DNA of 56,125 nt from Candidatus Magasanikiibacteriota bacterium (GTDB taxonomy: Bacteria > Patescibacteriota > Patescibacteriia > Magasanikbacterales > JACTTX01), in contig JACTTX010000009.1 of NCBI GenBank assembly GCA_015661005.1, positions 1 to 56,125 on the forward strand, given 5' to 3'. A program made the translations under genes and the position numbers. How positions within the stretch are numbered: position 1 is the stretch's first letter; every line of letters begins with the position of its first letter. This document shows, piece after piece, positions 1 to 56,125 of this stretch. The notes beneath the pieces were generated by a model. That model did no database searches. It was not told where the DNA came from and saw nothing but the letters and a program-made list of their open reading frames with translations.

Positions 1-62
1 AAATTTGTTTGCAAAAGAACAGATTATCAACCGAATTGATTCCATCATCCCATACATATCAT

Positions 63-94
63 AGATGAAACAGTTATGAATAACTGCTTCATCT
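63..94. repeat. near-perfect palindrome (possible operator or terminator)
   Basis: AGATGAAACAGTTAT-GA-ATAACTGCTTCATCT; 15-nt arms with one mismatch. Confidence 0.6.
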
Positions 95-146
95 TACCCT
101 ATGGGGAGGACATTTTGATTTCCTTCAGATAGGACATTATCACTTC

Positions 147-181
147 CGTGGGACAGGGCGTGGGACAGGGCGTGGGACAGG
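147..181. repeat. 12-bp tandem repeat CGTGGGACAGGG, about 3 copies
   Basis: Directly visible; contains the GGGACAG core shared with family-B palindromes. Confidence 0.85.
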
Positions 182-193
182 TGGAAAAAATTT

Positions 194-901
194 TTACAAC
201 TCCAACTTCACGTATTCACCGACCTTTTCATTCCATTTATAACCATTCTCTGCCATAAACGAATCTAACCGAGCCCCTGCGAAATTAGTATGAGGATTAT
301 CATCAAGATATGCTTGATGAAGTTGGTTAGCCAATGTCAGATCCGTATTTAAATCAAGCAACTCTACTTTACCTCTGGCCACTCTCATAACTTTTTCACC
401 CAGAGATAATAAGGGGTTATGCTCTCTATATTCGGCGGCTTTGGCATCGCTCATTTTATTCGTTCTTTCTTGGATCTCGGAATAACCCCGCCATAAACTT
501 GGTACTACTGACTGAATGCTCCTTAATTTTTCCTCTGTTGTGCCCCCGCCGGAAATTATTTTCTGAAGCGCCATTTCGCCATAGTGAGACATGGCCGCTG
601 TCACTGCGTTCGGACCTGTATCAGGAGGAAAAAATCTCCATTTATCCTTCATAGTGGCAATACTGACATGAAATCCCGGTCTAATTTTATCTAAAAATGC
701 TTCCTTAGCGCTTTCATTCATTTCCTGATAATTTTTTATGGCCTTCTCCCCTTCCGCTGAAGCAATAAAATCAAGCGCCTTTTTGGCTTCATCGGACAAC
801 GCATACTTACCTTCCATTAACGCCTCCCGAAATGGTTTCTCCGCGTGCGCGCCCGCCCGAGCTGTCTCTACATCTTCCACACGTTGATGCCATTTTTCCA
901 T
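194..901 (-). CDS. hypothetical protein (AT-rich, helical)
   Basis: 235-aa ORF with a TATAAT-like box upstream; no recognisable motif. Confidence 0.7.
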   Translation of the reverse strand: MEKWHQRVEDVETARAGAHAEKPFREALMEGKYALSDEAKKALDFIASAEGEKAIKNYQEMNESAKEAFLDKIRPGFHVSIATMKDKWRFFPPDTGPNAVTAAMSHYGEMALQKIISGGGTTEEKLRSIQSVVPSLWRGYSEIQERTNKMSDAKAAEYREHNPLLSLGEKVMRVARGKVELLDLNTDLTLANQLHQAYLDDNPHTNFAGARLDSFMAENGYKWNEKVGEYVKLEL

Positions 902-951
902 ATTGTATTGTTTATTGATTAATATTGAGATCGCCTCGCGATTATATACCC

Positions 952-2247
952 CTAATAATCCCGCAACTTTTCAATCCCGGGCATGGTCTGCACTTTTTCC
1001 AGCGCTTTGGCTTCAATCTGGCGAATGCGCTCGCGCGTGACGTCAAATTCACGGCCGACTTCTTCTAAAGTGTGCGAAACGCCGTCCAACAAACCAAAAC
1101 GCATTTCCAAAATTTTCTGCTCGCGCGGATTCAAATCTTTGATGGAGTCCCGGACATAATCACGCAACAATTGCAGAGCGGCGGCGCGATCCGGCGAAAC
1201 ATTCTTAACGTCTTCAATGAAATCTTCAAGCGAGGAATCATCATCATCCTCTCCAACCGACGTTTCCAAAGAAATTGTTTCTTGGGAAATCTTGATGATG
1301 TGCTTGACTTTTTCCAAGTCCTCTCCCATTTCCGCGGCAATTTCTTCCGGTGTGGGGTCTCTTCCCAAATCCTGAAGCAAACGCCGTTCTACTTGCTGGA
1401 ACCGATTGATGGTTTCCACCATATGCACCGGAATGCGGATGGTTCGCGATTGATCAGCCAAAGCGCGGGTGATGGCTTGACGAATCCACCACGTGGCGTA
1501 GGTGGAAAATTTATAACCTTTCCGATACTCAAATTTTTTGACGGCGCGAAACAGTCCGATGTTCCCCTCTTGAATCAAGTCCAACAATGACAATGACTTC
1601 CCGACAAATTTCTTGGCAATGGAAACGACTAAACGCAAATTGGCCTCAATCAATTTTTTTTCCGCTTCTTTTTCATTTTTTTCTTTGCGCTTGGCCAAGG
1701 CCACTTCTTCCTCCGCATTCAAAAGAGAAATTTTTCCTATTTCCCGCAAATAAATTTGAATGTTGTCGGCCGTGAGTTCCGGCAAATCAAAAACCTTGCT
1801 CTTGCGTTCCGCTTTTTTTGGCGTCTCATCATCTTTTTTCCAACCCAAGAGCCCCTCTTTCATCTCCACCACGGAAATTCCAATCCGCTCCATCCGTCCC
1901 AAAAAATCCTCATAAAGATCAATGTACTCTTCCAGTTCCGGAAAAATATGCAATGACTCCACTTCCGTCAAGAAACCGCGTCGCCTTCCCTTAGTAATCA
2001 GTTGCTCAACCTGTTCGGGAGTTGGTTTTTGAACGGTTGGCTCGGCAACTTTAGCCGGTTTTTTTCCTTTGAGGTGATGCTTAATTTTATGCAAAGCCGC
2101 CAAGGCGCGGGGATTCAACTTATGAAACTTTTTTACCGGCTGGTGAACACGATGATGAACACGCCGCGACGTTGCCTTGTGCCTTACCGGCGAGCGTCTC
2201 ACCGAACGCGGACGCTGATGATGTCCCCGCTTTTTATTCTTCTTCAT
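952..2247 (-). CDS. rpoD: RNA polymerase primary sigma factor with basic His/Arg/Lys N-terminal extension
   Basis: [35 protein letters not shown], region-4 [16 protein letters not shown]; follows dnaG. Confidence 0.97.
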
Positions 2248-4058
2248 AATGATGTTGGCGTCCGTCTACCGACTCGCGCCACTAAATCTGTGAGTACTTG
2301 ATATTGCACAATTAATTCCTCAATCTGACTTTTATCCTGACGCCCTTCCGCCAAACGCAGTGCGTCTTCCAAATGTCGGCGCTGTTCGTCCAACCAATGC
2401 CGTTCTAAACGCTCGGCGGTAGCATGCAGTTCGCGGAGAAAATCGTAGCGCTCAAAATCCGCAAAATCCTTATCAACCAAAAGACGCAGGACGGCAATTT
2501 CATCCCCGCCGCCCTGCTCTTTCCAGACGGCTTCCATCATTTGAGCCGGATCTTTGAGATCAACTTTATTATAGAGGGCAAGGAGCGTTGTGTAAAGATT
2601 GGCGTTTCGCTCATTCCCAAACATCTGCGGATGGAGTCCGGCCATAAGCGGCAGAGCGTCGCGATTCAAATGCAGAGCAAAAGCCAATAAATACTGCTCA
2701 ATGATCTCGGCCGGGGTGCGAGCTGTGATTGTAGGCGACGCGCTTTCCGCGCTTGTCGCGGCGGGATTGGGCGCAACCGGTCGGCCGAGCTTGCGCATTT
2801 CTTCACGCAAAGCATCTTCCGAGACGGCAATTCTCTGACCCAAAGTTCTTAACCATGTTTCCCGTTCAATGGCTGATGGAAGCGCCGCGATTTCCGTCAA
2901 CACTTCCCGTGCCGCTATGACTTTTTGTTTGGGATCCGCCAAATTTTTTCCATTGAGAGCGCGTTCAATTATAAAAGCCATAATCGGCGCCGCTTCTTCC
3001 ACCGCGCGCTTAAAAATTTCCGGATCTTTTTTAATGCAATCATCCGGATCTTTTCCGGCGTCAGCCGGAATTTTAATAACGCGAATATCCAATCCGGCAT
3101 CACGGGCAATATTCAATCCGCGTTTGGCCGCCGCTTGACCAGCGACATCAGCGTCAAAGGAGATGGCAATTTTATTGGTGTAGCGTTTCAGGAGATTCAC
3201 CTGATCCGGCGTGAGCGCCGTGCCGGATGATGCAATGACGTTTTTAATTCCGGCCTGCCAGGCGCTCACCACGTCCATCTGGCCTTCCATAATAATGGCA
3301 AAACCGGCATCCTTGATAAATTGTTTGGCGCGATGCAAATTGTACAATAATCGTCCCTTGTCAAAAAGAATTGTTTGCGGCGTATTCACGTATTTGCCGC
3401 CGGAAACGGCGGTCTCCACCAAAACGCGGCCCGTGAAACCGACAACATTGCCGTGAACATCATGAATCGGAAACATTATTCGTCCGCGAAAACGATCGTA
3501 AATTCCGCCGTCGTCTTTTTTTACGGCCAAGCCGGCTTTAGCAATATCTACGGCGGGCACGCCGCGTTTCAAAAGAAAATCGGTGAGAGCATTCCAATCT
3601 TCGGCGCTCCAGCCAATGCCGAACTCGGCAATCGTGGTGTTTTTTAGACCGCGATGATCCAAATATTCGCGGGCCGCTTGGGCGCGGGGGGAATCGTGAA
3701 AAATTTTTTGGAAAAATTGGGCGGCTGATTTCAAAACCTCCAAAAGCCGATTGCGTTCACTGCGATCAACATCCGCGGCCGCGCTGATTTCAACACCGGC
3801 CCGATCCGCCAATAATTTTAACGCTTCCACAAACTCGAGCCCTTCCATTTTCATGACAAACGTAAAAATATCGCCGCCTTCATGGCATCCGAAGCAGTGC
3901 CAAATCTGCTTTTCGCGATGCACCATGAATGACGGCGACTTTTCGTGATGAAAGGGGCAAAGTCCTTTCCAATTGGCGCCGGACGCTTTGAGCTGGAGAT
4001 ATTCTCCAAGGACGCTCACAATATCCAGCCGATCTTTGATTTCCTGAAGGTCAGCCAT
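2244..4058 (-). CDS. dnaG: DNA primase
   Basis: [16 protein letters not shown] zinc finger, [33 protein letters not shown] motifs. Confidence 0.97.
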
Positions 4059-4068
4059 ATTTTTGGTT

Positions 4069-4140
4069 TGGGGACAGTTCTAAAGGGGACAGTTCTAAAT
4101 CCGCGATTGCGCAGAAGTGTCCCCTTTAGAACTGTCCCCA
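4069..4140. repeat. family-B GGGGACAG palindrome with internal 15-bp tandem unit
   Basis: 28-nt arms TGGGGACAGTTCTAAAGGGGACA(G/C)TTCT, 27/28 complementary. Confidence 0.9.
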
Positions 4141-4434
4141 TTATTCGTACAGCGCAACTAATTTTTTGATTCGCGCCAACTCCCGTTCCACCACCGCGCC
4201 GTCATATTCTCCGGCGTGCATTTTTACGCCGCCGTAGGTTGGCGCTTTTTGATCCAGATGCAAATTGATGCTGACGCCTTTTTTTGTTTCCTCCACGTAG
4301 GCGTGCAGACGCGGAAACGGCTGGTGGGATATTCTCCGCTCATAGGAAATCTCCCGACCTTGATGCAAACCGTAACCAAAACGGCGCATCAAGAGCGTTG
4401 TGCTCATCTGAATTTTTCCCAGAGATAATTTCAT
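4141..4434 (-). CDS. hypothetical protein
   Basis: 97 aa; start overlaps the folC stop; FPRLHAY..NLHLDQK pattern. Confidence 0.75.
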   Translation of the reverse strand: MKLSLGKIQMSTTLLMRRFGYGLHQGREISYERRISHQPFPRLHAYVEETKKGVSINLHLDQKAPTYGGVKMHAGEYDGAVVERELARIKKLVALYE

Positions 4435-5744
4435 AGTGATTTAAAACTCATACGATGTTTCAAAATAAAATCTTCCGTGACCCAACATGTCCGCACTTCA
4501 CCGGCCAAATAAAACGAGCCGGTAATGAGGATAATATCATTGATCTTGGCCATCCGCAATGCCCATTGGAGCGCCTGCTTTGAATTTGGAAACGCCCGGA
4601 CCGGCGCCGTTTTTTTGGTGAATTTTTGCGCCAGCCGATGTAATTTTTCCGGCCCCAGGCTCGCCTTAATGGCCGAGTGAATACCGGTTGTTGTAATAGT
4701 GTCCGCGAGCGGCACAATCTGTTTCAAAATTCCTCTGACGTCCTTATCGGCAGCAATCCCGATCACCAAATGCACGCGCCCGAATTTTTTTTGTTGGAGA
4801 TAGTCCTTGAGACTATTTGCGGTGCTACGCATTTTTCCGACATTATGCGCGCCGTCAATAATCACTGTTGGATTTTTTTGCACGATTTCAAAACGGCACG
4901 GCAAACGCGCTCGCCCGATGCCGTTGATAATTGCTCTTTGAGGAATTTTCAAATGTTTTAAGACCGCGGCGGCGAGCGCGGCGTTCAACTCTTGATGTTG
5001 ACCCAACATTCGCGGGCGCCAACTTCTCACGGCGCGCGCTATAATCTGCGTCGGCGCATGATGGTCAGCGCAAATTTTCCGAAAAATTTTGAGAAGAGCG
5101 GGCCGCTTTTCCGTGGTAAAAAATTCCGTGCCGGTTTTTATGATACCGGCCTTGTCCCGCGCAATCTTCGGCAGAGTTTTTCCAAGGATTTGCGTGTGAT
5201 CAAAATCAATATTGGTAATCACCGCCGCTGATTTTTTTTGAATGGCGTTGGTGGCGTCATAACGGCCGCCGCAACCAACTTCCAAAACCGCCCAAACGCA
5301 TTTTTGTTCCTGAAAATATTTCAACGCGATGGCCAAAAAAATTTCAAAGTATGACGGGCCGCCAAACGGGCCGCTTTTATCCGCGCGTTGAACGGATGGT
5401 TTCAGTTGTTTCCAAATTCGGACAAAAGTCGCCGGTGAAATATATTTGTTATTCACGCGGATTTTTTCAATCGCGCTCGTGCAATAAGGCGAAGTGAAAA
5501 GGCCCACCTGATGTCCGGCCGCGGCCAGCGCTTCCTGCATCATTACGGAAACGGAACCTTTGCCACTGGTTCCAGTAACATGAATAAATTTTATCCGTGC
5601 GTCCGGCGCACCAATTAAATCCAAAAAATAACGCATGCGGGACAGGAAACGGTCGGGTGAAGCGCGATCGCGCATGTAGTTGCCGCCCTTAACGTTCCAC
5701 CGGCGATCAATCTCACGCATTGAAGAAAAATATTTTTTGAACAT
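4431..5744 (-). CDS. folC: folylpolyglutamate synthase / dihydrofolate synthase
   Basis: IHVTGTSGKGS, FTSP, EVGCGGRYDATN, DHTQILG, IDGAHN, TGSFYL. Confidence 0.93.
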   Translation of the reverse strand: MFKKYFSSMREIDRRWNVKGGNYMRDRASPDRFLSRMRYFLDLIGAPDARIKFIHVTGTSGKGSVSVMMQEALAAAGHQVGLFTSPYCTSAIEKIRVNNKYISPATFVRIWKQLKPSVQRADKSGPFGGPSYFEIFLAIALKYFQEQKCVWAVLEVGCGGRYDATNAIQKKSAAVITNIDFDHTQILGKTLPKIARDKAGIIKTGTEFFTTEKRPALLKIFRKICADHHAPTQIIARAVRSWRPRMLGQHQELNAALAAAVLKHLKIPQRAIINGIGRARLPCRFEIVQKNPTVIIDGAHNVGKMRSTANSLKDYLQQKKFGRVHLVIGIAADKDVRGILKQIVPLADTITTTGIHSAIKASLGPEKLHRLAQKFTKKTAPVRAFPNSKQALQWALRMAKINDIILITGSFYLAGEVRTCWVTEDFILKHRMSFKSL

Positions 5745-6425
5745 TTATTTGGCAAAATGAACCAAGTATTTTTCTTCAATCACGAATGGTAATTTGAGAA
5801 CGCGCTTTTTCATCAAAAGCGCCAAGACATTGCTGACCACCAAATACATGAGCGTGATGCCGACGGCAAACATTAAACGTTCAGCGGCAACAACGGGAAT
5901 TAACGCCACCCAAACCGCTTTCGGCAAAGCAAAAAACCAAATCCAAAGCGCGCCGCCGACGGAATGGGCTGTCATCGTGGCGCCAAGAGAACGCGCCAAA
6001 AGGAAACGATCGCGTAAAAAATGGCAGGCAACGGGAATGAGCCAGTAAAGAGAAAAATACCAGACACTGCGACCAATGGGATTCATATTCCAGGCGATAA
6101 TAGCAATAATCGGCACGGCGACAATCCATTTGCTTTTACGAGCAAAATAAAGCACGGCAAAAAACATTGGGAAAAAGCGGATGACAGCGCCGACGTCAAT
6201 AATTTTTGCCCCATGCGCCAAAAAATTTGCCAGTTGCATCAAAAAAACGGCAATCACACCCGGGAGTGAACTGATAAAAGCGCCGACCAGCGGGCCAAAG
6301 GCGTCAAAGAGCGTGAACTTGGCTTTGGATCCGGCCAGTTGCGCGACCGGAACCTGAAGCGCCAGGAAACCAAGAACAGCGAAGATGAGAATGAATAAAA
6401 TGTTTTGCTTAGTGAAAAGTTTCAT
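5745..6425 (-). CDS. multi-pass membrane protein, possibly ECF S-component-like
   Basis: About 6-7 hydrophobic segments; abuts folC; start moved to MKLF because the upstream ORF extension runs through a palindrome. Confidence 0.65.
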   Translation of the reverse strand: MKLFTKQNILFILIFAVLGFLALQVPVAQLAGSKAKFTLFDAFGPLVGAFISSLPGVIAVFLMQLANFLAHGAKIIDVGAVIRFFPMFFAVLYFARKSKWIVAVPIIAIIAWNMNPIGRSVWYFSLYWLIPVACHFLRDRFLLARSLGATMTAHSVGGALWIWFFALPKAVWVALIPVVAAERLMFAVGITLMYLVVSNVLALLMKKRVLKLPFVIEEKYLVHFAK

Positions 6426-6463
6426 AGAATGGGATTGGCGATTGAACATATTATAGATTCCTT

Positions 6464-6559
6464 GTTGAATAGTTACCGGCAAATGGCGTGCGCTATCGGA
6501 GAATGAAGCGCAAATGTCGTGTTGCTTAGAACAAGAACGACATTTACGCTTCATTCTCC
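6464..6559. repeat. family-A palindromic element (orphan left arm plus full hairpin 6498-6559)
   Basis: GGAGAATGAAGCGCAAATGTCGTGTT..ACAAGAACGACATTTACGCTTCATTCTCC. Confidence 0.9.
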
Positions 6560-6574
6560 TCCAGCTTCCAGCTT

Positions 6575-7312
6575 CTAATTTCCCACTCCCGGCACCCATC
6601 CGCCGCTCACTTCAATGTTGGCGCCATTTATATATTCCGATTCCGGCGCCAAGAGAAATTTAACGGCATTCCAGATATCTTGAAACTGCGCGTAACGACC
6701 GGTCGGCACTTTGTGCTTGGCGACACTCGTTTCCAAAATTCCCGGCGAGACGGCGTTCACCTTAATTCCATACGGCGCATATGCGTTAGCCAGAATTTTG
6801 GTGAGCATCAATACTCCCGTTTTAGCAATATAATACGGCGTTGTCAATTCGCGAATAGTCATCCGGTCAGCGGCGGCACAGCCAAAATTAATGATCTGTC
6901 CGCTTTTTTGTTTCTTCATTTTTTCCAGCGCGATTTTACTCATCAAAAAAGTTGAATACAAATTGGTCTCAATCACGTCCTTAAATTTTTCAAAAGTCGT
7001 TTCTTCAATCGGTTCATAAATAAAATTACCGACGAGATTTACAAGGACGTCAATTTTTTTGTGCTGTGCGAAAATTTTTTTGAAAACGGCGGCGACTTGG
7101 CCCTCATTACGAACATCAAGTTTGAAAACCCCTGAACGCTGATCAAAGGCGGACAGTTCCTTTTGAAGCGCAACGGCTTCGTGACGGCTTGTTTTGTAAG
7201 TGACTATAACAACCGCTCCGGCCGACGCAAATTTCAAGGCCAACGCCCGGCCCAAACCTTTGGCCCCGCCCGTTAAAACCACAATTTTCCCGCGAAAAAA
7301 TTCATCGGACAT
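6575..7312 (-). CDS. short-chain dehydrogenase/reductase (possibly pteridine reductase-like)
   Basis: TGGAKGLG, catalytic YYIAK, VNAVSPG. Confidence 0.85.
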   Translation of the reverse strand: MSDEFFRGKIVVLTGGAKGLGRALALKFASAGAVVIVTYKTSRHEAVALQKELSAFDQRSGVFKLDVRNEGQVAAVFKKIFAQHKKIDVLVNLVGNFIYEPIEETTFEKFKDVIETNLYSTFLMSKIALEKMKKQKSGQIINFGCAAADRMTIRELTTPYYIAKTGVLMLTKILANAYAPYGIKVNAVSPGILETSVAKHKVPTGRYAQFQDIWNAVKFLLAPESEYINGANIEVSGGWVPGVGN

Positions 7313-7318
7313 GGTGCC

Positions 7319-7347
7319 ATTATGGCGCGGGATGGCATTCCTGGCAA
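7319..7347 (-). promoter_or_regulatory. sigma70 promoter, leaderless geometry
   Basis: TTGCCA-17-CATAAT, 6 nt before the ATG. Confidence 0.65.
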
Positions 7348-7384
7348 GATCGTGCGGACAATCGCGCCGTTATAAACTTCAATG

Positions 7385-8509
7385 CTATTCTTTGGGTTTT
7401 TTGGTCTCGCGGCGATGCTTATAAAAAGATGCGCCCGCGCCGGCTAAAAGCGCGGCCACAGCGCTCGCGCCAACCAATGTTAAAATAAAATCACGGCTGA
7501 TTTTGTTGCCATCGGATTTGTGATCATCTTTTTCCGAATCAGAATCATTTTTAATTTCCGCGGCCGACGACGTGACCGTTTGTTCAGATAACGGCACGGT
7601 AAATATTACCGGCGACTCGGATGCGGCCAGAACTGCCGACGTAAAATTCACGATTGGCGAAGACGGAACAATCAAATTGGACGTGGCTTTTTCGGACGGC
7701 TCTATTGCCGCGATTGACTTCGTCTTTGATCCGGCCGTATCAGTAGAACCAGTTGTGTCGGTACCCGTCCCCGAGGAACTGTTGCTTGAAGGACCGGACC
7801 CTGCTCCGCCACTTGCTCCGCCACCGCTCATGCCACCACCACCGCCACTACTGCCACCGCCACTTGATCCTCCTCCGCCACCACCACCGCTTGGCGGGTT
7901 AGGCGGCAAATCAGAAACCAACGGATTCGTGCCGCGCAAATACTCACTCAAGTTGCTGGCGCCATCAGCATCCGGATCCTTGACCGCGTCACTTGGGTCC
8001 AAAGGATTAAAACCGTACTTCTCCTCCCAGATATTTGGCATACCGTCGCCATCAGCGTCCGGATCATCAACGTCCGGAATGCCATCATTGTCAGCGTCCG
8101 CCAAGACATTTCTTGAGATGACAACGCTGTTGTTGCTTTCATCCACATCCGGCGTTTCCGTTGAACTGATAATTTTCACCTGAATAGCATGCAAACCGGG
8201 CCGTGTTGGTGTCCACTCCACCCAAATTTCTTCTTGCACGCCGTTTGTGCGCACGGAAATCGGCCGCGCTGTTTCAATGATTTCTCCATCATCAGTGAAA
8301 TAAACCGTGCCAATAAAATTCTCGCCGTAATTATGAACCGTGGCGTAAATTAAGACGGGTATATTCACCACCAATGGATTATTGGACGCAATCCAAACGT
8401 CGCTGACCCCAAGTCCGACATCATATACAGCGGCCCGCGCTGTGCCGCTCACAAAGACAGATGCAAAAATTATGAGCGCGATTCCAAAAGTGACATACTT
8501 TTTTTTCAT
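7385..8509 (-). CDS. surface protein: signal peptide, Ig/CARDB-like domain, TSP3-like Ca-binding repeats, Gly/Ser linker, C-terminal TM anchor
   Basis: ARA signal cleavage, DESNN, DADNDGIPD/DADGDGMPN/DADGASN, poly-G linker, hydrophobic tail followed by basic residues. Confidence 0.85.
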   Translation of the reverse strand: MKKKYVTFGIALIIFASVFVSGTARAAVYDVGLGVSDVWIASNNPLVVNIPVLIYATVHNYGENFIGTVYFTDDGEIIETARPISVRTNGVQEEIWVEWTPTRPGLHAIQVKIISSTETPDVDESNNSVVISRNVLADADNDGIPDVDDPDADGDGMPNIWEEKYGFNPLDPSDAVKDPDADGASNLSEYLRGTNPLVSDLPPNPPSGGGGGGGSSGGGSSGGGGGMSGGGASGGAGSGPSSNSSSGTGTDTTGSTDTAGSKTKSIAAIEPSEKATSNLIVPSSPIVNFTSAVLAASESPVIFTVPLSEQTVTSSAAEIKNDSDSEKDDHKSDGNKISRDFILTLVGASAVAALLAGAGASFYKHRRETKKPKE

Positions 8510-8609
8510 AGCATTAAATCAGAGTGAATGGCGCGCCTCTTAAATTTTCGGCGTGTTGACCTTGCATATTATAACCAATTTTATCCCGAATCCGCAATTG
8601 CCTGTGCAA

Positions 8610-9011
8610 TTACTCCGTAGTTTCCTCATCAAACTCCGGACTATCAACAACAGCTTCTTTTTTTGTTGCCCTGACCACGCCGTCTTGATGATGCGGCGGA
8701 GAGTAAATCGTGTAAAATTTTAGCGCTTGCGTTTTTGAGGTGTTGATGACATTGTGCCGCGCGCCGGAGGGAACTATGACACAATCACCGTCTTGCACGA
8801 CGTATTCAGTTTCATTGATGATGACTTTTCCATCCCCTTTTTCAAAACGGAAAAACTGATCATTGTCTTTGTGGATTTCCCAACCGATTTCCTCTTCGGG
8901 CAGAAGCGACATTAAAACCAACTGACAATGCCGCGCCGTATAAAGAACGTGACGGAAATTTTTATTTTGCCGGGTCAATGACTCAATGTTTCCTTTGTAA
9001 CCTTTTTTCAT
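8610..9011 (-). CDS. cupin domain protein
   Basis: QLVLMSL..EIH..DQFF..G..HNVIN..YSPPHH; start moved to MKKGY. Confidence 0.88.
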   Translation of the reverse strand: MKKGYKGNIESLTRQNKNFRHVLYTARHCQLVLMSLLPEEEIGWEIHKDNDQFFRFEKGDGKVIINETEYVVQDGDCVIVPSGARHNVINTSKTQALKFYTIYSPPHHQDGVVRATKKEAVVDSPEFDEETTE

Positions 9012-9161
9012 AACTGGCGGTGTTTTTGATTGATGTTCGAACATTCTTTGAGCAAACCCCCCAATAAGGAAGCCAGCCCCGCCACTGCGCGCCTTGCTCG
9101 CCACACCCCCCCCTCCTGCCGAGCCGTCCTCGCTCCGACAAAAGGTTTTTCGGCGGGCTTA

Positions 9162-9818
9162 TCAAAATTTGATTGTTTTTTCGGCAGTAATACTTTCCAA
9201 ATCTAAAAGCACCTTCGCGTTCCGTGGACTCCCATCAGAATTTCTAAACCCTTCTTGAAATGAACCAAGTCCACGAACCTTTTTACCATCAAGTAAAATC
9301 AATTTAATCTCTCTCAACCTAAACTCGATTTTTCTCAAACGCGAAGGTGCTTTACGCAAGATTCTTTCTTTCTCAAAATTCGATAGTCCGCCCTTGAGTT
9401 CTTGGTGCCAAACTTGGAAACTTCTATCCTCGTCATTATATTTTGCATCCCCGATTGCCAATATAAGTCCTGCCCCACCAAATTGTTTAATTGCCTCTGC
9501 AATAGCTAAGCTATCATTTACAATAACACTTTTGCTATCTTGACCATTCGCGTTTTTATCTGGGTGTGCCTTAAAGTCCCATGGTATTTCCGAAAATCCA
9601 TCGAATTCAACTCTGCCATATTTTGGACATGGTATTTTTACCAATGGCGGCAATTTTGTATCACAAAGAAACTGAAAATAGAAACCTATCCATTCCATTT
9701 GTTTCCAGTGCGGATAACCTGAATCACGCATTTCTAAAATTGCCTTGCGTCCGTCCCACACAGCGGGCATCTGTTTTAACAATTCTTCTAATTGCGCGAT
9801 TAACTTTTTTGAAATCAT
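9162..9818 (-). CDS. putative type II restriction endonuclease
   Basis: Directly behind a DNA MTase; AT-rich; E..FD..WDFK PD-(D/E)xK-like spacing. Confidence 0.6.
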   Translation of the reverse strand: MISKKLIAQLEELLKQMPAVWDGRKAILEMRDSGYPHWKQMEWIGFYFQFLCDTKLPPLVKIPCPKYGRVEFDGFSEIPWDFKAHPDKNANGQDSKSVIVNDSLAIAEAIKQFGGAGLILAIGDAKYNDEDRSFQVWHQELKGGLSNFEKERILRKAPSRLRKIEFRLREIKLILLDGKKVRGLGSFQEGFRNSDGSPRNAKVLLDLESITAEKTIKF

Positions 9819-9823
9819 AATAA

Positions 9824-11365
9824 TTAAATTACTGAATTGTTATGTACTAACTCAAGCGCACTCGCAAAACTAGGAAATAAACCTTTGGTGATCTCCCTTA
9901 CCAGTGATGGGTCGTGTTTTACATTTTCATTATCTTTACCAGCATTTCGTTTAATTACGCGATTTGTTTTTTCTGATAGTTCAATTCTTGCTAACAAATT
10001 TTTACTAACCGACATTTCATTTATAATCGGCAATGTTAGTAAGGTTTTTTCTGATATTGTCATTCCGCCATCATTAACTCGCCACCACCAATACATATAA
10101 CTACTGTTTAATAATAAATATGCGATATCCATTTCTTTTTCGCTATAAAAATATAGTGTCTTAAACGACGAGCGTTCAACCTCACATTTGAGAGCAGAAA
10201 TGAAATACCTTGGGGTCGAGGGAACAATTAACCTGTACAATGTTTGGCGGCGGGATACCAGATGAGCCAGCATTTTCTCTTGTTTTTTTGCAAAATCATA
10301 GAGAGGCAATAAGTCCTTTTGTAATTTCGGGAAAATATCTTCTCTTGGTTTAATTTCGGTTAAAAAGTTGTCTACGGAATCAAGAAGATTTTGTCTTTCT
10401 TTAACTCGCCATCTAAGCAGTGGTGTTATTCTAAAAATTTGTTTATTGCCATTTTGTTTTGCAACAATAATTCCCGCACGTGTACTATTCGCCGTATTTG
10501 TATTTTTTGAGCCAAATTTTATACCCCGAAAAATATTATCCGGAACATTATCAAAGCAATAAACATCGAGAGCGGTAAAATTATTCAATAATAGTTTTCT
10601 TAATGAATTAAACTTTTGTCCGTTTGTAAATGTCTGTGGCGTAATAGAAACAAAACCCGTAGAAGTTTTTATAACTCTTTCCAAAAAATAAGCATACAAA
10701 TCACGCGCCGAGCTAGTTTCAAATCGAACATCTGGCTCTACCATTACATATGGCGGATTAAGAATTGCGTAATCATATTTAGGCAAGTTATCAGAAAGCA
10801 AAAAATCAGCTACGACAAAGCGCGATTTTATATTTTCAAATAATCGTAAATCATTTTTTTGAAAATTAACTGCTAAAATAAATCGTGCAATAAATAGAGC
10901 TAATTTATCTCGGTCAATAAGGTATATGTTGCTCTTCAAAAAATCCTCTCGGTTTTCTTGATTTTTAATAAGCCAAAAAGACAAATTTCCAACACCAGAG
11001 CAAGGGTCCATCCAAATTTTATTTTTTGGAAAGGTAAGTGTTTTTTTAGCCATGACTTGTGCAACATCATCAGGCGTAAAATATTGTCCCTCTTCTTTTC
11101 GCTTATCGCGATCCATGTAGGCGAGTGAATACTCATAAAGTACAGAAATTTCTCCAACTGAAAGACCGTCTAGAAAATCAAAGTTTTGAATTTCAATATT
11201 TTTGAACTCCTTTTCATCAAGAATGTATCTCAAGTCGGCTCTATCAAATCTATGTAAATGCGTAGCCAAAACTGAATACCACGCTTTTTCTAATCCAAAG
11301 CGGTCAAGAACAAGATTAAATTCTTGTATTGGCAAACTATTTATTATTGACCTACTCTTGCTCAT
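9824..11365 (-). CDS. N6-adenine DNA methyltransferase (gamma-class motif order)
   Basis: GQYFTP, DPCSGVGN (motif I), NPPY (motif IV); start at MSKSRS because the longer ORF overlaps the tRNA. Confidence 0.9.
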   Translation of the reverse strand: MSKSRSIINSLPIQEFNLVLDRFGLEKAWYSVLATHLHRFDRADLRYILDEKEFKNIEIQNFDFLDGLSVGEISVLYEYSLAYMDRDKRKEEGQYFTPDDVAQVMAKKTLTFPKNKIWMDPCSGVGNLSFWLIKNQENREDFLKSNIYLIDRDKLALFIARFILAVNFQKNDLRLFENIKSRFVVADFLLSDNLPKYDYAILNPPYVMVEPDVRFETSSARDLYAYFLERVIKTSTGFVSITPQTFTNGQKFNSLRKLLLNNFTALDVYCFDNVPDNIFRGIKFGSKNTNTANSTRAGIIVAKQNGNKQIFRITPLLRWRVKERQNLLDSVDNFLTEIKPREDIFPKLQKDLLPLYDFAKKQEKMLAHLVSRRQTLYRLIVPSTPRYFISALKCEVERSSFKTLYFYSEKEMDIAYLLLNSSYMYWWWRVNDGGMTISEKTLLTLPIINEMSVSKNLLARIELSEKTNRVIKRNAGKDNENVKHDPSLVREITKGLFPSFASALELVHNNSVI

Positions 11366-11485
11366 AGTTTTATTTGAAGCTCGAACCGTACTTTTTGAGC
11401 CACGCGGAGCGTGGCGAACCCTTTCAGATTCAGGATTTTTTGAGAGGAATACCCCATTTCGGCTTCCGATTCCGATTTTCAATTT

Positions 11486-11573
11486 TGGCGGAGAGGGAGG
11501 GATTCGAACCCTCGGAACCTTTCGGTTCACACGCTTTCCAAGCGTGCGCACTAGACCGCTATGCGACCTCTCC
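11486..11573 (-). tRNA. tRNA-Ser(GGA), long variable arm, encoded CCA
   Basis: GGAGAGG acceptor stem, anticodon loop TTGGAAA, GGTTCGAATCC, ends GCCA. Confidence 0.97.
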
Positions 11574-11589
11574 AGCTGTCACTTCTACT

Positions 11590-12353
11590 CTATTTTATCG
11601 CGCGATTCTGGCGCCGCCAAAATCGTGTCAGTAAAATACCGCCAACAATCATCAATATCCCCGCATACTGGCCGGGCGTCAGTCCAAAGTAGCGGGCATC
11701 AGCGCCCATAATATCCCGAGCGCGGAAAAAATCCAAGAGCAGGCGCATCGCGCCGTAATAAATCAAAAAAATCACCGCGAACCAATAATCCAATAGACGC
11801 GCGCCCATCAAACGTCGCAGGAGCAAAAAAACTCCGCCCAGCGCAAAAAGCAGAACCGCTTCAATGAGTCCCATATCCAGACGCGGCCCATCACACTGTT
11901 ATGAATGCCCGGATGCATTTTCGTCAAAAAGCAACCGATCCGACCAAACCCCCAGGCAAAAGGCAAAGCAAAAAAAATTGCGTAGAGATAGGGCGCAAAG
12001 GTGGCCAAGCGCATTCGCCGGAGGCGTAAAAATAATAAAAGCGCCAACACCCCGCCGATCATCCCGCCAAAAGAAGACAAACCGCCGTGCCAAACTTTAA
12101 AAATTTCCAGCGGCGACGCCAGAAAATACTCGGGCTCATAGGCAAAAACGTGGAGCAAACGGGCGCCGGTTAAGCCGCCCACCACCATCCAAAAAGCGGC
12201 GTCAATAATCAAATCAGCGGAAAGACCGCGGCGTCGGACAAAACGCGCCGCCAAAACCACGCCGAGCAAAATTGCCAGAGCAACAAACACGCCCCAGACA
12301 TAAATTGTGATGGGGCCGAGATGGATGACTCGCAATTCAAACCAGGGAATCAT
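11590..12353 (-). pseudogene. lgt: prolipoprotein diacylglyceryl transferase, frame broken near 11895 (pseudogene or assembly error)
   Basis: GARLLHV, WHGGLSSFGG and GRIGCF in one frame; DGPRLDMGLIE..RLLLDFFR..LTPGQ in another. Confidence 0.8.
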
Positions 12354-12364
12354 AAATTATTTAG

Positions 12365-12414
12365 AATATCTTGTTGCTTAGAACAAGAACGATATTTGTC
12401 GGTTACTATTCAAC
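12365..12414. repeat. family-A element (truncated left arm)
   Basis: GTTGCTTAGAACAAGAACGA identical to the 6521-6540 copy; right arm GGTTACTATTCAAC. Confidence 0.88.
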
Positions 12415-12435
12415 TTATACGCCATTTGCCATTCA

Positions 12436-13782
12436 CTAAAAATAACTACGTCTCTTGGCGGCGAGCATTTCCTTAACCGCCGCCTCCGGCGTATCAATAA
12501 TTTTGAAGAGCGACATGTCCTCCGGCGCCACCGCCGCTTCCCGTTCAAAAACATTTTTTTGAATGAAATCAAAAAGCGGTTGCCAAAACTCGCGGCCGTA
12601 AAGCAAAACCGGAATCCGTTCCATTTTTTTGGTTTGCATCAAAGTCAACACCTCAAAGCATTCAGTGAGCGTCCCATAACCGCCGGGAAATAAAATGAAA
12701 CCTAGGGACGGCGAGGAGAGCATATACTTGCGCACAAACGTATAATGGAAACTGATGGAACGCCGGACAAACGGATTGATCCGTTCTTTGTGATCCACAC
12801 TGATGTCCAAGCCCAGCGATTCGGCGCCGGCGTGTGTAGCGCCTTTGTTGGCCGCTTCCATAATTCCCGGGCCGCCGCCGGTGATGATTGTTTTGCCGCG
12901 TCGACCAAGCTCTTTGCAAATGCGGTAGGCGTCGCTGTAAAATCGCGATTGCAATTTGATGTGCGCCGTGCCGATCACCGTGACGGGATTTTTTACGTTC
13001 TGCAAAAATTGATAACCTTCCACCAACTCCGCCATAATCCGGAAGACGCGCCAATTGACTTCATCGCCGTCGCAAAAGGCCTCCGGAGAAATTTCACAAC
13101 GCGGCCGTTCTTTGGTGCGGTGGACAATTTCATAGACCTCTTCAGCGGTGTCAACAATATGAAAGAGCGTCAGGTCTTCCTCGCGCAGAGCATGAATTTT
13201 TTGGTAAGCGTTGTGGCGAAGAAATTCCAAAAGCGGTTGCCAAAATTTTCGGTCAACCATAATGAGCGGCACGCGCATCATACGTTCGGAACGGATGAGA
13301 TCAAGCACTTCAAAAAATTCGTCCAAGGTTCCAAAACCGCCGGGGAAAAAAACAAACGCCTGCGACGGCGCGGTCAGAATCACCTTGCGCGTAAAAAAAT
13401 AATAAAAACCGACGGCCTTCTTGACGTACGGATTGATGCGCTGTTCGCGCGGCAATTGGATATTGATGCCAATTGATTCTCCCCCGCCTTCATAGGCGCC
13501 CTTGTTGGCCGCTTCCATAATTCCCGGGCCGCCGCCGGTCACGGTGGAAAATTTTCCTTTGGCCAACAAGCGTCCCAATTTTTGCGCTTCCTGATAATAC
13601 CACGATGTCGGCAAGGTGCGCGCCGAACCAAAAACCGTCACGGCGCGCGCAATGGATGCGAGAAAAGTGTACCCTTCAACCAGCTCCGCCATCACCCGAA
13701 AAATGCGCCACGTTCGTCCTTCGCCGAATTCGCGATAGATCGGCGTTGGAGAATTTGATTTTGAAGGCGCCGGTGGAGTCAT
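12436..13782 (-). CDS. tandem two-domain LOG family (TIGR00730-type) protein
   Basis: Two copies each of WRxFRxMAELVEGY, TGGGPGIMEAANKGA and PGGxGTxxE. Confidence 0.92.
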   Translation of the reverse strand: MTPPAPSKSNSPTPIYREFGEGRTWRIFRVMAELVEGYTFLASIARAVTVFGSARTLPTSWYYQEAQKLGRLLAKGKFSTVTGGGPGIMEAANKGAYEGGGESIGINIQLPREQRINPYVKKAVGFYYFFTRKVILTAPSQAFVFFPGGFGTLDEFFEVLDLIRSERMMRVPLIMVDRKFWQPLLEFLRHNAYQKIHALREEDLTLFHIVDTAEEVYEIVHRTKERPRCEISPEAFCDGDEVNWRVFRIMAELVEGYQFLQNVKNPVTVIGTAHIKLQSRFYSDAYRICKELGRRGKTIITGGGPGIMEAANKGATHAGAESLGLDISVDHKERINPFVRRSISFHYTFVRKYMLSSPSLGFILFPGGYGTLTECFEVLTLMQTKKMERIPVLLYGREFWQPLFDFIQKNVFEREAAVAPEDMSLFKIIDTPEAAVKEMLAAKRRSYF

Positions 13783-13795
13783 GCCATTAATTTTA

Positions 13796-15232
13796 TCACA
13801 TTTCTCTTTCCATCGCACGGCCGATCCTCAAAATAATATCTTCTTTAAATCTCGGGCCGATAATTTGCGCGCCAACCGGAAGCGTTCCGACTTTTCCGCA
13901 AGGCACGCTCAAAGCCGGCACACCGGCCAAATTTGCCGGTACCGTCAAAACGTCTGCCAAATACATGGCCAAAGGATTATCAACTAATTCTCCAATTCCA
14001 AAAGGCAATCCCGGATAAGTTGGTGTGATGAGCGCATCAACTTTTTCAAAAACATTTTCAAAGTCCTGTTTGATCAGCGTCCGAACTTTTTGCGCTTTCA
14101 AATAATAAGCGTCATAGTAACCGTGAGACAGCGCGTAGGCGCCGATCATAATGCGGCGTTTTACTTCCGCCGGCAAACCGGACGCGCGGCTTTGCGTGTA
14201 CACCCGCAAAAGATCGTTGCTGTCGCCGTTGGTGACGCGCGCGCCGAAGCGAAGGCCGTCGTATCGCGCCATGTTGGAGCTGTCTTCGCAAGGCACAACA
14301 ATGTAATAGGTGGCAATGGCGTACTTGGTGTGCCGCAGTGACACTTCTTCAACCGTTGCCCCGGCCTGCTCGCAGGCGGCAACGGCTTTCATCACGCAGG
14401 ATTTCACTTCTTCGTTCAAACCTTCAGCGAAATATTCTCTCGGCAAACCAATTCGCAAGCCGTCAATGCCTTTTTTAAGCTCATCGCGATAATTCGGAAC
14501 CGCTTCCGGCAAAGTGGTGGCGTCATACTGATCAACACCGGCAATCACTTCCATCACCGCGGCCGCGTCTTCAACGGTTTTAGTGAGCGGCCCGACCGTG
14601 TCCAATGATGAGGCCATTGGCATACAACCATAACGCGATGTCCGGCCATAACTCACTTTAAGTCCAACAACGCCGCAAAAAGCCGCCGGTTCCCGGATGG
14701 ATCCGCCGGTGTCCTCGCCGATGGCATAGGCGCAAAGATCAGCGGCCACGGCCGCGGCGCTGCCGCCGCTTGAGCCGCCGGAAACTTTGGCGGGGTCATG
14801 AGGATTTTTGACCGGCCCGTAATCCGAATTTTCATTGGAAGCGCCGTGACCAAAGGCGTCGCAATTATTTTTCCCAATTACAATACCGCCATTGTCGCGA
14901 ATTTTTCCAATAACCGTGGCATCATAAGGCGGAATGAAGTTATCTAAAATTTTGGCAGCCGCCGTTGTTCTGATTCCATGCGTGCACAAAGTATCCTTGA
15001 CGGCAAACGGCACGCCCTCCAGCGGCTGTAACTTTTCTCCAACCGCGATTTTACGATCAACGGCCAACGCTTCTTCCGCCGCGCTTTTTTCAGCAACTGT
15101 TATGAAAGCGTTCAAATCTTGATTGCGTTCGTTAATGCGGGCCAGGTAGGCGGCAACCAGTTCGGCGCAAGAAAAATCTTTTTGCCGAAGGCCTTTTTCC
15201 ACAGCAGAGATTGTAAGATTTTGTAGATTCAT
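13796..15232 (-). CDS. gatA: Asp/Glu-tRNA amidotransferase subunit A
   Basis: GGSSGGSAAAVAA amidase signature, DTGGSIREPA, EVKRRIMIG; start at MNLQNL. Confidence 0.95.
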   Translation of the reverse strand: MNLQNLTISAVEKGLRQKDFSCAELVAAYLARINERNQDLNAFITVAEKSAAEEALAVDRKIAVGEKLQPLEGVPFAVKDTLCTHGIRTTAAAKILDNFIPPYDATVIGKIRDNGGIVIGKNNCDAFGHGASNENSDYGPVKNPHDPAKVSGGSSGGSAAAVAADLCAYAIGEDTGGSIREPAAFCGVVGLKVSYGRTSRYGCMPMASSLDTVGPLTKTVEDAAAVMEVIAGVDQYDATTLPEAVPNYRDELKKGIDGLRIGLPREYFAEGLNEEVKSCVMKAVAACEQAGATVEEVSLRHTKYAIATYYIVVPCEDSSNMARYDGLRFGARVTNGDSNDLLRVYTQSRASGLPAEVKRRIMIGAYALSHGYYDAYYLKAQKVRTLIKQDFENVFEKVDALITPTYPGLPFGIGELVDNPLAMYLADVLTVPANLAGVPALSVPCGKVGTLPVGAQIIGPRFKEDIILRIGRAMEREM

Positions 15233-15241
15233 AAATACCGC

Positions 15242-15310
15242 GCGATTCGGGGTGTCTCGTCCCGCGACCTCGGACGAAACGGTCGCGGATCCGCGACACC
15301 CCTGCACCCA
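15242..15310. repeat. family-C hairpin element (CGAAACGG loop), between gatC and gatA
   Basis: GGGGTGTC..CCGCGACC..CGAAACGGTCGCGG..GACACCCCTGCACCC. Confidence 0.85.
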
Positions 15311-15323
15311 TCACTATAACCAT

Positions 15324-15674
15324 CTAAGTAAAATCTTTTTCGTCATCATCATCTTCCGCCATTGACGCCGCCTTATTGTGAATCAGAGCGGCCGGAACTT
15401 TAAGCGCCGCGCCTTCGGCATCCGGAAAAAGCGCAACAATTTCCTCGCGGCTGTCTTTCGGACAATCGTGGACAACATCTTCACGGTAAACATCCTGCAG
15501 ACCCGTCACTTGCGCCGTGGGTTCTACGCCGTCCGTGTTCACTTCATTCAAAATCTCCATATATTCCAAAACGGCGGAGAGCTGATGGGCGTAAAGATCC
15601 TTTTCCGCATCAGTCAGTTCAAGGCGGGACAGATGCGCCAGATGTTCAATGTCGGCTTTCGTCAGATTGGCCAT
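15324..15674 (-). CDS. gatC: Asp/Glu-tRNA amidotransferase subunit C
   Basis: IEHLAHLSRL, VNTDGVEPT, REDVV; acidic tail. Confidence 0.93.
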   Translation of the reverse strand: MANLTKADIEHLAHLSRLELTDAEKDLYAHQLSAVLEYMEILNEVNTDGVEPTAQVTGLQDVYREDVVHDCPKDSREEIVALFPDAEGAALKVPAALIHNKAASMAEDDDDEKDFT

Positions 15675-15681
15675 AATTTTC

Positions 15682-17769
15682 TCAAAGCATTTTTTGAATG
15701 TCGCTTTCCGTCACGATTTTCACCCCGAGCTTCTGCGCCTTATCATACTTTGATCCCGGGTCTTTGCCAACCACCACTAAGTCCGTCTTGGCCGAGACCG
15801 TTTCACCAATATCCGCTCCGGCCGCCCGCAGAGCCGCTTTTATTTTTTCACGGGAAAATTTTTCCAAAGCGCCGGTGACCACAACTTTTTTACCGGCCAG
15901 TGGTCCTCTTGCCAACGCCGCCGCATCGGCAACAACAACAATCTTCACCCCGTTTTTTTGCAGAGTATTAACCAAATCCCGATTTTTGGCGTTATAAAAA
16001 AATTCATAAACGCTTTTGGCCACCACTTCACCAATCCCGAAAATATTTTGAAGCGCCGCCTCATCCGCCGCCATCAACGCTTCAATTTTATGAAAGGCCC
16101 GCGACAAATCCAAGGCCGTCTCTTCGCCAACGTTCGGAATGCCGAGGGAATTTATAAATCGCGATAAATTAATGGTGCGGCGGGCGGCAATGGCATCCAC
16201 CAAATTAACCGCGGACTTTTCCGCAAAACGCGTGAGCGGTTCCAAGTCCCCAACTTTCAAAGTAAAAATATCGGCCGGAGTTTTTACCAATCCCGTTTGC
16301 ATTAACTGTTCCACAATTTTTTCCCCAAAGCCGTCAATATCAAAACCGCTTTTGCCGACAAAATGCCTAACTTTCCGCGATTGCACGGCAAAGCAGTGGG
16401 GATTGGCGCAAACAATCGCCACCTCGCCGTTGCGTCGCAAAACGGGCGAGCCGCAAATTGGACAAAGACGCGGAGGATGAATTGCTTTTTCATTTCCCGT
16501 GCGAAGTTTAGTTAGAACTTGCACCACTTTGGGAATAATGTCGCCGGCTTTTTCCAAAATCACCGTATCCCCGATCTTCAAACCCAAGCCGTAGGGTCGT
16601 CTTGTAATCGAGCGTGAGAATCTGGCGGCCACGCTGACGGTAACGGTGGTGCCGCCAACCGGCGTTGGCTTTAAATTGGCGACCGGCGTTAAGACGCCGG
16701 TGCGTCCAACCGACCAATCCACTCCCAGCACAATCGTCGTGGCCTGTTCCGCCGGAAATTTGTACGCGATATGTCCGCGCGGCGTTTTGCCGACAACGCC
16801 GAGCCGCGTAAAAGTCCGATCATCATTGACCGTGGCCACGACACCGTCAAACCAATAATCTTGTTTGTCGCGCTTCAATAAAAGCGCGACGTGATATTTT
16901 TCCACGTCTTCAAGCGTTCGGCAAAAAAGATTCTGCGGATTGGTCTTGACGCCCAGAAGTTTCATCAATTCATGCCCTTGTTCGTGTGTCGTCAATCCTA
17001 AATCCGTGACCAAAGCGTAACCAAAAAAATCCAAATGACGGCTGGCCGTAATTTTGGAATCCAGCTGGCGAATGGCGCCGGCCGCGGCGTTTCTGGGGTT
17101 GGCAAAGGGCGGCTCGCCTTTCTTTCTTTGGCCGACGTTTAATTTCTTCAACGTCTTCTTGGTCATATAGGCCTCGCCGCGAATTTCCATCGTGCCAGTA
17201 TGCAGAGCCGCCACAATTTTTTTGACGCACATTTCCGGCGCGCCGAATTTTTTTACAAACGTCCGCAATTCAACCAAAGACGGCTCCCGCAATCGCAAAG
17301 GAATGGCCTCAATCGTTTTCAAATTTTCCGTGACGTCTTCCCCTTCTTTCCCGTCGCCGCGCGTTGATCCGCGCGCCAAAAGTCCCCTTTCATATTCCAG
17401 AGAAACGGCCAGTCCGTCCATTTTAATCTCGCCGTAAAAATCATAACGGCCGGACGGTTCAATTTTTTTAAGCCGCGCCAGCCAATCGCGCAATTCTTCA
17501 AAAGAAAAAACATCCTCCATTGAGAGCATGGGGATATTATGAAGCGCTTTTTTGAACTCCGGCAGAGCCGCGCCGCCAACCCGTTGAGTTGGCGAGTCCG
17601 GCGTTACCAAATCAGGAAATTCCCGCTCCAACTTAAAAAGTTCGTGCTTCAAAGAATCAAGCGCGGCATCGGAAATCAGAGAACGGTCATGAACGTGATA
17701 TTCGTAACGATAACGTTCAATTTCCTGTTTGAGTTTGGCGAGGCGAGCCGCGGCGGCGGAGGAAGTCAT
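15682..17769 (-). CDS. ligA: NAD-dependent DNA ligase (ATLHN segment replaced)
   Basis: KMDG, RGDG..GEDVT, EIRGE, NPRNAAAG, AYKFPAE, Zn finger, BRCT. Confidence 0.95.
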   Translation of the reverse strand: MTSSAAAARLAKLKQEIERYRYEYHVHDRSLISDAALDSLKHELFKLEREFPDLVTPDSPTQRVGGAALPEFKKALHNIPMLSMEDVFSFEELRDWLARLKKIEPSGRYDFYGEIKMDGLAVSLEYERGLLARGSTRGDGKEGEDVTENLKTIEAIPLRLREPSLVELRTFVKKFGAPEMCVKKIVAALHTGTMEIRGEAYMTKKTLKKLNVGQRKKGEPPFANPRNAAAGAIRQLDSKITASRHLDFFGYALVTDLGLTTHEQGHELMKLLGVKTNPQNLFCRTLEDVEKYHVALLLKRDKQDYWFDGVVATVNDDRTFTRLGVVGKTPRGHIAYKFPAEQATTIVLGVDWSVGRTGVLTPVANLKPTPVGGTTVTVSVAARFSRSITRRPYGLGLKIGDTVILEKAGDIIPKVVQVLTKLRTGNEKAIHPPRLCPICGSPVLRRNGEVAIVCANPHCFAVQSRKVRHFVGKSGFDIDGFGEKIVEQLMQTGLVKTPADIFTLKVGDLEPLTRFAEKSAVNLVDAIAARRTINLSRFINSLGIPNVGEETALDLSRAFHKIEALMAADEAALQNIFGIGEVVAKSVYEFFYNAKNRDLVNTLQKNGVKIVVVADAAALARGPLAGKKVVVTGALEKFSREKIKAALRAAGADIGETVSAKTDLVVVGKDPGSKYDKAQKLGVKIVTESDIQKML

Positions 17770-18530
17770 AACATCCTCCCGATATATTTCAAAAGCGGTT
17801 CAGCAAAAAAAATCGCGATCAAAGCGCCAGCAATCAGATATGTGCCAAACGGCACCGTTTCCCCAAAGGTCTTACGGCGCAGACCCAGCAAAATCAAAAC
17901 ACCAACGAGCCCGAGCACATAAGCCAAAATAAAAGACGGCGCCACCAAGGGCCAGCCCACCACCAAACCAATCAAAAATCCCAAACGAATATCGCCCCCG
18001 CCAACCCAGCGGCCGCGGGAAATCAAATATTGCGCCAAAAAAAATCCGCCGCCAACAACGCCGCCAATCAAACTGCTCTGCCATCCCCAATGCATCATTT
18101 GCATCCAGACAAACGCGATTAAAATGGCGGGCAGAGTGATTTGATCCGGCAATTCGCCGTAACGGGCGTCATAGACAAACAAGAAAATAAAAATCGCAAA
18201 AATAAACCACCAAAAAAATAATTGCGCCAAGGATACGCCAAGCGGCAAACCCAACGGCACCAAGGTGAGCGCCAGCACAAAAAGCAGAGCCGTCACCAAT
18301 TCCACCACCGGATATTGCCAGTGAATTTCCGCGTCACAGGTGCGGCAATGCCCTCGTAAAAGCAAAAAACTCGCGACTGGCAGCAAATCATGCCAAGCCA
18401 ATTCCATGCGACAGGTGAAACATTGCGAACGACCGCGCCAAATGGGCAAGCCGTAATGCAAACGAAAAATAGCGGCGTTCAAAAAACTCCCAATCGCGAG
18501 GCCAAACAAGAGAGAAATAAGAACGGGCAT
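17766..18530 (-). CDS. pilD: type IV prepilin peptidase (A24)
   Basis: GSFLN, two CxxC motifs, YD..LPD, GGGDI, VPFG. Confidence 0.92.
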   Translation of the reverse strand: MPVLISLLFGLAIGSFLNAAIFRLHYGLPIWRGRSQCFTCRMELAWHDLLPVASFLLLRGHCRTCDAEIHWQYPVVELVTALLFVLALTLVPLGLPLGVSLAQLFFWWFIFAIFIFLFVYDARYGELPDQITLPAILIAFVWMQMMHWGWQSSLIGGVVGGGFFLAQYLISRGRWVGGGDIRLGFLIGLVVGWPLVAPSFILAYVLGLVGVLILLGLRRKTFGETVPFGTYLIAGALIAIFFAEPLLKYIGRML

Positions 18531-18531
18531 A

Positions 18532-18691
18532 AGTTGGAGACCGGTAAATATTGAAGAGTGACCAGAATAGTAACCTGTGAATGTCGTGTTCGATCAGAGA
18601 GTGAACTCTGGTTGGCGAATGAAAGGGCACAAATATCGTGTTCTCCAAACAAGAACGATATTTGTGCCCTTTCATTCTCCGGTCTCCAGCT
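18532..18691. repeat. nested family-A palindromic element
   Basis: Outer arms AGTTGGAGACCGG/CCGGTCTCCAGCT; inner perfect 23-nt arms 18617-18639/18655-18677; orphan arm 18565-18590. Confidence 0.92.
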
Positions 18692-18695
18692 TCTT

Positions 18696-19532
18696 CTACT
18701 GTATGCCACTGGGGCTGGCCGTCACCACCCCGCTCAAATTACCAACCGTTCCTTCAAGGCCGCCCTTTACCGTATAGGTTGAAAAGGGTTTTTCCGAGGT
18801 GTAACGGTAACTCGTGCCGCCGGGAATTGGATTGGACGGCACGGCATCCAAATACACGCGTCCATTACACTCATTGGCGCCAGCCGCAAAGCCGTCACCG
18901 CCGGAGCCGTCATCGCATAACACCAGGTAATTACCTACTCCCAAAATGGCTTCCTTGCCCTGTGGATAAGCGTTTTTATCGGAAAAATAAAGTTCCAACG
19001 CCGTTTGCACCACGCGCAAATCAGACACGCGTTTGGAATCGCGCGATTTTTCCCGCGCCGAACCCAAAGCAACGACGGCCAACGTGGAAAGCAAACCAAT
19101 TATGGCAATCACCACCAAGAGCTCAATCAAAGTAAATCCTTTCCGATGCTTTGCCAACACTTTCTTAATTCTCACACATGTCTCTGACGGCTTAAAGTGC
19201 GCCTTGATTAAATAATCTTCGGCGCCTAATTGGAAGCCGCGCTCAATTTCATCTTTTTGTCCGAGATTGGTAAGCATAATAACAGGAATGTTTTTAGTCG
19301 CTGAATCTTTCTTGAGCTCTTCCAAGATACTAAACCCGTCCACTTTAGGCAGCAAAACATCAAGCATAATTAGGGCGGGTACCTTGCTCCTGGCCTTACG
19401 TAGTCCGTCGGTACCGTTTCGCGCTATCTGAACGTTATACCCCTCAAGTTTTAATTTTGTTTCGTAAATGCTGACTAGAAATGGATCGTCGTCAATAATG
19501 AGTATTGTTTCTGAAATTTGTTTCTTATTCAT
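18696..19532 (-). CDS. receiver (REC) domain fused to a type IV pilin
   Basis: ILIIDDD..IMLDV..VIMLTN..YLIK followed in frame by KHRKG|[24 protein letters not shown] and [14 protein letters not shown]. Confidence 0.9.
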
Positions 19533-19582
19533 AACTAAAGAACTACGGTTGCCAGATTCTATCATTGAAGCGCTAGACAGCA

Positions 19583-20671
19583 CTATACCACATTGCGCAT
19601 GGCCAGACCAATCGCGACGCTGAAACGCGGCCCGATCTGCTGTAAAACCGGCTTCAATGGCGCCGGCGCCGTCACCCGCGTCCACGGATCTCCAATGACA
19701 GTTTTCAGATTGTAGGTCTTTTCAATATACGCCGCCAGATGCGGAATCAAAGCCGAACCGCCGGTTAAAATAATGCGATCCGGACGGCGTTCCTCCACCA
19801 AATTCTGATCGGCAAACACTTCCATGGCATATTGAATTTCTTTCAAAATGGGCGAGACGGAATTTTCCAAGAGTGAAAAAAAACCGGCGTGATTGGGGTC
19901 ATGTTGCGCTGATTCCGCCAGATCAATCTTAAGCGGCCCGACTTCTTCCACTGAAACCCCCAACGCCTTGGCCAGCACCAAGTCAAAATTCCGGCCGCCC
20001 AATTCTATAGAACGGTCAATTCTGGGCACTCCGCGATCAACGACTAAAAAATTTGTCCGCTCCGCGCCAATGTCCACAATGACTTGCGCGTTCTGATCTT
20101 TTCCCACCAAGGCGCGGATTAAAGCGAACGATTCCGTTTCCAAACTATCCAGCGTCAAACCGGCGCCGGTGAAAATATCCGAGTACACCTGCACAACATT
20201 TTTTCTGGTGGCCGTCACGAGTAATTGTTCCACCCGCTCGGCCACACGCTTATCTCCGCCGTCGGTGAGAGGTATCTGACGGGTATCAAGCATGGCTTCA
20301 TCCAATGGAAAAGGGATAAGTTTTGAAACCTCGCGATTCACCACTTCTTGAAACTCTTTTTTAGCCACCTTGGGAATGGTGATGATGGCGCTAAACACCA
20401 TTGAAGCCGGCAAACTGGCGACCGCCATTTTGGAAACGGCTTTGGCTTGCTTAACCACAATAGCCAAACGACGCGCCTGTTCTTTGACCACCGGTAACGG
20501 ATCTTCTCCGGCGGAAAATTTAGCGCGAACCGGCGTCAACTCATCCGTGAATCCGTAAGTGCGGAGCTTGGCTTTACCGCCTACATTTTCCAGTTCCACA
20601 AGTTTGATGCCACCGGCGCCCAAATCAACACCCAGGAAGCTCGCGGATTTTTTTGATGGGAAAGGCCACAT
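19583..20671 (-). CDS. pilM: type IV pilus assembly protein PilM
   Basis: [34 protein letters not shown]. Confidence 0.92.
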
Positions 20672-20690
20672 AGTAAAGATAACAGATAAC

Positions 20691-20721
20691 ATTGTATCAC
20701 AATGGTCAAAAAGGGTACAAT
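20691..20721. promoter_or_regulatory. overlapping divergent promoters for pilM and cysS
   Basis: TACAAT on both strands (20691-20696 minus, 20716-20721 plus), each overlapping the other's TTGTA -35-like box with an 18-nt spacer. Confidence 0.55.
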
Positions 20722-20727
20722 TGAAGC

Positions 20728-22182
20728 ATGCTAAAATTATTCAACACCCTCACCAGAAAAATTTCACCCTTCACTCCACTGCGGCCCGGACGCGTTGGTC
20801 TTTATACCTGCGGACCCACGGTTTATGACTATGCGCACATCGGCAATTTGCGAACATATATTTTTGAGGACGTTTTACGTCGGGCCTTGGAGCACGATGG
20901 TCTCCGCGTGAAGCATGTGATGAACATCACGGACGTCGGGCATCTGACGGATGCCGATACGCGCGGCGATGTTGGCGCCGATAAAATAGAAAAAGCGGCG
21001 GCCGCGGCCGGAAAGGGCGCCAAAGAGATTGCGGCTTTTTATACCAAAGCATTTTTTACCGATACTCGCGCCCTAAATATTTTAAAACCAAACGTTGTTT
21101 GCGCGGCCACGTCGTATATAAAAGAGCAAATCGCCCTCATAAAAAAATTGAAAGCCCGCGGTTTTACCTACAAAACCGGCGACGGTATTTATTTTGACAC
21201 CGGCAAATTGCGTGATTACGGACGCCTGGCGCGATTGGACATTGGCGGTTTAGAAGCAGGCGCGCGCGTGCCCATGAGCGCGGAAAAAAGAAATCTAACC
21301 GACTTTGCGCTTTGGAAATTCTCACCCCCGGGAAGTAAACGACAAATGGAATGGCTATCACCGTGGGGCGTAGGATTTCCGGGCTGGCATATTGAATGCT
21401 CGGCCATGAGCGTCAAATTTTTGGGGCAGCCGTTTGATATTCACACCGGCGGCATTGATCTGATCCCGGTGCATCACACCAATGAGATCGCGCAATCGGA
21501 AGCGGCCACCGGCAAACCTTTGGCGAAATTTTGGATGCACGGCGCTTTTCTCTTGATTGACGCCAAGCGGATGGGAAAATCCGAAAGAAATTTTTTAACG
21601 CTTAGCGCCTTGAGCAATCAAGGCATGAACCCGCTCGCTTACCGTTATTTTGTTTTGGGCGCGCATTACAGAAGCGAGCTCAATTTTTCTTTGCCCGCTC
21701 TGCAAGCGGCGCAAAATGGTTTGGCGCGGCTTTATCGCGCCGCCAGCGGGCTCGGCGTGTTCTCGCCCCGCAACCTTGAACGAAACGGTCGCGGGGTCAA
21801 GACACACCTGCGCCCGCCTGCGTCGGTGACGCCGTTTGTGAAAAAATTTTGGAACGCGATCAATAATGATTTAAACACGCCAACGGCGTTGGCCGCGCTT
21901 TGGGAAATGTTGGCTTCAGACGGCGCACCCAAAGAAAAATTGAAGGCGCTCCGTGAGTTTGATGAAATTCTCGGCTTGGATATTTTGAAATCAGCGCGGC
22001 GCTTGGCCAAAGAAGAGAAAAAAATTCCGGCGGCTGTGCGGCGGCTGATGGCGAATCGTGAAAAAGCGCGGGCGGAAAAAAATTGGAAACGCGCCGATGC
22101 GCTCCGGCAAAAAATTTTGAGGCATGGATTTTTCGTGATGGATACGCCAGAAGGATCGGTGTTAGAAAAACGCCGGAAGTGA
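20728..22182 (+). CDS. cysS: cysteine--tRNA ligase
   Basis: [38 protein letters not shown]. Confidence 0.97.
21746..21817. repeat. family-C hairpin element, in frame inside cysS (72 nt)
   Basis: GCGGGCTCGGCGTGT..CGAAACGGTCGCGGGG..GACACACCTGCGCCCGC. Confidence 0.85.
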
Positions 22183-22226
22183 TATAATCCGGATGTTGTT
22201 TGTTATATGTTGTCTGTTGTCTTCCT

Positions 22227-22700
22227 ATGCCTGACGAACTGAAACCACTGGCCCGCGTTGAAACGCCGACGCCCGGGCCGGAAATGACACCCGCGCCGGA
22301 ACAACCGGAAGAAATTCCGGAGACCATACCGGAAACGCCGGCAATGCCGGTTAAAGAAACCGCCGCGGAAGCCGCTCCCCTGCCAACGCCGGTTCAAATC
22401 GCGCCGCCAAGACGCCCAATACCTCACCCCAAAGATGAGGAGACCCTTAAAATAGAAAACATTTTGGAAGAGGATTTAGCGGATCTTTACAAACAAATGT
22501 CGCCGGAAAAACAAAAGGCCTTTGCGGAACGCGGAGAAACGGTCACACGTCGTATTAAAGAGATGCTGATGAAAGGCGTCCGGCACGCTAAAAAAATTCT
22601 GGAGATGATTATTGAGTGGCTCAAAATGATCCCGGGCGTCAATAAATTTTTTCTGGAACAGGAAGCCAAAATCAAAGCTGACAAAATTATGAAGCTCTAA
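22227..22700 (+). CDS. hypothetical protein with Pro/Glu-rich N-terminus
   Basis: ORF ends 6 nt before the ATPase; helical C-terminus WLKMIPGVNKFFLEQEAKIK. Confidence 0.8.
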   Translation: MPDELKPLARVETPTPGPEMTPAPEQPEEIPETIPETPAMPVKETAAEAAPLPTPVQIAPPRRPIPHPKDEETLKIENILEEDLADLYKQMSPEKQKAFAERGETVTRRIKEMLMKGVRHAKKILEMIIEWLKMIPGVNKFFLEQEAKIKADKIMKL

Positions 22701-22706
22701 AATTGT

Positions 22707-25214
22707 ATGTTTCCGCTCTTTGATCTCCCGCTCTTACAACTCGCCGGACTGGCGCAAGTTCAGGAAGAAGCCACTGGTAACGGCCTATCGTTTGGTTCAT
22801 CTTTCGGCGTGCCGGGTTTGGGAGCGCCGCTTTTAATGGCGCTCTACTTTATTGTCGGGCTGGCTATTTTGGTCGGTATTTTTTTTATTCTGCGCGCCGT
22901 TCTGCGCCATGTCTCGGAACGCAACGCCTCCTTCAATCAAGTTCTCTTGATGGTATTGGTGCCCAAGCAGGTTAAAAAGGAAAATGAACAGACGAATAAC
23001 ATTAACGCCGTGCGGGAAAAAATCGCCACGGCGGAAACATTTTTTACTTCCATCGGCGCTTTGAAAGCGCAAAAACATTTAGGCGCATGGCTTTTGGGAA
23101 GAGATGACCAGTTCGCTTTTGAAATCGTGGCCAAAGACGGCGTGATAACTTTTTACGCGGCTTGTCCCAAAAAATTTCAACAATTTATAGAACAGCAAAT
23201 TGTGGCGCAGTGGCCGGACGCCCAGCTTGAAGAAGTGACGGATTATAATATTTTTTCCAAGACCGGAACAATTTATAGCGCTTATCTGAAATTTGCCCGG
23301 GCCGACGCTTATCCGCTCAAAACATTCAAAACCTTGGACGCTGATCCCTTGAGCGGACTCACCAATTCCATGTCCAAAGTAACGGCCGAAGACGGCGCGG
23401 CCATTCAGTTTATTGTCCGCTCGGCGCGTAAGAAATGGCGCGCCAAGGGTTTGCAGATGGCCAAGGAAATGCAAAAAGGCAAAAAACCGAAAGAGGGCGA
23501 GCCGCAAGTTCAGCTCACACCAATGGAGCAGGACACCATCAAAGCCATTCAAGAAAAAGCCGGCAAGGCCGGCGTGGATGTTAACGTTCGCGTCATTGTT
23601 TCCTCGGAAGATGAGACCCGCGCCAAACTTAATTTGGAAAATATTTTGGGATCGTTTGGACAATTTAATTTGTATCAGACCGGCAACACTCTCAAAAGTC
23701 ACGTCCCCTCGCGCTCGGCGCACTTGATCCGCGATTTTGTTTATCGCGCTTTCAATGAGAAGCAGAAAAATATTTTGAACACGGAAGAAATAGCGAGCAT
23801 GTTCCACTTCCCTTTGCCCTCCACGGAAACGCCGAATATCCGCTGGCTCATGGCGCGCAAAGCGCCGGCGCCGGTCAATACGCCGACAACCGGGGTCATC
23901 ATCGGACACTCCATGTATCGCGGGACGGATACGATTATTCGCATGCTCCCGCAAGACCGCCGCCGCCATTTCTACGTCATTGGAAAATCCGGCTCCGGTA
24001 AAACCACGGTTTTGAAACAAATGGCTATTCAAGATATTGAAAACGGTCAAGGGGTGTGTGTGGTTGATCCCCACGGTGATTTTGTGGAGGATGTTTTGGC
24101 CAACATTCCCAAAGAGCGTGTTGATGATGTGATTGTTTTTGATCCCTCGGACGTAGAACGGCCGGTTGGTTTGAATATGTTGGAGGCAAAAAATCCTGAT
24201 CAACGCGATTTCCTGGTGCAAGAAATGATTTCCGTTTTCTACAAACTTTTCCCGCCGGAAATGATGGGCCCGATGTTTGAACACAATATGCGGAACGTGA
24301 TGCTGACCTTGATGTCGGACACGGACAATCCCGGGACGCTGGCGGAAATTCCGCGGATGTTTTCCGACACCGATTTTCAAAACCAGTGGGTTGCCAAAGT
24401 GACGGATCCGGTGGTGCGCGCTTTCTGGGAAAAAGAAATGGCCAAGACCTCGGACTTTCACAAATCGGAGATGCTCGGGTATCTGATTTCCAAAGTCGGA
24501 CGCTTTGTGGAAAATGAAATGATGCGAAACATCATCGGTCAAGCGCGTTCTGGTTTTGATTTGCGAGAAATAATGGACACTAAAAAAATTCTTCTCGTCA
24601 ATCTGGCCAAAGGAAAAGTCGGTGAGGTCAACGCCAATCTGCTCGGGCTCATTATCGTGTCCAAATTGCAAATGGCGGCCTTCACCCGCGCCGAACTGCC
24701 GGAAGAAGAACGCCATGATTTCTTCCTTTACATTGACGAGTTCCAGAATTTCATCACCCCGTCCATTGCCACGATTCTTTCCGAGGCCCGCAAGTACCGT
24801 TTGAATTTGCAGATCGCTCATCAATATATGGCGCAGTTGGTGGATAAGGGCGATGCATCTATTCGTGACGCGGTCTTGGGCAACGTGGGCACCATGGCCA
24901 TCTTCCGCATTGGCGTTGAAGACGCGGAAATTCTGGCCAAAGAATTCGCGCCAACTTTTGGCGCTTATGATTTGGTGAATGTGGAAGCGCGCACGGCTTT
25001 TGTAAAACTTTTGATTGACAGCACCGCGGCCGTGCCTTTCACCATGCAGACCTATCCGCCGCGCCATGGTAATCGTGAACTGGCGGAAGCCATCAAAGAA
25101 TTATCACGATTAAAATACGGCCGACATAAAAAATTGGTGGAGATGGAAATTTTGGAGCGCACGCAGTTGGGAGAAACCGCGCCAGAACCGGAAGCGGTAC
25201 CGCCGAGTTTGTAG
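22707..25214 (+). CDS. membrane-anchored VirB4/VirD4(TraG)/HerA-like P-loop ATPase
   Basis: N-terminal TM, RRRHFYVIGKSGSGKT, DPHGD, LYIDEFQNF, LSEARKY. Confidence 0.88.
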   Translation: MFPLFDLPLLQLAGLAQVQEEATGNGLSFGSSFGVPGLGAPLLMALYFIVGLAILVGIFFILRAVLRHVSERNASFNQVLLMVLVPKQVKKENEQTNNINAVREKIATAETFFTSIGALKAQKHLGAWLLGRDDQFAFEIVAKDGVITFYAACPKKFQQFIEQQIVAQWPDAQLEEVTDYNIFSKTGTIYSAYLKFARADAYPLKTFKTLDADPLSGLTNSMSKVTAEDGAAIQFIVRSARKKWRAKGLQMAKEMQKGKKPKEGEPQVQLTPMEQDTIKAIQEKAGKAGVDVNVRVIVSSEDETRAKLNLENILGSFGQFNLYQTGNTLKSHVPSRSAHLIRDFVYRAFNEKQKNILNTEEIASMFHFPLPSTETPNIRWLMARKAPAPVNTPTTGVIIGHSMYRGTDTIIRMLPQDRRRHFYVIGKSGSGKTTVLKQMAIQDIENGQGVCVVDPHGDFVEDVLANIPKERVDDVIVFDPSDVERPVGLNMLEAKNPDQRDFLVQEMISVFYKLFPPEMMGPMFEHNMRNVMLTLMSDTDNPGTLAEIPRMFSDTDFQNQWVAKVTDPVVRAFWEKEMAKTSDFHKSEMLGYLISKVGRFVENEMMRNIIGQARSGFDLREIMDTKKILLVNLAKGKVGEVNANLLGLIIVSKLQMAAFTRAELPEEERHDFFLYIDEFQNFITPSIATILSEARKYRLNLQIAHQYMAQLVDKGDASIRDAVLGNVGTMAIFRIGVEDAEILAKEFAPTFGAYDLVNVEARTAFVKLLIDSTAAVPFTMQTYPPRHGNRELAEAIKELSRLKYGRHKKLVEMEILERTQLGETAPEPEAVPPSL

Positions 25215-25264
25215 AATGGGGACAGTTATCTTGGGGAAAGCTACCTTCGACGCTTGTCCCTATT
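25215..25264. repeat. degenerate family-B hairpin right after the stop codon
   Basis: AATGGGGACAGTT...TTGTCCCTATT. Confidence 0.6.
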
Positions 25265-25332
25265 TATTTAACATTTGAGCCACTGAAGTCACTGGTTTAT
25301 TTTTTACGTCTGCGCTACAATGTTCAGGCACT

Positions 25333-26961
25333 ATGTCTTCTCTCTACCGCAAACATCGTCCGCAATCGTGGTCAGAAATGATTGGTCAGGATCACGTCCG
25401 GCACGCTCTCACCCAAGAAATTATGAGTAACCGGGTGAACCACGCTTATTTATTTTCCGGATCGCGGGGCTTGGGAAAAACCACCACCGCGCGCTTGTTG
25501 GCCAAGGCCGTGAACTGCGCCGGACGCGTTGACGGCGCCTATGAACCGTGTAATGAATGCGTAAGTTGTGTCGCAATCACTAAAGGATGCGATTTAGACG
25601 TCATTGAAATTGACGCCGCCTCGCAAAGCGGCGTTGACAATGTCCGGGAAACAATTATTGACAATAGCCGCCAACTGCCAACGCGGAGCGCCAAGAAAAT
25701 CTTCATCATTGATGAAGTCCATATGCTTTCCAACGCCGCTTTCAACGCTCTTTTGAAAACATTGGAAGAACCGCCGTCGCATGTGCTGTTTATTTTGGCC
25801 ACTACGGAACTGCACAAACTGCCGGAAACAATTCTCTCCAGATGCGAACGCTTTACTTTTGATCGCGCGCGTCCGGAAACAATCAAGGCGCGACTAACGG
25901 ACATTGCCACCAAGGAAGGAGTCGCCATCGCACCAACCGTTCTTGAACGTTTGGCGCGCGCCGGTAACGGATCATTCCGCGATGCGGAAAGCATCCTTGG
26001 TCAATTGTTGAGTGCGGGAGATGGATCAGTGATTACGGATGAGGCCGCCACGATGATCTTACCGCCGAACATCACGGCTGATGTGGCGCGGTGGCTGGAA
26101 CGCGCGCTCTCCGGAGATGCCTCGGTTGCGCTCGCTGTTTTAACGGCGCTCACGGAGCGCGGAATTGACGCTAAAATTATTGCTATGGAGGCGATTGAAC
26201 TCACGCGGTTAGCCGTGAAAATTCGCGCCAAAGCCGGAGCGAGCAATGAGTTAGGAAATGAGACCGCGGCGGTTTTAGAAACACTATCAGCATTGTCGGC
26301 CAAAATTTTGGTGGCCACGATGGATATTTTATTCAAACGCCGCAGTGAAATTGGCAACGCGCCAATTGCCATTCTGCCCTTGGAAATGGCAACACTGGAA
26401 TTGACGGAATTGACTGCGGCAGGGGCAGATGGACCAGACGGGCGCAGGTATGTCACGGATCGAGGCGATTCCGTTTCGCTCGCCGAGAGACGGGACATAC
26501 CGAGCCCGTTAGATCCGTCCGCGCAAGCGCCCGCCAAACAAAATTTGAACGAAATCATTGAATCACTGCGGACAAAACCTGCTGATGTCGTTGCACCGTC
26601 ATCGGCAGTAGAAAACAATGACACAAATGTCTCATTAGATGAAGTAAAAAATCGTTGGAACGAATGCATTGCCGAAGTGGAAAAAATCAACAATTCTCTG
26701 CCCATCATTTTGGGCGCGATGCAACCGCGGAACGTGGAGAACGGGATGCTCACTTTGGAAACGCGGTTTCCGTTTCATCGTGAAAAAGTGACGGAGCTTA
26801 AAAACCGTTCATTGATTGAAGATGTTTTGCGCCGACTCTGCGGCGGACGCGTCAGTATTCGCTGTGAACTTACGCCTATCGTGGCGCCAATTACGGTTGA
26901 CAATTCCGAGCCAATCGTCAATACTCTGCTCGAAACTTTCGGCGGAAGAGTGATTGAATAG
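25333..26961 (+). CDS. dnaX: DNA polymerase III subunit gamma/tau
   Basis: LYRKHRPQ, GSRGLGKTT, EIDAAS, IIDEVHML, LKTLEEPP, SRC. Confidence 0.96.
   Translation: MSSLYRKHRPQSWSEMIGQDHVRHALTQEIMSNRVNHAYLFSGSRGLGKTTTARLLAKAVNCAGRVDGAYEPCNECVSCVAITKGCDLDVIEIDAASQSGVDNVRETIIDNSRQLPTRSAKKIFIIDEVHMLSNAAFNALLKTLEEPPSHVLFILATTELHKLPETILSRCERFTFDRARPETIKARLTDIATKEGVAIAPTVLERLARAGNGSFRDAESILGQLLSAGDGSVITDEAATMILPPNITADVARWLERALSGDASVALAVLTALTERGIDAKIIAMEAIELTRLAVKIRAKAGASNELGNETAAVLETLSALSAKILVATMDILFKRRSEIGNAPIAILPLEMATLELTELTAAGADGPDGRRYVTDRGDSVSLAERRDIPSPLDPSAQAPAKQNLNEIIESLRTKPADVVAPSSAVENNDTNVSLDEVKNRWNECIAEVEKINNSLPIILGAMQPRNVENGMLTLETRFPFHREKVTELKNRSLIEDVLRRLCGGRVSIRCELTPIVAPITVDNSEPIVNTLLETFGGRVIE
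26438..26509. repeat. family-C hairpin element, in frame inside dnaX (72 nt, reverse orientation)
   Basis: Reverse complement reads ACGGGCTCGGTATGTC..CGAAACGG..GATCCGTGACATACCTGCGCCCGT. Confidence 0.85.
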
Positions 26962-27117
26962 AGGGTTCGTGCTCCGTCCACATTAATATCCAGTTCTCAA
27001 TCACATAAACGCGCCCACTGCGATCACATTAACGCGCCCCCGTGCGGTGGAGAGCCAGAGAACCGATGGTTCCCTAAGAAGGGGGTCCGGGGGCGCGAGG
27101 ATTCATAGAAGCAATGT

Positions 27118-27191
27118 TCCGGGATCGTCTAATGGTAGGACAGCAGCCTCTGAAGCTGTTTATCCTGGTTCGAATCCAGGTCCCGGAGCCA
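27118..27191 (+). tRNA. tRNA-Gln(CTG), encoded CCA
   Basis: TCCGGGA/TCCCGGA acceptor stem, loop CTCTGAA, GGTTCGAATCC. Confidence 0.96.
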
Positions 27192-27325
27192 GAGAATTGC
27201 GACACACCGTAGGTGTGGCGCAATTCTCTGCGGGAACTGGATTCGAACGGGAGGGGTTTGGGGAACGGGAGTTCCCCACTTATTCCGGGGGAGAGTCGGA
27301 GAGGGGCGGAAGCCCCTCTCCGAAG
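27191..27325. repeat. hairpin cluster behind tRNA-Gln, including an inverted copy of its T-arm
   Basis: AGAGAATTGCG..CGCAATTCTCT; 27231-27248 is antisense to 27168-27185 (17/18); TCGGAGAGGGGC..GCCCCTCTCCGA. Confidence 0.8.
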
Positions 27326-27361
27326 CGAGTCGCAGACGATGCCAGACACTTTCTAAACAAT

Positions 27362-28039
27362 ATGCCCAAACCAATCGCTGTCTTTGACATTGACGGCACC
27401 TTATTTAGAAGCGCCTTAGAGGCCGAGCTCAATTTGGCCATGGTTGAATACGGTTTGTTTCCTAAAATAGTGAAAGAAGAGTTAGACACCTCTTTCAAGG
27501 CGTGGGTGAATCGCCAAGGATCATATAATGATTACCTGATGAAATTAGTGGAAGTTTTTGAAAAACGCCTGGCCGGCATCTCCGAGGAAGATGTTCGTAT
27601 CGTTTCCGAGCTGGTGATGAGAGACCAACGCGATCGCGTTTATGTTTGGCCGCGCGATTTCATAAAAAAACTTAGGGCTACGCACAAGCTAATTGCCATT
27701 TCCGGCGCACCGCAAATAATTTTGGATGAGTTCAACAAATATTGGCGCTTTGATTATGTTTATGGCACAATTTTTGAAACCAAAAACGGTATCTTCACCG
27801 GAAAACAGGCCGTTGCTCCCTGGCGGGATAAAAAACGCGCTCTTCTAAATTGCGTCAAAAAAAATCGTCTCTCGCTTAAAAAATCCATCGGTGTCGGCGA
27901 CACGGAAATTGACATTCCCCTCTTGCAAACCGTGGAACAGCCGATTGCTTTTAATCCAAATCTCGCGCTTTATCAGGCGGCAAAAAAACGCGGCTGGGAA
28001 GTTATTGTGGAAAGAAAAAACGTGATTTACGAATTATAA
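27362..28039 (+). CDS. HAD-IB family (SerB-like) phosphatase
   Basis: FDIDGT, ISG, K, GDTEID motifs; start at MPKP. Confidence 0.88.
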   Translation: MPKPIAVFDIDGTLFRSALEAELNLAMVEYGLFPKIVKEELDTSFKAWVNRQGSYNDYLMKLVEVFEKRLAGISEEDVRIVSELVMRDQRDRVYVWPRDFIKKLRATHKLIAISGAPQIILDEFNKYWRFDYVYGTIFETKNGIFTGKQAVAPWRDKKRALLNCVKKNRLSLKKSIGVGDTEIDIPLLQTVEQPIAFNPNLALYQAAKKRGWEVIVERKNVIYEL

Positions 28040-28075
28040 ATGTCGCCTAGCGGCATTGGCGGGGGTGAATTTTTT

Positions 28076-29047
28076 TTAAGTCGATAATTTTTGCGCCGCC
28101 TCCAGCACTTTTCCCACCTCGGCCAAACTTGTGACGCGAACCGCCTGATTGCGCAAATCCCGCGCCTTGGCGAGTCCTTTGAAATACCAACTCAAGTGCT
28201 TGCGAAAACTGACAATTCCGCCCGGCCCATAATGAGCAACGTGAAGTTCAGCGTGTCGCAAAATAACGCGGCGCTTGGCAAAAATATCCGGTTGGGTTAA
28301 GACACGCCCGTGCGTCAAAAGTTCCCGCGCCTGCTTAAAAATCCACGGATTTCCCAAGGCGCCGCGGGCGATCAAAACACCGGCGGCGCCGGTGGCGGCC
28401 AAAGCCGCCCAAACTTTTTCCGGCGTATTAATATCACCATTCGCCAAAACCGGAATTTTCACCTGCGCTCGGGCGCGTCCGATCATTTCCCAATCCGATA
28501 CACCGCTATAATTCTGCGTGCGCGTGCGGCCGTGAATGGTGATGAGCGCCGCCCCGGCATCCTCCAAAATTTTTACAAATTCCAAACATTCATCGGGACG
28601 GGACCAGCCCAGACGAATTTTTACGGAAACTGGAACATTAACCGCGGAGCAAACCGCCCGCACAATTTTCGCGGCCAGTGGCGGATCTTTCATCAAACAA
28701 GCGCCGTTAAAATTGGAGACCATTTTGTAGACCGGACAACCCATATTTATATCAATGCCGTCCGGAGAAAACTTCTCCATAATTTTTGCCGCCGCTTCAG
28801 CCATCACCTCCGGGTCATTGCCAAAAATCTGCTGGATGATCGGCCGCTCCACGTCATCAAACGCCGCCATTCCCCAAGTTTTTTCATTTTCACGAAAAAT
28901 GGCCTCGGATGAGACCATTTCTCTAAAAACAACTGCCGCGCCGATCTCTTTTACAATCCGGCAAAACGGCGAATCCGTCATATCCGCCATTGGCGAAAGC
29001 GCGATAATCGGACGCGGGAACGCTGCCCAGGAAAATTTACTCGTCAT
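28076..29047 (-). CDS. dusB: tRNA-dihydrouridine synthase
   Basis: LSPMA, QQIFG, IDINMGCP, VKIRLG, IHGRT, NGDI, RGALGNPWIF. Confidence 0.92.
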   Translation of the reverse strand: MTSKFSWAAFPRPIIALSPMADMTDSPFCRIVKEIGAAVVFREMVSSEAIFRENEKTWGMAAFDDVERPIIQQIFGNDPEVMAEAAAKIMEKFSPDGIDINMGCPVYKMVSNFNGACLMKDPPLAAKIVRAVCSAVNVPVSVKIRLGWSRPDECLEFVKILEDAGAALITIHGRTRTQNYSGVSDWEMIGRARAQVKIPVLANGDINTPEKVWAALAATGAAGVLIARGALGNPWIFKQARELLTHGRVLTQPDIFAKRRVILRHAELHVAHYGPGGIVSFRKHLSWYFKGLAKARDLRNQAVRVTSLAEVGKVLEAAQKLST

Positions 29048-29177
29048 TATCATCATCCGTATCATCACTCCCTTTACCAAACCCCAAACCGCTTTCCTCA
29101 TCATCCTCCCCCAACGGGTCTTTCTCCTTCTCCTCATCTTCCGTAAACTCGTCTTCGCTTTTTACAAAATATCCCAT
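29037..29177 (-). CDS. small highly acidic protein (46 aa)
   Basis: MGYFVKSEDEF...DDDNDE; has an upstream promoter; stop overlaps the dusB start. Confidence 0.55.
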   Translation of the reverse strand: MGYFVKSEDEFTEDEEKEKDPLGEDDEESGLGFGKGSDDTDDDNDE

Positions 29178-29206
29178 ATTTAGAATGATTGTTTTTCTTG
29201 TTGGAC

Positions 29207-29259
29207 ATACTACACGAGCCCAAAAATCTTTGCAAGATGTCATCAACCGGTTATCCACA
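29207..29259 (-). promoter_or_regulatory. sigma70 promoter with upstream DnaA box
   Basis: TTGCAA-17-TAGTAT; TTATCCACA at 29251-29259. Confidence 0.55.
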
Positions 29260-29295
29260 CCCCCTCGTAACCCCTCCGTCTTATCGGAAATCGTG

Positions 29296-30663
29296 TTATC
29301 GGAATTGAAAATATAAAAGCGCGATTACCGAAGCGGCCATAATCAGAACCGTGAGCCAAAGAAAAATATTACTTATCAAAGAATTTTTTGCACGGCCCAT
29401 AATTTTCTTGTTGTTGCCGATGACGAGCATCATGATAATCAAAGGCACGGCAATGAAACCGTTCACAACGGCGGCATAGACCAAGGCCTTAATGGGGCTC
29501 ACGCCGATAAAATTAATCAGCAAGCCAATGATGGTTGAAATGGTGATGATGCCGTAAAAACCATGTGCTTCTTTAAAGGGACGATACAGTCCGGTTTTCC
29601 ATCCGAGCGCTTCGGAAAGGGCGTAGGAAGATGAGCCGGCCAAAATTGGAACGGCCAAGAACCCCGTGCCAATTATTCCGAACGCAAAAAGATAGGAGGC
29701 AAAGCGGCCGGCAAACGGTTCCAAGGCGGCCGCGGCATCCTGGGCCGTTTCAATGGGAAGGTGTTGGGGAAAAATTACGGCGGCCGCCGTCAAGATCACA
29801 AAAAACATTACCACGTTGGACACGATCATCCCAACCGTCACATCCGAGCGCATCGCTTTGAGCTCTTCGGCGCTCGCACCGCGCCGCGCTCGCAAAGTTG
29901 TTCGGCCGGCGGCGATTTCCTCTTCCACTTCCTCTGATGCCTGCCAAAAAAACAGATAAGGAGAAATCGTTGTGCCGAAAATTGCGACCAAACTTAGGAC
30001 GAAATCCTTTTGCAGATGAAACTGCGGTATAATGAGATTTTTAGCAATGTCTGCCCAATCCGCATTGATCAAAAATCCGGTGATGACATAAGCGGCGACG
30101 GACAAAGTCAGCCATTTCAAAAACTTGGCATAGGATTTATAAGTGACAAAGACTTCTAAAATCAAAGTGATGACCGTAAAACCGAGAGCCAGAAAGATAA
30201 AAGGGAGAGGAACGATGAGTTCCGCGGCTGCGGCCATCGCGCCAATGTCAACCCCGATATTGATGGTGTTGGCCATGACTAAAAGCCAAACGGCAGAATA
30301 AAGAAGTTTTTTTGAATAAAAACGACGCAAAACACCGGCCAAGCCCTCGCCAGTTACCATACCAATACGCGCGGACGCCTCTTGCACCGCAGTCATTAGC
30401 GGCAAAGAGAAAAGAGATGTCCAAATTTGCGTTAGACCAAAAGTTGCGCCGGAGGCGGCGTAAGTGCCAATACCGGACGGGTCGTCATCAGAAACGCCAG
30501 TAATGAGCCCGGGGCCAAATGATTTAAAAAGACGCCGGACCCAGCCGATTTTTTTTTCGGGTATAACCGGCGCATGACTATGAAACTCGCCGTAGGCGGT
30601 TTCAATCGCGTGGACTTCTTTCTGCGCGTTAACGATCTTTTTAAGTTTTGCGGCGTGCTCCAT
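29296..30663 (-). CDS. NRAMP-family divalent metal transporter
   Basis: GPGLITG..DDDPSGI, GTTISPYLFFWQ, about 11 TM segments. Confidence 0.9.
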   Translation of the reverse strand: MEHAAKLKKIVNAQKEVHAIETAYGEFHSHAPVIPEKKIGWVRRLFKSFGPGLITGVSDDDPSGIGTYAASGATFGLTQIWTSLFSLPLMTAVQEASARIGMVTGEGLAGVLRRFYSKKLLYSAVWLLVMANTINIGVDIGAMAAAAELIVPLPFIFLALGFTVITLILEVFVTYKSYAKFLKWLTLSVAAYVITGFLINADWADIAKNLIIPQFHLQKDFVLSLVAIFGTTISPYLFFWQASEEVEEEIAAGRTTLRARRGASAEELKAMRSDVTVGMIVSNVVMFFVILTAAAVIFPQHLPIETAQDAAAALEPFAGRFASYLFAFGIIGTGFLAVPILAGSSSYALSEALGWKTGLYRPFKEAHGFYGIITISTIIGLLINFIGVSPIKALVYAAVVNGFIAVPLIIMMLVIGNNKKIMGRAKNSLISNIFLWLTVLIMAASVIALLYFQFR

Positions 30664-30689
30664 GCCGCAAATTATAACATGTTCACGGG

Positions 30690-31304
30690 TTAGGCCATGC
30701 TAAACTTGCGGATAACAGCGCGCACTACTCCTTGGATAATTGGATCATGACAAAAGATTGGTTGCATGGAGGTGTTGGCGGGCTGAAGACGGATACGGTC
30801 ACGTTCACGATAAAACTTTTTGAGCGTGGCAAAAGCGTTATCCAGCAGAGCCACCACCACGTCACCGTTTCTTGGTGAAGGATTCCGCTCCACCACCACA
30901 AAGTCCCCGTCAAAAATACCTTCATCTATCATGGACTCGCCTTTCACCTTAAGCACATAAGAGTTGGCGCCATCCACCACAAAGTCCGCGGGCACGGCCA
31001 CGCTCTCCTGCCCCGCGTCCACTGCTTCAATGGGCTCACCAGCCGCAATGAGTCCGAGGAGCGGCAAAATCAACGCCCGTGTCATTCCAACGGCTTTAGA
31101 TGTGGGAATGAGGGAACGAGACGCCCCAGACCGCGATTGGGCCAAATAACCCTGCTCCTTGAGCGCTTCCACATGCTCATGGACGGTGGCGACGGATGAG
31201 AGACCAAACTCCGTAGCAATTTCTTCAAATGACGGGGCATAGTCATGCTGTTTAACATGATTGATAATGAAATTGAGAAGCTCCTTCTTTCTTTTGGTGA
31301 GCAT
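30690..31304 (-). CDS. lexA: SOS repressor LexA
   Basis: N-terminal HTH, IAAG cleavage site, GESM catalytic Ser, TLKK catalytic Lys. Confidence 0.95.
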   Translation of the reverse strand: MLTKRKKELLNFIINHVKQHDYAPSFEEIATEFGLSSVATVHEHVEALKEQGYLAQSRSGASRSLIPTSKAVGMTRALILPLLGLIAAGEPIEAVDAGQESVAVPADFVVDGANSYVLKVKGESMIDEGIFDGDFVVVERNPSPRNGDVVVALLDNAFATLKKFYRERDRIRLQPANTSMQPIFCHDPIIQGVVRAVIRKFSMA

Positions 31305-31310
31305 AGAATG

Positions 31311-31355
31311 ATTATACCGAACAAAAACCGAAAGTCAAATCAAGGATGTGGATAA
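31311..31355 (-). promoter_or_regulatory. lexA promoter with direct-repeat operator TTCGG-N6-TTCGG and upstream DnaA box
   Basis: TTGACT-[TTCGGtttttgTTCGG]-TATAAT, 6 nt before the ATG; TGTGGATAA at 31347-31355. Confidence 0.75.
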
Positions 31356-31371
31356 GTACTCAAAAACGAAG

Positions 31372-31491
31372 AGTGAACTGCAAATATCGTGTATGTTGAA
31401 TAGTAACCTTTAAATGTCGTGTTCTCCAAACAAGAACGCCATTTACAGGTTACTATTCAACACAAAGCAAGAACGCTTCTTGCAACTTACT
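31372..31491. repeat. nested family-A palindromic element
   Basis: Inner TGTTGAATAGTAACCT..CGTGTTCTCCAAACAAGAACG..AGGTTACTATTCAACA; degenerate outer arms repeat CAAATATCGTGT / CAAGAACG. Confidence 0.9.
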
Positions 31492-31514
31492 GTTCCCCAT
31501 TGATTACTTTTCCT

Positions 31515-32213
31515 TTATCTATGATGCTTATTAATAATAATCGCTCTTGCCTTATTATATTGCCGCACCGTCGGCAACCACGGAAACAATTTGTAAGCAA
31601 ATGAAGGCAACCACCGGCTCATCTTGCCGTAGTGCGTGGAAACGCGGAATAATTCTTCCTTAATCGCGATGCCAACACTTCCTTTTTCGAGCAGGGTGAG
31701 CCAAAGATCCCAATCCTGAAAACGCCGGAGCGTTTCATCAAATCCGGGAAACGCCTCTCGGCGGATGAGTGAGGTGGTATGAATAAAATTATTAACGCGT
31801 AAAATCGCGGAATCAAAATCTGGCGCCGCCATTTTTTTAAAACCAAAACGGAAACGGCTGTAAACATAGGCCGCTGACGGATGCTCGCTTAAGGCGCGAA
31901 CCATTTTTTCTAACATTGTTGGAATCATTTGAACGTCGGCATCGCAAAAAATTACCATCTCGCCGCGAGACAACTTAAATCCGGTATTGCGCGCCACCGG
32001 AGCGCCGCTATGTTCAATCCGCTGATATTGAAGCGAGGGAAAAATTTTTCCGCACTCTTTGAGCGTGTTCTCAATCGCATCAGTTGAACCGTCATCAACA
32101 ATTATCACTTCAAAATCTTGAAACGTCTGTTTAGAAATACTTTGACAACAGGGAATTAATTCTTCCGCATGATTATAAACTGGAATGATGATGGAAATTT
32201 TCGGCGGCGTCAT
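31515..32213 (-). CDS. glycosyltransferase family 2
   Basis: ISIIIPVYN, VDDGSTD, FCDAD, QDWDLW. Confidence 0.92.
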   Translation of the reverse strand: MTPPKISIIIPVYNHAEELIPCCQSISKQTFQDFEVIIVDDGSTDAIENTLKECGKIFPSLQYQRIEHSGAPVARNTGFKLSRGEMVIFCDADVQMIPTMLEKMVRALSEHPSAAYVYSRFRFGFKKMAAPDFDSAILRVNNFIHTTSLIRREAFPGFDETLRRFQDWDLWLTLLEKGSVGIAIKEELFRVSTHYGKMSRWLPSFAYKLFPWLPTVRQYNKARAIIINKHHR

Positions 32214-32229
32214 AATTGAGAAGTTATAA

Positions 32230-33408
32230 TTACGCCTTCCGCGTTGGCAACTCCGTCAATCGCGATTTTAGTTTTTGAACTTGGATCTCCGGCTGAAAAT
32301 CTTTTTGGTTGCGTAGACGAGCCCGCTCGCCTAAGGTGAGCGCCAACGTCGCATCGTCTTTAAGACGTGAAGTGGCCCGCACAATCTCTTCTGTTTTTTC
32401 GGGATCAACAATAATTCCGGTTTCTCCTTCAATGATGGCTTCGCCAACTCCGCCTCCCGCGCCGCCAATCGCCGGTTTGCCAAAAGCGGCGGCCTCCAGA
32501 AAAACAATGCCAAATCCTTCCACATCTTCTTTTGACTCGCGCGAAGGCATAATAAAAACGTTGGCTACCGATAGCCACTCTGCGGTCTCCAAATCCGAGA
32601 GCGGTCCGGTGAAACGAACACTGTTTTGCAAACCAAGTTCCACCACTTGGCGCCCCAAGGCGTTAATTTCCGGCCCGTCGCCGACTAAAACGTAGACCAA
32701 ATCGTGATATTTTTTAAGGATTACCGGTAAAGCGGCAATAACCGCATCAAATCCTTTGCGCTTAATCATTCGGCCAATGGAAAGCAAAATCCATTTGCGC
32801 TCCACGGCATAACGGCTCCGTAAATCATTCATTGCTGATTCCGAAACCGGAAAGCGAGCGGGCGTCAAATGAGCGCATGGATAAACCACAATGACGCGCG
32901 TTCCTATTTTGACGCGGTCGCGGGCATTGAACAATGATAAAAGATTTTTTTTAGTCGCTTCGGAATTAACGGTGATTAAATGCGCGCGACGCAAAATCAT
33001 TCGCGCCATCTGCCGTTTCCAAAAATGAGCGGCGGCGGATTTAACGTCCAGACCGTGAAGAGAAATGATGAATGGCGTGCGGCGCCACCACTTGGCCCAA
33101 AGAGCGGCGTAGCCCAAAGGCAAGAGATGGCTGACGTGTAAAAAATCTATTTTTTCTTTTTTGACAAAACGGCGGACGGCTTTGAGCGTCGGCATCCATG
33201 TCGGCCACAAAAATTTTCTCATCAACCGTTCTTTGATCACGCGGCGTCCGCTCGCATCTTTAAGTTCACCGCGCTGGCGGCGATCAGTGACATTAAGCAG
33301 TACAACAGCTTCATCAAAAGAAAATTGCGCGATGGTTGACGCGAGGGAATTACCAAGTCCGCCGATCTGCTCGGGCGGATATTCAAGAGTGAGGAAACCG
33401 ATGCGCAT
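32230..33408 (-). CDS. glycosyltransferase family 4
   Basis: GR..RKG, EGFGIVFLEA. Confidence 0.92.
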   Translation of the reverse strand: MRIGFLTLEYPPEQIGGLGNSLASTIAQFSFDEAVVLLNVTDRRQRGELKDASGRRVIKERLMRKFLWPTWMPTLKAVRRFVKKEKIDFLHVSHLLPLGYAALWAKWWRRTPFIISLHGLDVKSAAAHFWKRQMARMILRRAHLITVNSEATKKNLLSLFNARDRVKIGTRVIVVYPCAHLTPARFPVSESAMNDLRSRYAVERKWILLSIGRMIKRKGFDAVIAALPVILKKYHDLVYVLVGDGPEINALGRQVVELGLQNSVRFTGPLSDLETAEWLSVANVFIMPSRESKEDVEGFGIVFLEAAAFGKPAIGGAGGGVGEAIIEGETGIIVDPEKTEEIVRATSRLKDDATLALTLGERARLRNQKDFQPEIQVQKLKSRLTELPTRKA

Positions 33409-33444
33409 AGTTGGAGGTTAGAAGCTGGAAGCTGGAAGCTGGAA
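33409..33444. repeat. heptamer tandem repeat (GAAGCTG)n
   Basis: AGTTGGAGGTTAGAAGCTGGAAGCTGGAAGCTGGAA; inverse copies near 33585, 6560 and 18685. Confidence 0.8.
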
Positions 33445-33454
33445 TGTGTGGCGA

Positions 33455-33564
33455 GTGCGCATCTCTATTTGTTCGACATGGGTCCCGCGCATCTCTGATG
33501 ATAACACTAAGGTAGCGCAAACCCATGTCTCACAAACCCATGTCTCACAAACAGAGATGCGCAC
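33455..33564. repeat. nested palindrome with 15-bp tandem duplication
   Basis: GTGCGCATCTCT/AGAGATGCGCAC ends; GACATGGGT pairs with (ACCCATGTCTCACAA)x2. Confidence 0.85.
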
Positions 33565-33604
33565 CCTTAACAACATTTTTATATTCCAGCTTCTATCTTC
33601 ATAT

Positions 33605-34979
33605 TCATTTGCCATTCAACATCCTAACACCCAACTTCCGCCAAGAAACTGCCCGCAGAACAAGAATCATCGCGCCATAAATCAGCGCGCCAATCAGGGC
33701 GGCAACCAGAACATGCGTAAAGGGCTTCACCAATAAAACCGCAACGCCCATCGCTACCGTAGCGGCGCCAAGTTTGAGCCAGCCCACAAGAAGCAATCGC
33801 CATGGTATCACAAGCGGCGGCCGCGGCCCCGGTTATTCCCCATCGCGGAATAAAAAATAAATTGGCGATGAGATTAACAACCATGGTGGCGCCCATGGCC
33901 AACGTCTGGGCGTGCTGGCGATTGCAGGCATTCAAAAGCGAACCCACCGGAAAATCCAAAAAAGAAAAAATCAGCGCGGCCATTAAAAAAATCAACGCCG
34001 ACGCGGCGACACCATACTCCGGCAGAAAGGCGAACGCCAAAATTTCCTTGGCCAAGACACTGATGCCGACGGCCACCGGAAAAACAATTAAGGAAAGAGT
34101 AAAAGTGGCGCGCTCAAAAAGATGCGCCAAACGCGTTTTATCGCGAGCAAAACACTCGGACATTGCCGGATAAAGGGCGGCGGAAACGGCCATCGGGATG
34201 AATTGAAAAGCAAACGCGATTTTGTAGGGCACGCTGTAAAGTCCGACGGCGCGGCTGTCATTCAAAGTGCGCAAAAGCACCGAATCCAATCCAGAATAGA
34301 CGCGAGTGAAAATACCGGCCAGCGCAAAAGGCACGGCTTCTTTCACGATAGTCGGCAAAATGGCCATGCGCCCGACACCAAAAAGAGAAATCTTCTGCCA
34401 ATGCCAAAGTGACCAAGTTGACCACAAAACATTAAAGAGTGATCCGCCGGCCAAGGCGGCAATTAAAGTGACGAGCGGCCAATGTAAGAAAAGCGCCACC
34501 GCGCCAAATCCCAAGGTGAGCGTCTGCCCGATCACCACGCCCACGGCCTCCACTTTCAAATTTTGATGGGCGCGAAAAACGCCGTAGACCGTCAAATGCA
34601 CCGAATCAAACATCATCACCGCGCCAGCGGCGACGATCAAAATAATTTCCTCGGGACTGTAATGCTTGAGACCAATCGCGAAGAAAACGGCCAGAGCGTA
34701 AGCGCAGAGAACAAGAATTATTTTCACCCCTAGAACGGTGTGCAAAATTTCTCGGGTGCGTTCACGAGCGCGGGAAATTTCCCGAATCATGACCGGCGTC
34801 AATCCCAAATCAGCGACAATGGAAAAAATTGTCGTGAAAGCCAACGCAAAGGAGTATTTCCCTTGCTCGCCGGCGCCGAGCAAATTGGAAATGTAAGTGA
34901 AATAGACAAAAGACAGTAATTTTTGAGCAACAGAAGCGGCGCTCAAATAAAAAGCGTTTTTAGCCACCGTGGCATTCAT
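33605..34979 (-). pseudogene. Wzx/MurJ-like (MOP superfamily) flippase with frame break near 33812
   Basis: VAKNA..DLGL..REIS, YSVPYK, IPRWGITGAAAA; the last TM helices (IPWRLLL...) are in another frame. Confidence 0.8.
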
Positions 34980-35050
34980 GGAGACATTGTACGCGATTTT
35001 ACGACTCGCTGAAAGCGCGAAGCGCTGTTGGCGCCATGCCCGCCAACGGA

Positions 35051-35082
35051 AACAAAAACGCCCACTCGCGCGGGCGCTTTTT
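35051..35082 (-). terminator. intrinsic terminator of the ribosomal-protein cluster
   Basis: CGCCC stem followed by TTTTTGTT on the minus strand. Confidence 0.7.
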
Positions 35083-35132
35083 AGAAGTGGCGCCTTTGAT
35101 TTTTAGAAGTGGCGCCTTTGAGAGTGACACCT
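35078..35132. repeat. 22-bp tandem repeat plus a 31-bp unit shared with 49758-49788
   Basis: (TTTTTAGAAGTGGCGCCTTTGA)x2 then GAGTGACACCT. Confidence 0.9.
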
Positions 35133-35134
35133 TT

Positions 35135-35770
35135 TTAACGCTTGGCCCATTGCGGCGCACGACGCGCGCCGCGCAAGCCGAACTTTTTACGTTCTTTCAT
35201 TCGCGGATCGCGGCGCAAATATCCCACGGCCTTCAAAACCTTGCGCAATCCTTCTTCCGTGGAAACAATGGCGCGAGCAATGGCGAGTCGCACCGCTTCC
35301 GCTTGAGCCGGTTGGCCGCCGCCCGCCACTTTGGCCGTAACGTCAACAACGCCTTCTTTTCCGGATATAGTGAGCGCCTCTTTCACGGTTTGTTGTTGAA
35401 TCCAAAATGGGAAATACGCTTCCAACGTCCGTCCGTTGATCACGATTTTCCCCGTTCCGCCGACGTAAACGCGAACGCGCGCGGCCGCTTCCTTGCGCCG
35501 CCCGACAGCGTTCACAAAAGGACGACCGACAAATTCCGCAAAAGCGGCGGCCACCACCCGTGGCGCCGTCACCACTGTTTGTCCTTCCGCCTTGAGAACG
35601 GATTTTTTCGGACCGGATTTTTTGATTACCGTCACGCGCACGCCTTTGGGCGCCACGGCCTTTGGCGTCACCGTCTTGACAGAAGGTTTCTTGGCGGCTT
35701 TCTCCACCGCGGCCTTTTCCGGCGCTTTTGTTTTGACAACTTTGTTGGATTTAAGGATTTTGTCAGCCAT
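35135..35770 (-). CDS. rpsI: 30S ribosomal protein S9 with Lys/Ala-rich N-terminal extension
   Basis: GRRKEA.ARV, RDPRMKERKKFGL..ARRAPQWAKR. Confidence 0.96.
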   Translation of the reverse strand: MADKILKSNKVVKTKAPEKAAVEKAAKKPSVKTVTPKAVAPKGVRVTVIKKSGPKKSVLKAEGQTVVTAPRVVAAAFAEFVGRPFVNAVGRRKEAAARVRVYVGGTGKIVINGRTLEAYFPFWIQQQTVKEALTISGKEGVVDVTAKVAGGGQPAQAEAVRLAIARAIVSTEEGLRKVLKAVGYLRRDPRMKERKKFGLRGARRAPQWAKR

Positions 35771-35774
35771 ATTA

Positions 35775-36125
35775 TTATTTCACGATGGTGAGCCGCTTCA
35801 TCAAGTGCTTCCGCGTCCGGTTCTTTGGCAACATAAATAGAACAGCATGTTCCAACACTTCTTCCGGCCGATGCTTCATAATATCTTTGACCGGCCGCAC
35901 TTTAATGCCGCCCGGATGAGTGGTGTGATGGCGCAAAGCTTTTTGTTCAATTTTCTTTCCGCTCCAGGACATTTGCGAAACATTCACGACTTTCACGATA
36001 TCTCCATCATCAATATGCGGCGTATAAGTGGCTTTTTGTTTCCCGCGCAAAAATCCGGCCACTTCTGTGGCGATTCTTCCGACCGGTTTTCCCGTAGCGT
36101 CAATTATGTGCGTTACTCGGCTCAT
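35775..36125 (-). CDS. rplM: 50S ribosomal protein L13
   Basis: IIDA..GRIAT..LRGK..YTPHID.GD, MLPKN. Confidence 0.95.
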   Translation of the reverse strand: MSRVTHIIDATGKPVGRIATEVAGFLRGKQKATYTPHIDDGDIVKVVNVSQMSWSGKKIEQKALRHHTTHPGGIKVRPVKDIMKHRPEEVLEHAVLFMLPKNRTRKHLMKRLTIVK

Positions 36126-36155
36126 ATTCATTTGATTGAAGCGTCAGCTGATTTA

Positions 36156-36302
36156 ACGTTTGAATAGTATCCTGCGAATGTCGTTCTTGTCTTATGTTGG
36201 ATAGTTGCCGACAAATGTCGTGTTGCTTTGAACAAGAACGGCATTTGCCGATTACTATTCAATATGTGACAAGAACGCCATTTGCAGGTTACTATCCAAC
36301 GT
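36156..36302. repeat. nested family-A element (a complete copy inside the apex of another complete copy)
   Basis: Outer arms 36156-36191/36268-36302; inner element 36193-36266. Confidence 0.92.
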
Positions 36303-36357
36303 CTACGTCATTGGCAAGTAACTATCTAAATAAATCATGAATCTCATTCTTCTTCAT

Positions 36358-36708
36358 TTACACCAACTCAATCATCACCGTCTCTCCTGCATCTCCCTGC
36401 CGCCGTCCGATTTTTATGATTCGCGTGTAGCCGCCAACCCGCTCCTTATACCGCGGCGCCAGCACTTCAAAAATTTTCTTGACCGGATGTTCCGTGGAGA
36501 ATTGAGATAAAAGCAATCGCCGTCCGGCTAAAGTTCCGGCCTTCCCGCGGGTAATTGCCCGTTCAACAATCGGCGCTACCGCCCGCGCCTTGGCATCCGT
36601 GGTTGTCACGCGCTCGTACAAAATCACCTGCGCCGCCAAATTCTTAAGCAGAGCCGTGCGCGGGCCGACTTTGCGATCAAGAGTAATTTTTTTCTTGCGA
36701 TGCCTCAT
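36358..36708 (-). CDS. rplQ: 50S ribosomal protein L17
   Basis: MRHRK, TTDAKAR, GGYTRIIK.GRRQGD. Confidence 0.96.
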   Translation of the reverse strand: MRHRKKKITLDRKVGPRTALLKNLAAQVILYERVTTTDAKARAVAPIVERAITRGKAGTLAGRRLLLSQFSTEHPVKKIFEVLAPRYKERVGGYTRIIKIGRRQGDAGETVMIELV

Positions 36709-36713
36709 AAAAA

Positions 36714-37517
36714 TTATTCCGCCTTCTCGGCGTTCGCCTCTTCAGAAACTTCCTCTTCCTTCTTCTTTCGTCCGCGTTTTTTAACCGGCTCTTCCGCCGT
36801 CATGGGCAAAGCGGCGGCCGCGGCTAAAACTTCAGATCCAGCCACAAACGAGAAGTGATCAATGATAATCTGCACGGCTTGACGCACGGCTTCAGCCGGA
36901 GAAATGGTGCCGTCCGTTTCAATCTTGAACGTTACTTTTTCATAATTGGTGATATCACCGACACGAGTGAACTCCACGGAATAACCAACATCCCGAACCG
37001 GCGTGTAGATGGCGTCAATGGCAATGGTGCCGAGTTCTAAACTTTTCCGATCCCGTTCTTCAACCGGCACAAAACCGCGTCCTTGCGCGACAAAAATTTC
37101 CATTTCTAAATCCCCTTTTCCGTCCGTCAGCGTGGCCAGATGCAAATCCTTATTCATGATTTCCACATTGGCGTCCGGTTCAATGTCGCTGGCCGTAACC
37201 TCCCGCTCTCCTTGGACGTGCAAGGACAAACGCACTTCTTCCGTGGTGAAAACCTTGAGACGCAGTTGTTTCAAATTCAAAATCACCTGCACGACATCCT
37301 CTTTAACGTTCGGGATGGTGCCAAACTCATGCGGCACACCCTTGATTTTGACCGCGGTTACGGCCGCGCCCGGCAGAGAGGAAAGCAAAACGCGACGCAG
37401 GGCGTTTCCAATGGTAGTGCCGTAACCCTGATGGAACGGCGTGATGGTCACCAAGGCCTCATTGGGCTTGGCGCCGGGCGTGTATTCAATCGTGGTGGGG
37501 AGTAAAATGTTTTCCAT
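36714..37517 (-). CDS. rpoA: RNA polymerase alpha subunit lacking the alpha-CTD
   Basis: GYGTTIGNALRRVLLSS, DAIYTPV, ETDGTISP; ends in a low-complexity charged tail. Confidence 0.95.
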   Translation of the reverse strand: MENILLPTTIEYTPGAKPNEALVTITPFHQGYGTTIGNALRRVLLSSLPGAAVTAVKIKGVPHEFGTIPNVKEDVVQVILNLKQLRLKVFTTEEVRLSLHVQGEREVTASDIEPDANVEIMNKDLHLATLTDGKGDLEMEIFVAQGRGFVPVEERDRKSLELGTIAIDAIYTPVRDVGYSVEFTRVGDITNYEKVTFKIETDGTISPAEAVRQAVQIIIDHFSFVAGSEVLAAAAALPMTAEEPVKKRGRKKKEEEVSEEANAEKAE

Positions 37518-37535
37518 ATTTTTGGAAAAAGAGCA

Positions 37536-38174
37536 TTAACGGGAATAGTACTCAACAATGGGCTTGGCGCTAAAAGCGTCCCCGAGTTCCATTCCCTGCG
37601 GCCGCGAGACAACGCGGGCGCTTAAATTATTAGTATCAAGTGATAACCAAGACGGCGGCGTGATCTTTTCCAGTGACGGTTTCAAATTCTCAAAATATTT
37701 TCCGTCTTTGTCCGAAACATGCACCACGATGGCGTCATCCAATCGCACCTGAATGGATGGAATGGTGACTTTTTTGCCGTTGACCGTAAAGTGGCCGTGA
37801 GCGACAAGTTGCCGCGCTTGGGCGCGCGATTTGGCGAGCCCCAAACGATAAATGACATTATCAAGACGCATTTCCAGCATCTGCTTCAAAATTTCTCCGG
37901 TATCGCCGGTTTTTTCCGAGGCCTTTATAACGTAATTGCGGAACTGGCGCTCAAAAATACCGTAGATGCGTTTGGCTTTCTGCTTCTCTCGCAACTGTTT
38001 GCCAAAACCGCTCATCTTCGGTTTGCGCGCGCCTTGCGTTGGGCCGTGCGCGCCGGGCGGAAAGGCGCGACGCACGACCGGACACTTGGACGTAAAACAT
38101 TTCTCACCTTTGAGGAAAAGTTTTTCGCCTTCACGGCGGCACTGGCGGCATTTTGGTCCGGTTAATCGTGCCAT
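37536..38174 (-). CDS. rpsD: 30S ribosomal protein S4
   Basis: CRQCRREG, QLREKQK, LEMRLDN, IVEYYSR. Confidence 0.97.
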   Translation of the reverse strand: MARLTGPKCRQCRREGEKLFLKGEKCFTSKCPVVRRAFPPGAHGPTQGARKPKMSGFGKQLREKQKAKRIYGIFERQFRNYVIKASEKTGDTGEILKQMLEMRLDNVIYRLGLAKSRAQARQLVAHGHFTVNGKKVTIPSIQVRLDDAIVVHVSDKDGKYFENLKPSLEKITPPSWLSLDTNNLSARVVSRPQGMELGDAFSAKPIVEYYSR

Positions 38175-38182
38175 AAATCAGG

Positions 38183-38692
38183 TTAGACGCGGCGCGGCCG
38201 TTTTTGGCGGCAACCGTTATGCGGGAGCGGCGTCATATCAATCACGGAAAGCACATTCAAACCGTTGGCGTTCAAGGCGCGAATGGCGCCTTCCCGCCCT
38301 TGTCCGATGCCTTTCAAAAAAACATCAACATCTCTCAAGCCCACATCGGCAATTTTTCCCAAAGCCGTTTTCACGATTATCCCGGCGGCGTACGGCGTTG
38401 ATTTTTTTGGGCCCTTGAAGCCGACTTGTCCGGCCGAGCACCAACCCAAAACATTTCCCTGCTTGTCCGCAAAGGTCACGATGGTGTTGTTGAAGGTTGC
38501 CAAAATATAAACATTGCCGTTGGTGATGGTCTTAGCGCCTTTCTTACGCTTGGCCTGTGGTTTGCGTTTAATTTTTGTTTTCCCGTCTTTTTTATCAGCT
38601 TCCGGTTTTTCTCCATTCTTTTCCGCAACGCCAACCTCACCGCCTTCGGCGGCCGCTATGTCAGTTTCTATTTTTTTTAGCTCGTCAGTCAT
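38183..38692 (-). CDS. rpsK: 30S ribosomal protein S11 with N-terminal extension
   Basis: TFNNT, GFKG.KKSTPYAA, TPLPHNGCR. Confidence 0.96.
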   Translation of the reverse strand: MTDELKKIETDIAAAEGGEVGVAEKNGEKPEADKKDGKTKIKRKPQAKRKKGAKTITNGNVYILATFNNTIVTFADKQGNVLGWCSAGQVGFKGPKKSTPYAAGIIVKTALGKIADVGLRDVDVFLKGIGQGREGAIRALNANGLNVLSVIDMTPLPHNGCRQKRPRRV

Positions 38693-38736
38693 ACCTTATA
38701 CTTATGCTTAAACATTCTCTATTCTCTATTCTCCCC

Positions 38737-39132
38737 CTACGTCTTCTCGGCCGATGATTTTTTGCCGGAGCCCATGGTCTTCCGGGTATTATGCCGCACC
38801 GTCCGACAATTGGTTTTAGTGCGCTGTCCGCGCGTTGGCAATTCTTTAATGTGCCTGATGCCGCGATAGCACTTAATCTCTTTCAAACGCTTGATGTTGC
38901 TCAAAACCTCGCGCCGTAAATCGCCTTCAACACGAAAATTCTTTTCAACGTAATCGCGCAAATGATCAACGTCTTCCTGGGATAAATCTTTGGTGCGGGC
39001 ATCCGGGCTGATTTTCAAAACCGCCAAAATTTTTTGGCTCTGGGTGCGGCCAATACCGTAAATATACGGCAGAGCCGCTTCAATTCTTTTGTTAGCCGGT
39101 AAAACTATTCCCGCGATTCTGGCTGTGGCCAT
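38737..39132 (-). CDS. rpsM: 30S ribosomal protein S13
   Basis: [27 protein letters not shown]. Confidence 0.96.
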
Positions 39133-39133
39133 A

Positions 39134-39247
39134 TCAACCTTGTCTTTGTTTATGTTTGGGGACCCTACAAATACAAACAACGCGTCCATGACGGCGCAAA
39201 ACTTTGCAATCCTTACAGATGGCTTTGACGGACGCTCTAACTTTCAT
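39134..39247 (-). CDS. rpmJ: 50S ribosomal protein L36 (below the ORF-track length cutoff)
   Basis: Translated by hand: [37 protein letters not shown]. Confidence 0.96.
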
Positions 39248-39298
39248 AAAACAAAACGCACAGGCCAACCTTACTGTGGCTCGGCCTGAACGTCACGA

Positions 39299-39535
39299 TT
39301 AGTAACGATAGACAATGCGACCTCTCGTGAGATCGTAAGGAGTGATGGCGACTTTAACTTCATCCCCGGGCAACAAGCGGATGCGATGCAAACGCATCTT
39401 TCCGGCCAAGTATCCGCGAATGCTGTGACCATTCTCAAGACGAATTTTGAAAGTTGCCGCCGGCAAAAGTTCCTCAACCACGCCTTTCATTTCCACGACG
39501 TCTTTTGAGGATCCTACTGGCTGGGGTTCTCCCAT
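39299..39535 (-). CDS. infA: translation initiation factor IF-1
   Basis: [35 protein letters not shown]. Confidence 0.95.
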
Positions 39536-39554
39536 AGTTCTAATTTCTTGGCTT

Positions 39555-39583
39555 AGTATAAAGGAAGGCCAATTAACTGTCAA
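39555..39583 (-). promoter_or_regulatory. sigma70 promoter of the infA-rpoA cluster
   Basis: TTGACA-17-TATACT. Confidence 0.75.
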
Positions 39584-39653
39584 GTGGTTCAGCGGATTTG
39601 TTAAAGAGTGTCAAGTTGCTGTGTTAAGCGAAAAATTCTGGGGGTGTGGATGA

Positions 39654-41327
39654 TTACTCGGTGTATCTTCCGCCCGGCGGATCAGTCAGATGCAGAAACT
39701 CTCCCCCATCAAAGAGAAAATACTGAATCTCCTTATCACGATTTGTCCGCCAAAAATTTTTAGTCATTTGGATTTCATAACGCCGCGCCCGAGCGCCAAC
39801 CAGATCCGTCAATTTCAAAATATAATCTTCGCTCTCCAAAAATTCCGGACCGCGGAACGGGTAGCCCTGATTGGCCGTAAAAATAAAACCGGATGACGCT
39901 TGCGTAAACGTAAAATTTTTAACACGATCCTGATCAGCGGTCAGAGCGATATTCACGGGCACGAAAATTGTGTCGGCCTGATCATCATCATATAAAAATT
40001 GTGTCGCCAACTTAAAAAATGGATGGGACAGCAGATGCGCGCCGTTATAATTATCCGGAAGCCACAAAAAAATTTCTCCGTGCGGCTTAGTAGATTTTTG
40101 CTCGGCGTAACTCACGAGCATTTTCTGGACACTGATACCGGCGCGGGCGTGCCAGCGCGCCTTGCGCAGAAGCAAGAAGCTGTTGCCGACAATAAAAATA
40201 ATTATTAAAACCATGAGCGCTAGGCGCATTTTTTTTCCGGCGCTCGACCACCAATTAATGACGGCTGTTGCGAGCCAGAGCACGAACCAAACTGACGGAT
40301 AATACAAATATCTTTCACCGCCGTCGTCAACGGCGCCGCGGAAAGTGTTGATTGTAAAAAAGGCGGCGGCCGGAGCGGCGGAGATTATTGTGAGAAGCAT
40401 GAGCCAGCCCGCATCCTGACGGCGGCGGAGCAACATGATGAGCCAAACTAAAATTACAACGGCCAGCGCCACGGCCAACCAGAGATGATCAAGAAAAAAA
40501 AGTGTTGTGGCGGTGCGCCAGCGGCCGCCGACAAAAAACATCGGCAGAGCGGCAAACAAAAAATTCCAGCCCTTAAGAGCGAGTGATGTTATTGTTAGTG
40601 GCTCGTGCAAATAATTAGCGGCAAAAAATCCGGTGGCGTAGGCGCGCACGAAGAAAAAACCAATGACCAAGGCGACGGCGCCACTGATTATGAGCCACAC
40701 GCGGCGCTCACGCAGTGATTCTTTTTTCTGCCAAGCGGCGAGAATTAAAAAAATTAGCGGAGCGGTGATGGCGAACTCCTTGCTCATCAAAGCCAGCGCG
40801 GTAAAAAATAAAGTCAACAGACCGGCCCGAACGCGTCCGGTTTTTAGAAAAGCAAGAAAACTTATTGCCGCCGCCAATAAAAACGCGGTGGCTAAGAGAT
40901 CGGCGCGACTGCCAATCCATAAAACCGGCTCGGCGTGAAAATGCGCCGTGCTAAAAAAAATAACGGCGAGCAAGGTTATACCGACCTGATGGGATTTGAA
41001 TAAACGCCATGAGAGGAGTCCGACTAAAAAGACGACGAGGAGATGCAGGAAGAGTGAAGTCAAATGAAAGGACAAGGGGCTTGGACCAAAAAACGCCAAG
41101 TCCGCAATTATTGAAAGAGTCATGAGCGGGCGGTAAGAGCCACCGTCACGGTTACCGGCATGATTGGTAATCAAGAGGTGCGGAATTGATGAGGGATTGG
41201 CCAACGCGCTTTTGGCCGTGCTTAAAAATTCAAAGTCATCGGCCACAAAAAAGGCGCGCTGGGCCGGGACAAAAAGTGCGGCCGAAAGAACGGCAATGGC
41301 GGCAACGTAGAAAAAAATGCCTCTCAT
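39654..41327 (-). CDS. GT-C fold membrane glycosyltransferase (TMTC/PMT-like)
   Basis: ADDF first-loop acidic pair, YRPL, HAEPV.WI..R, SKE, ERYLY; many TM segments. Confidence 0.75.
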   Translation of the reverse strand: MRGIFFYVAAIAVLSAALFVPAQRAFFVADDFEFLSTAKSALANPSSIPHLLITNHAGNRDGGSYRPLMTLSIIADLAFFGPSPLSFHLTSLFLHLLVVFLVGLLSWRLFKSHQVGITLLAVIFFSTAHFHAEPVLWIGSRADLLATAFLLAAAISFLAFLKTGRVRAGLLTLFFTALALMSKEFAITAPLIFLILAAWQKKESLRERRVWLIISGAVALVIGFFFVRAYATGFFAANYLHEPLTITSLALKGWNFLFAALPMFFVGGRWRTATTLFFLDHLWLAVALAVVILVWLIMLLRRRQDAGWLMLLTIISAAPAAAFFTINTFRGAVDDGGERYLYYPSVWFVLWLATAVINWWSSAGKKMRLALMVLIIIFIVGNSFLLLRKARWHARAGISVQKMLVSYAEQKSTKPHGEIFLWLPDNYNGAHLLSHPFFKLATQFLYDDDQADTIFVPVNIALTADQDRVKNFTFTQASSGFIFTANQGYPFRGPEFLESEDYILKLTDLVGARARRYEIQMTKNFWRTNRDKEIQYFLFDGGEFLHLTDPPGGRYTE

Positions 41328-42019
41328 AATTGATAACGGCGGCGGATTTTAATCAGATCTTTGGCCATTTGCACACCATCGGTGATCACCCGGACAGTTG
41401 AATATCGCGATGGACGGACTTGCGCCACGGGAAACGCGCTGATTTTGAAACCGTAACGGCGCGCCGCGGCCAAAATTTCCACGTCAAAAGCAAAACCGTC
41501 AGTCGCGAGTTCCCTAAAAATCTGCCGGGCCGCGTCCACCCGAAATATTTTTATTCCGCATTGCGTGTCCGTAATTTCTCCGGTCAGTCCGTCAATGCAG
41601 ACGCGCCAAAAAAAACTTGTGAGTTGCCGCAGTGGACCGTTGGATGCAACCGCGTACGCGCCTGCATGCGCACGCGAACCGACAATGATGTCCACGGCGC
41701 CGCCTTGGAGAATATTTTGCATTTCCTTGAGCGGCTCCAGCCCATACGGCAAATCAGCGTCCGTGAAAGCAATGTATTCTCCGCCAGCCGTCAACACACC
41801 GGCTTTAACGGCCGCGCCTTTGCCGCGGTTCTCGGCAAAATTAATCACGCGCAGATCTAAAAAATCGTCCCGGCCGGACAAAATTTCTCCGGTGGCGTCA
41901 TCGCTTCCGTCATTCACAACAATTATTTCCGCGTCGCCGCCAAAAAAATCATTGATCCGGGAAATTGTGTCGGTAATCACCGCCGCCGCGTTGTATGCCG
42001 GAATAATAATGGAAAGCAT
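41324..42019 (-). CDS. polyprenol-phosphate glycosyltransferase (GT2, DPM1/ALG5-like)
   Basis: NDGSDD, NRGKGAAV, FTDAD, DTQCGIK, FAFDVE. Confidence 0.9.
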   Translation of the reverse strand: MLSIIIPAYNAAAVITDTISRINDFFGGDAEIIVVNDGSDDATGEILSGRDDFLDLRVINFAENRGKGAAVKAGVLTAGGEYIAFTDADLPYGLEPLKEMQNILQGGAVDIIVGSRAHAGAYAVASNGPLRQLTSFFWRVCIDGLTGEITDTQCGIKIFRVDAARQIFRELATDGFAFDVEILAAARRYGFKISAFPVAQVRPSRYSTVRVITDGVQMAKDLIKIRRRYQL

Positions 42020-42021
42020 AC

Positions 42022-42438
42022 TTATCGTTCACTTTTGAAAACCCAGAACCGATAAAGCAAAAACGTCCAGCTGACGACAATTCCAACGGCCAAAACTTTT
42101 GCCACCAGGTGCGGCAGATGAATCAGCTCCACGGCCAAAACCAAAAAAGCAATTTGAAATAAATTATTCCAGCCGACTAAAATTAGATAACGGATGAATT
42201 CAGCGCGTCCCTGTCCGCGGCTTTCAAAAGACCAATGCTTATTCAAAAGAAAATTATAAGTGATGGCGCAGGTCTGGGAGATAATCGTGGCCAAAATGTA
42301 CCAGACGCCCAGCCGTCGCACGGTTTCAAAAATTCCGGCGTCAATGATAAAAGAAGTCAAACCGGTGATGATATAGCGGCGCAACTGCCGCCGGTTGGCC
42401 ACGCACCAGTCCAAACAAACACGGATAGTTTTTCTCAT
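42022..42438 (-). CDS. GtrA family lipid-sugar flippase
   Basis: RYIITG, NFLLNKHWSF, RFWVF; 4 TM segments; start at MRKT. Confidence 0.85.
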   Translation of the reverse strand: MRKTIRVCLDWCVANRRQLRRYIITGLTSFIIDAGIFETVRRLGVWYILATIISQTCAITYNFLLNKHWSFESRGQGRAEFIRYLILVGWNNLFQIAFLVLAVELIHLPHLVAKVLAVGIVVSWTFLLYRFWVFKSER

Positions 42439-42461
42439 AAGCAGCCGCGGGGGCCGGGAAA

Positions 42462-42893
42462 CTACTTCTGCCGGAAAAGCGCCCGCTCGCTCCACAAATA
42501 CAGCCCGAAAATAATCACGAGCACAATCAAAATTCCGTTCACCAAATAAGCGCCGGAAACAATCGCGGCGTAAATTGAATACGCGACAACCGCGAGCAAA
42601 AGCAACTCGTAGATGAGCATGGCCCAGAATTTCAAACGCCACATTTCAATGCCGACCCCGGCCAAAACAACGCCAATCAAACCGTAAAAAAGTGCCACCG
42701 GCGGTGATAATTTAAAAATAACAGCGGCAATGTAAAAGGCATACGTGGCGGCGGCAACGCCAAAAATTGATAGGGCCATTATCAACCACGTTGGTTTTTG
42801 TTTGGGGCCGATCGGCGCGACCGGCGACGGTGCTGGCGGCATAGCCGACGACGATTGCATTTCTGACGTTGGTTGTTGATTTTGATTTTCCAT
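42462..42893 (-). CDS. hypothetical membrane protein
   Basis: Q/P-rich N-terminus followed by 4 TM segments. Confidence 0.75.
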   Translation of the reverse strand: MENQNQQPTSEMQSSSAMPPAPSPVAPIGPKQKPTWLIMALSIFGVAAATYAFYIAAVIFKLSPPVALFYGLIGVVLAGVGIEMWRLKFWAMLIYELLLLAVVAYSIYAAIVSGAYLVNGILIVLVIIFGLYLWSERALFRQK

Positions 42894-42914
42894 AGAGTTT
42901 TGGTGAAGATTGGA

Positions 42915-43039
42915 GAATAGTGAAAGCCAATAGCATTCTTGACTGGCGTTGGACAGTAACCTGCAAATGTCGTGTCTTCAATCAAGAACGCCATTTGCAG
43001 GTTACTGTCCAACACTCTGCCATTGGTCATTCACTATTC
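42915..43039. repeat. nested family-A palindromic element
   Basis: Inner arms 42948-42973/42988-43013 (GTTGGACAGTAACCTGCAAATG); outer GAATAGTGAA/TTCACTATTC. Confidence 0.92.
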
Positions 43040-43045
43040 CACAAA

Positions 43046-45058
43046 TTAAATTAATTCCGCTTTAATTCTCCTGACGCCATTGCTCACCGCTTCCTCTTTC
43101 AAAATCCGAAAGGTCCCCAACTCACCGGTATGTGCCACGTGCGGCCCGCCGCAAATTTCTTTGGAAAAATAGCCGCGTTCGGCATCCCCAACCATGTACA
43201 CCTTTATTGTATCACCAATTTGACTGTACTTATCCTCAAAGAGCCCAATCGCGCCTTCTGTCTTGGCTTCCGCCACGGAAAGCATTTCAAAATGCACCGG
43301 TAAATCTTTTTTAATCTGCTCGTTCACGATATCCTCCACGGCCTTAATTTCTTCCATGGTCATCTTGGCCGGATGTGAAAAATCAAAGCGCAGGCGCTCG
43401 CGAGTGATATTGCTCCCCTTCTGAAAAACATGCGACCCAAGAATATTACGCAAGGCCTGATGAAGCAAATGGGTGGCGGTATGCAAGCGAGTTGATTCCA
43501 CGGAGTGATCAGCCAAACCGCCGGCGAATTTTTGTCCCAGACCGGCGCGGGAAATTTCCTGGTGCTTGCCAAATTCCGCTTTAAACACGATTTCATCAAA
43601 CGTCAAAGGTAGCCGCACCGTTCCCGAATGCTGTGCAGGATGTTCAATTTCGTCTAGAACTTCTGTGACGAGTTCAATCGGGAAACCGTCGGAAGTGTAC
43701 AAATCAAACAAAAATTTTCCGGAGATGCGAAAGTTATGAAGGAAGTGGTCAAGATGTTTTTTAATCTGGCTGGCGTCGCGCAAATCCAAAATGGCTTTAA
43801 GTTCATCATTGGAATTGAGCCACGGCGCTTTGGTGATGTTCTGCACAAAGGCCCGTGTTTCTCCGTCGTCAAATTTTCCGTCGGAAAATTGCGAAAGCAC
43901 ATTTTCCAAACCGTGCATTTCCCGAACCATCACTTCCAATTTTTTCAAACCGCGGGAGAGAGTGGTGCTGAATTTTTCTTCTTCCCGTTTTAATTCCTCA
44001 AAAATCCGGCCTTGATTTTTTTGGAGCTCCGGATAGACGTTCCCATATTCCGTGATCACTACTTCCGCCAATTTCACCAAAAACGATTCTTTAACGCCAA
44101 GCAAATATCCAAAACGCACGGCGCGGCGGATTAAACGCCGCAAAATATATCCTTGCCCAACATTTGACGGTGTCACGAATCGTTCATCCCCCAGAATAAA
44201 AACAGCGGAACGAACGTGATCGGCAATGACGCGCATAGCGCGTGTGGTTTCCGCGTTTTCCGTGTAGTTCCGGCCGCTGATTTCTTCAATTTTTTGGACA
44301 AGCGGCCGAAAAAGGGTGGTTTCATAGGGCGTACCGACCCCTTCCATAATAGCGGCCACCCGTTCCAACCCCATACCGGTATCAACGTTTTTTTGCTGGA
44401 GCGGTTCATAAACGCCGGGGGCGGTGGCCTTATACTCCATGAAAACATTATTCCAAATTTCCACCCAACGTTCGTCCGCCGGATCAAATTTTTCCGGCGG
44501 CGCTCCCGTGCTCACCCAATAAAAAATTTCCGTGTCCGGTCCTTGCGGCCCAAGCAATTTTCCGCCGGCCGGCCACCAATTATCTTCTTTCCCAAGATAG
44601 GCAATCCTTTCTTCCGGCACGCCCAAATTTTTCCAGCTGTCCGCTGATTCGGCATCGCGAGGCGCATCATTGTCTCCGGCAAAACAAGCGATGGCGATTT
44701 TTTTTTGGTCAAGATTCAACCATTGAGGCGATGTCAAAAATTCATAGCTCCAAGCGATGGCTTCTTTTTTAAAATAATCGCCTAAGGACCAGTTGCCGAG
44801 CATTTCAAAAAAAGTCAGATGACGGTTGTCCCCAACTTCCTCAATGTCTCCGGTGCGCAAGCATTTTTGCACATCCGCCAAACGCGTTCCGCCTGGATGT
44901 TTTTCACCAAGCAAATACGGCACGAGCGGATGCATGCCGGCCGTGGTAAAAAGCACAGTCGGATCATTTTCCGGAATTAAAGAAGCCGAAGGGATGATGG
45001 CGTGTCCCTTGTCTCTAAAAAAATCCAAAAATTTTTGCCGGATTTCCGCGGCAGTCAT
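43046..45058 (-). CDS. alaS: alanine--tRNA ligase (short form without C-Ala)
   Basis: LFTTAGM, HLTFFEMLGN, DTGMGLER, HTATHLL, EICGGPHV, GVRRIKA at the end. Confidence 0.96.
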   Translation of the reverse strand: MTAAEIRQKFLDFFRDKGHAIIPSASLIPENDPTVLFTTAGMHPLVPYLLGEKHPGGTRLADVQKCLRTGDIEEVGDNRHLTFFEMLGNWSLGDYFKKEAIAWSYEFLTSPQWLNLDQKKIAIACFAGDNDAPRDAESADSWKNLGVPEERIAYLGKEDNWWPAGGKLLGPQGPDTEIFYWVSTGAPPEKFDPADERWVEIWNNVFMEYKATAPGVYEPLQQKNVDTGMGLERVAAIMEGVGTPYETTLFRPLVQKIEEISGRNYTENAETTRAMRVIADHVRSAVFILGDERFVTPSNVGQGYILRRLIRRAVRFGYLLGVKESFLVKLAEVVITEYGNVYPELQKNQGRIFEELKREEEKFSTTLSRGLKKLEVMVREMHGLENVLSQFSDGKFDDGETRAFVQNITKAPWLNSNDELKAILDLRDASQIKKHLDHFLHNFRISGKFLFDLYTSDGFPIELVTEVLDEIEHPAQHSGTVRLPLTFDEIVFKAEFGKHQEISRAGLGQKFAGGLADHSVESTRLHTATHLLHQALRNILGSHVFQKGSNITRERLRFDFSHPAKMTMEEIKAVEDIVNEQIKKDLPVHFEMLSVAEAKTEGAIGLFEDKYSQIGDTIKVYMVGDAERGYFSKEICGGPHVAHTGELGTFRILKEEAVSNGVRRIKAELI

Positions 45059-45065
45059 GGGATAT

Positions 45066-46267
45066 TTACTTTTCCTGAAGTCGAGAATTGATACTCATCA
45101 CTCTTTTTACTTCATTATCCGTCAAACGAGTGTTCCACTCTATATCTTTATCATTTTGTGTAGCCACCAAGCGATCCACGTCTATTTTTGATTCACGTGT
45201 CAAATAAGCTGCTACGATCTTTTTTTCCATTTCTCTGAATGCGGCTTTTGCCGCTGGATCTAAACGATTACTTATCCCATCAAGAACCGTATCCAGATTT
45301 TGGAGACGAACCGCATCCGCCATCTGCTGCTTGTCCTCGGGATTTCTTTTTTTTACTCGCAATTCTGCGAGCTTATTGATCATTGTAACAAGCATCTCCG
45401 CCTCCTTCCCGGAATATTTTGTCTCATCTTCTGTTGGCTCAAACCCAAACTTTTCCATTCTTTTTTCCGTCCCTTTTAAGTCAATACCTTTTGCTCGCAT
45501 AGCGCAGAGCTCAATCAGATGATCACCGTTTGCAAACGGCTTCTTCGCAAAAACGGACGACAAATAATTATCCACTTTTTTATCACCGTCTTTCAACTTT
45601 GCGCCCACTTCCGCAAATTGTAATGCCCGCGCGAGCGCTCTTTCACGAATGTCTTGAGAATCTGAATACTTGCTTCGGGCTCTAATAGCCGATCATGCGA
45701 TGTTTCCCTGATAATAAATTCTGCCCGTGCTTTGAAATCTTTTTGATCAGCCACTTCTTCGGCATTCAGACGTCTAACTGCGTCTTCAGGCGACTCGGCT
45801 GGTGCCTTTTCTTCTGTGGCAGACGCTTTCCCCTCCGGCGACGGCTCAACGGCTTTTTCTTCAACGGGCGACGTGGCGGTCTCAAGTAAAGCCATCTCTC
45901 CATCCACTCGGGCAAGCTCCTGCTTGGCTCTTACCAACTGCTCCTCGGCCTGCGCGGCTTCTACTTTGATTGATTCCAACATTGCGACAACATCTGGCGC
46001 GGCATTTTTGCCAAGGCCACTCACAAAGCTTTCCGTCTCGGCCACGGCGCTCCGAGCATCACCTGCCGCCTTCTCTACCGCCGATACTTCCACTGTGACG
46101 CGCTTGCGTTCAGCCGAAAATTCACCGCGCTGTGCTTCACGGCTTTGAGCGGCGGCTTTTGCTTCCGCTTCCGCTTCCGCTTTGGATTTTTCGATAGCTT
46201 CCTTTTGAGCGTTCTCATGTCCCGCTTCTTTGGCCTTCATCTCGGCGAGTTGTTCTGAAAATCCCAT
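45066..46267 (-). pseudogene. coiled-coil hypothetical protein, probably one gene with a frameshift near 45692
   Basis: The downstream frame stays open upstream of its GTG (SAIRARSKYSDSQDIRERALARALQFAEV) back to ETSHD of the upstream ORF. Confidence 0.55.
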
Positions 46268-46275
46268 ATAAAGTA

Positions 46276-46452
46276 TTATTTTAACCCAAGCTTCTTTCTT
46301 ATGGCGGCAACCTTAAGAGCATCACTTTGTTTACTTCCCAGCTTCATCACGGCCTTGGCCTTCATCTTAAGATCAGCAAAAACCTTGTTTAAATCGCGAA
46401 ATTCACGTTCAAGGTTGGCCAAATTAACTTTAAGCTGTTTTTTATTAGTCAT
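46276..46452 (-). CDS. small basic helical protein (58 aa, below the ORF-track cutoff)
   Basis: MTNKKQLKVNLANLEREFRDLNKVFADLKMKAKAVMKLGSKQSDALKVAAIRKKLGLK; fills the gap exactly; TATAAT upstream. Confidence 0.6.
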   Translation of the reverse strand: MTNKKQLKVNLANLEREFRDLNKVFADLKMKAKAVMKLGSKQSDALKVAAIRKKLGLK

Positions 46453-46472
46453 ACTCGGGCATTACGACGATA

Positions 46473-47579
46473 TTATACAATTACTCCGCCACCCAAGCAA
46501 ACATCATTGTCATACAAAACCGCAAACTGGCCGGAGGTGACGGCGCGCTGGGATTTTGAAAATTTCAAAATAAAATCCTCACCATCACGGTTCCAAGTTG
46601 ACGAAACGCCTTCATGACGATAGCGAATTTTTACTTCGCACATAGAAGGCCAGTCCTCAAGCGGCGACAAAAAATGCGGATTAGAGACGCGGCACGTTGT
46701 GCCCATCAAGGCCGGATGATCGGTACGATCGGCAACCAAGAGCGTGTTGGTTTTCAAATTTTTAGCAACAACAAAATACGGCGTGCCGCCACCACCGCCA
46801 AAACCGTGGCGTTGGCCGATGGTGAACTGTTCCAATCCCGAATGTTCGCCAACGTTACGAACCGGCAGCCCGTTTTCATCAATCAGCATGACGGGCCCCG
46901 GACGCATTTTGATTTTCTGCTTCAAAAAATCGCCCAGCGGCACTTCGCCGACAAAACAAATTCCCACACTGTCCTCTTTGTCCGCGTTCGGTAAATTAAA
47001 TTTTTTTGCGAGCGCGCGCACCTCCGGTTTCGTCATTTCGCCAACCGGAAATTTTAATCGCGATAAATATTCCGGATTAAGCTGGTGCAAAAAATAAGAT
47101 TGGTCTTTGTTCTTGTCAGCGCCTTTGAGCAAACGGGGACAGGTGCTCCGGGGACAGATCCCTTCGGGATCAGTCCCCGTTGAACCTGTCCCTAAACGTG
47201 CGTAATGGCCGGTGGCAACCCATTCCGCGCCCACCCGATCCGCTGACGCAAAAAGCGCGTCAAACTTCACATATTTATTGCACATCACGTCCGGGTTGGG
47301 CGTGCGTCCGGCGGCGTATTCGTGAAATAAATAATCAATGACCTCACGCTGAAAGCGCTCTTCATAATCAAGAGTGCGAAAAGTAATACCCAACTGCGCC
47401 GCCACCCGCAGAGCCATTCGCCGCTCATCGCGCCAAGCGCACTCCCCTTTTAAGTTTTTGCTCTCCGACCAATTTTTCAAAAAAACGGCGTGCACTTCAA
47501 AACCGGCCGCTTGCAAAAGGGCGGCCGAAACGGCGGAATCAACGCCGCCGGATAATCCAATGAAGACCTTTTTGTTCAT
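46473..47579 (-). CDS. mnmA: tRNA 2-thiouridylase
   Basis: SGGVDS, TPNPDVMCN, ATGHYA, KDQSYF, ICF, TIGQR, GQFAV. Confidence 0.96.
   Translation of the reverse strand: MNKKVFIGLSGGVDSAVSAALLQAAGFEVHAVFLKNWSESKNLKGECAWRDERRMALRVAAQLGITFRTLDYEERFQREVIDYLFHEYAAGRTPNPDVMCNKYVKFDALFASADRVGAEWVATGHYARLGTGSTGTDPEGICPRSTCPRLLKGADKNKDQSYFLHQLNPEYLSRLKFPVGEMTKPEVRALAKKFNLPNADKEDSVGICFVGEVPLGDFLKQKIKMRPGPVMLIDENGLPVRNVGEHSGLEQFTIGQRHGFGGGGGTPYFVVAKNLKTNTLLVADRTDHPALMGTTCRVSNPHFLSPLEDWPSMCEVKIRYRHEGVSSTWNRDGEDFILKFSKSQRAVTSGQFAVLYDNDVCLGGGVIV
47135..47193. repeat. family-B nested hairpin, in frame inside mnmA
   Basis: GGGACAGGT..CGGGGAC..GATCCCTTCGGGATC..GTCCCCG..ACCTGTCCC. Confidence 0.88.
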
Positions 47580-47668
47580 TTCCCGTTCGTGAATCTTAAT
47601 TTCATCAATAACGAATTTTTTATATCTTTTTTCAATCGTTCTGTCACTATTTTCGGTCGTTGGTCATT

Positions 47669-48952
47669 TTATTTCAATAAATCATCAAGTTCGCACGAAA
47701 GCAGAGCCGATTTGTTGAGCACGATCTGCTCTTTCTGATTGAGATTATCGGCCGTCATCCGGATGACTTTGGTAGTAATAGTGTCGCCAAGCATGACGCC
47801 ATTCGTCTTTTTGAAATACTTTTCGGTTTTCCGATAAAAGAGAGTCGCGTACTGCTTGAGCTTTTTTTCCGGAGTCGGACGGCTACTCGCACCGTTTCTT
47901 CCGAACTCTATTTTATCTTCCAGTTTTTTGTCCGCTTCAATCGGCAAATCACCATCACGAAAATCCATCCAGTAGTCGCTGATGTTATAAATGATCCTGA
48001 CTGATCCGCCATCTTCTGTTTTGTACCAATACACGAATAAAAAAGTACCCGTTCGGAACTCCTGATGTATTGCAATACTTTCCAGCTCCTTTATGGTACG
48101 AATCTTGTATTCATCCAGAAGCCGGAGATAACTCTCCCGCCAGTTCTTCAGCCAGTTTCGAATATAGTTTTTGTCCACGAACAACCGCTCGAGATCCTGC
48201 TCGAGATTTTTGTCGCTTACTTTATTGACTTGGATCGTGAGCTTATCAAAAAGCGCGCGAGGGTCTTTTACATTGACGTTTTTGGCAATGAGATAATCGA
48301 AATCAGGAACCACTTTTTTGCCCATATACCAGAGCAGGTCGTAAATATCACGGCCTTTTTCTTCATAGATCGCATTGCCGATGCCACGAGTCCCTCGCAA
48401 AAAGATAGCGGCAATCTTACTCGCCATGAGCGCGGACATATTGTAGGTGATGATAACGAACGATAACTGATCACGGTTTAACGGCCGACGTTCAGTAACG
48501 GTTTTTGGCGCGATAAAGTGGTTGAGATCAATTTTTATGTGTATCTGCTTGGAAGAATGGCCGAAACTAAGTTCTTCGCCGACGGTGAATTTCAGAAGCA
48601 ATCCGCGGCCCTTAGTGGTTTTAATTGCCAAAAAATCGGCATTAGTACCGTAGGTACTCGCAAAATGCTCATCAACTTCTTTTTTCAGCTCTTCAAGAAA
48701 CTTTTCGGTCACCGCGTGGGATACTTCGAAATCGAGGTCAACTGACATACGATCCAATCCGTGAATGAGGCGTAGAGCCGACCCGCCGTACATGATCCAG
48801 TTGTTATATTCCGGATGGTGATAGATGAAATTCAGAACGTAATACTGCAGCTCCTCTTTGAGCGCATTGCGACGGGTTTCGGCATCAAGCCCGCCATAGG
48901 CGGCGAGGTCTTCAAGCTTTCTTTTTAAGATTGAGGTTAGGCGTTCACTCAT
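47669..48952 (-). CDS. AbiEii-family nucleotidyltransferase toxin (type IV TA) with C-terminal extension
   Basis: YGGSALRL.HGLDR.SVDLDF, KIAA, KGRDIYDL. Confidence 0.9.
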   Translation of the reverse strand: MSERLTSILKRKLEDLAAYGGLDAETRRNALKEELQYYVLNFIYHHPEYNNWIMYGGSALRLIHGLDRMSVDLDFEVSHAVTEKFLEELKKEVDEHFASTYGTNADFLAIKTTKGRGLLLKFTVGEELSFGHSSKQIHIKIDLNHFIAPKTVTERRPLNRDQLSFVIITYNMSALMASKIAAIFLRGTRGIGNAIYEEKGRDIYDLLWYMGKKVVPDFDYLIAKNVNVKDPRALFDKLTIQVNKVSDKNLEQDLERLFVDKNYIRNWLKNWRESYLRLLDEYKIRTIKELESIAIHQEFRTGTFLFVYWYKTEDGGSVRIIYNISDYWMDFRDGDLPIEADKKLEDKIEFGRNGASSRPTPEKKLKQYATLFYRKTEKYFKKTNGVMLGDTITTKVIRMTADNLNQKEQIVLNKSALLSCELDDLLK

Positions 48953-48974
48953 GGGAGTATTTCTTAATCATTGT

Positions 48975-49056
48975 ATATGCGAGCATATTACCGTCGTTCG
49001 CTCGGAAAAGAAAAATCAGCTTTACTGCTTTTTCTTTTCTCTCGCTTCACTAGGCA
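48975..49056. mobile_element. 82-bp hairpin insertion in the 3' end of the antitoxin gene
   Basis: GAAAAGAAAAA/TTTTTCTTTTC stem; removing it restores ..FYTMIKKYSHE* overlapping the toxin ATG. Confidence 0.6.
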
Positions 49057-49644
49057 ATAAAACTTTTCCTGCTCCGATGTATCCATTTCATCTATGTCGA
49101 TTCGCAATTCTTCGATGAGATCCTTAATATTCTCCGGTTTAACGCTACGGAACTGGCGCGTCCTGAAATACAGCAAATCGAACAATGCTTTTGAGGGTGA
49201 GGCGATATAAAAATCGAACTTCCCTTTCGTAAGATAAAAATCCGAAAACAAATCCTTCTTGATCGACTGGTATGAGAAATTGCCGGCCTTGGTTTCAAAA
49301 TCTCTCGTGACTTTGAGCGAAACCGAGGTGATGGAATGGACCGCTTCCGTAGCGAGATTGTAATACTGGAGAGCCGCCCATGAGCTCACATAGGAAGGTG
49401 TGCGTATGACGTTGGCAAGATAGAACGAATATGAAATATCGTTCTTATTTTTTCCGAAAAAATCGGTGGACACGTATAAACCCTTATTGAGCCAAATAAT
49501 TTCTTTGTACTTCAGAAACCGGCTGATGTAAGTGTCAACCGTGCTATCTTTAAGCCCCAGCTGTTTACCAAGCTGATAAACGGTATTTTTGCCGAAGTGG
49601 GGCAAGGATTTTAGCTGTTCTAAAAGGTTTTTTCTGCTTTTCAT
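48988..49644 (-). CDS. AbiEi-family antitoxin / transcriptional regulator
   Basis: wHTH with KGLY, PSYVS..ALQYY.L, ASPSKALFD; upstream of AbiEii; start at MKSRK. Confidence 0.85.
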   Translation of the reverse strand: MKSRKNLLEQLKSLPHFGKNTVYQLGKQLGLKDSTVDTYISRFLKYKEIIWLNKGLYVSTDFFGKNKNDISYSFYLANVIRTPSYVSSWAALQYYNLATEAVHSITSVSLKVTRDFETKAGNFSYQSIKKDLFSDFYLTKGKFDFYIASPSKALFDLLYFRTRQFRSVKPENIKDLIEELRIDIDEMDTSEQEKFYCLVKREKRKSSKADFSFPSERR

Positions 49645-49757
49645 GATTATGACAATAGTGTACCATACACGAAATGTAATGTAAAGCTGGCTATCCACTT
49701 CCTTGCCGGACCGCAAAATGTCATATTTTGTCCAGTTGAATCACTGTCACTTTGCGA

Positions 49758-49788
49758 TTTAGAAGTGGCGCCTTTGAGAGTGACACCT
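49758..49788. repeat. 31-bp unit identical to 35102-35132
   Basis: TTTAGAAGTGGCGCCTTTGAGAGTGACACCT. Confidence 0.9.
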
Positions 49789-49792
49789 ATTC

Positions 49793-52096
49793 CTATTTGG
49801 CTGACGGGAGGGCTGGCGGCGGACCGCTCAATAATCCCTGAAGCTTTTTCAGAATGTCTTTGTTGGCGGGATCAAGTTCCTGCACCGCTTTGTAGAACTG
49901 CACGGCTTCAGTTTTTTTGCCAACGCGTTCCGCCAAGACACCAAGGGCATACAAAGCGTCAGCATAACGCGGCTCAATCTGTAGCGCGGTCCGAAACGCC
50001 AACTCCGCGGCCGCCAGATCATTTCCTTTGCCACGATTAAAGTACAAGCGCCCGATCTGGAAAAGATATTCCGGACTGCGCATGGCGTATTGGATTCCCC
50101 GTTCCATCGCCACGAGCGCGCCGGGCAAATCTCCATTAGCTTCGTTCAAAATCGCCAAGGACTGATAAGCAATCAGAAAATCCGGCTTCAAAGTAATGGC
50201 CGATTCAAAGCCGGCTTTAGCGTCCTCCAAACGCCGCACCGAGAAATACAACCGTCCAATGTTCAACTGCAAAGTGGGATTGGTTGGCTCTAACTCCGCC
50301 GCCCTCTGAAACGCTTTCAAAGCAAAGTCCGTGGTGTTGGCGAGTCCGCTGGCGTTTACATAATTGTTCGCCAAGAGCTCCCAAGTGTTCACGTTCTGCG
50401 GGGAAATCTCGGTGGCTCTTTGCGCCTGATTGACCGCCGCGCCCACATAGGACGCTATCGTCTGGGCATCCGCACCCGGCTTCTCGGAGACGAATCGCGC
50501 TTTAAGAAGGTAGGCATCTGACAATAACAAATGATAATCAATGCGCGTTTCATTCAAAGTGATGGCACGCTGAAGCATGGCAATGCGCTCATCAACGCTG
50601 GCCGGACCGGCGCTTATTCTCTGCGCTTTGGCATAGACCACTTCCGCGCCATAAAATCTGCCCAGATACACACCCAAAACAATCGCGGCCGTAAAAACCA
50701 GAATCACGGCGAAAGAGGAGGCCAAGACATACTGCGGCGAGGTTTTCAAAGAATAAATTTTTTCCGAGATCACCTGCACATAGCCGCGCGAGGAAACCAA
50801 AAAGATCGCCAAGAAGATCCAAAAAGTCAGGAAGAGGACAGATCCGAGGTTCATCAAAAACATCGCGATCAAAACCAAAAGCCAAACCGGCGCCACGCCA
50901 AAGGGCAAGAGGTAGGCCAGATAAATTTTGTCGCCGAGCTCTTCACGAACAGCGTGCATTTGCCTGGAATGCCGACGCATCCAGGCCGCAAAAATAATTC
51001 CGAGACCCATCAAGACGACAAAGAAGAAGGACAAGATCCCCAAAATTCCCCATTCGGCCATAACCGCAAAGAAGAGCGAGTACGGCTCACGGAAGCGCAA
51101 AGACCAGGCCAGTGCGTTCATGTTGAAGGACTGCGGACGGAATTGCGAGAAGTCGTAAAGGAAAGTGGATGGGCCAGAGCCAAAGAAAAAGTGACGGGCG
51201 TTTTGTGAAAACGCGCCCCAAGCAATGTCCCAAGAGGTCTGCGAGGAGAGAGAGATCTCAATTGGCAGGCGAGTTTTCAAGATATCCGGTTCGCCCAAGA
51301 AAATAAACAGAACGGAGACGACAAAAAGCGCAAAAACCAGAGAGATGACCGGAATACGGCTGGCCTCCATCTGCGACATGGCAACAACCAGAACAAAAAA
51401 CAAACCAATGGCTGTCAAAATCCAGACCAACGGGAAACCAGTGAGAACGAGCGTGGCCGCGGAAGCCAACAAAGCCAGAACGCCGATGACATCAACCAGC
51501 ACGGCCGTTTTTTTGACGAGCAGAATACTCAAGGAAAGGAGAAAAACGCTGGCCACAAAAACGGCAAAAATCGTGTGCGAGGAACTGACGGTATTCAACC
51601 CCGGTAAATTCAAAAAATTAAATGACACGAGATCCAAGGCCTTGAGCAGGAAAAAAATGCTGGCCGCTAAACCGGAAAGTAGAAAAGTTACCACCAAAGT
51701 CATCGCGCCTTTGAGCGACTCAAACGTCTGCACAACCAAAAAATAGAAAAGGAACAAGAAGGCAAACGTCAGAAAGCCGCGGTCCAGATAAGCAAAGTCG
51801 CCAAAGAAACTCAAACGGCGATCAACGGACAAGACGCTGGATAGAAGTAATGCGCCCAGCAACACCAGTATTGGGATATCAAGAAGAGTGCGGCGAATGG
51901 TGAACTGGCGCATGAAAATCCCTCGCACCAGCCATAGCAAAAAGGCAATGAGCGTCAGTCCGTACAAAAGAAATTGTTTGTTAAACTCGTAGACTTCCGA
52001 GGTGAACGGAAGGACGAAAAGCGGCATCAAAAAAACGGCCGCGAGTAGCACGACTTTGGTAGCCGTGTTAAGAGTGCGCGATGAATGAAAGGACAT
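49793..52096 (-). CDS. O-antigen-ligase-like multi-TM protein with C-terminal TPR repeats
   Basis: About 12 TM segments, FGSGPSTF loop, EWGILG, then repeated TPR-like helices. Confidence 0.8.
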   Translation of the reverse strand: MSFHSSRTLNTATKVVLLAAVFLMPLFVLPFTSEVYEFNKQFLLYGLTLIAFLLWLVRGIFMRQFTIRRTLLDIPILVLLGALLLSSVLSVDRRLSFFGDFAYLDRGFLTFAFLFLFYFLVVQTFESLKGAMTLVVTFLLSGLAASIFFLLKALDLVSFNFLNLPGLNTVSSSHTIFAVFVASVFLLSLSILLVKKTAVLVDVIGVLALLASAATLVLTGFPLVWILTAIGLFFVLVVAMSQMEASRIPVISLVFALFVVSVLFIFLGEPDILKTRLPIEISLSSQTSWDIAWGAFSQNARHFFFGSGPSTFLYDFSQFRPQSFNMNALAWSLRFREPYSLFFAVMAEWGILGILSFFFVVLMGLGIIFAAWMRRHSRQMHAVREELGDKIYLAYLLPFGVAPVWLLVLIAMFLMNLGSVLFLTFWIFLAIFLVSSRGYVQVISEKIYSLKTSPQYVLASSFAVILVFTAAIVLGVYLGRFYGAEVVYAKAQRISAGPASVDERIAMLQRAITLNETRIDYHLLLSDAYLLKARFVSEKPGADAQTIASYVGAAVNQAQRATEISPQNVNTWELLANNYVNASGLANTTDFALKAFQRAAELEPTNPTLQLNIGRLYFSVRRLEDAKAGFESAITLKPDFLIAYQSLAILNEANGDLPGALVAMERGIQYAMRSPEYLFQIGRLYFNRGKGNDLAAAELAFRTALQIEPRYADALYALGVLAERVGKKTEAVQFYKAVQELDPANKDILKKLQGLLSGPPPALPSAK

Positions 52097-52122
52097 AGGA
52101 TTAAGAATATTGAATTGGAAAT

Positions 52123-55100
52123 TTATAATGTAGAAATGGGAGTTGAAGACGCAGTATCAGCCGGTGGACTTTCAGAAATGTCGGCAATCGGTGTTGAAGA
52201 AGTCGTATCAGCCGGTGCTGGTAGTGACGCACTTACGGGGGTAGATGAGGCCGTCGTGTCGGTTGCCACGGTAGATGTTGCTGTAGTATCGGTTACCGTT
52301 GCTTCAACCGGCGCGGCCAAGAGCGTGGAAGTTGGTGTCAGCGGTATCTCCGGCAGAATCACATCCACCAGCCAGTAGTCAAAAACCGCATCCACATCCG
52401 GCACTTTACTCACCGAAAGTTCAAAGTAACCGCTTCCCTGTTTGGAAATCCAGTAAGTGCCACCGGGATTGTTCCGGAAAGTCACAAAGACGCGAGTATT
52501 GTCCGTGACCAACTCATTTTGCACGGTCACGTCTCCGCTTCCGGCGGTTAGAGTGGCATTGCCAATCGTGGACTTGGTTTTATCCGCATCCTGTTTGACC
52601 GAAAGCTTCTTAGTCATGACGTCATCAGTCACAACTTCCGCGCTCACAATCCGGCCGTCATCCGATATTGACCACTTGCCCGAGGCGCTGGCAATGGCTT
52701 TGACGTTGATGATTGAACCATTCATCAAATCCTGACCGCTCGTGCTCGCAAGCGTGCCGCTTGCTGTTTCCGAGGTGTTCAAGATGCCGCTTGAAGAGGT
52801 TTTGATCTTGACGCCGGTTGCCTCTCCTAATGCTACCACATCTTGAGCCAAGGTCTCAAGAGTTGTGGCTCGTGAATTTACCCAGCCGGTCTTAATCAAG
52901 ACCACGATTTTACCCTCAACGGTTTTCAAATCTTCAACGGCGACGCCAAGGACGCCAACCATATTACTATCGTCTTTCTTGTCGTCGTATTTCATGGCAT
53001 AGCCGTTTTTAGAGGAAGTAACCAAGATGTCTCCGGCTTTAATTGGACCGTTTTCGTCAGTTACTTTCACTTTGACAAATCCGGCAAGCGCGAGCGGTAC
53101 GCGGGAGCCGGTGGTATTGGAACCAATGATAAATCGGCCGGTATCAGTCACCACGCCGGCAACTTCGGCCATATGTTTCTTGTCCGAACGGCGATAGCTG
53201 TTTGGCTCTTTCAAATCAGCAACCAGAACATCACCAACTTCAGCCGTTTCATTTTTTGCCATTTCAACATATTCGGCCACGTCCCCCAAGCCAGAACCCG
53301 TGGCGTTAGCAATGAAGGAATTATTGGCGTAGACATTGCCGCCCGCGGAAATGGAAACCTCGGGCGTACCGGCATTTCTGAAAGAAACGAGCATCCGATC
53401 CGTGCCCGAGGTGAAGGAATTCACGGTATCAAAAACATAGGCCTGCGCGCCGGCGGCGTTGAAAGCGTTGTTGCGGAAAAGAACACGATCTGTGGAAGTG
53501 GCGACAATTATTAATCGCGCCGTTCCTAAACTGCTTAAACGCAAAATTTCATCATTTTCCGTGCCGTTTTGCGCCGTGTCAATCGTGAAACGAGTGTCAA
53601 TCTGTCCGACCGTATCCGAAGCATTGCCGGTAAAAGTCCCGTTATTCCAAGTAATGCCGTTTATAACCGTACCAACGCGAATTGTGCCGGAGGCAAACAG
53701 ATCGCGCCAAGCGCGCGAACCCTCACCGAAGTCCAGCTGGTTGTTGGAAACGGGTATGAGCGAAGTGCTGATGCGCGAACTGAAATTAGTGATGTCTGTT
53801 GAAGTAACTTGTCCAAGCGAGGTGTTGCCGGAGAAAAATCCCGCCCAGTTGGTGGCCGCGCCAGTGGAGGAGGCGTAGATACCATAGTTGGTAATGCCTG
53901 TGCCGGATGTGCTTGAAGCTGAAAACCAGCCGCCATAGAGATAGTCAATCTTGCCGACAGGGGCATTAGTATAGTTGGCGCGAGCGCGGATGCCGTAAGT
54001 GGAAGTTGAGTGGGCAGCAGCATTCGTGCCAAAATTGGCCAAAATATCCGCTCCAAATACCTCCGTGATCGTACCAGGCGCGGTGCCCTGATTATTCTGC
54101 ACAAGGGCATTAATGCCTTTAATAAACCCAAGCGCTGATGCGCTTCCGTTAACTGTGGTGCTAATCTCAATTGTTGATGTTGAACCAGAGCTTGCCGTAT
54201 AAGATGGATCACCGACGTTCAAATGCTTCCAGCGCAGATTAGGATATCCGAGCGAGTTATCGCCATCAGTACTTGGAATGAAACTGCTATTCACCCGAGA
54301 CGTAACGGTAAAGGTATCAGTGACAGCGTCGCCAATGGTAAACGAATTGCCGTCAAAACTATTAGTGCCGGTGCCGGTCTGATTAATCCCATCAGGGATA
54401 TTCACCAGAGCGGTATTACTCGTCAAAGTTAAATTGGTTGAAATGGCAATAGTACTGCCATCGCTAAACAAAAGCCCGCCGGTATTCAATTTTATTGCCC
54501 CAGTGCCTCCGGTTAAATCAAGCTGGCCGCGAGCCGAACCTGATCCCGTTGTAATTCGCATATATACCACACCATTACCGTCAATTACCTGTAAATAATC
54601 ACCGCCCGCACTGGTGGCTGTTGGCTGGCCAAGCACTAACCCAACATTATTCTGCTGATAGATAGTCATTTTTGCATAAGGTGTGGAAGTATTCACTGGC
54701 CCAACCATCAGGGCGGCCATTGTGGAGGTAACGCTGGAATAAATTGATGAAGAACTATAGAGATTGCCGCTCGGATCAACAATCATCTGTTTAACACCAC
54801 CGCCGGTGTACCACTCGGTCAAATTTGCCGTTTGCGTGGCGCTGTTTCCTTTTAGCACCAGAACACGATCAGTATCCGCGCCGGCTTGCACTGAAAGTTT
54901 GCCAAACGGCGTGCTTGATCCAACACCGACAAAATCAGCGCCGGTAATCAAGCTCACGTTGCTTCCGGATTTTGTCCAGCCCGTGGAATTGCCGCAACCA
55001 GTGCAAGCGCCGGTAAAGGTGATATTGCCGCCAATGAAAACATCGCCGTTCACGCCAAGTTTGGCCGAAGCGCCCGGGCTGGATGTGGCAATGCCAAAAT

Positions 55101-56125
55101 TTTCCGAGGAGTTGATGGTGACAACCGGAGTGGCATTGGCATCTTCCTGAATGCGTAACAGGTCAGCGCTGGCCAAGGCGCTACTTGAGCGAATTATAAT
55201 AGCCGCGTTGCCAGCTCCGTCAGTTACCGGTGAACCGGTGATGGTGCCGGTGGCGGCGCCGGCAAAAGTTAAAGTGGCGCCGGAAATGGTTGTTGTTGAT
55301 TGATTATTACTTGTTATTAAGAATTGCGAATAAACATTATTCCAATAATTTGTCCCGCTCTTGCCTAAATCTAAAATACCATTAGATGTTGGGATTAACG
55401 AATCACCCAAATAGGATTTGACGTAAGTAACGTCCGTGGTGGTGGCATCGCCAAGATAAGTGTCAGCGTAGTGACGCACTTCACCACCAGCTTGAAACGT
55501 TGATGAGGCGCGTAATCCGCCGCCGGCAATGACCGTCATTTGCAGTACGCCCGAGGCGTCATACCATTCGGAAAGATTGGCGGATTGTGATGAGGTGGCG
55601 GAGACCACGAGTCCAACGTTGCTGGCGGTTTCCGAATTGATGGAAAGTTTTCCGTAAGGCGTGCTGGTCCCGACCCCGACTTTGTCAGTGATGGTGGTTA
55701 GCGTAACGGTCGTGCCATTGTCCGTAAATCCAGCGCCACCACCACAACCGGTACAGGTGCCGGTCACGGTAAAGTTTCCGCCAACAAAGACATCTCCGTT
55801 CACACCAAATTTGGCGGAAGCGCCGGGTGTGGAAGTAGCGATGCCAAAATTTTCCGCTGCATTGATGGTCACAACCGGAATGGCGCTGGAATCTTCCTGA
55901 ATACGCAAAAGATCGGCCGTGGCCAGTGTGCCGTTGCTTCGCAAAATGATGGCGGCATTTCCGGTAGCGTCGGATCCGGCGCTACCGATGATGGTGGTGG
56001 TAGCCGTGCTGCTCACGGTAAGTTCTCCGGTATAGGCAATGGCGGTATTGCTGATTGTGGAGGAGGTGCCGACACGAATTGTGCCAGAGGTATAGATGTT
56101 CTGCCAAGCGCGGCCGAACTCACCA
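52123..56125 (-). CDS. giant Ser/Thr/Gly-rich surface fibre protein (5' end outside the window) with a peptidase-G2/IMC-like autocleavage domain
   Basis: Frame open to the window edge (GEFGRAWQNIYTSGTIRVG); GIATSTP-type repeats; GDVAEY..GVV..VPLALAG.VKVKV..ENGPIKAGD.LV.SS..GYAMK. Confidence 0.85.
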   Translation of the reverse strand, partial: GEFGRAWQNIYTSGTIRVGTSSTISNTAIAYTGELTVSSTATTTIIGSAGSDATGNAAIILRSNGTLATADLLRIQEDSSAIPVVTINAAENFGIATSTPGASAKFGVNGDVFVGGNFTVTGTCTGCGGGAGFTDNGTTVTLTTITDKVGVGTSTPYGKLSINSETASNVGLVVSATSSQSANLSEWYDASGVLQMTVIAGGGLRASSTFQAGGEVRHYADTYLGDATTTDVTYVKSYLGDSLIPTSNGILDLGKSGTNYWNNVYSQFLITSNNQSTTTISGATLTFAGAATGTITGSPVTDGAGNAAIIIRSSSALASADLLRIQEDANATPVVTINSSENFGIATSSPGASAKLGVNGDVFIGGNITFTGACTGCGNSTGWTKSGSNVSLITGADFVGVGSSTPFGKLSVQAGADTDRVLVLKGNSATQTANLTEWYTGGGVKQMIVDPSGNLYSSSSIYSSVTSTMAALMVGPVNTSTPYAKMTIYQQNNVGLVLGQPTATSAGGDYLQVIDGNGVVYMRITTGSGSARGQLDLTGGTGAIKLNTGGLLFSDGSTIAISTNLTLTSNTALVNIPDGINQTGTGTNSFDGNSFTIGDAVTDTFTVTSRVNSSFIPSTDGDNSLGYPNLRWKHLNVGDPSYTASSGSTSTIEISTTVNGSASALGFIKGINALVQNNQGTAPGTITEVFGADILANFGTNAAAHSTSTYGIRARANYTNAPVGKIDYLYGGWFSASSTSGTGITNYGIYASSTGAATNWAGFFSGNTSLGQVTSTDITNFSSRISTSLIPVSNNQLDFGEGSRAWRDLFASGTIRVGTVINGITWNNGTFTGNASDTVGQIDTRFTIDTAQNGTENDEILRLSSLGTARLIIVATSTDRVLFRNNAFNAAGAQAYVFDTVNSFTSGTDRMLVSFRNAGTPEVSISAGGNVYANNSFIANATGSGLGDVAEYVEMAKNETAEVGDVLVADLKEPNSYRRSDKKHMAEVAGVVTDTGRFIIGSNTTGSRVPLALAGFVKVKVTDENGPIKAGDILVTSSKNGYAMKYDDKKDDSNMVGVLGVAVEDLKTVEGKIVVLIKTGWVNSRATTLETLAQDVVALGEATGVKIKTSSSGILNTSETASGTLASTSGQDLMNGSIINVKAIASASGKWSISDDGRIVSAEVVTDDVMTKKLSVKQDADKTKSTIGNATLTAGSGDVTVQNELVTDNTRVFVTFRNNPGGTYWISKQGSGYFELSVSKVPDVDAVFDYWLVDVILPEIPLTPTSTLLAAPVEATVTDTTATSTVATDTTASSTPVSASLPAPADTTSSTPIADISESPPADTASSTPISTL

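Follow-up and report, generated by a model that had tools for sequence, protein, structure and literature searches.

Ultra-small CPR bacteria are thought to have genomes stripped to essentials. BIMEs are mosaics of repeat units in both orientations, and IS1397 and ISKpn1 are insertion sequences that target the loops of REP elements. The attC sites carry the boxes RYYYAAC...GTTRRRY at the base of the stem, have a variable tip and occur in arrays next to intI, and an intrinsic terminator consists of a short G+C-rich stem followed by a U run at gene 3' ends. Di Nocera et al. 2013 (PMC3733652) describe REP/REPIN sequences as carrying, at one end of the stem, an unpaired and conserved GTAG or CGTC tag, with a stem of 8-9 bp in the CGTC-family REPs, and TIRtrons (TIRYT) as genes for tyrosine transposases between long inverted repeats that contain a GGGGWSAS motif. 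Our repeat, Family A, shares with the REP/REPIN-RAYT system short, high-copy, intergenic, non-autonomous palindromes located mostly downstream of genes, an occurrence as singles, dimers and mosaics, long inheritance at orthologous sites and the presence of Y1 genes in the genome. It differs in that its tip is fixed and its stem variable, whereas the stem and tag are conserved in REPs, in the lack of a GTAG or CGTC tag, in a stem of 23-32 bp versus 8-9 bp, in insertion into its own tips, and in a strong single orientation relative to genes. Family A consists of inserted, REP-like repeat DNA and represents a kind that has yet to be described.

The 870-kb genome holds 75-82 copies of Family A (82 core matches; 75 distinct places with the covariance model), a high copy number of intergenic palindromes in keeping with REP/REPIN systems. 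Each unit is a hairpin of 60-80 nt (approximately 70 nt) with a stem of 23-32 bp (median 27 bp), common arm ends GTTGAAT...ATTCAAC, and a near-invariant, asymmetric, bulged tip of 21-22 nt, CGTGTT-loop-CAAGAACG, occurring in two loop versions. The copies are placed in intergenic gaps; gene calls based on crude longest ORFs put 18 of the 82 cores 'inside' an ORF, mostly at its edge. Family A amounts to about 5 kb, an estimated 6% or so of the non-coding DNA, and the genome also contains at least two further palindrome families (B and C). Such an amount of one hairpin family in an 870-kb genome contrasts with the view of a stripped genome. The exact core was found in none of 40 relatives, and the covariance model, which located the 75 places in this genome, gave a single marginal match (28 bits) and no true one among 150 further genomes of the order; plasmid and viral matches to Family A were likewise absent. 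Identity with an Rfam family was rejected, the best match on 36100-36360 reaching 13 bits against a threshold of 40.5 (E 0.83), and at the gathering threshold the window gave two tRNAs only.

The window, that is, the whole stretch of 56,125 nt that was examined, contains loci near 6464, 12365, 18532, 31372, 36156 and 42915, which a preliminary description had listed as six copies of one element. The element is present at all six places, as five complete hairpins and one truncated copy. The pattern AAATRTCGTGT-N4-20-CAAGAACG matched the window 5 times, on the + strand in every case (mean 0 and maximum 0 in 100 shuffles), and the five complete loci had fold z values between -5.9 and -11.5. At the first locus, a sequence and half-motif scan identified an orphan left half with arm GTTGAATAGTTACCGGCAAATGGCGTG and no right partner (6464..6491, + strand), located beside a complete hairpin with a 23-bp stem (6498..6559, + strand; tip CGTGTT-GCTTAGAA-CAAGAACG; 73.7 bits; z -8.4) with its end 15 nt away from the stop codon of the minus-strand SDR gene upstream (6575-7312). 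The truncated copy (12362..12414, + strand; nhmmer E 6e-7) adjoins the start codon of an lgt-like gene and retains the tip and right arm, with most of the left arm (approximately 17 nt) deleted and no stable fold (z +0.54). It is followed by a reversed orphan half of an outer shell (12415..12438, minus strand; half-motif at 12417), which abuts or overlaps the stop codon of the gene at 12436-13818. At the third locus, a left half with CGTGTT and without a right arm (18560..18590, + strand) forms part of a half-plus-full composite, an arrangement found again at about 8 further loci, together with a complete hairpin of the GGCGAATGAAAGGGC subfamily bearing a 30-bp stem (18610..18684, + strand; tip CGTGTT-CTCCAAA-CAAGAACG; 80.0 bits; z -7.8). 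The two-layer nest at 31369..31496 (+ strand), flanked by a glycosyltransferase gene and lexA, is composed of a decayed outer shell (31369-31395 and 31463-31496) and, in the same orientation, an inner complete hairpin (31392-31464; 29-bp stem; 80.7 bits; z -7.9). A three-layer mosaic of mixed orientation (36159..36330; 67.1 bits; z -5.9) occupies the whole rplQ-rplM gap, with a reversed outermost shell (36159-36190 and 36305-36330), an inner complete hairpin (36196-36263, + strand) and an extra right half (36269-36300, + strand). Finally, the two-layer nest situated downstream of alaS (42912..43040, mixed orientation) has a reversed outer shell (42912-42944 and 43016-43040) around an inner complete hairpin (42945-43016, + strand) with a 29-bp stem and a shortened tip loop, TTCAAT (77.0 bits; z -11.5).

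These structures narrow several statements of the preliminary description. Its single consensus fits one subfamily but not the whole family, and the identical orientation of the core at the six loci holds for the innermost cores but not for the outer shells at 12415-12438, 36159-36330 and 42912-43040, which are reversed. The Russian-doll arrangement ascribed to most loci is found at 31372 (same-orientation shell), 36156 (three layers and a further right half) and 42915 (reversed shell), but at 6464 and 18532 a half-element stands beside a full hairpin and forms no true Russian doll. Placement between co-directional minus-strand genes was seen at all six loci, and the reported absence of a transposase from the window agrees with searches for seven transposase/recombinase families, which had no match on the contig.

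The observation that arms change between copies with pairing kept reflects real covariation. In a 30-copy alignment, 91.7% of stem cells are paired compared with 66.1% in shuffles, and both members change in 23 of the 27 stem pairs (220 cells); none of 500 shuffles attained the observed values. Pairing fell to 33-43% when the partner was slid by 1-3 columns, and the 220 two-sided changes compare with approximately 14 one-sided ones. Of 1464 cells, 1389 (95%) are Watson-Crick pairs, 19 are A·C, 10 are G·T and 46 are other combinations. The near-absence of G·U-type pairs on either strand suggests that it is DNA, more than RNA, that is constrained. Columns of the tip are invariant and the outer columns are the most variable, so that the asymmetric core, earlier noted as conserved, corresponds to the constrained part of the element; a fixed tip on a stem that is free in sequence but strictly Watson-Crick separates what is recognised from what must pair. 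As a strict REP, with a conserved stem and a free loop, Family A was rejected on this pattern, and an invariant tetranucleotide at the stem base was not present in the 30-copy alignment, CTACAG preceding one subfamily only.

Family A copies are inserted DNA. The rplQ-rplM gap measures 226 nt in this genome; 25 of 29 relatives have no more than 20 nt there, and the remaining four have 40-139 nt. The empty site in those 25 supports the earlier proposal of a non-autonomous element, here as repeat DNA that arrived by insertion. In a sister species (77-83% identical), five of five orthologous sites are occupied in both genomes. For three in-situ pairs, the tips are identical at 21/22, 21/22 and 21/21 positions (95-100%), the arms are roughly 55%, 78% and 40% identical as estimated by eye from the alignments, and third-codon identity in flanking genes is 0.685 between the two species. 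In the alignment of L038 with C5, at least four arm substitutions are compensated on the other arm. Since the two species separated, the tip and inner 11 bp have stayed fixed, and the outer stem has changed at about the neutral rate yet stays Watson-Crick paired. The persistence of an unchanged tip through vertical inheritance tells against the REP-like reading given below, as purifying selection at the host level would have the same effect and a functional RNA or DNA signal predicts it equally. Turnover also occurs at the strain level: at a site with a simple copy in this genome, a contig 99.7% identical in the flanking sequence has a nested one with another arm.

The tip of an older copy is a frequent location for new copies, which take either orientation there, and family C caps receive them as well; the resulting composites are then copied whole. 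A partner is present for 80 right halves, and the distance spanned by the pairing is 9-11 nt in 67 of them, 48-91 nt in 12 and 148 nt in one; an outer half-core lies within 28 nt of 28 of the 79 parsed cores (17 in the same orientation, 9 opposite, 2 mixed). Family C, a second hairpin family, has the same architecture of a fixed tip on a co-varying long stem, and a Family A hairpin is located in the loop of 6 of its 12 caps, the window copy (33455-33564) being a cap without one. The proposal that the element targets existing copies agrees with these positions but loses force, since nested composites are found repeatedly as entire units: an identical two-layer junction is shared by five nests, so these self-targeting events are not independent. 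Loop letters in the nests are replaced and not merely interrupted, no clean insertion junction is definable, and a non-rigorous look at nest junctions revealed no target-site duplication. An IS200/IS605-derived PATE has different subterminal hairpins at its left and right ends, next to a short target or cleavage motif; Family A forms a single symmetric hairpin instead of having two distinct ends, yet ...ACAAGAACG is regularly found directly beside inserted copies and could be such a target motif. Mosaics in both orientations and the use of a hairpin tip as insertion target are shared with BIMEs and with IS1397/ISKpn1; unlike these insertion sequences, Family A inserts its own small hairpin, and no DDE transposase was found. 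A MITE, a DDE-transposon derivative with conserved terminal inverted repeats, a target-site duplication and a parent IS, was rejected, given that the termini are the most variable part of the unit and that the 97.85%-complete genome has no rve or DDE_Tnp_1 gene.

The only transposase genes found in the genome are two Y1 genes on contig 32, which match PF01797 and NF047646; IS110, TnpB and resolvase searches of the same genome also had no match. Both Y1 genes are bordered by family-B inverted repeats (GGGGACAG...), and family B also yields hairpin derivatives of approximately 69 nt. These genes and repeats fit the description of TIRtrons, whereas Family A lacks GGGGWSAS and does not flank the Y1 genes; the 7-mer TTAGAAC, common to the v2 tip and the family-B unit (about 5% random chance, an estimate), is the sole common element. 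No gene was found within a split Family A copy at a distance of up to 6 kb. We call Family A REP/REPIN-like, and not a REP, since the Y1 genes carry a different repeat and no cognate RAYT gene is flanked by Family A. The suggested mobiliser recognising the asymmetric core was accordingly not recovered: the search for an HUH/RAYT gene flanked by the motif led to the two Y1 genes with family B at their borders.

We assign a probability of about 0.5 to the reading that Family A is a lineage-restricted set of roughly 75-82 palindromes of the REP/REPIN kind with the conservation pattern reversed. The tip and inner stem would be the recognition site of a protein that acts on the DNA hairpin extruded as a single strand, the lagging-strand template being the most plausible place for this, and such recognition would set the orientation of the family. 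The best enzyme candidates would be the two HUH/Y1 (TIRYT-type) transposases. Stem pairing would be kept at the DNA level, through selection for the hairpin substrate or palindrome symmetrisation, and not through selection on RNA.

Of the 55 cores that have a single gene stop within 200 nt, 47 (approximately 85%) are on the opposite strand to the upstream gene and 8 on the same strand (p = 8e-8). Cores are on the C-rich strand in 67 of 82 cases, but skew and gene direction are confounded, the G-rich strand carrying 537 of 745 genes. In 7 informative cases, gene and neighbourhood give opposite predictions, and the core agrees with the gene in 5 of these and with the neighbourhood in 2. The 47:8 bias is strong but fits transcription and replication equally. 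A possible account, clearly less probable than the REP-like one, is a host RNA signal transcribed at a gene end or between cistrons, the fixed tip of which would be read by a protein (a processing nuclease, as at RNase III intercistronic sites, a 3'-end protector or a factor-dependent terminator), with stem pairing selected in RNA and the repeats spreading because the signal is useful. It draws on the opposite-strand bias and the 5 of 7 discordant cases, on hairpins 3-130 nt from the stop codon, on tip conservation far above neutral at orthologous sites, on pairing kept by double changes and on strong RNA folds in the mRNA sense. However, RNA stems usually tolerate G·U-type pairs, whereas these stems are nearly free of them on either strand (19 A·C and 10 G·T among 1464 cells); copies occur in divergent, convergent and tandem gaps (11, 9 and 44) in the same proportions as the background (98/98/505), so they are not tied to 3' ends; in 25 of 29 relatives the rplQ-rplM pair works with 0-20 nt between the genes; and both orientations are seen among nested shells. 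A further point against the RNA signal is that a T5+ run accompanies only 3 of 62 hairpins in the usual mRNA sense; it accompanies 5 of 62 in the core sense, and on these counts and the background gap split an intrinsic terminator was rejected.

It is unlikely that Family A is a host DNA signal with polarity, in which the extruded hairpin or the octamer CAAGAACG would be read on one strand during replication, repair or segregation, by analogy with Chi/KOPS-type skewed motifs or a single-strand initiation signal. The placement on the C-rich strand, the strictly Watson-Crick stems and a tip fixed across species are consistent with such a role, but the strand preference is subject to the confounding noted above, the nesting and the half and truncated copies resemble insertion debris, and the absence of Family A from 150 other genomes of the order excludes a core function of the group. 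Very improbable is a folded-hairpin recombination site, an attC-like substrate of one of two Xer/integron-type tyrosine recombinases with hairpin inserted into hairpin. One of the two recombinase genes scores 250.9 bits on an integron-integrase subfamily model (cut-off 265) and has three tandem CAAATGCCGTG-like motifs at its 3' side, and the common arm ends read GTTGAAT...ATTCAAC; structure over sequence, imperfect palindromes folding as single strands and an asymmetry marking the strand are also shared with attC. However, this recombinase matches Xer models equally well and is not beside an array, the boxes are in reverse order to those of attC, conservation lies at the tip and not at the base, and there are no cassette arrays. 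Identity with attC was rejected on these grounds.

The REP-like reading might be widened, although we regard this as doubtful, into one undescribed class of 'tip-defined hairpin elements' comprising Family A, family C and the different capped palindromes of related genomes, in which the small structured tip alone would be sequence-specific. A single-stranded DNA enzyme, HUH/Y1 or other, would read the tip on the lagging-strand template, new copies would be placed into the tips of existing hairpins, and fold-back or template-switch synthesis would keep the stems perfect palindromes; the same copying process may have made the inverted copy of a tRNA-Gln 3' end at 27168-27248. The architecture of a fixed tip on a long stem is also found in the rplQ-rplM gap of another genome (L091). 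With Family A, the poorly understood RAYT/TIRYT enzymes could be tested on a concrete substrate, or a new hairpin-reading protein could be sought; should the tip be read as DNA on a single strand, the family would also be a natural marker of replication direction in uncultured genomes. The contigs of three runs end at Family A repeats, and the family thereby explains assembly breaks in these organisms.

All six loci at which the preliminary description had placed Family A, a palindromic hairpin repeat of 60–80 nt with a near-invariant asymmetric tip on a variable stem, proved on reading to carry the element. Five hold complete hairpins (6498–6559, 18610–18684, 31392–31464, 36196–36263, and 42945–43016), and the sixth holds a truncated copy (12362–12414) in which the tip and right arm are present and the left arm is mostly gone; all lie on the plus strand. 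The pattern AAATRTCGTGT-N4-20-CAAGAACG matched five times in the window, always on the plus strand, and never in 100 shuffles. Folding in the mRNA sense gave z values of −5.9 to −11.5 for five loci and no fold for the truncated copy (z +0.54). The genes on both sides of every locus are on the minus strand, as had been described: an unnamed ORF and an SDR gene at 6464, a TIGR00730-family gene and an lgt-like gene at 12365, a response regulator and a prepilin peptidase at 18532, a glycosyltransferase and lexA at 31372, rplQ and rplM at 36156, and alaS and an unnamed ORF at 42915. The lexA gene (30690–31304) is situated directly downstream of a Family-A nest, i.e., a copy within the tip of another, at 31369–31496. 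GTTC and GAAC half-sites occur within the Family-A tip, not arranged as GAAC-N4-GTTC, which is the arrangement of the Gram-positive SOS box.

The genome comprises 870,457 bases in 44 contigs, of which the window is contig 23, and is rated 97.85% complete. A whole-genome profile search with the asymmetric core returned 82 copies at E < 1e-3, and a covariance model trained on 30 copies located 75 distinct places and scored the true strand about 30 bits higher than the reverse strand. The tip reads CGTGTT-loop-CAAGAACG, with two main loops among 79 parsed cores, CTCCAAT (29 copies plus close variants) and GCTTAGAA (28 plus variants), and the median stem length is 27 bp. Pair scoring of 61 distinct hairpins over 24 columns (1464 cells) yielded 1389 Watson–Crick cells, 19 A·C, 10 G·T, and 46 others. 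Among these others, T·C recurred 18 times at column 4 and the mirror G·A never, on which ground flipping of the apex through recombination between the arms was rejected. In the 30-copy alignment, 91.7% of cells were paired versus 66.1% in shuffles and 33–43% in slid controls, and both-sided change was seen in 23 of 27 pairs (220 cells), values equaled by none of 500 shuffles. Conservation along the stem follows no simple gradient: columns 1–11 from the tip are almost fixed, columns 12–14 are hypervariable, and columns 15–22 are semi-conserved, with A:T at column 21 in 60 of 61 copies and G:C at column 18 in 52 of 61. By inference, the two conserved patches, about one helical turn apart, could be touched by a protein on one face of the helix. 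The semi-conserved columns, and column 21 above all, also indicate that arms that appear unique are diverged relatives rather than local sequence. A local origin of the arms was ruled out, since stems overlap coding ends by at most 6 nt, unique arms still show the family positions at columns 21 and 18, and every arm in the rplQ-rplM gap is extra DNA.

That gap provides the empty site expected of an inserted element. The two genes are neighbors in each of the 29 relatives fetched. In 25 of these, no more than 20 nt separate them, and the remaining four have gaps of 40, 53, 57, and 139 nt; here the gap measures 226 nt and is occupied by a three-layer Family-A mosaic. The 139-nt gap, in another genome of the order, is filled by a 139-nt palindrome whose branched tip bears two small hairpins, so that the gap occupied here by Family A houses another family of capped hairpins there. 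A complementary partner was identified for 80 right halves and lay across 9–11 nt in 67, across 48–91 nt in 12, and across 148 nt in one; within 6 kb, no partner at a greater distance and no gene inside a split copy was detected. An outer half-core was located near 28 of the 79 parsed cores, with the shell (the outer copy) in the same orientation in 17, opposite in 9, and mixed in 2, which we infer to be close to the expectation for independent insertions each biased by 85%. Five nests nevertheless share the same two-layer junction, indicating that composites are copied as units and that nesting events are not independent. Loop letters in nests are replaced rather than simply interrupted, and no target duplication was definable. 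Turnover between strains is illustrated by a site with a simple copy here: in a metagenome contig whose flanks are 99.6–99.7% identical to this genome, the copy is nested and its outer arm differs. Logan contigs of three DNA runs, compared over 30600–43200, end or join falsely at repeats, so the occupancy of sites in that interval could not be read from them. Close strains also differ by insertions of 56 and 59 nt within coding regions (window 33811/33812, and positions 853–911 of the close-strain contig L034 versus contig 20 at 19799); neither length is divisible by three, the 59-nt insertion has no palindromic look by eye, and both may be assembly errors or real indels.

Scanning metagenome contigs with a pattern recovered 13, of which 8 belong to this organism (99.6–100% identical) and 5 to a related sister species at 77–83% identity. 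All five sites occupied in the relative were also occupied here; as about a tenth of gaps hold a copy, we estimate the chance of such co-occupancy at roughly 1e-5. In three orthologous pairs, the tip type and orientation were the same, with tip identities of 21/22, 21/22, and 21/21 and arm identities, judged by eye from the alignments and not computed, of about 55%, 78%, and roughly 40%. In one pair (L038/C5), at least four arm substitutions read off the alignment were compensated on the opposite arm. The content was replaced in the two other pairs, one carrying a different subfamily in reverse orientation and the other a three-layer nest. Flanking genes showed an identity of 0.685 at third codon positions, and the arms therefore drift at an approximately neutral rate while still remaining paired. 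The fixed tip would be due either to selection on each copy or to continual correction from other copies.

The position of the copies relative to genes was assessed with crude longest-ORF calls (858 ORFs covering 90.7% of the genome). Tandem gaps held 44 cores (39 opposite to the genes and 5 in the same direction), divergent gaps 11, and convergent gaps 9, against backgrounds of 505, 98, and 98 gaps, so the split among gap types is the same as the background; a further 18 cores fell inside ORFs, mostly at miscalled edges. Orientation was strongly linked to genes: for the 55 cores with exactly one gene stop within 200 nt, 47 were on the strand opposite to the gene and 8 on the same strand (p = 8e-8), the hairpin typically starting 3–130 nt from the stop codon. 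In 67 of 82 copies, the strand carrying the core was also the one locally richer in C. Because the G-rich strand carries 537 of 745 genes, transcription and replication are confounded; in the seven cases where gene and neighborhood disagree, the core agrees with the gene in five. A run of at least five T in the usual mRNA sense accompanied just 3 of 62 long-stem hairpins, which sets them apart from ordinary terminators. Four genes have Family-A copies on both sides (two epimerases, a membrane protein, and a small helix-turn-helix protein), a number that we expect not to exceed chance.

Taken together, the findings best support Family A as palindromic DNA of a REP/REPIN-like kind that was inserted and has persisted for long; the tip and inner stem would be the recognized part, and the orientation bias would fit a process acting on one strand at the replication fork. 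The chief alternative, a transcribed hairpin whose tip is bound by a protein, accounts equally well for the fixed tip and for the gene-linked orientation. The scarcity of wobble pairs in the stems favors a hairpin constrained at the DNA level.

Regarding the enzymes that might act on an inserted Family A, the genome encodes two paralogous Y1 (HUH) transposases of 217 and 212 aa, which match PF01797 and NF047646 (79.3 and 83.5 bits for the latter, with a cut-off of 80). The preliminary description had suggested looking for an HUH/RAYT nuclease, recombinase, or RT flanked by the Family-A motif; instead, both Y1 genes are situated between inverted copies of a second palindromic repeat, family B (GGGGACAGTTCTAAA-GGGGACACTTCTAAA or the GGTGTCAC variant), at L001 1406–1435 and 2126–2156 and at L002 1191–1220 and 1907–1936. 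Families A and B have only TTAGAAC/GTTCT in common, and as actors on Family A the Y1 enzymes are no more than candidates. The arrangement around the Y1 genes matches the TIRtron/TIRYT class (a tyrosine transposase flanked by inverted repeats) with its GGGGWSAS motif, as defined in Di Nocera et al. 2013 (PMC3733652). Y1 genes were detected in 45 of 150 other genomes of the order (E ≤ 0.001). Searches of the genome found no IS110, TnpB, rve, DDE_Tnp_1, or resolvase genes, one reverse transcriptase match (contig 44, covering 117–203 of 205 model positions), and two Xer-type tyrosine recombinases. Just past the stop of a XerA/integron-integrase-like gene on contig 19 (L107 630–673), AAATCGTGT, CAAATGCCGTGCT, and CAAATGCCGTGCT stand in tandem, resembling the Family-A inner stem without forming a hairpin.

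The distribution of Family A was narrow. Run on 150 other genomes of the order, the covariance model gave one marginal match, terminator-like by sequence. The exact core was absent from 40 close relatives, and searches of viral contigs and of plasmids yielded no match. Across 185,579 species genomes the exact core matched 17 times, never with complementary flanks, and we take most of these matches, which share one near-identical motif, for a putative conserved gene stretch. An Rfam search returned nothing, and no description of such repeats in Patescibacteria/CPR, or of a MITE with a conserved loop and compensatory changes, turned up in the library searched. Set against the definition of REP sequences, Family A lacks the terminal tag and a cognate transposase, and its conservation pattern does not fit.

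Other palindromic repeats share the genome with Family A. Family B consists of GGGGACAGTTCTAAA/GGGGACACTTCTAAA units forming hairpins of about 69 nt (window 4070–4140, 35080–35117, and 49758–49773) and clustered at 69 loci in a loose scan allowing up to 3 mismatches, about 45 of which were multi-unit or clear by reading. A third gene framed by inverted family-B repeats is a 277-aa ORF with a Bac_DnaA_C helix-turn-helix (PF08299, E 3.7e-10; L104 302–1135, contig 40). The palindrome at window 47136–47192 (GGGACAGGTGCTCCGGGGACAGATCCC / GGGATCAGTCCCCGTTGAACCTGTCCC, with GGGGACAG-like units and a different body) may be a diverged family-B relative. Family C is a capped hairpin present in 12 copies, at window 33455–33564 and 11 other loci, with a fixed cap TTCGACACGGGTCCCGCGCC...AAGGTGGCGCAAACCCATG on locus-specific stems; a near-identical Family-A hairpin occupies the cap loop of six copies, whose outer stems differ from one another, and is missing from the window copy. 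Short CCAGCTTCC / GGAAGCTGG repeats lie beside many Family-A and family-C hairpins genome-wide, including window 6560–6577, 18684–18695, 33421–33445, and 33585–33600. An inverted repeat of the last 21 nt of tRNA-Gln (27118–27191), 90% complementary to them, lies 40 nt downstream, and a 19-bp hairpin is enclosed between the two. The tRNA end is thus one arm of an 81-nt palindrome (27168–27248), which looks as if it had grown outward by copying of its flanks; contig 26 has a related stretch. Finally, a GC-rich palindrome, TGTGTGTCGTCTCGGCGACC...GGTCGCCGAACGACACACA, at about 20540–20630 of contig 20 has no counterpart in L034, the strain contig with 99.7% identity, and probably represents a further mobile hairpin family.
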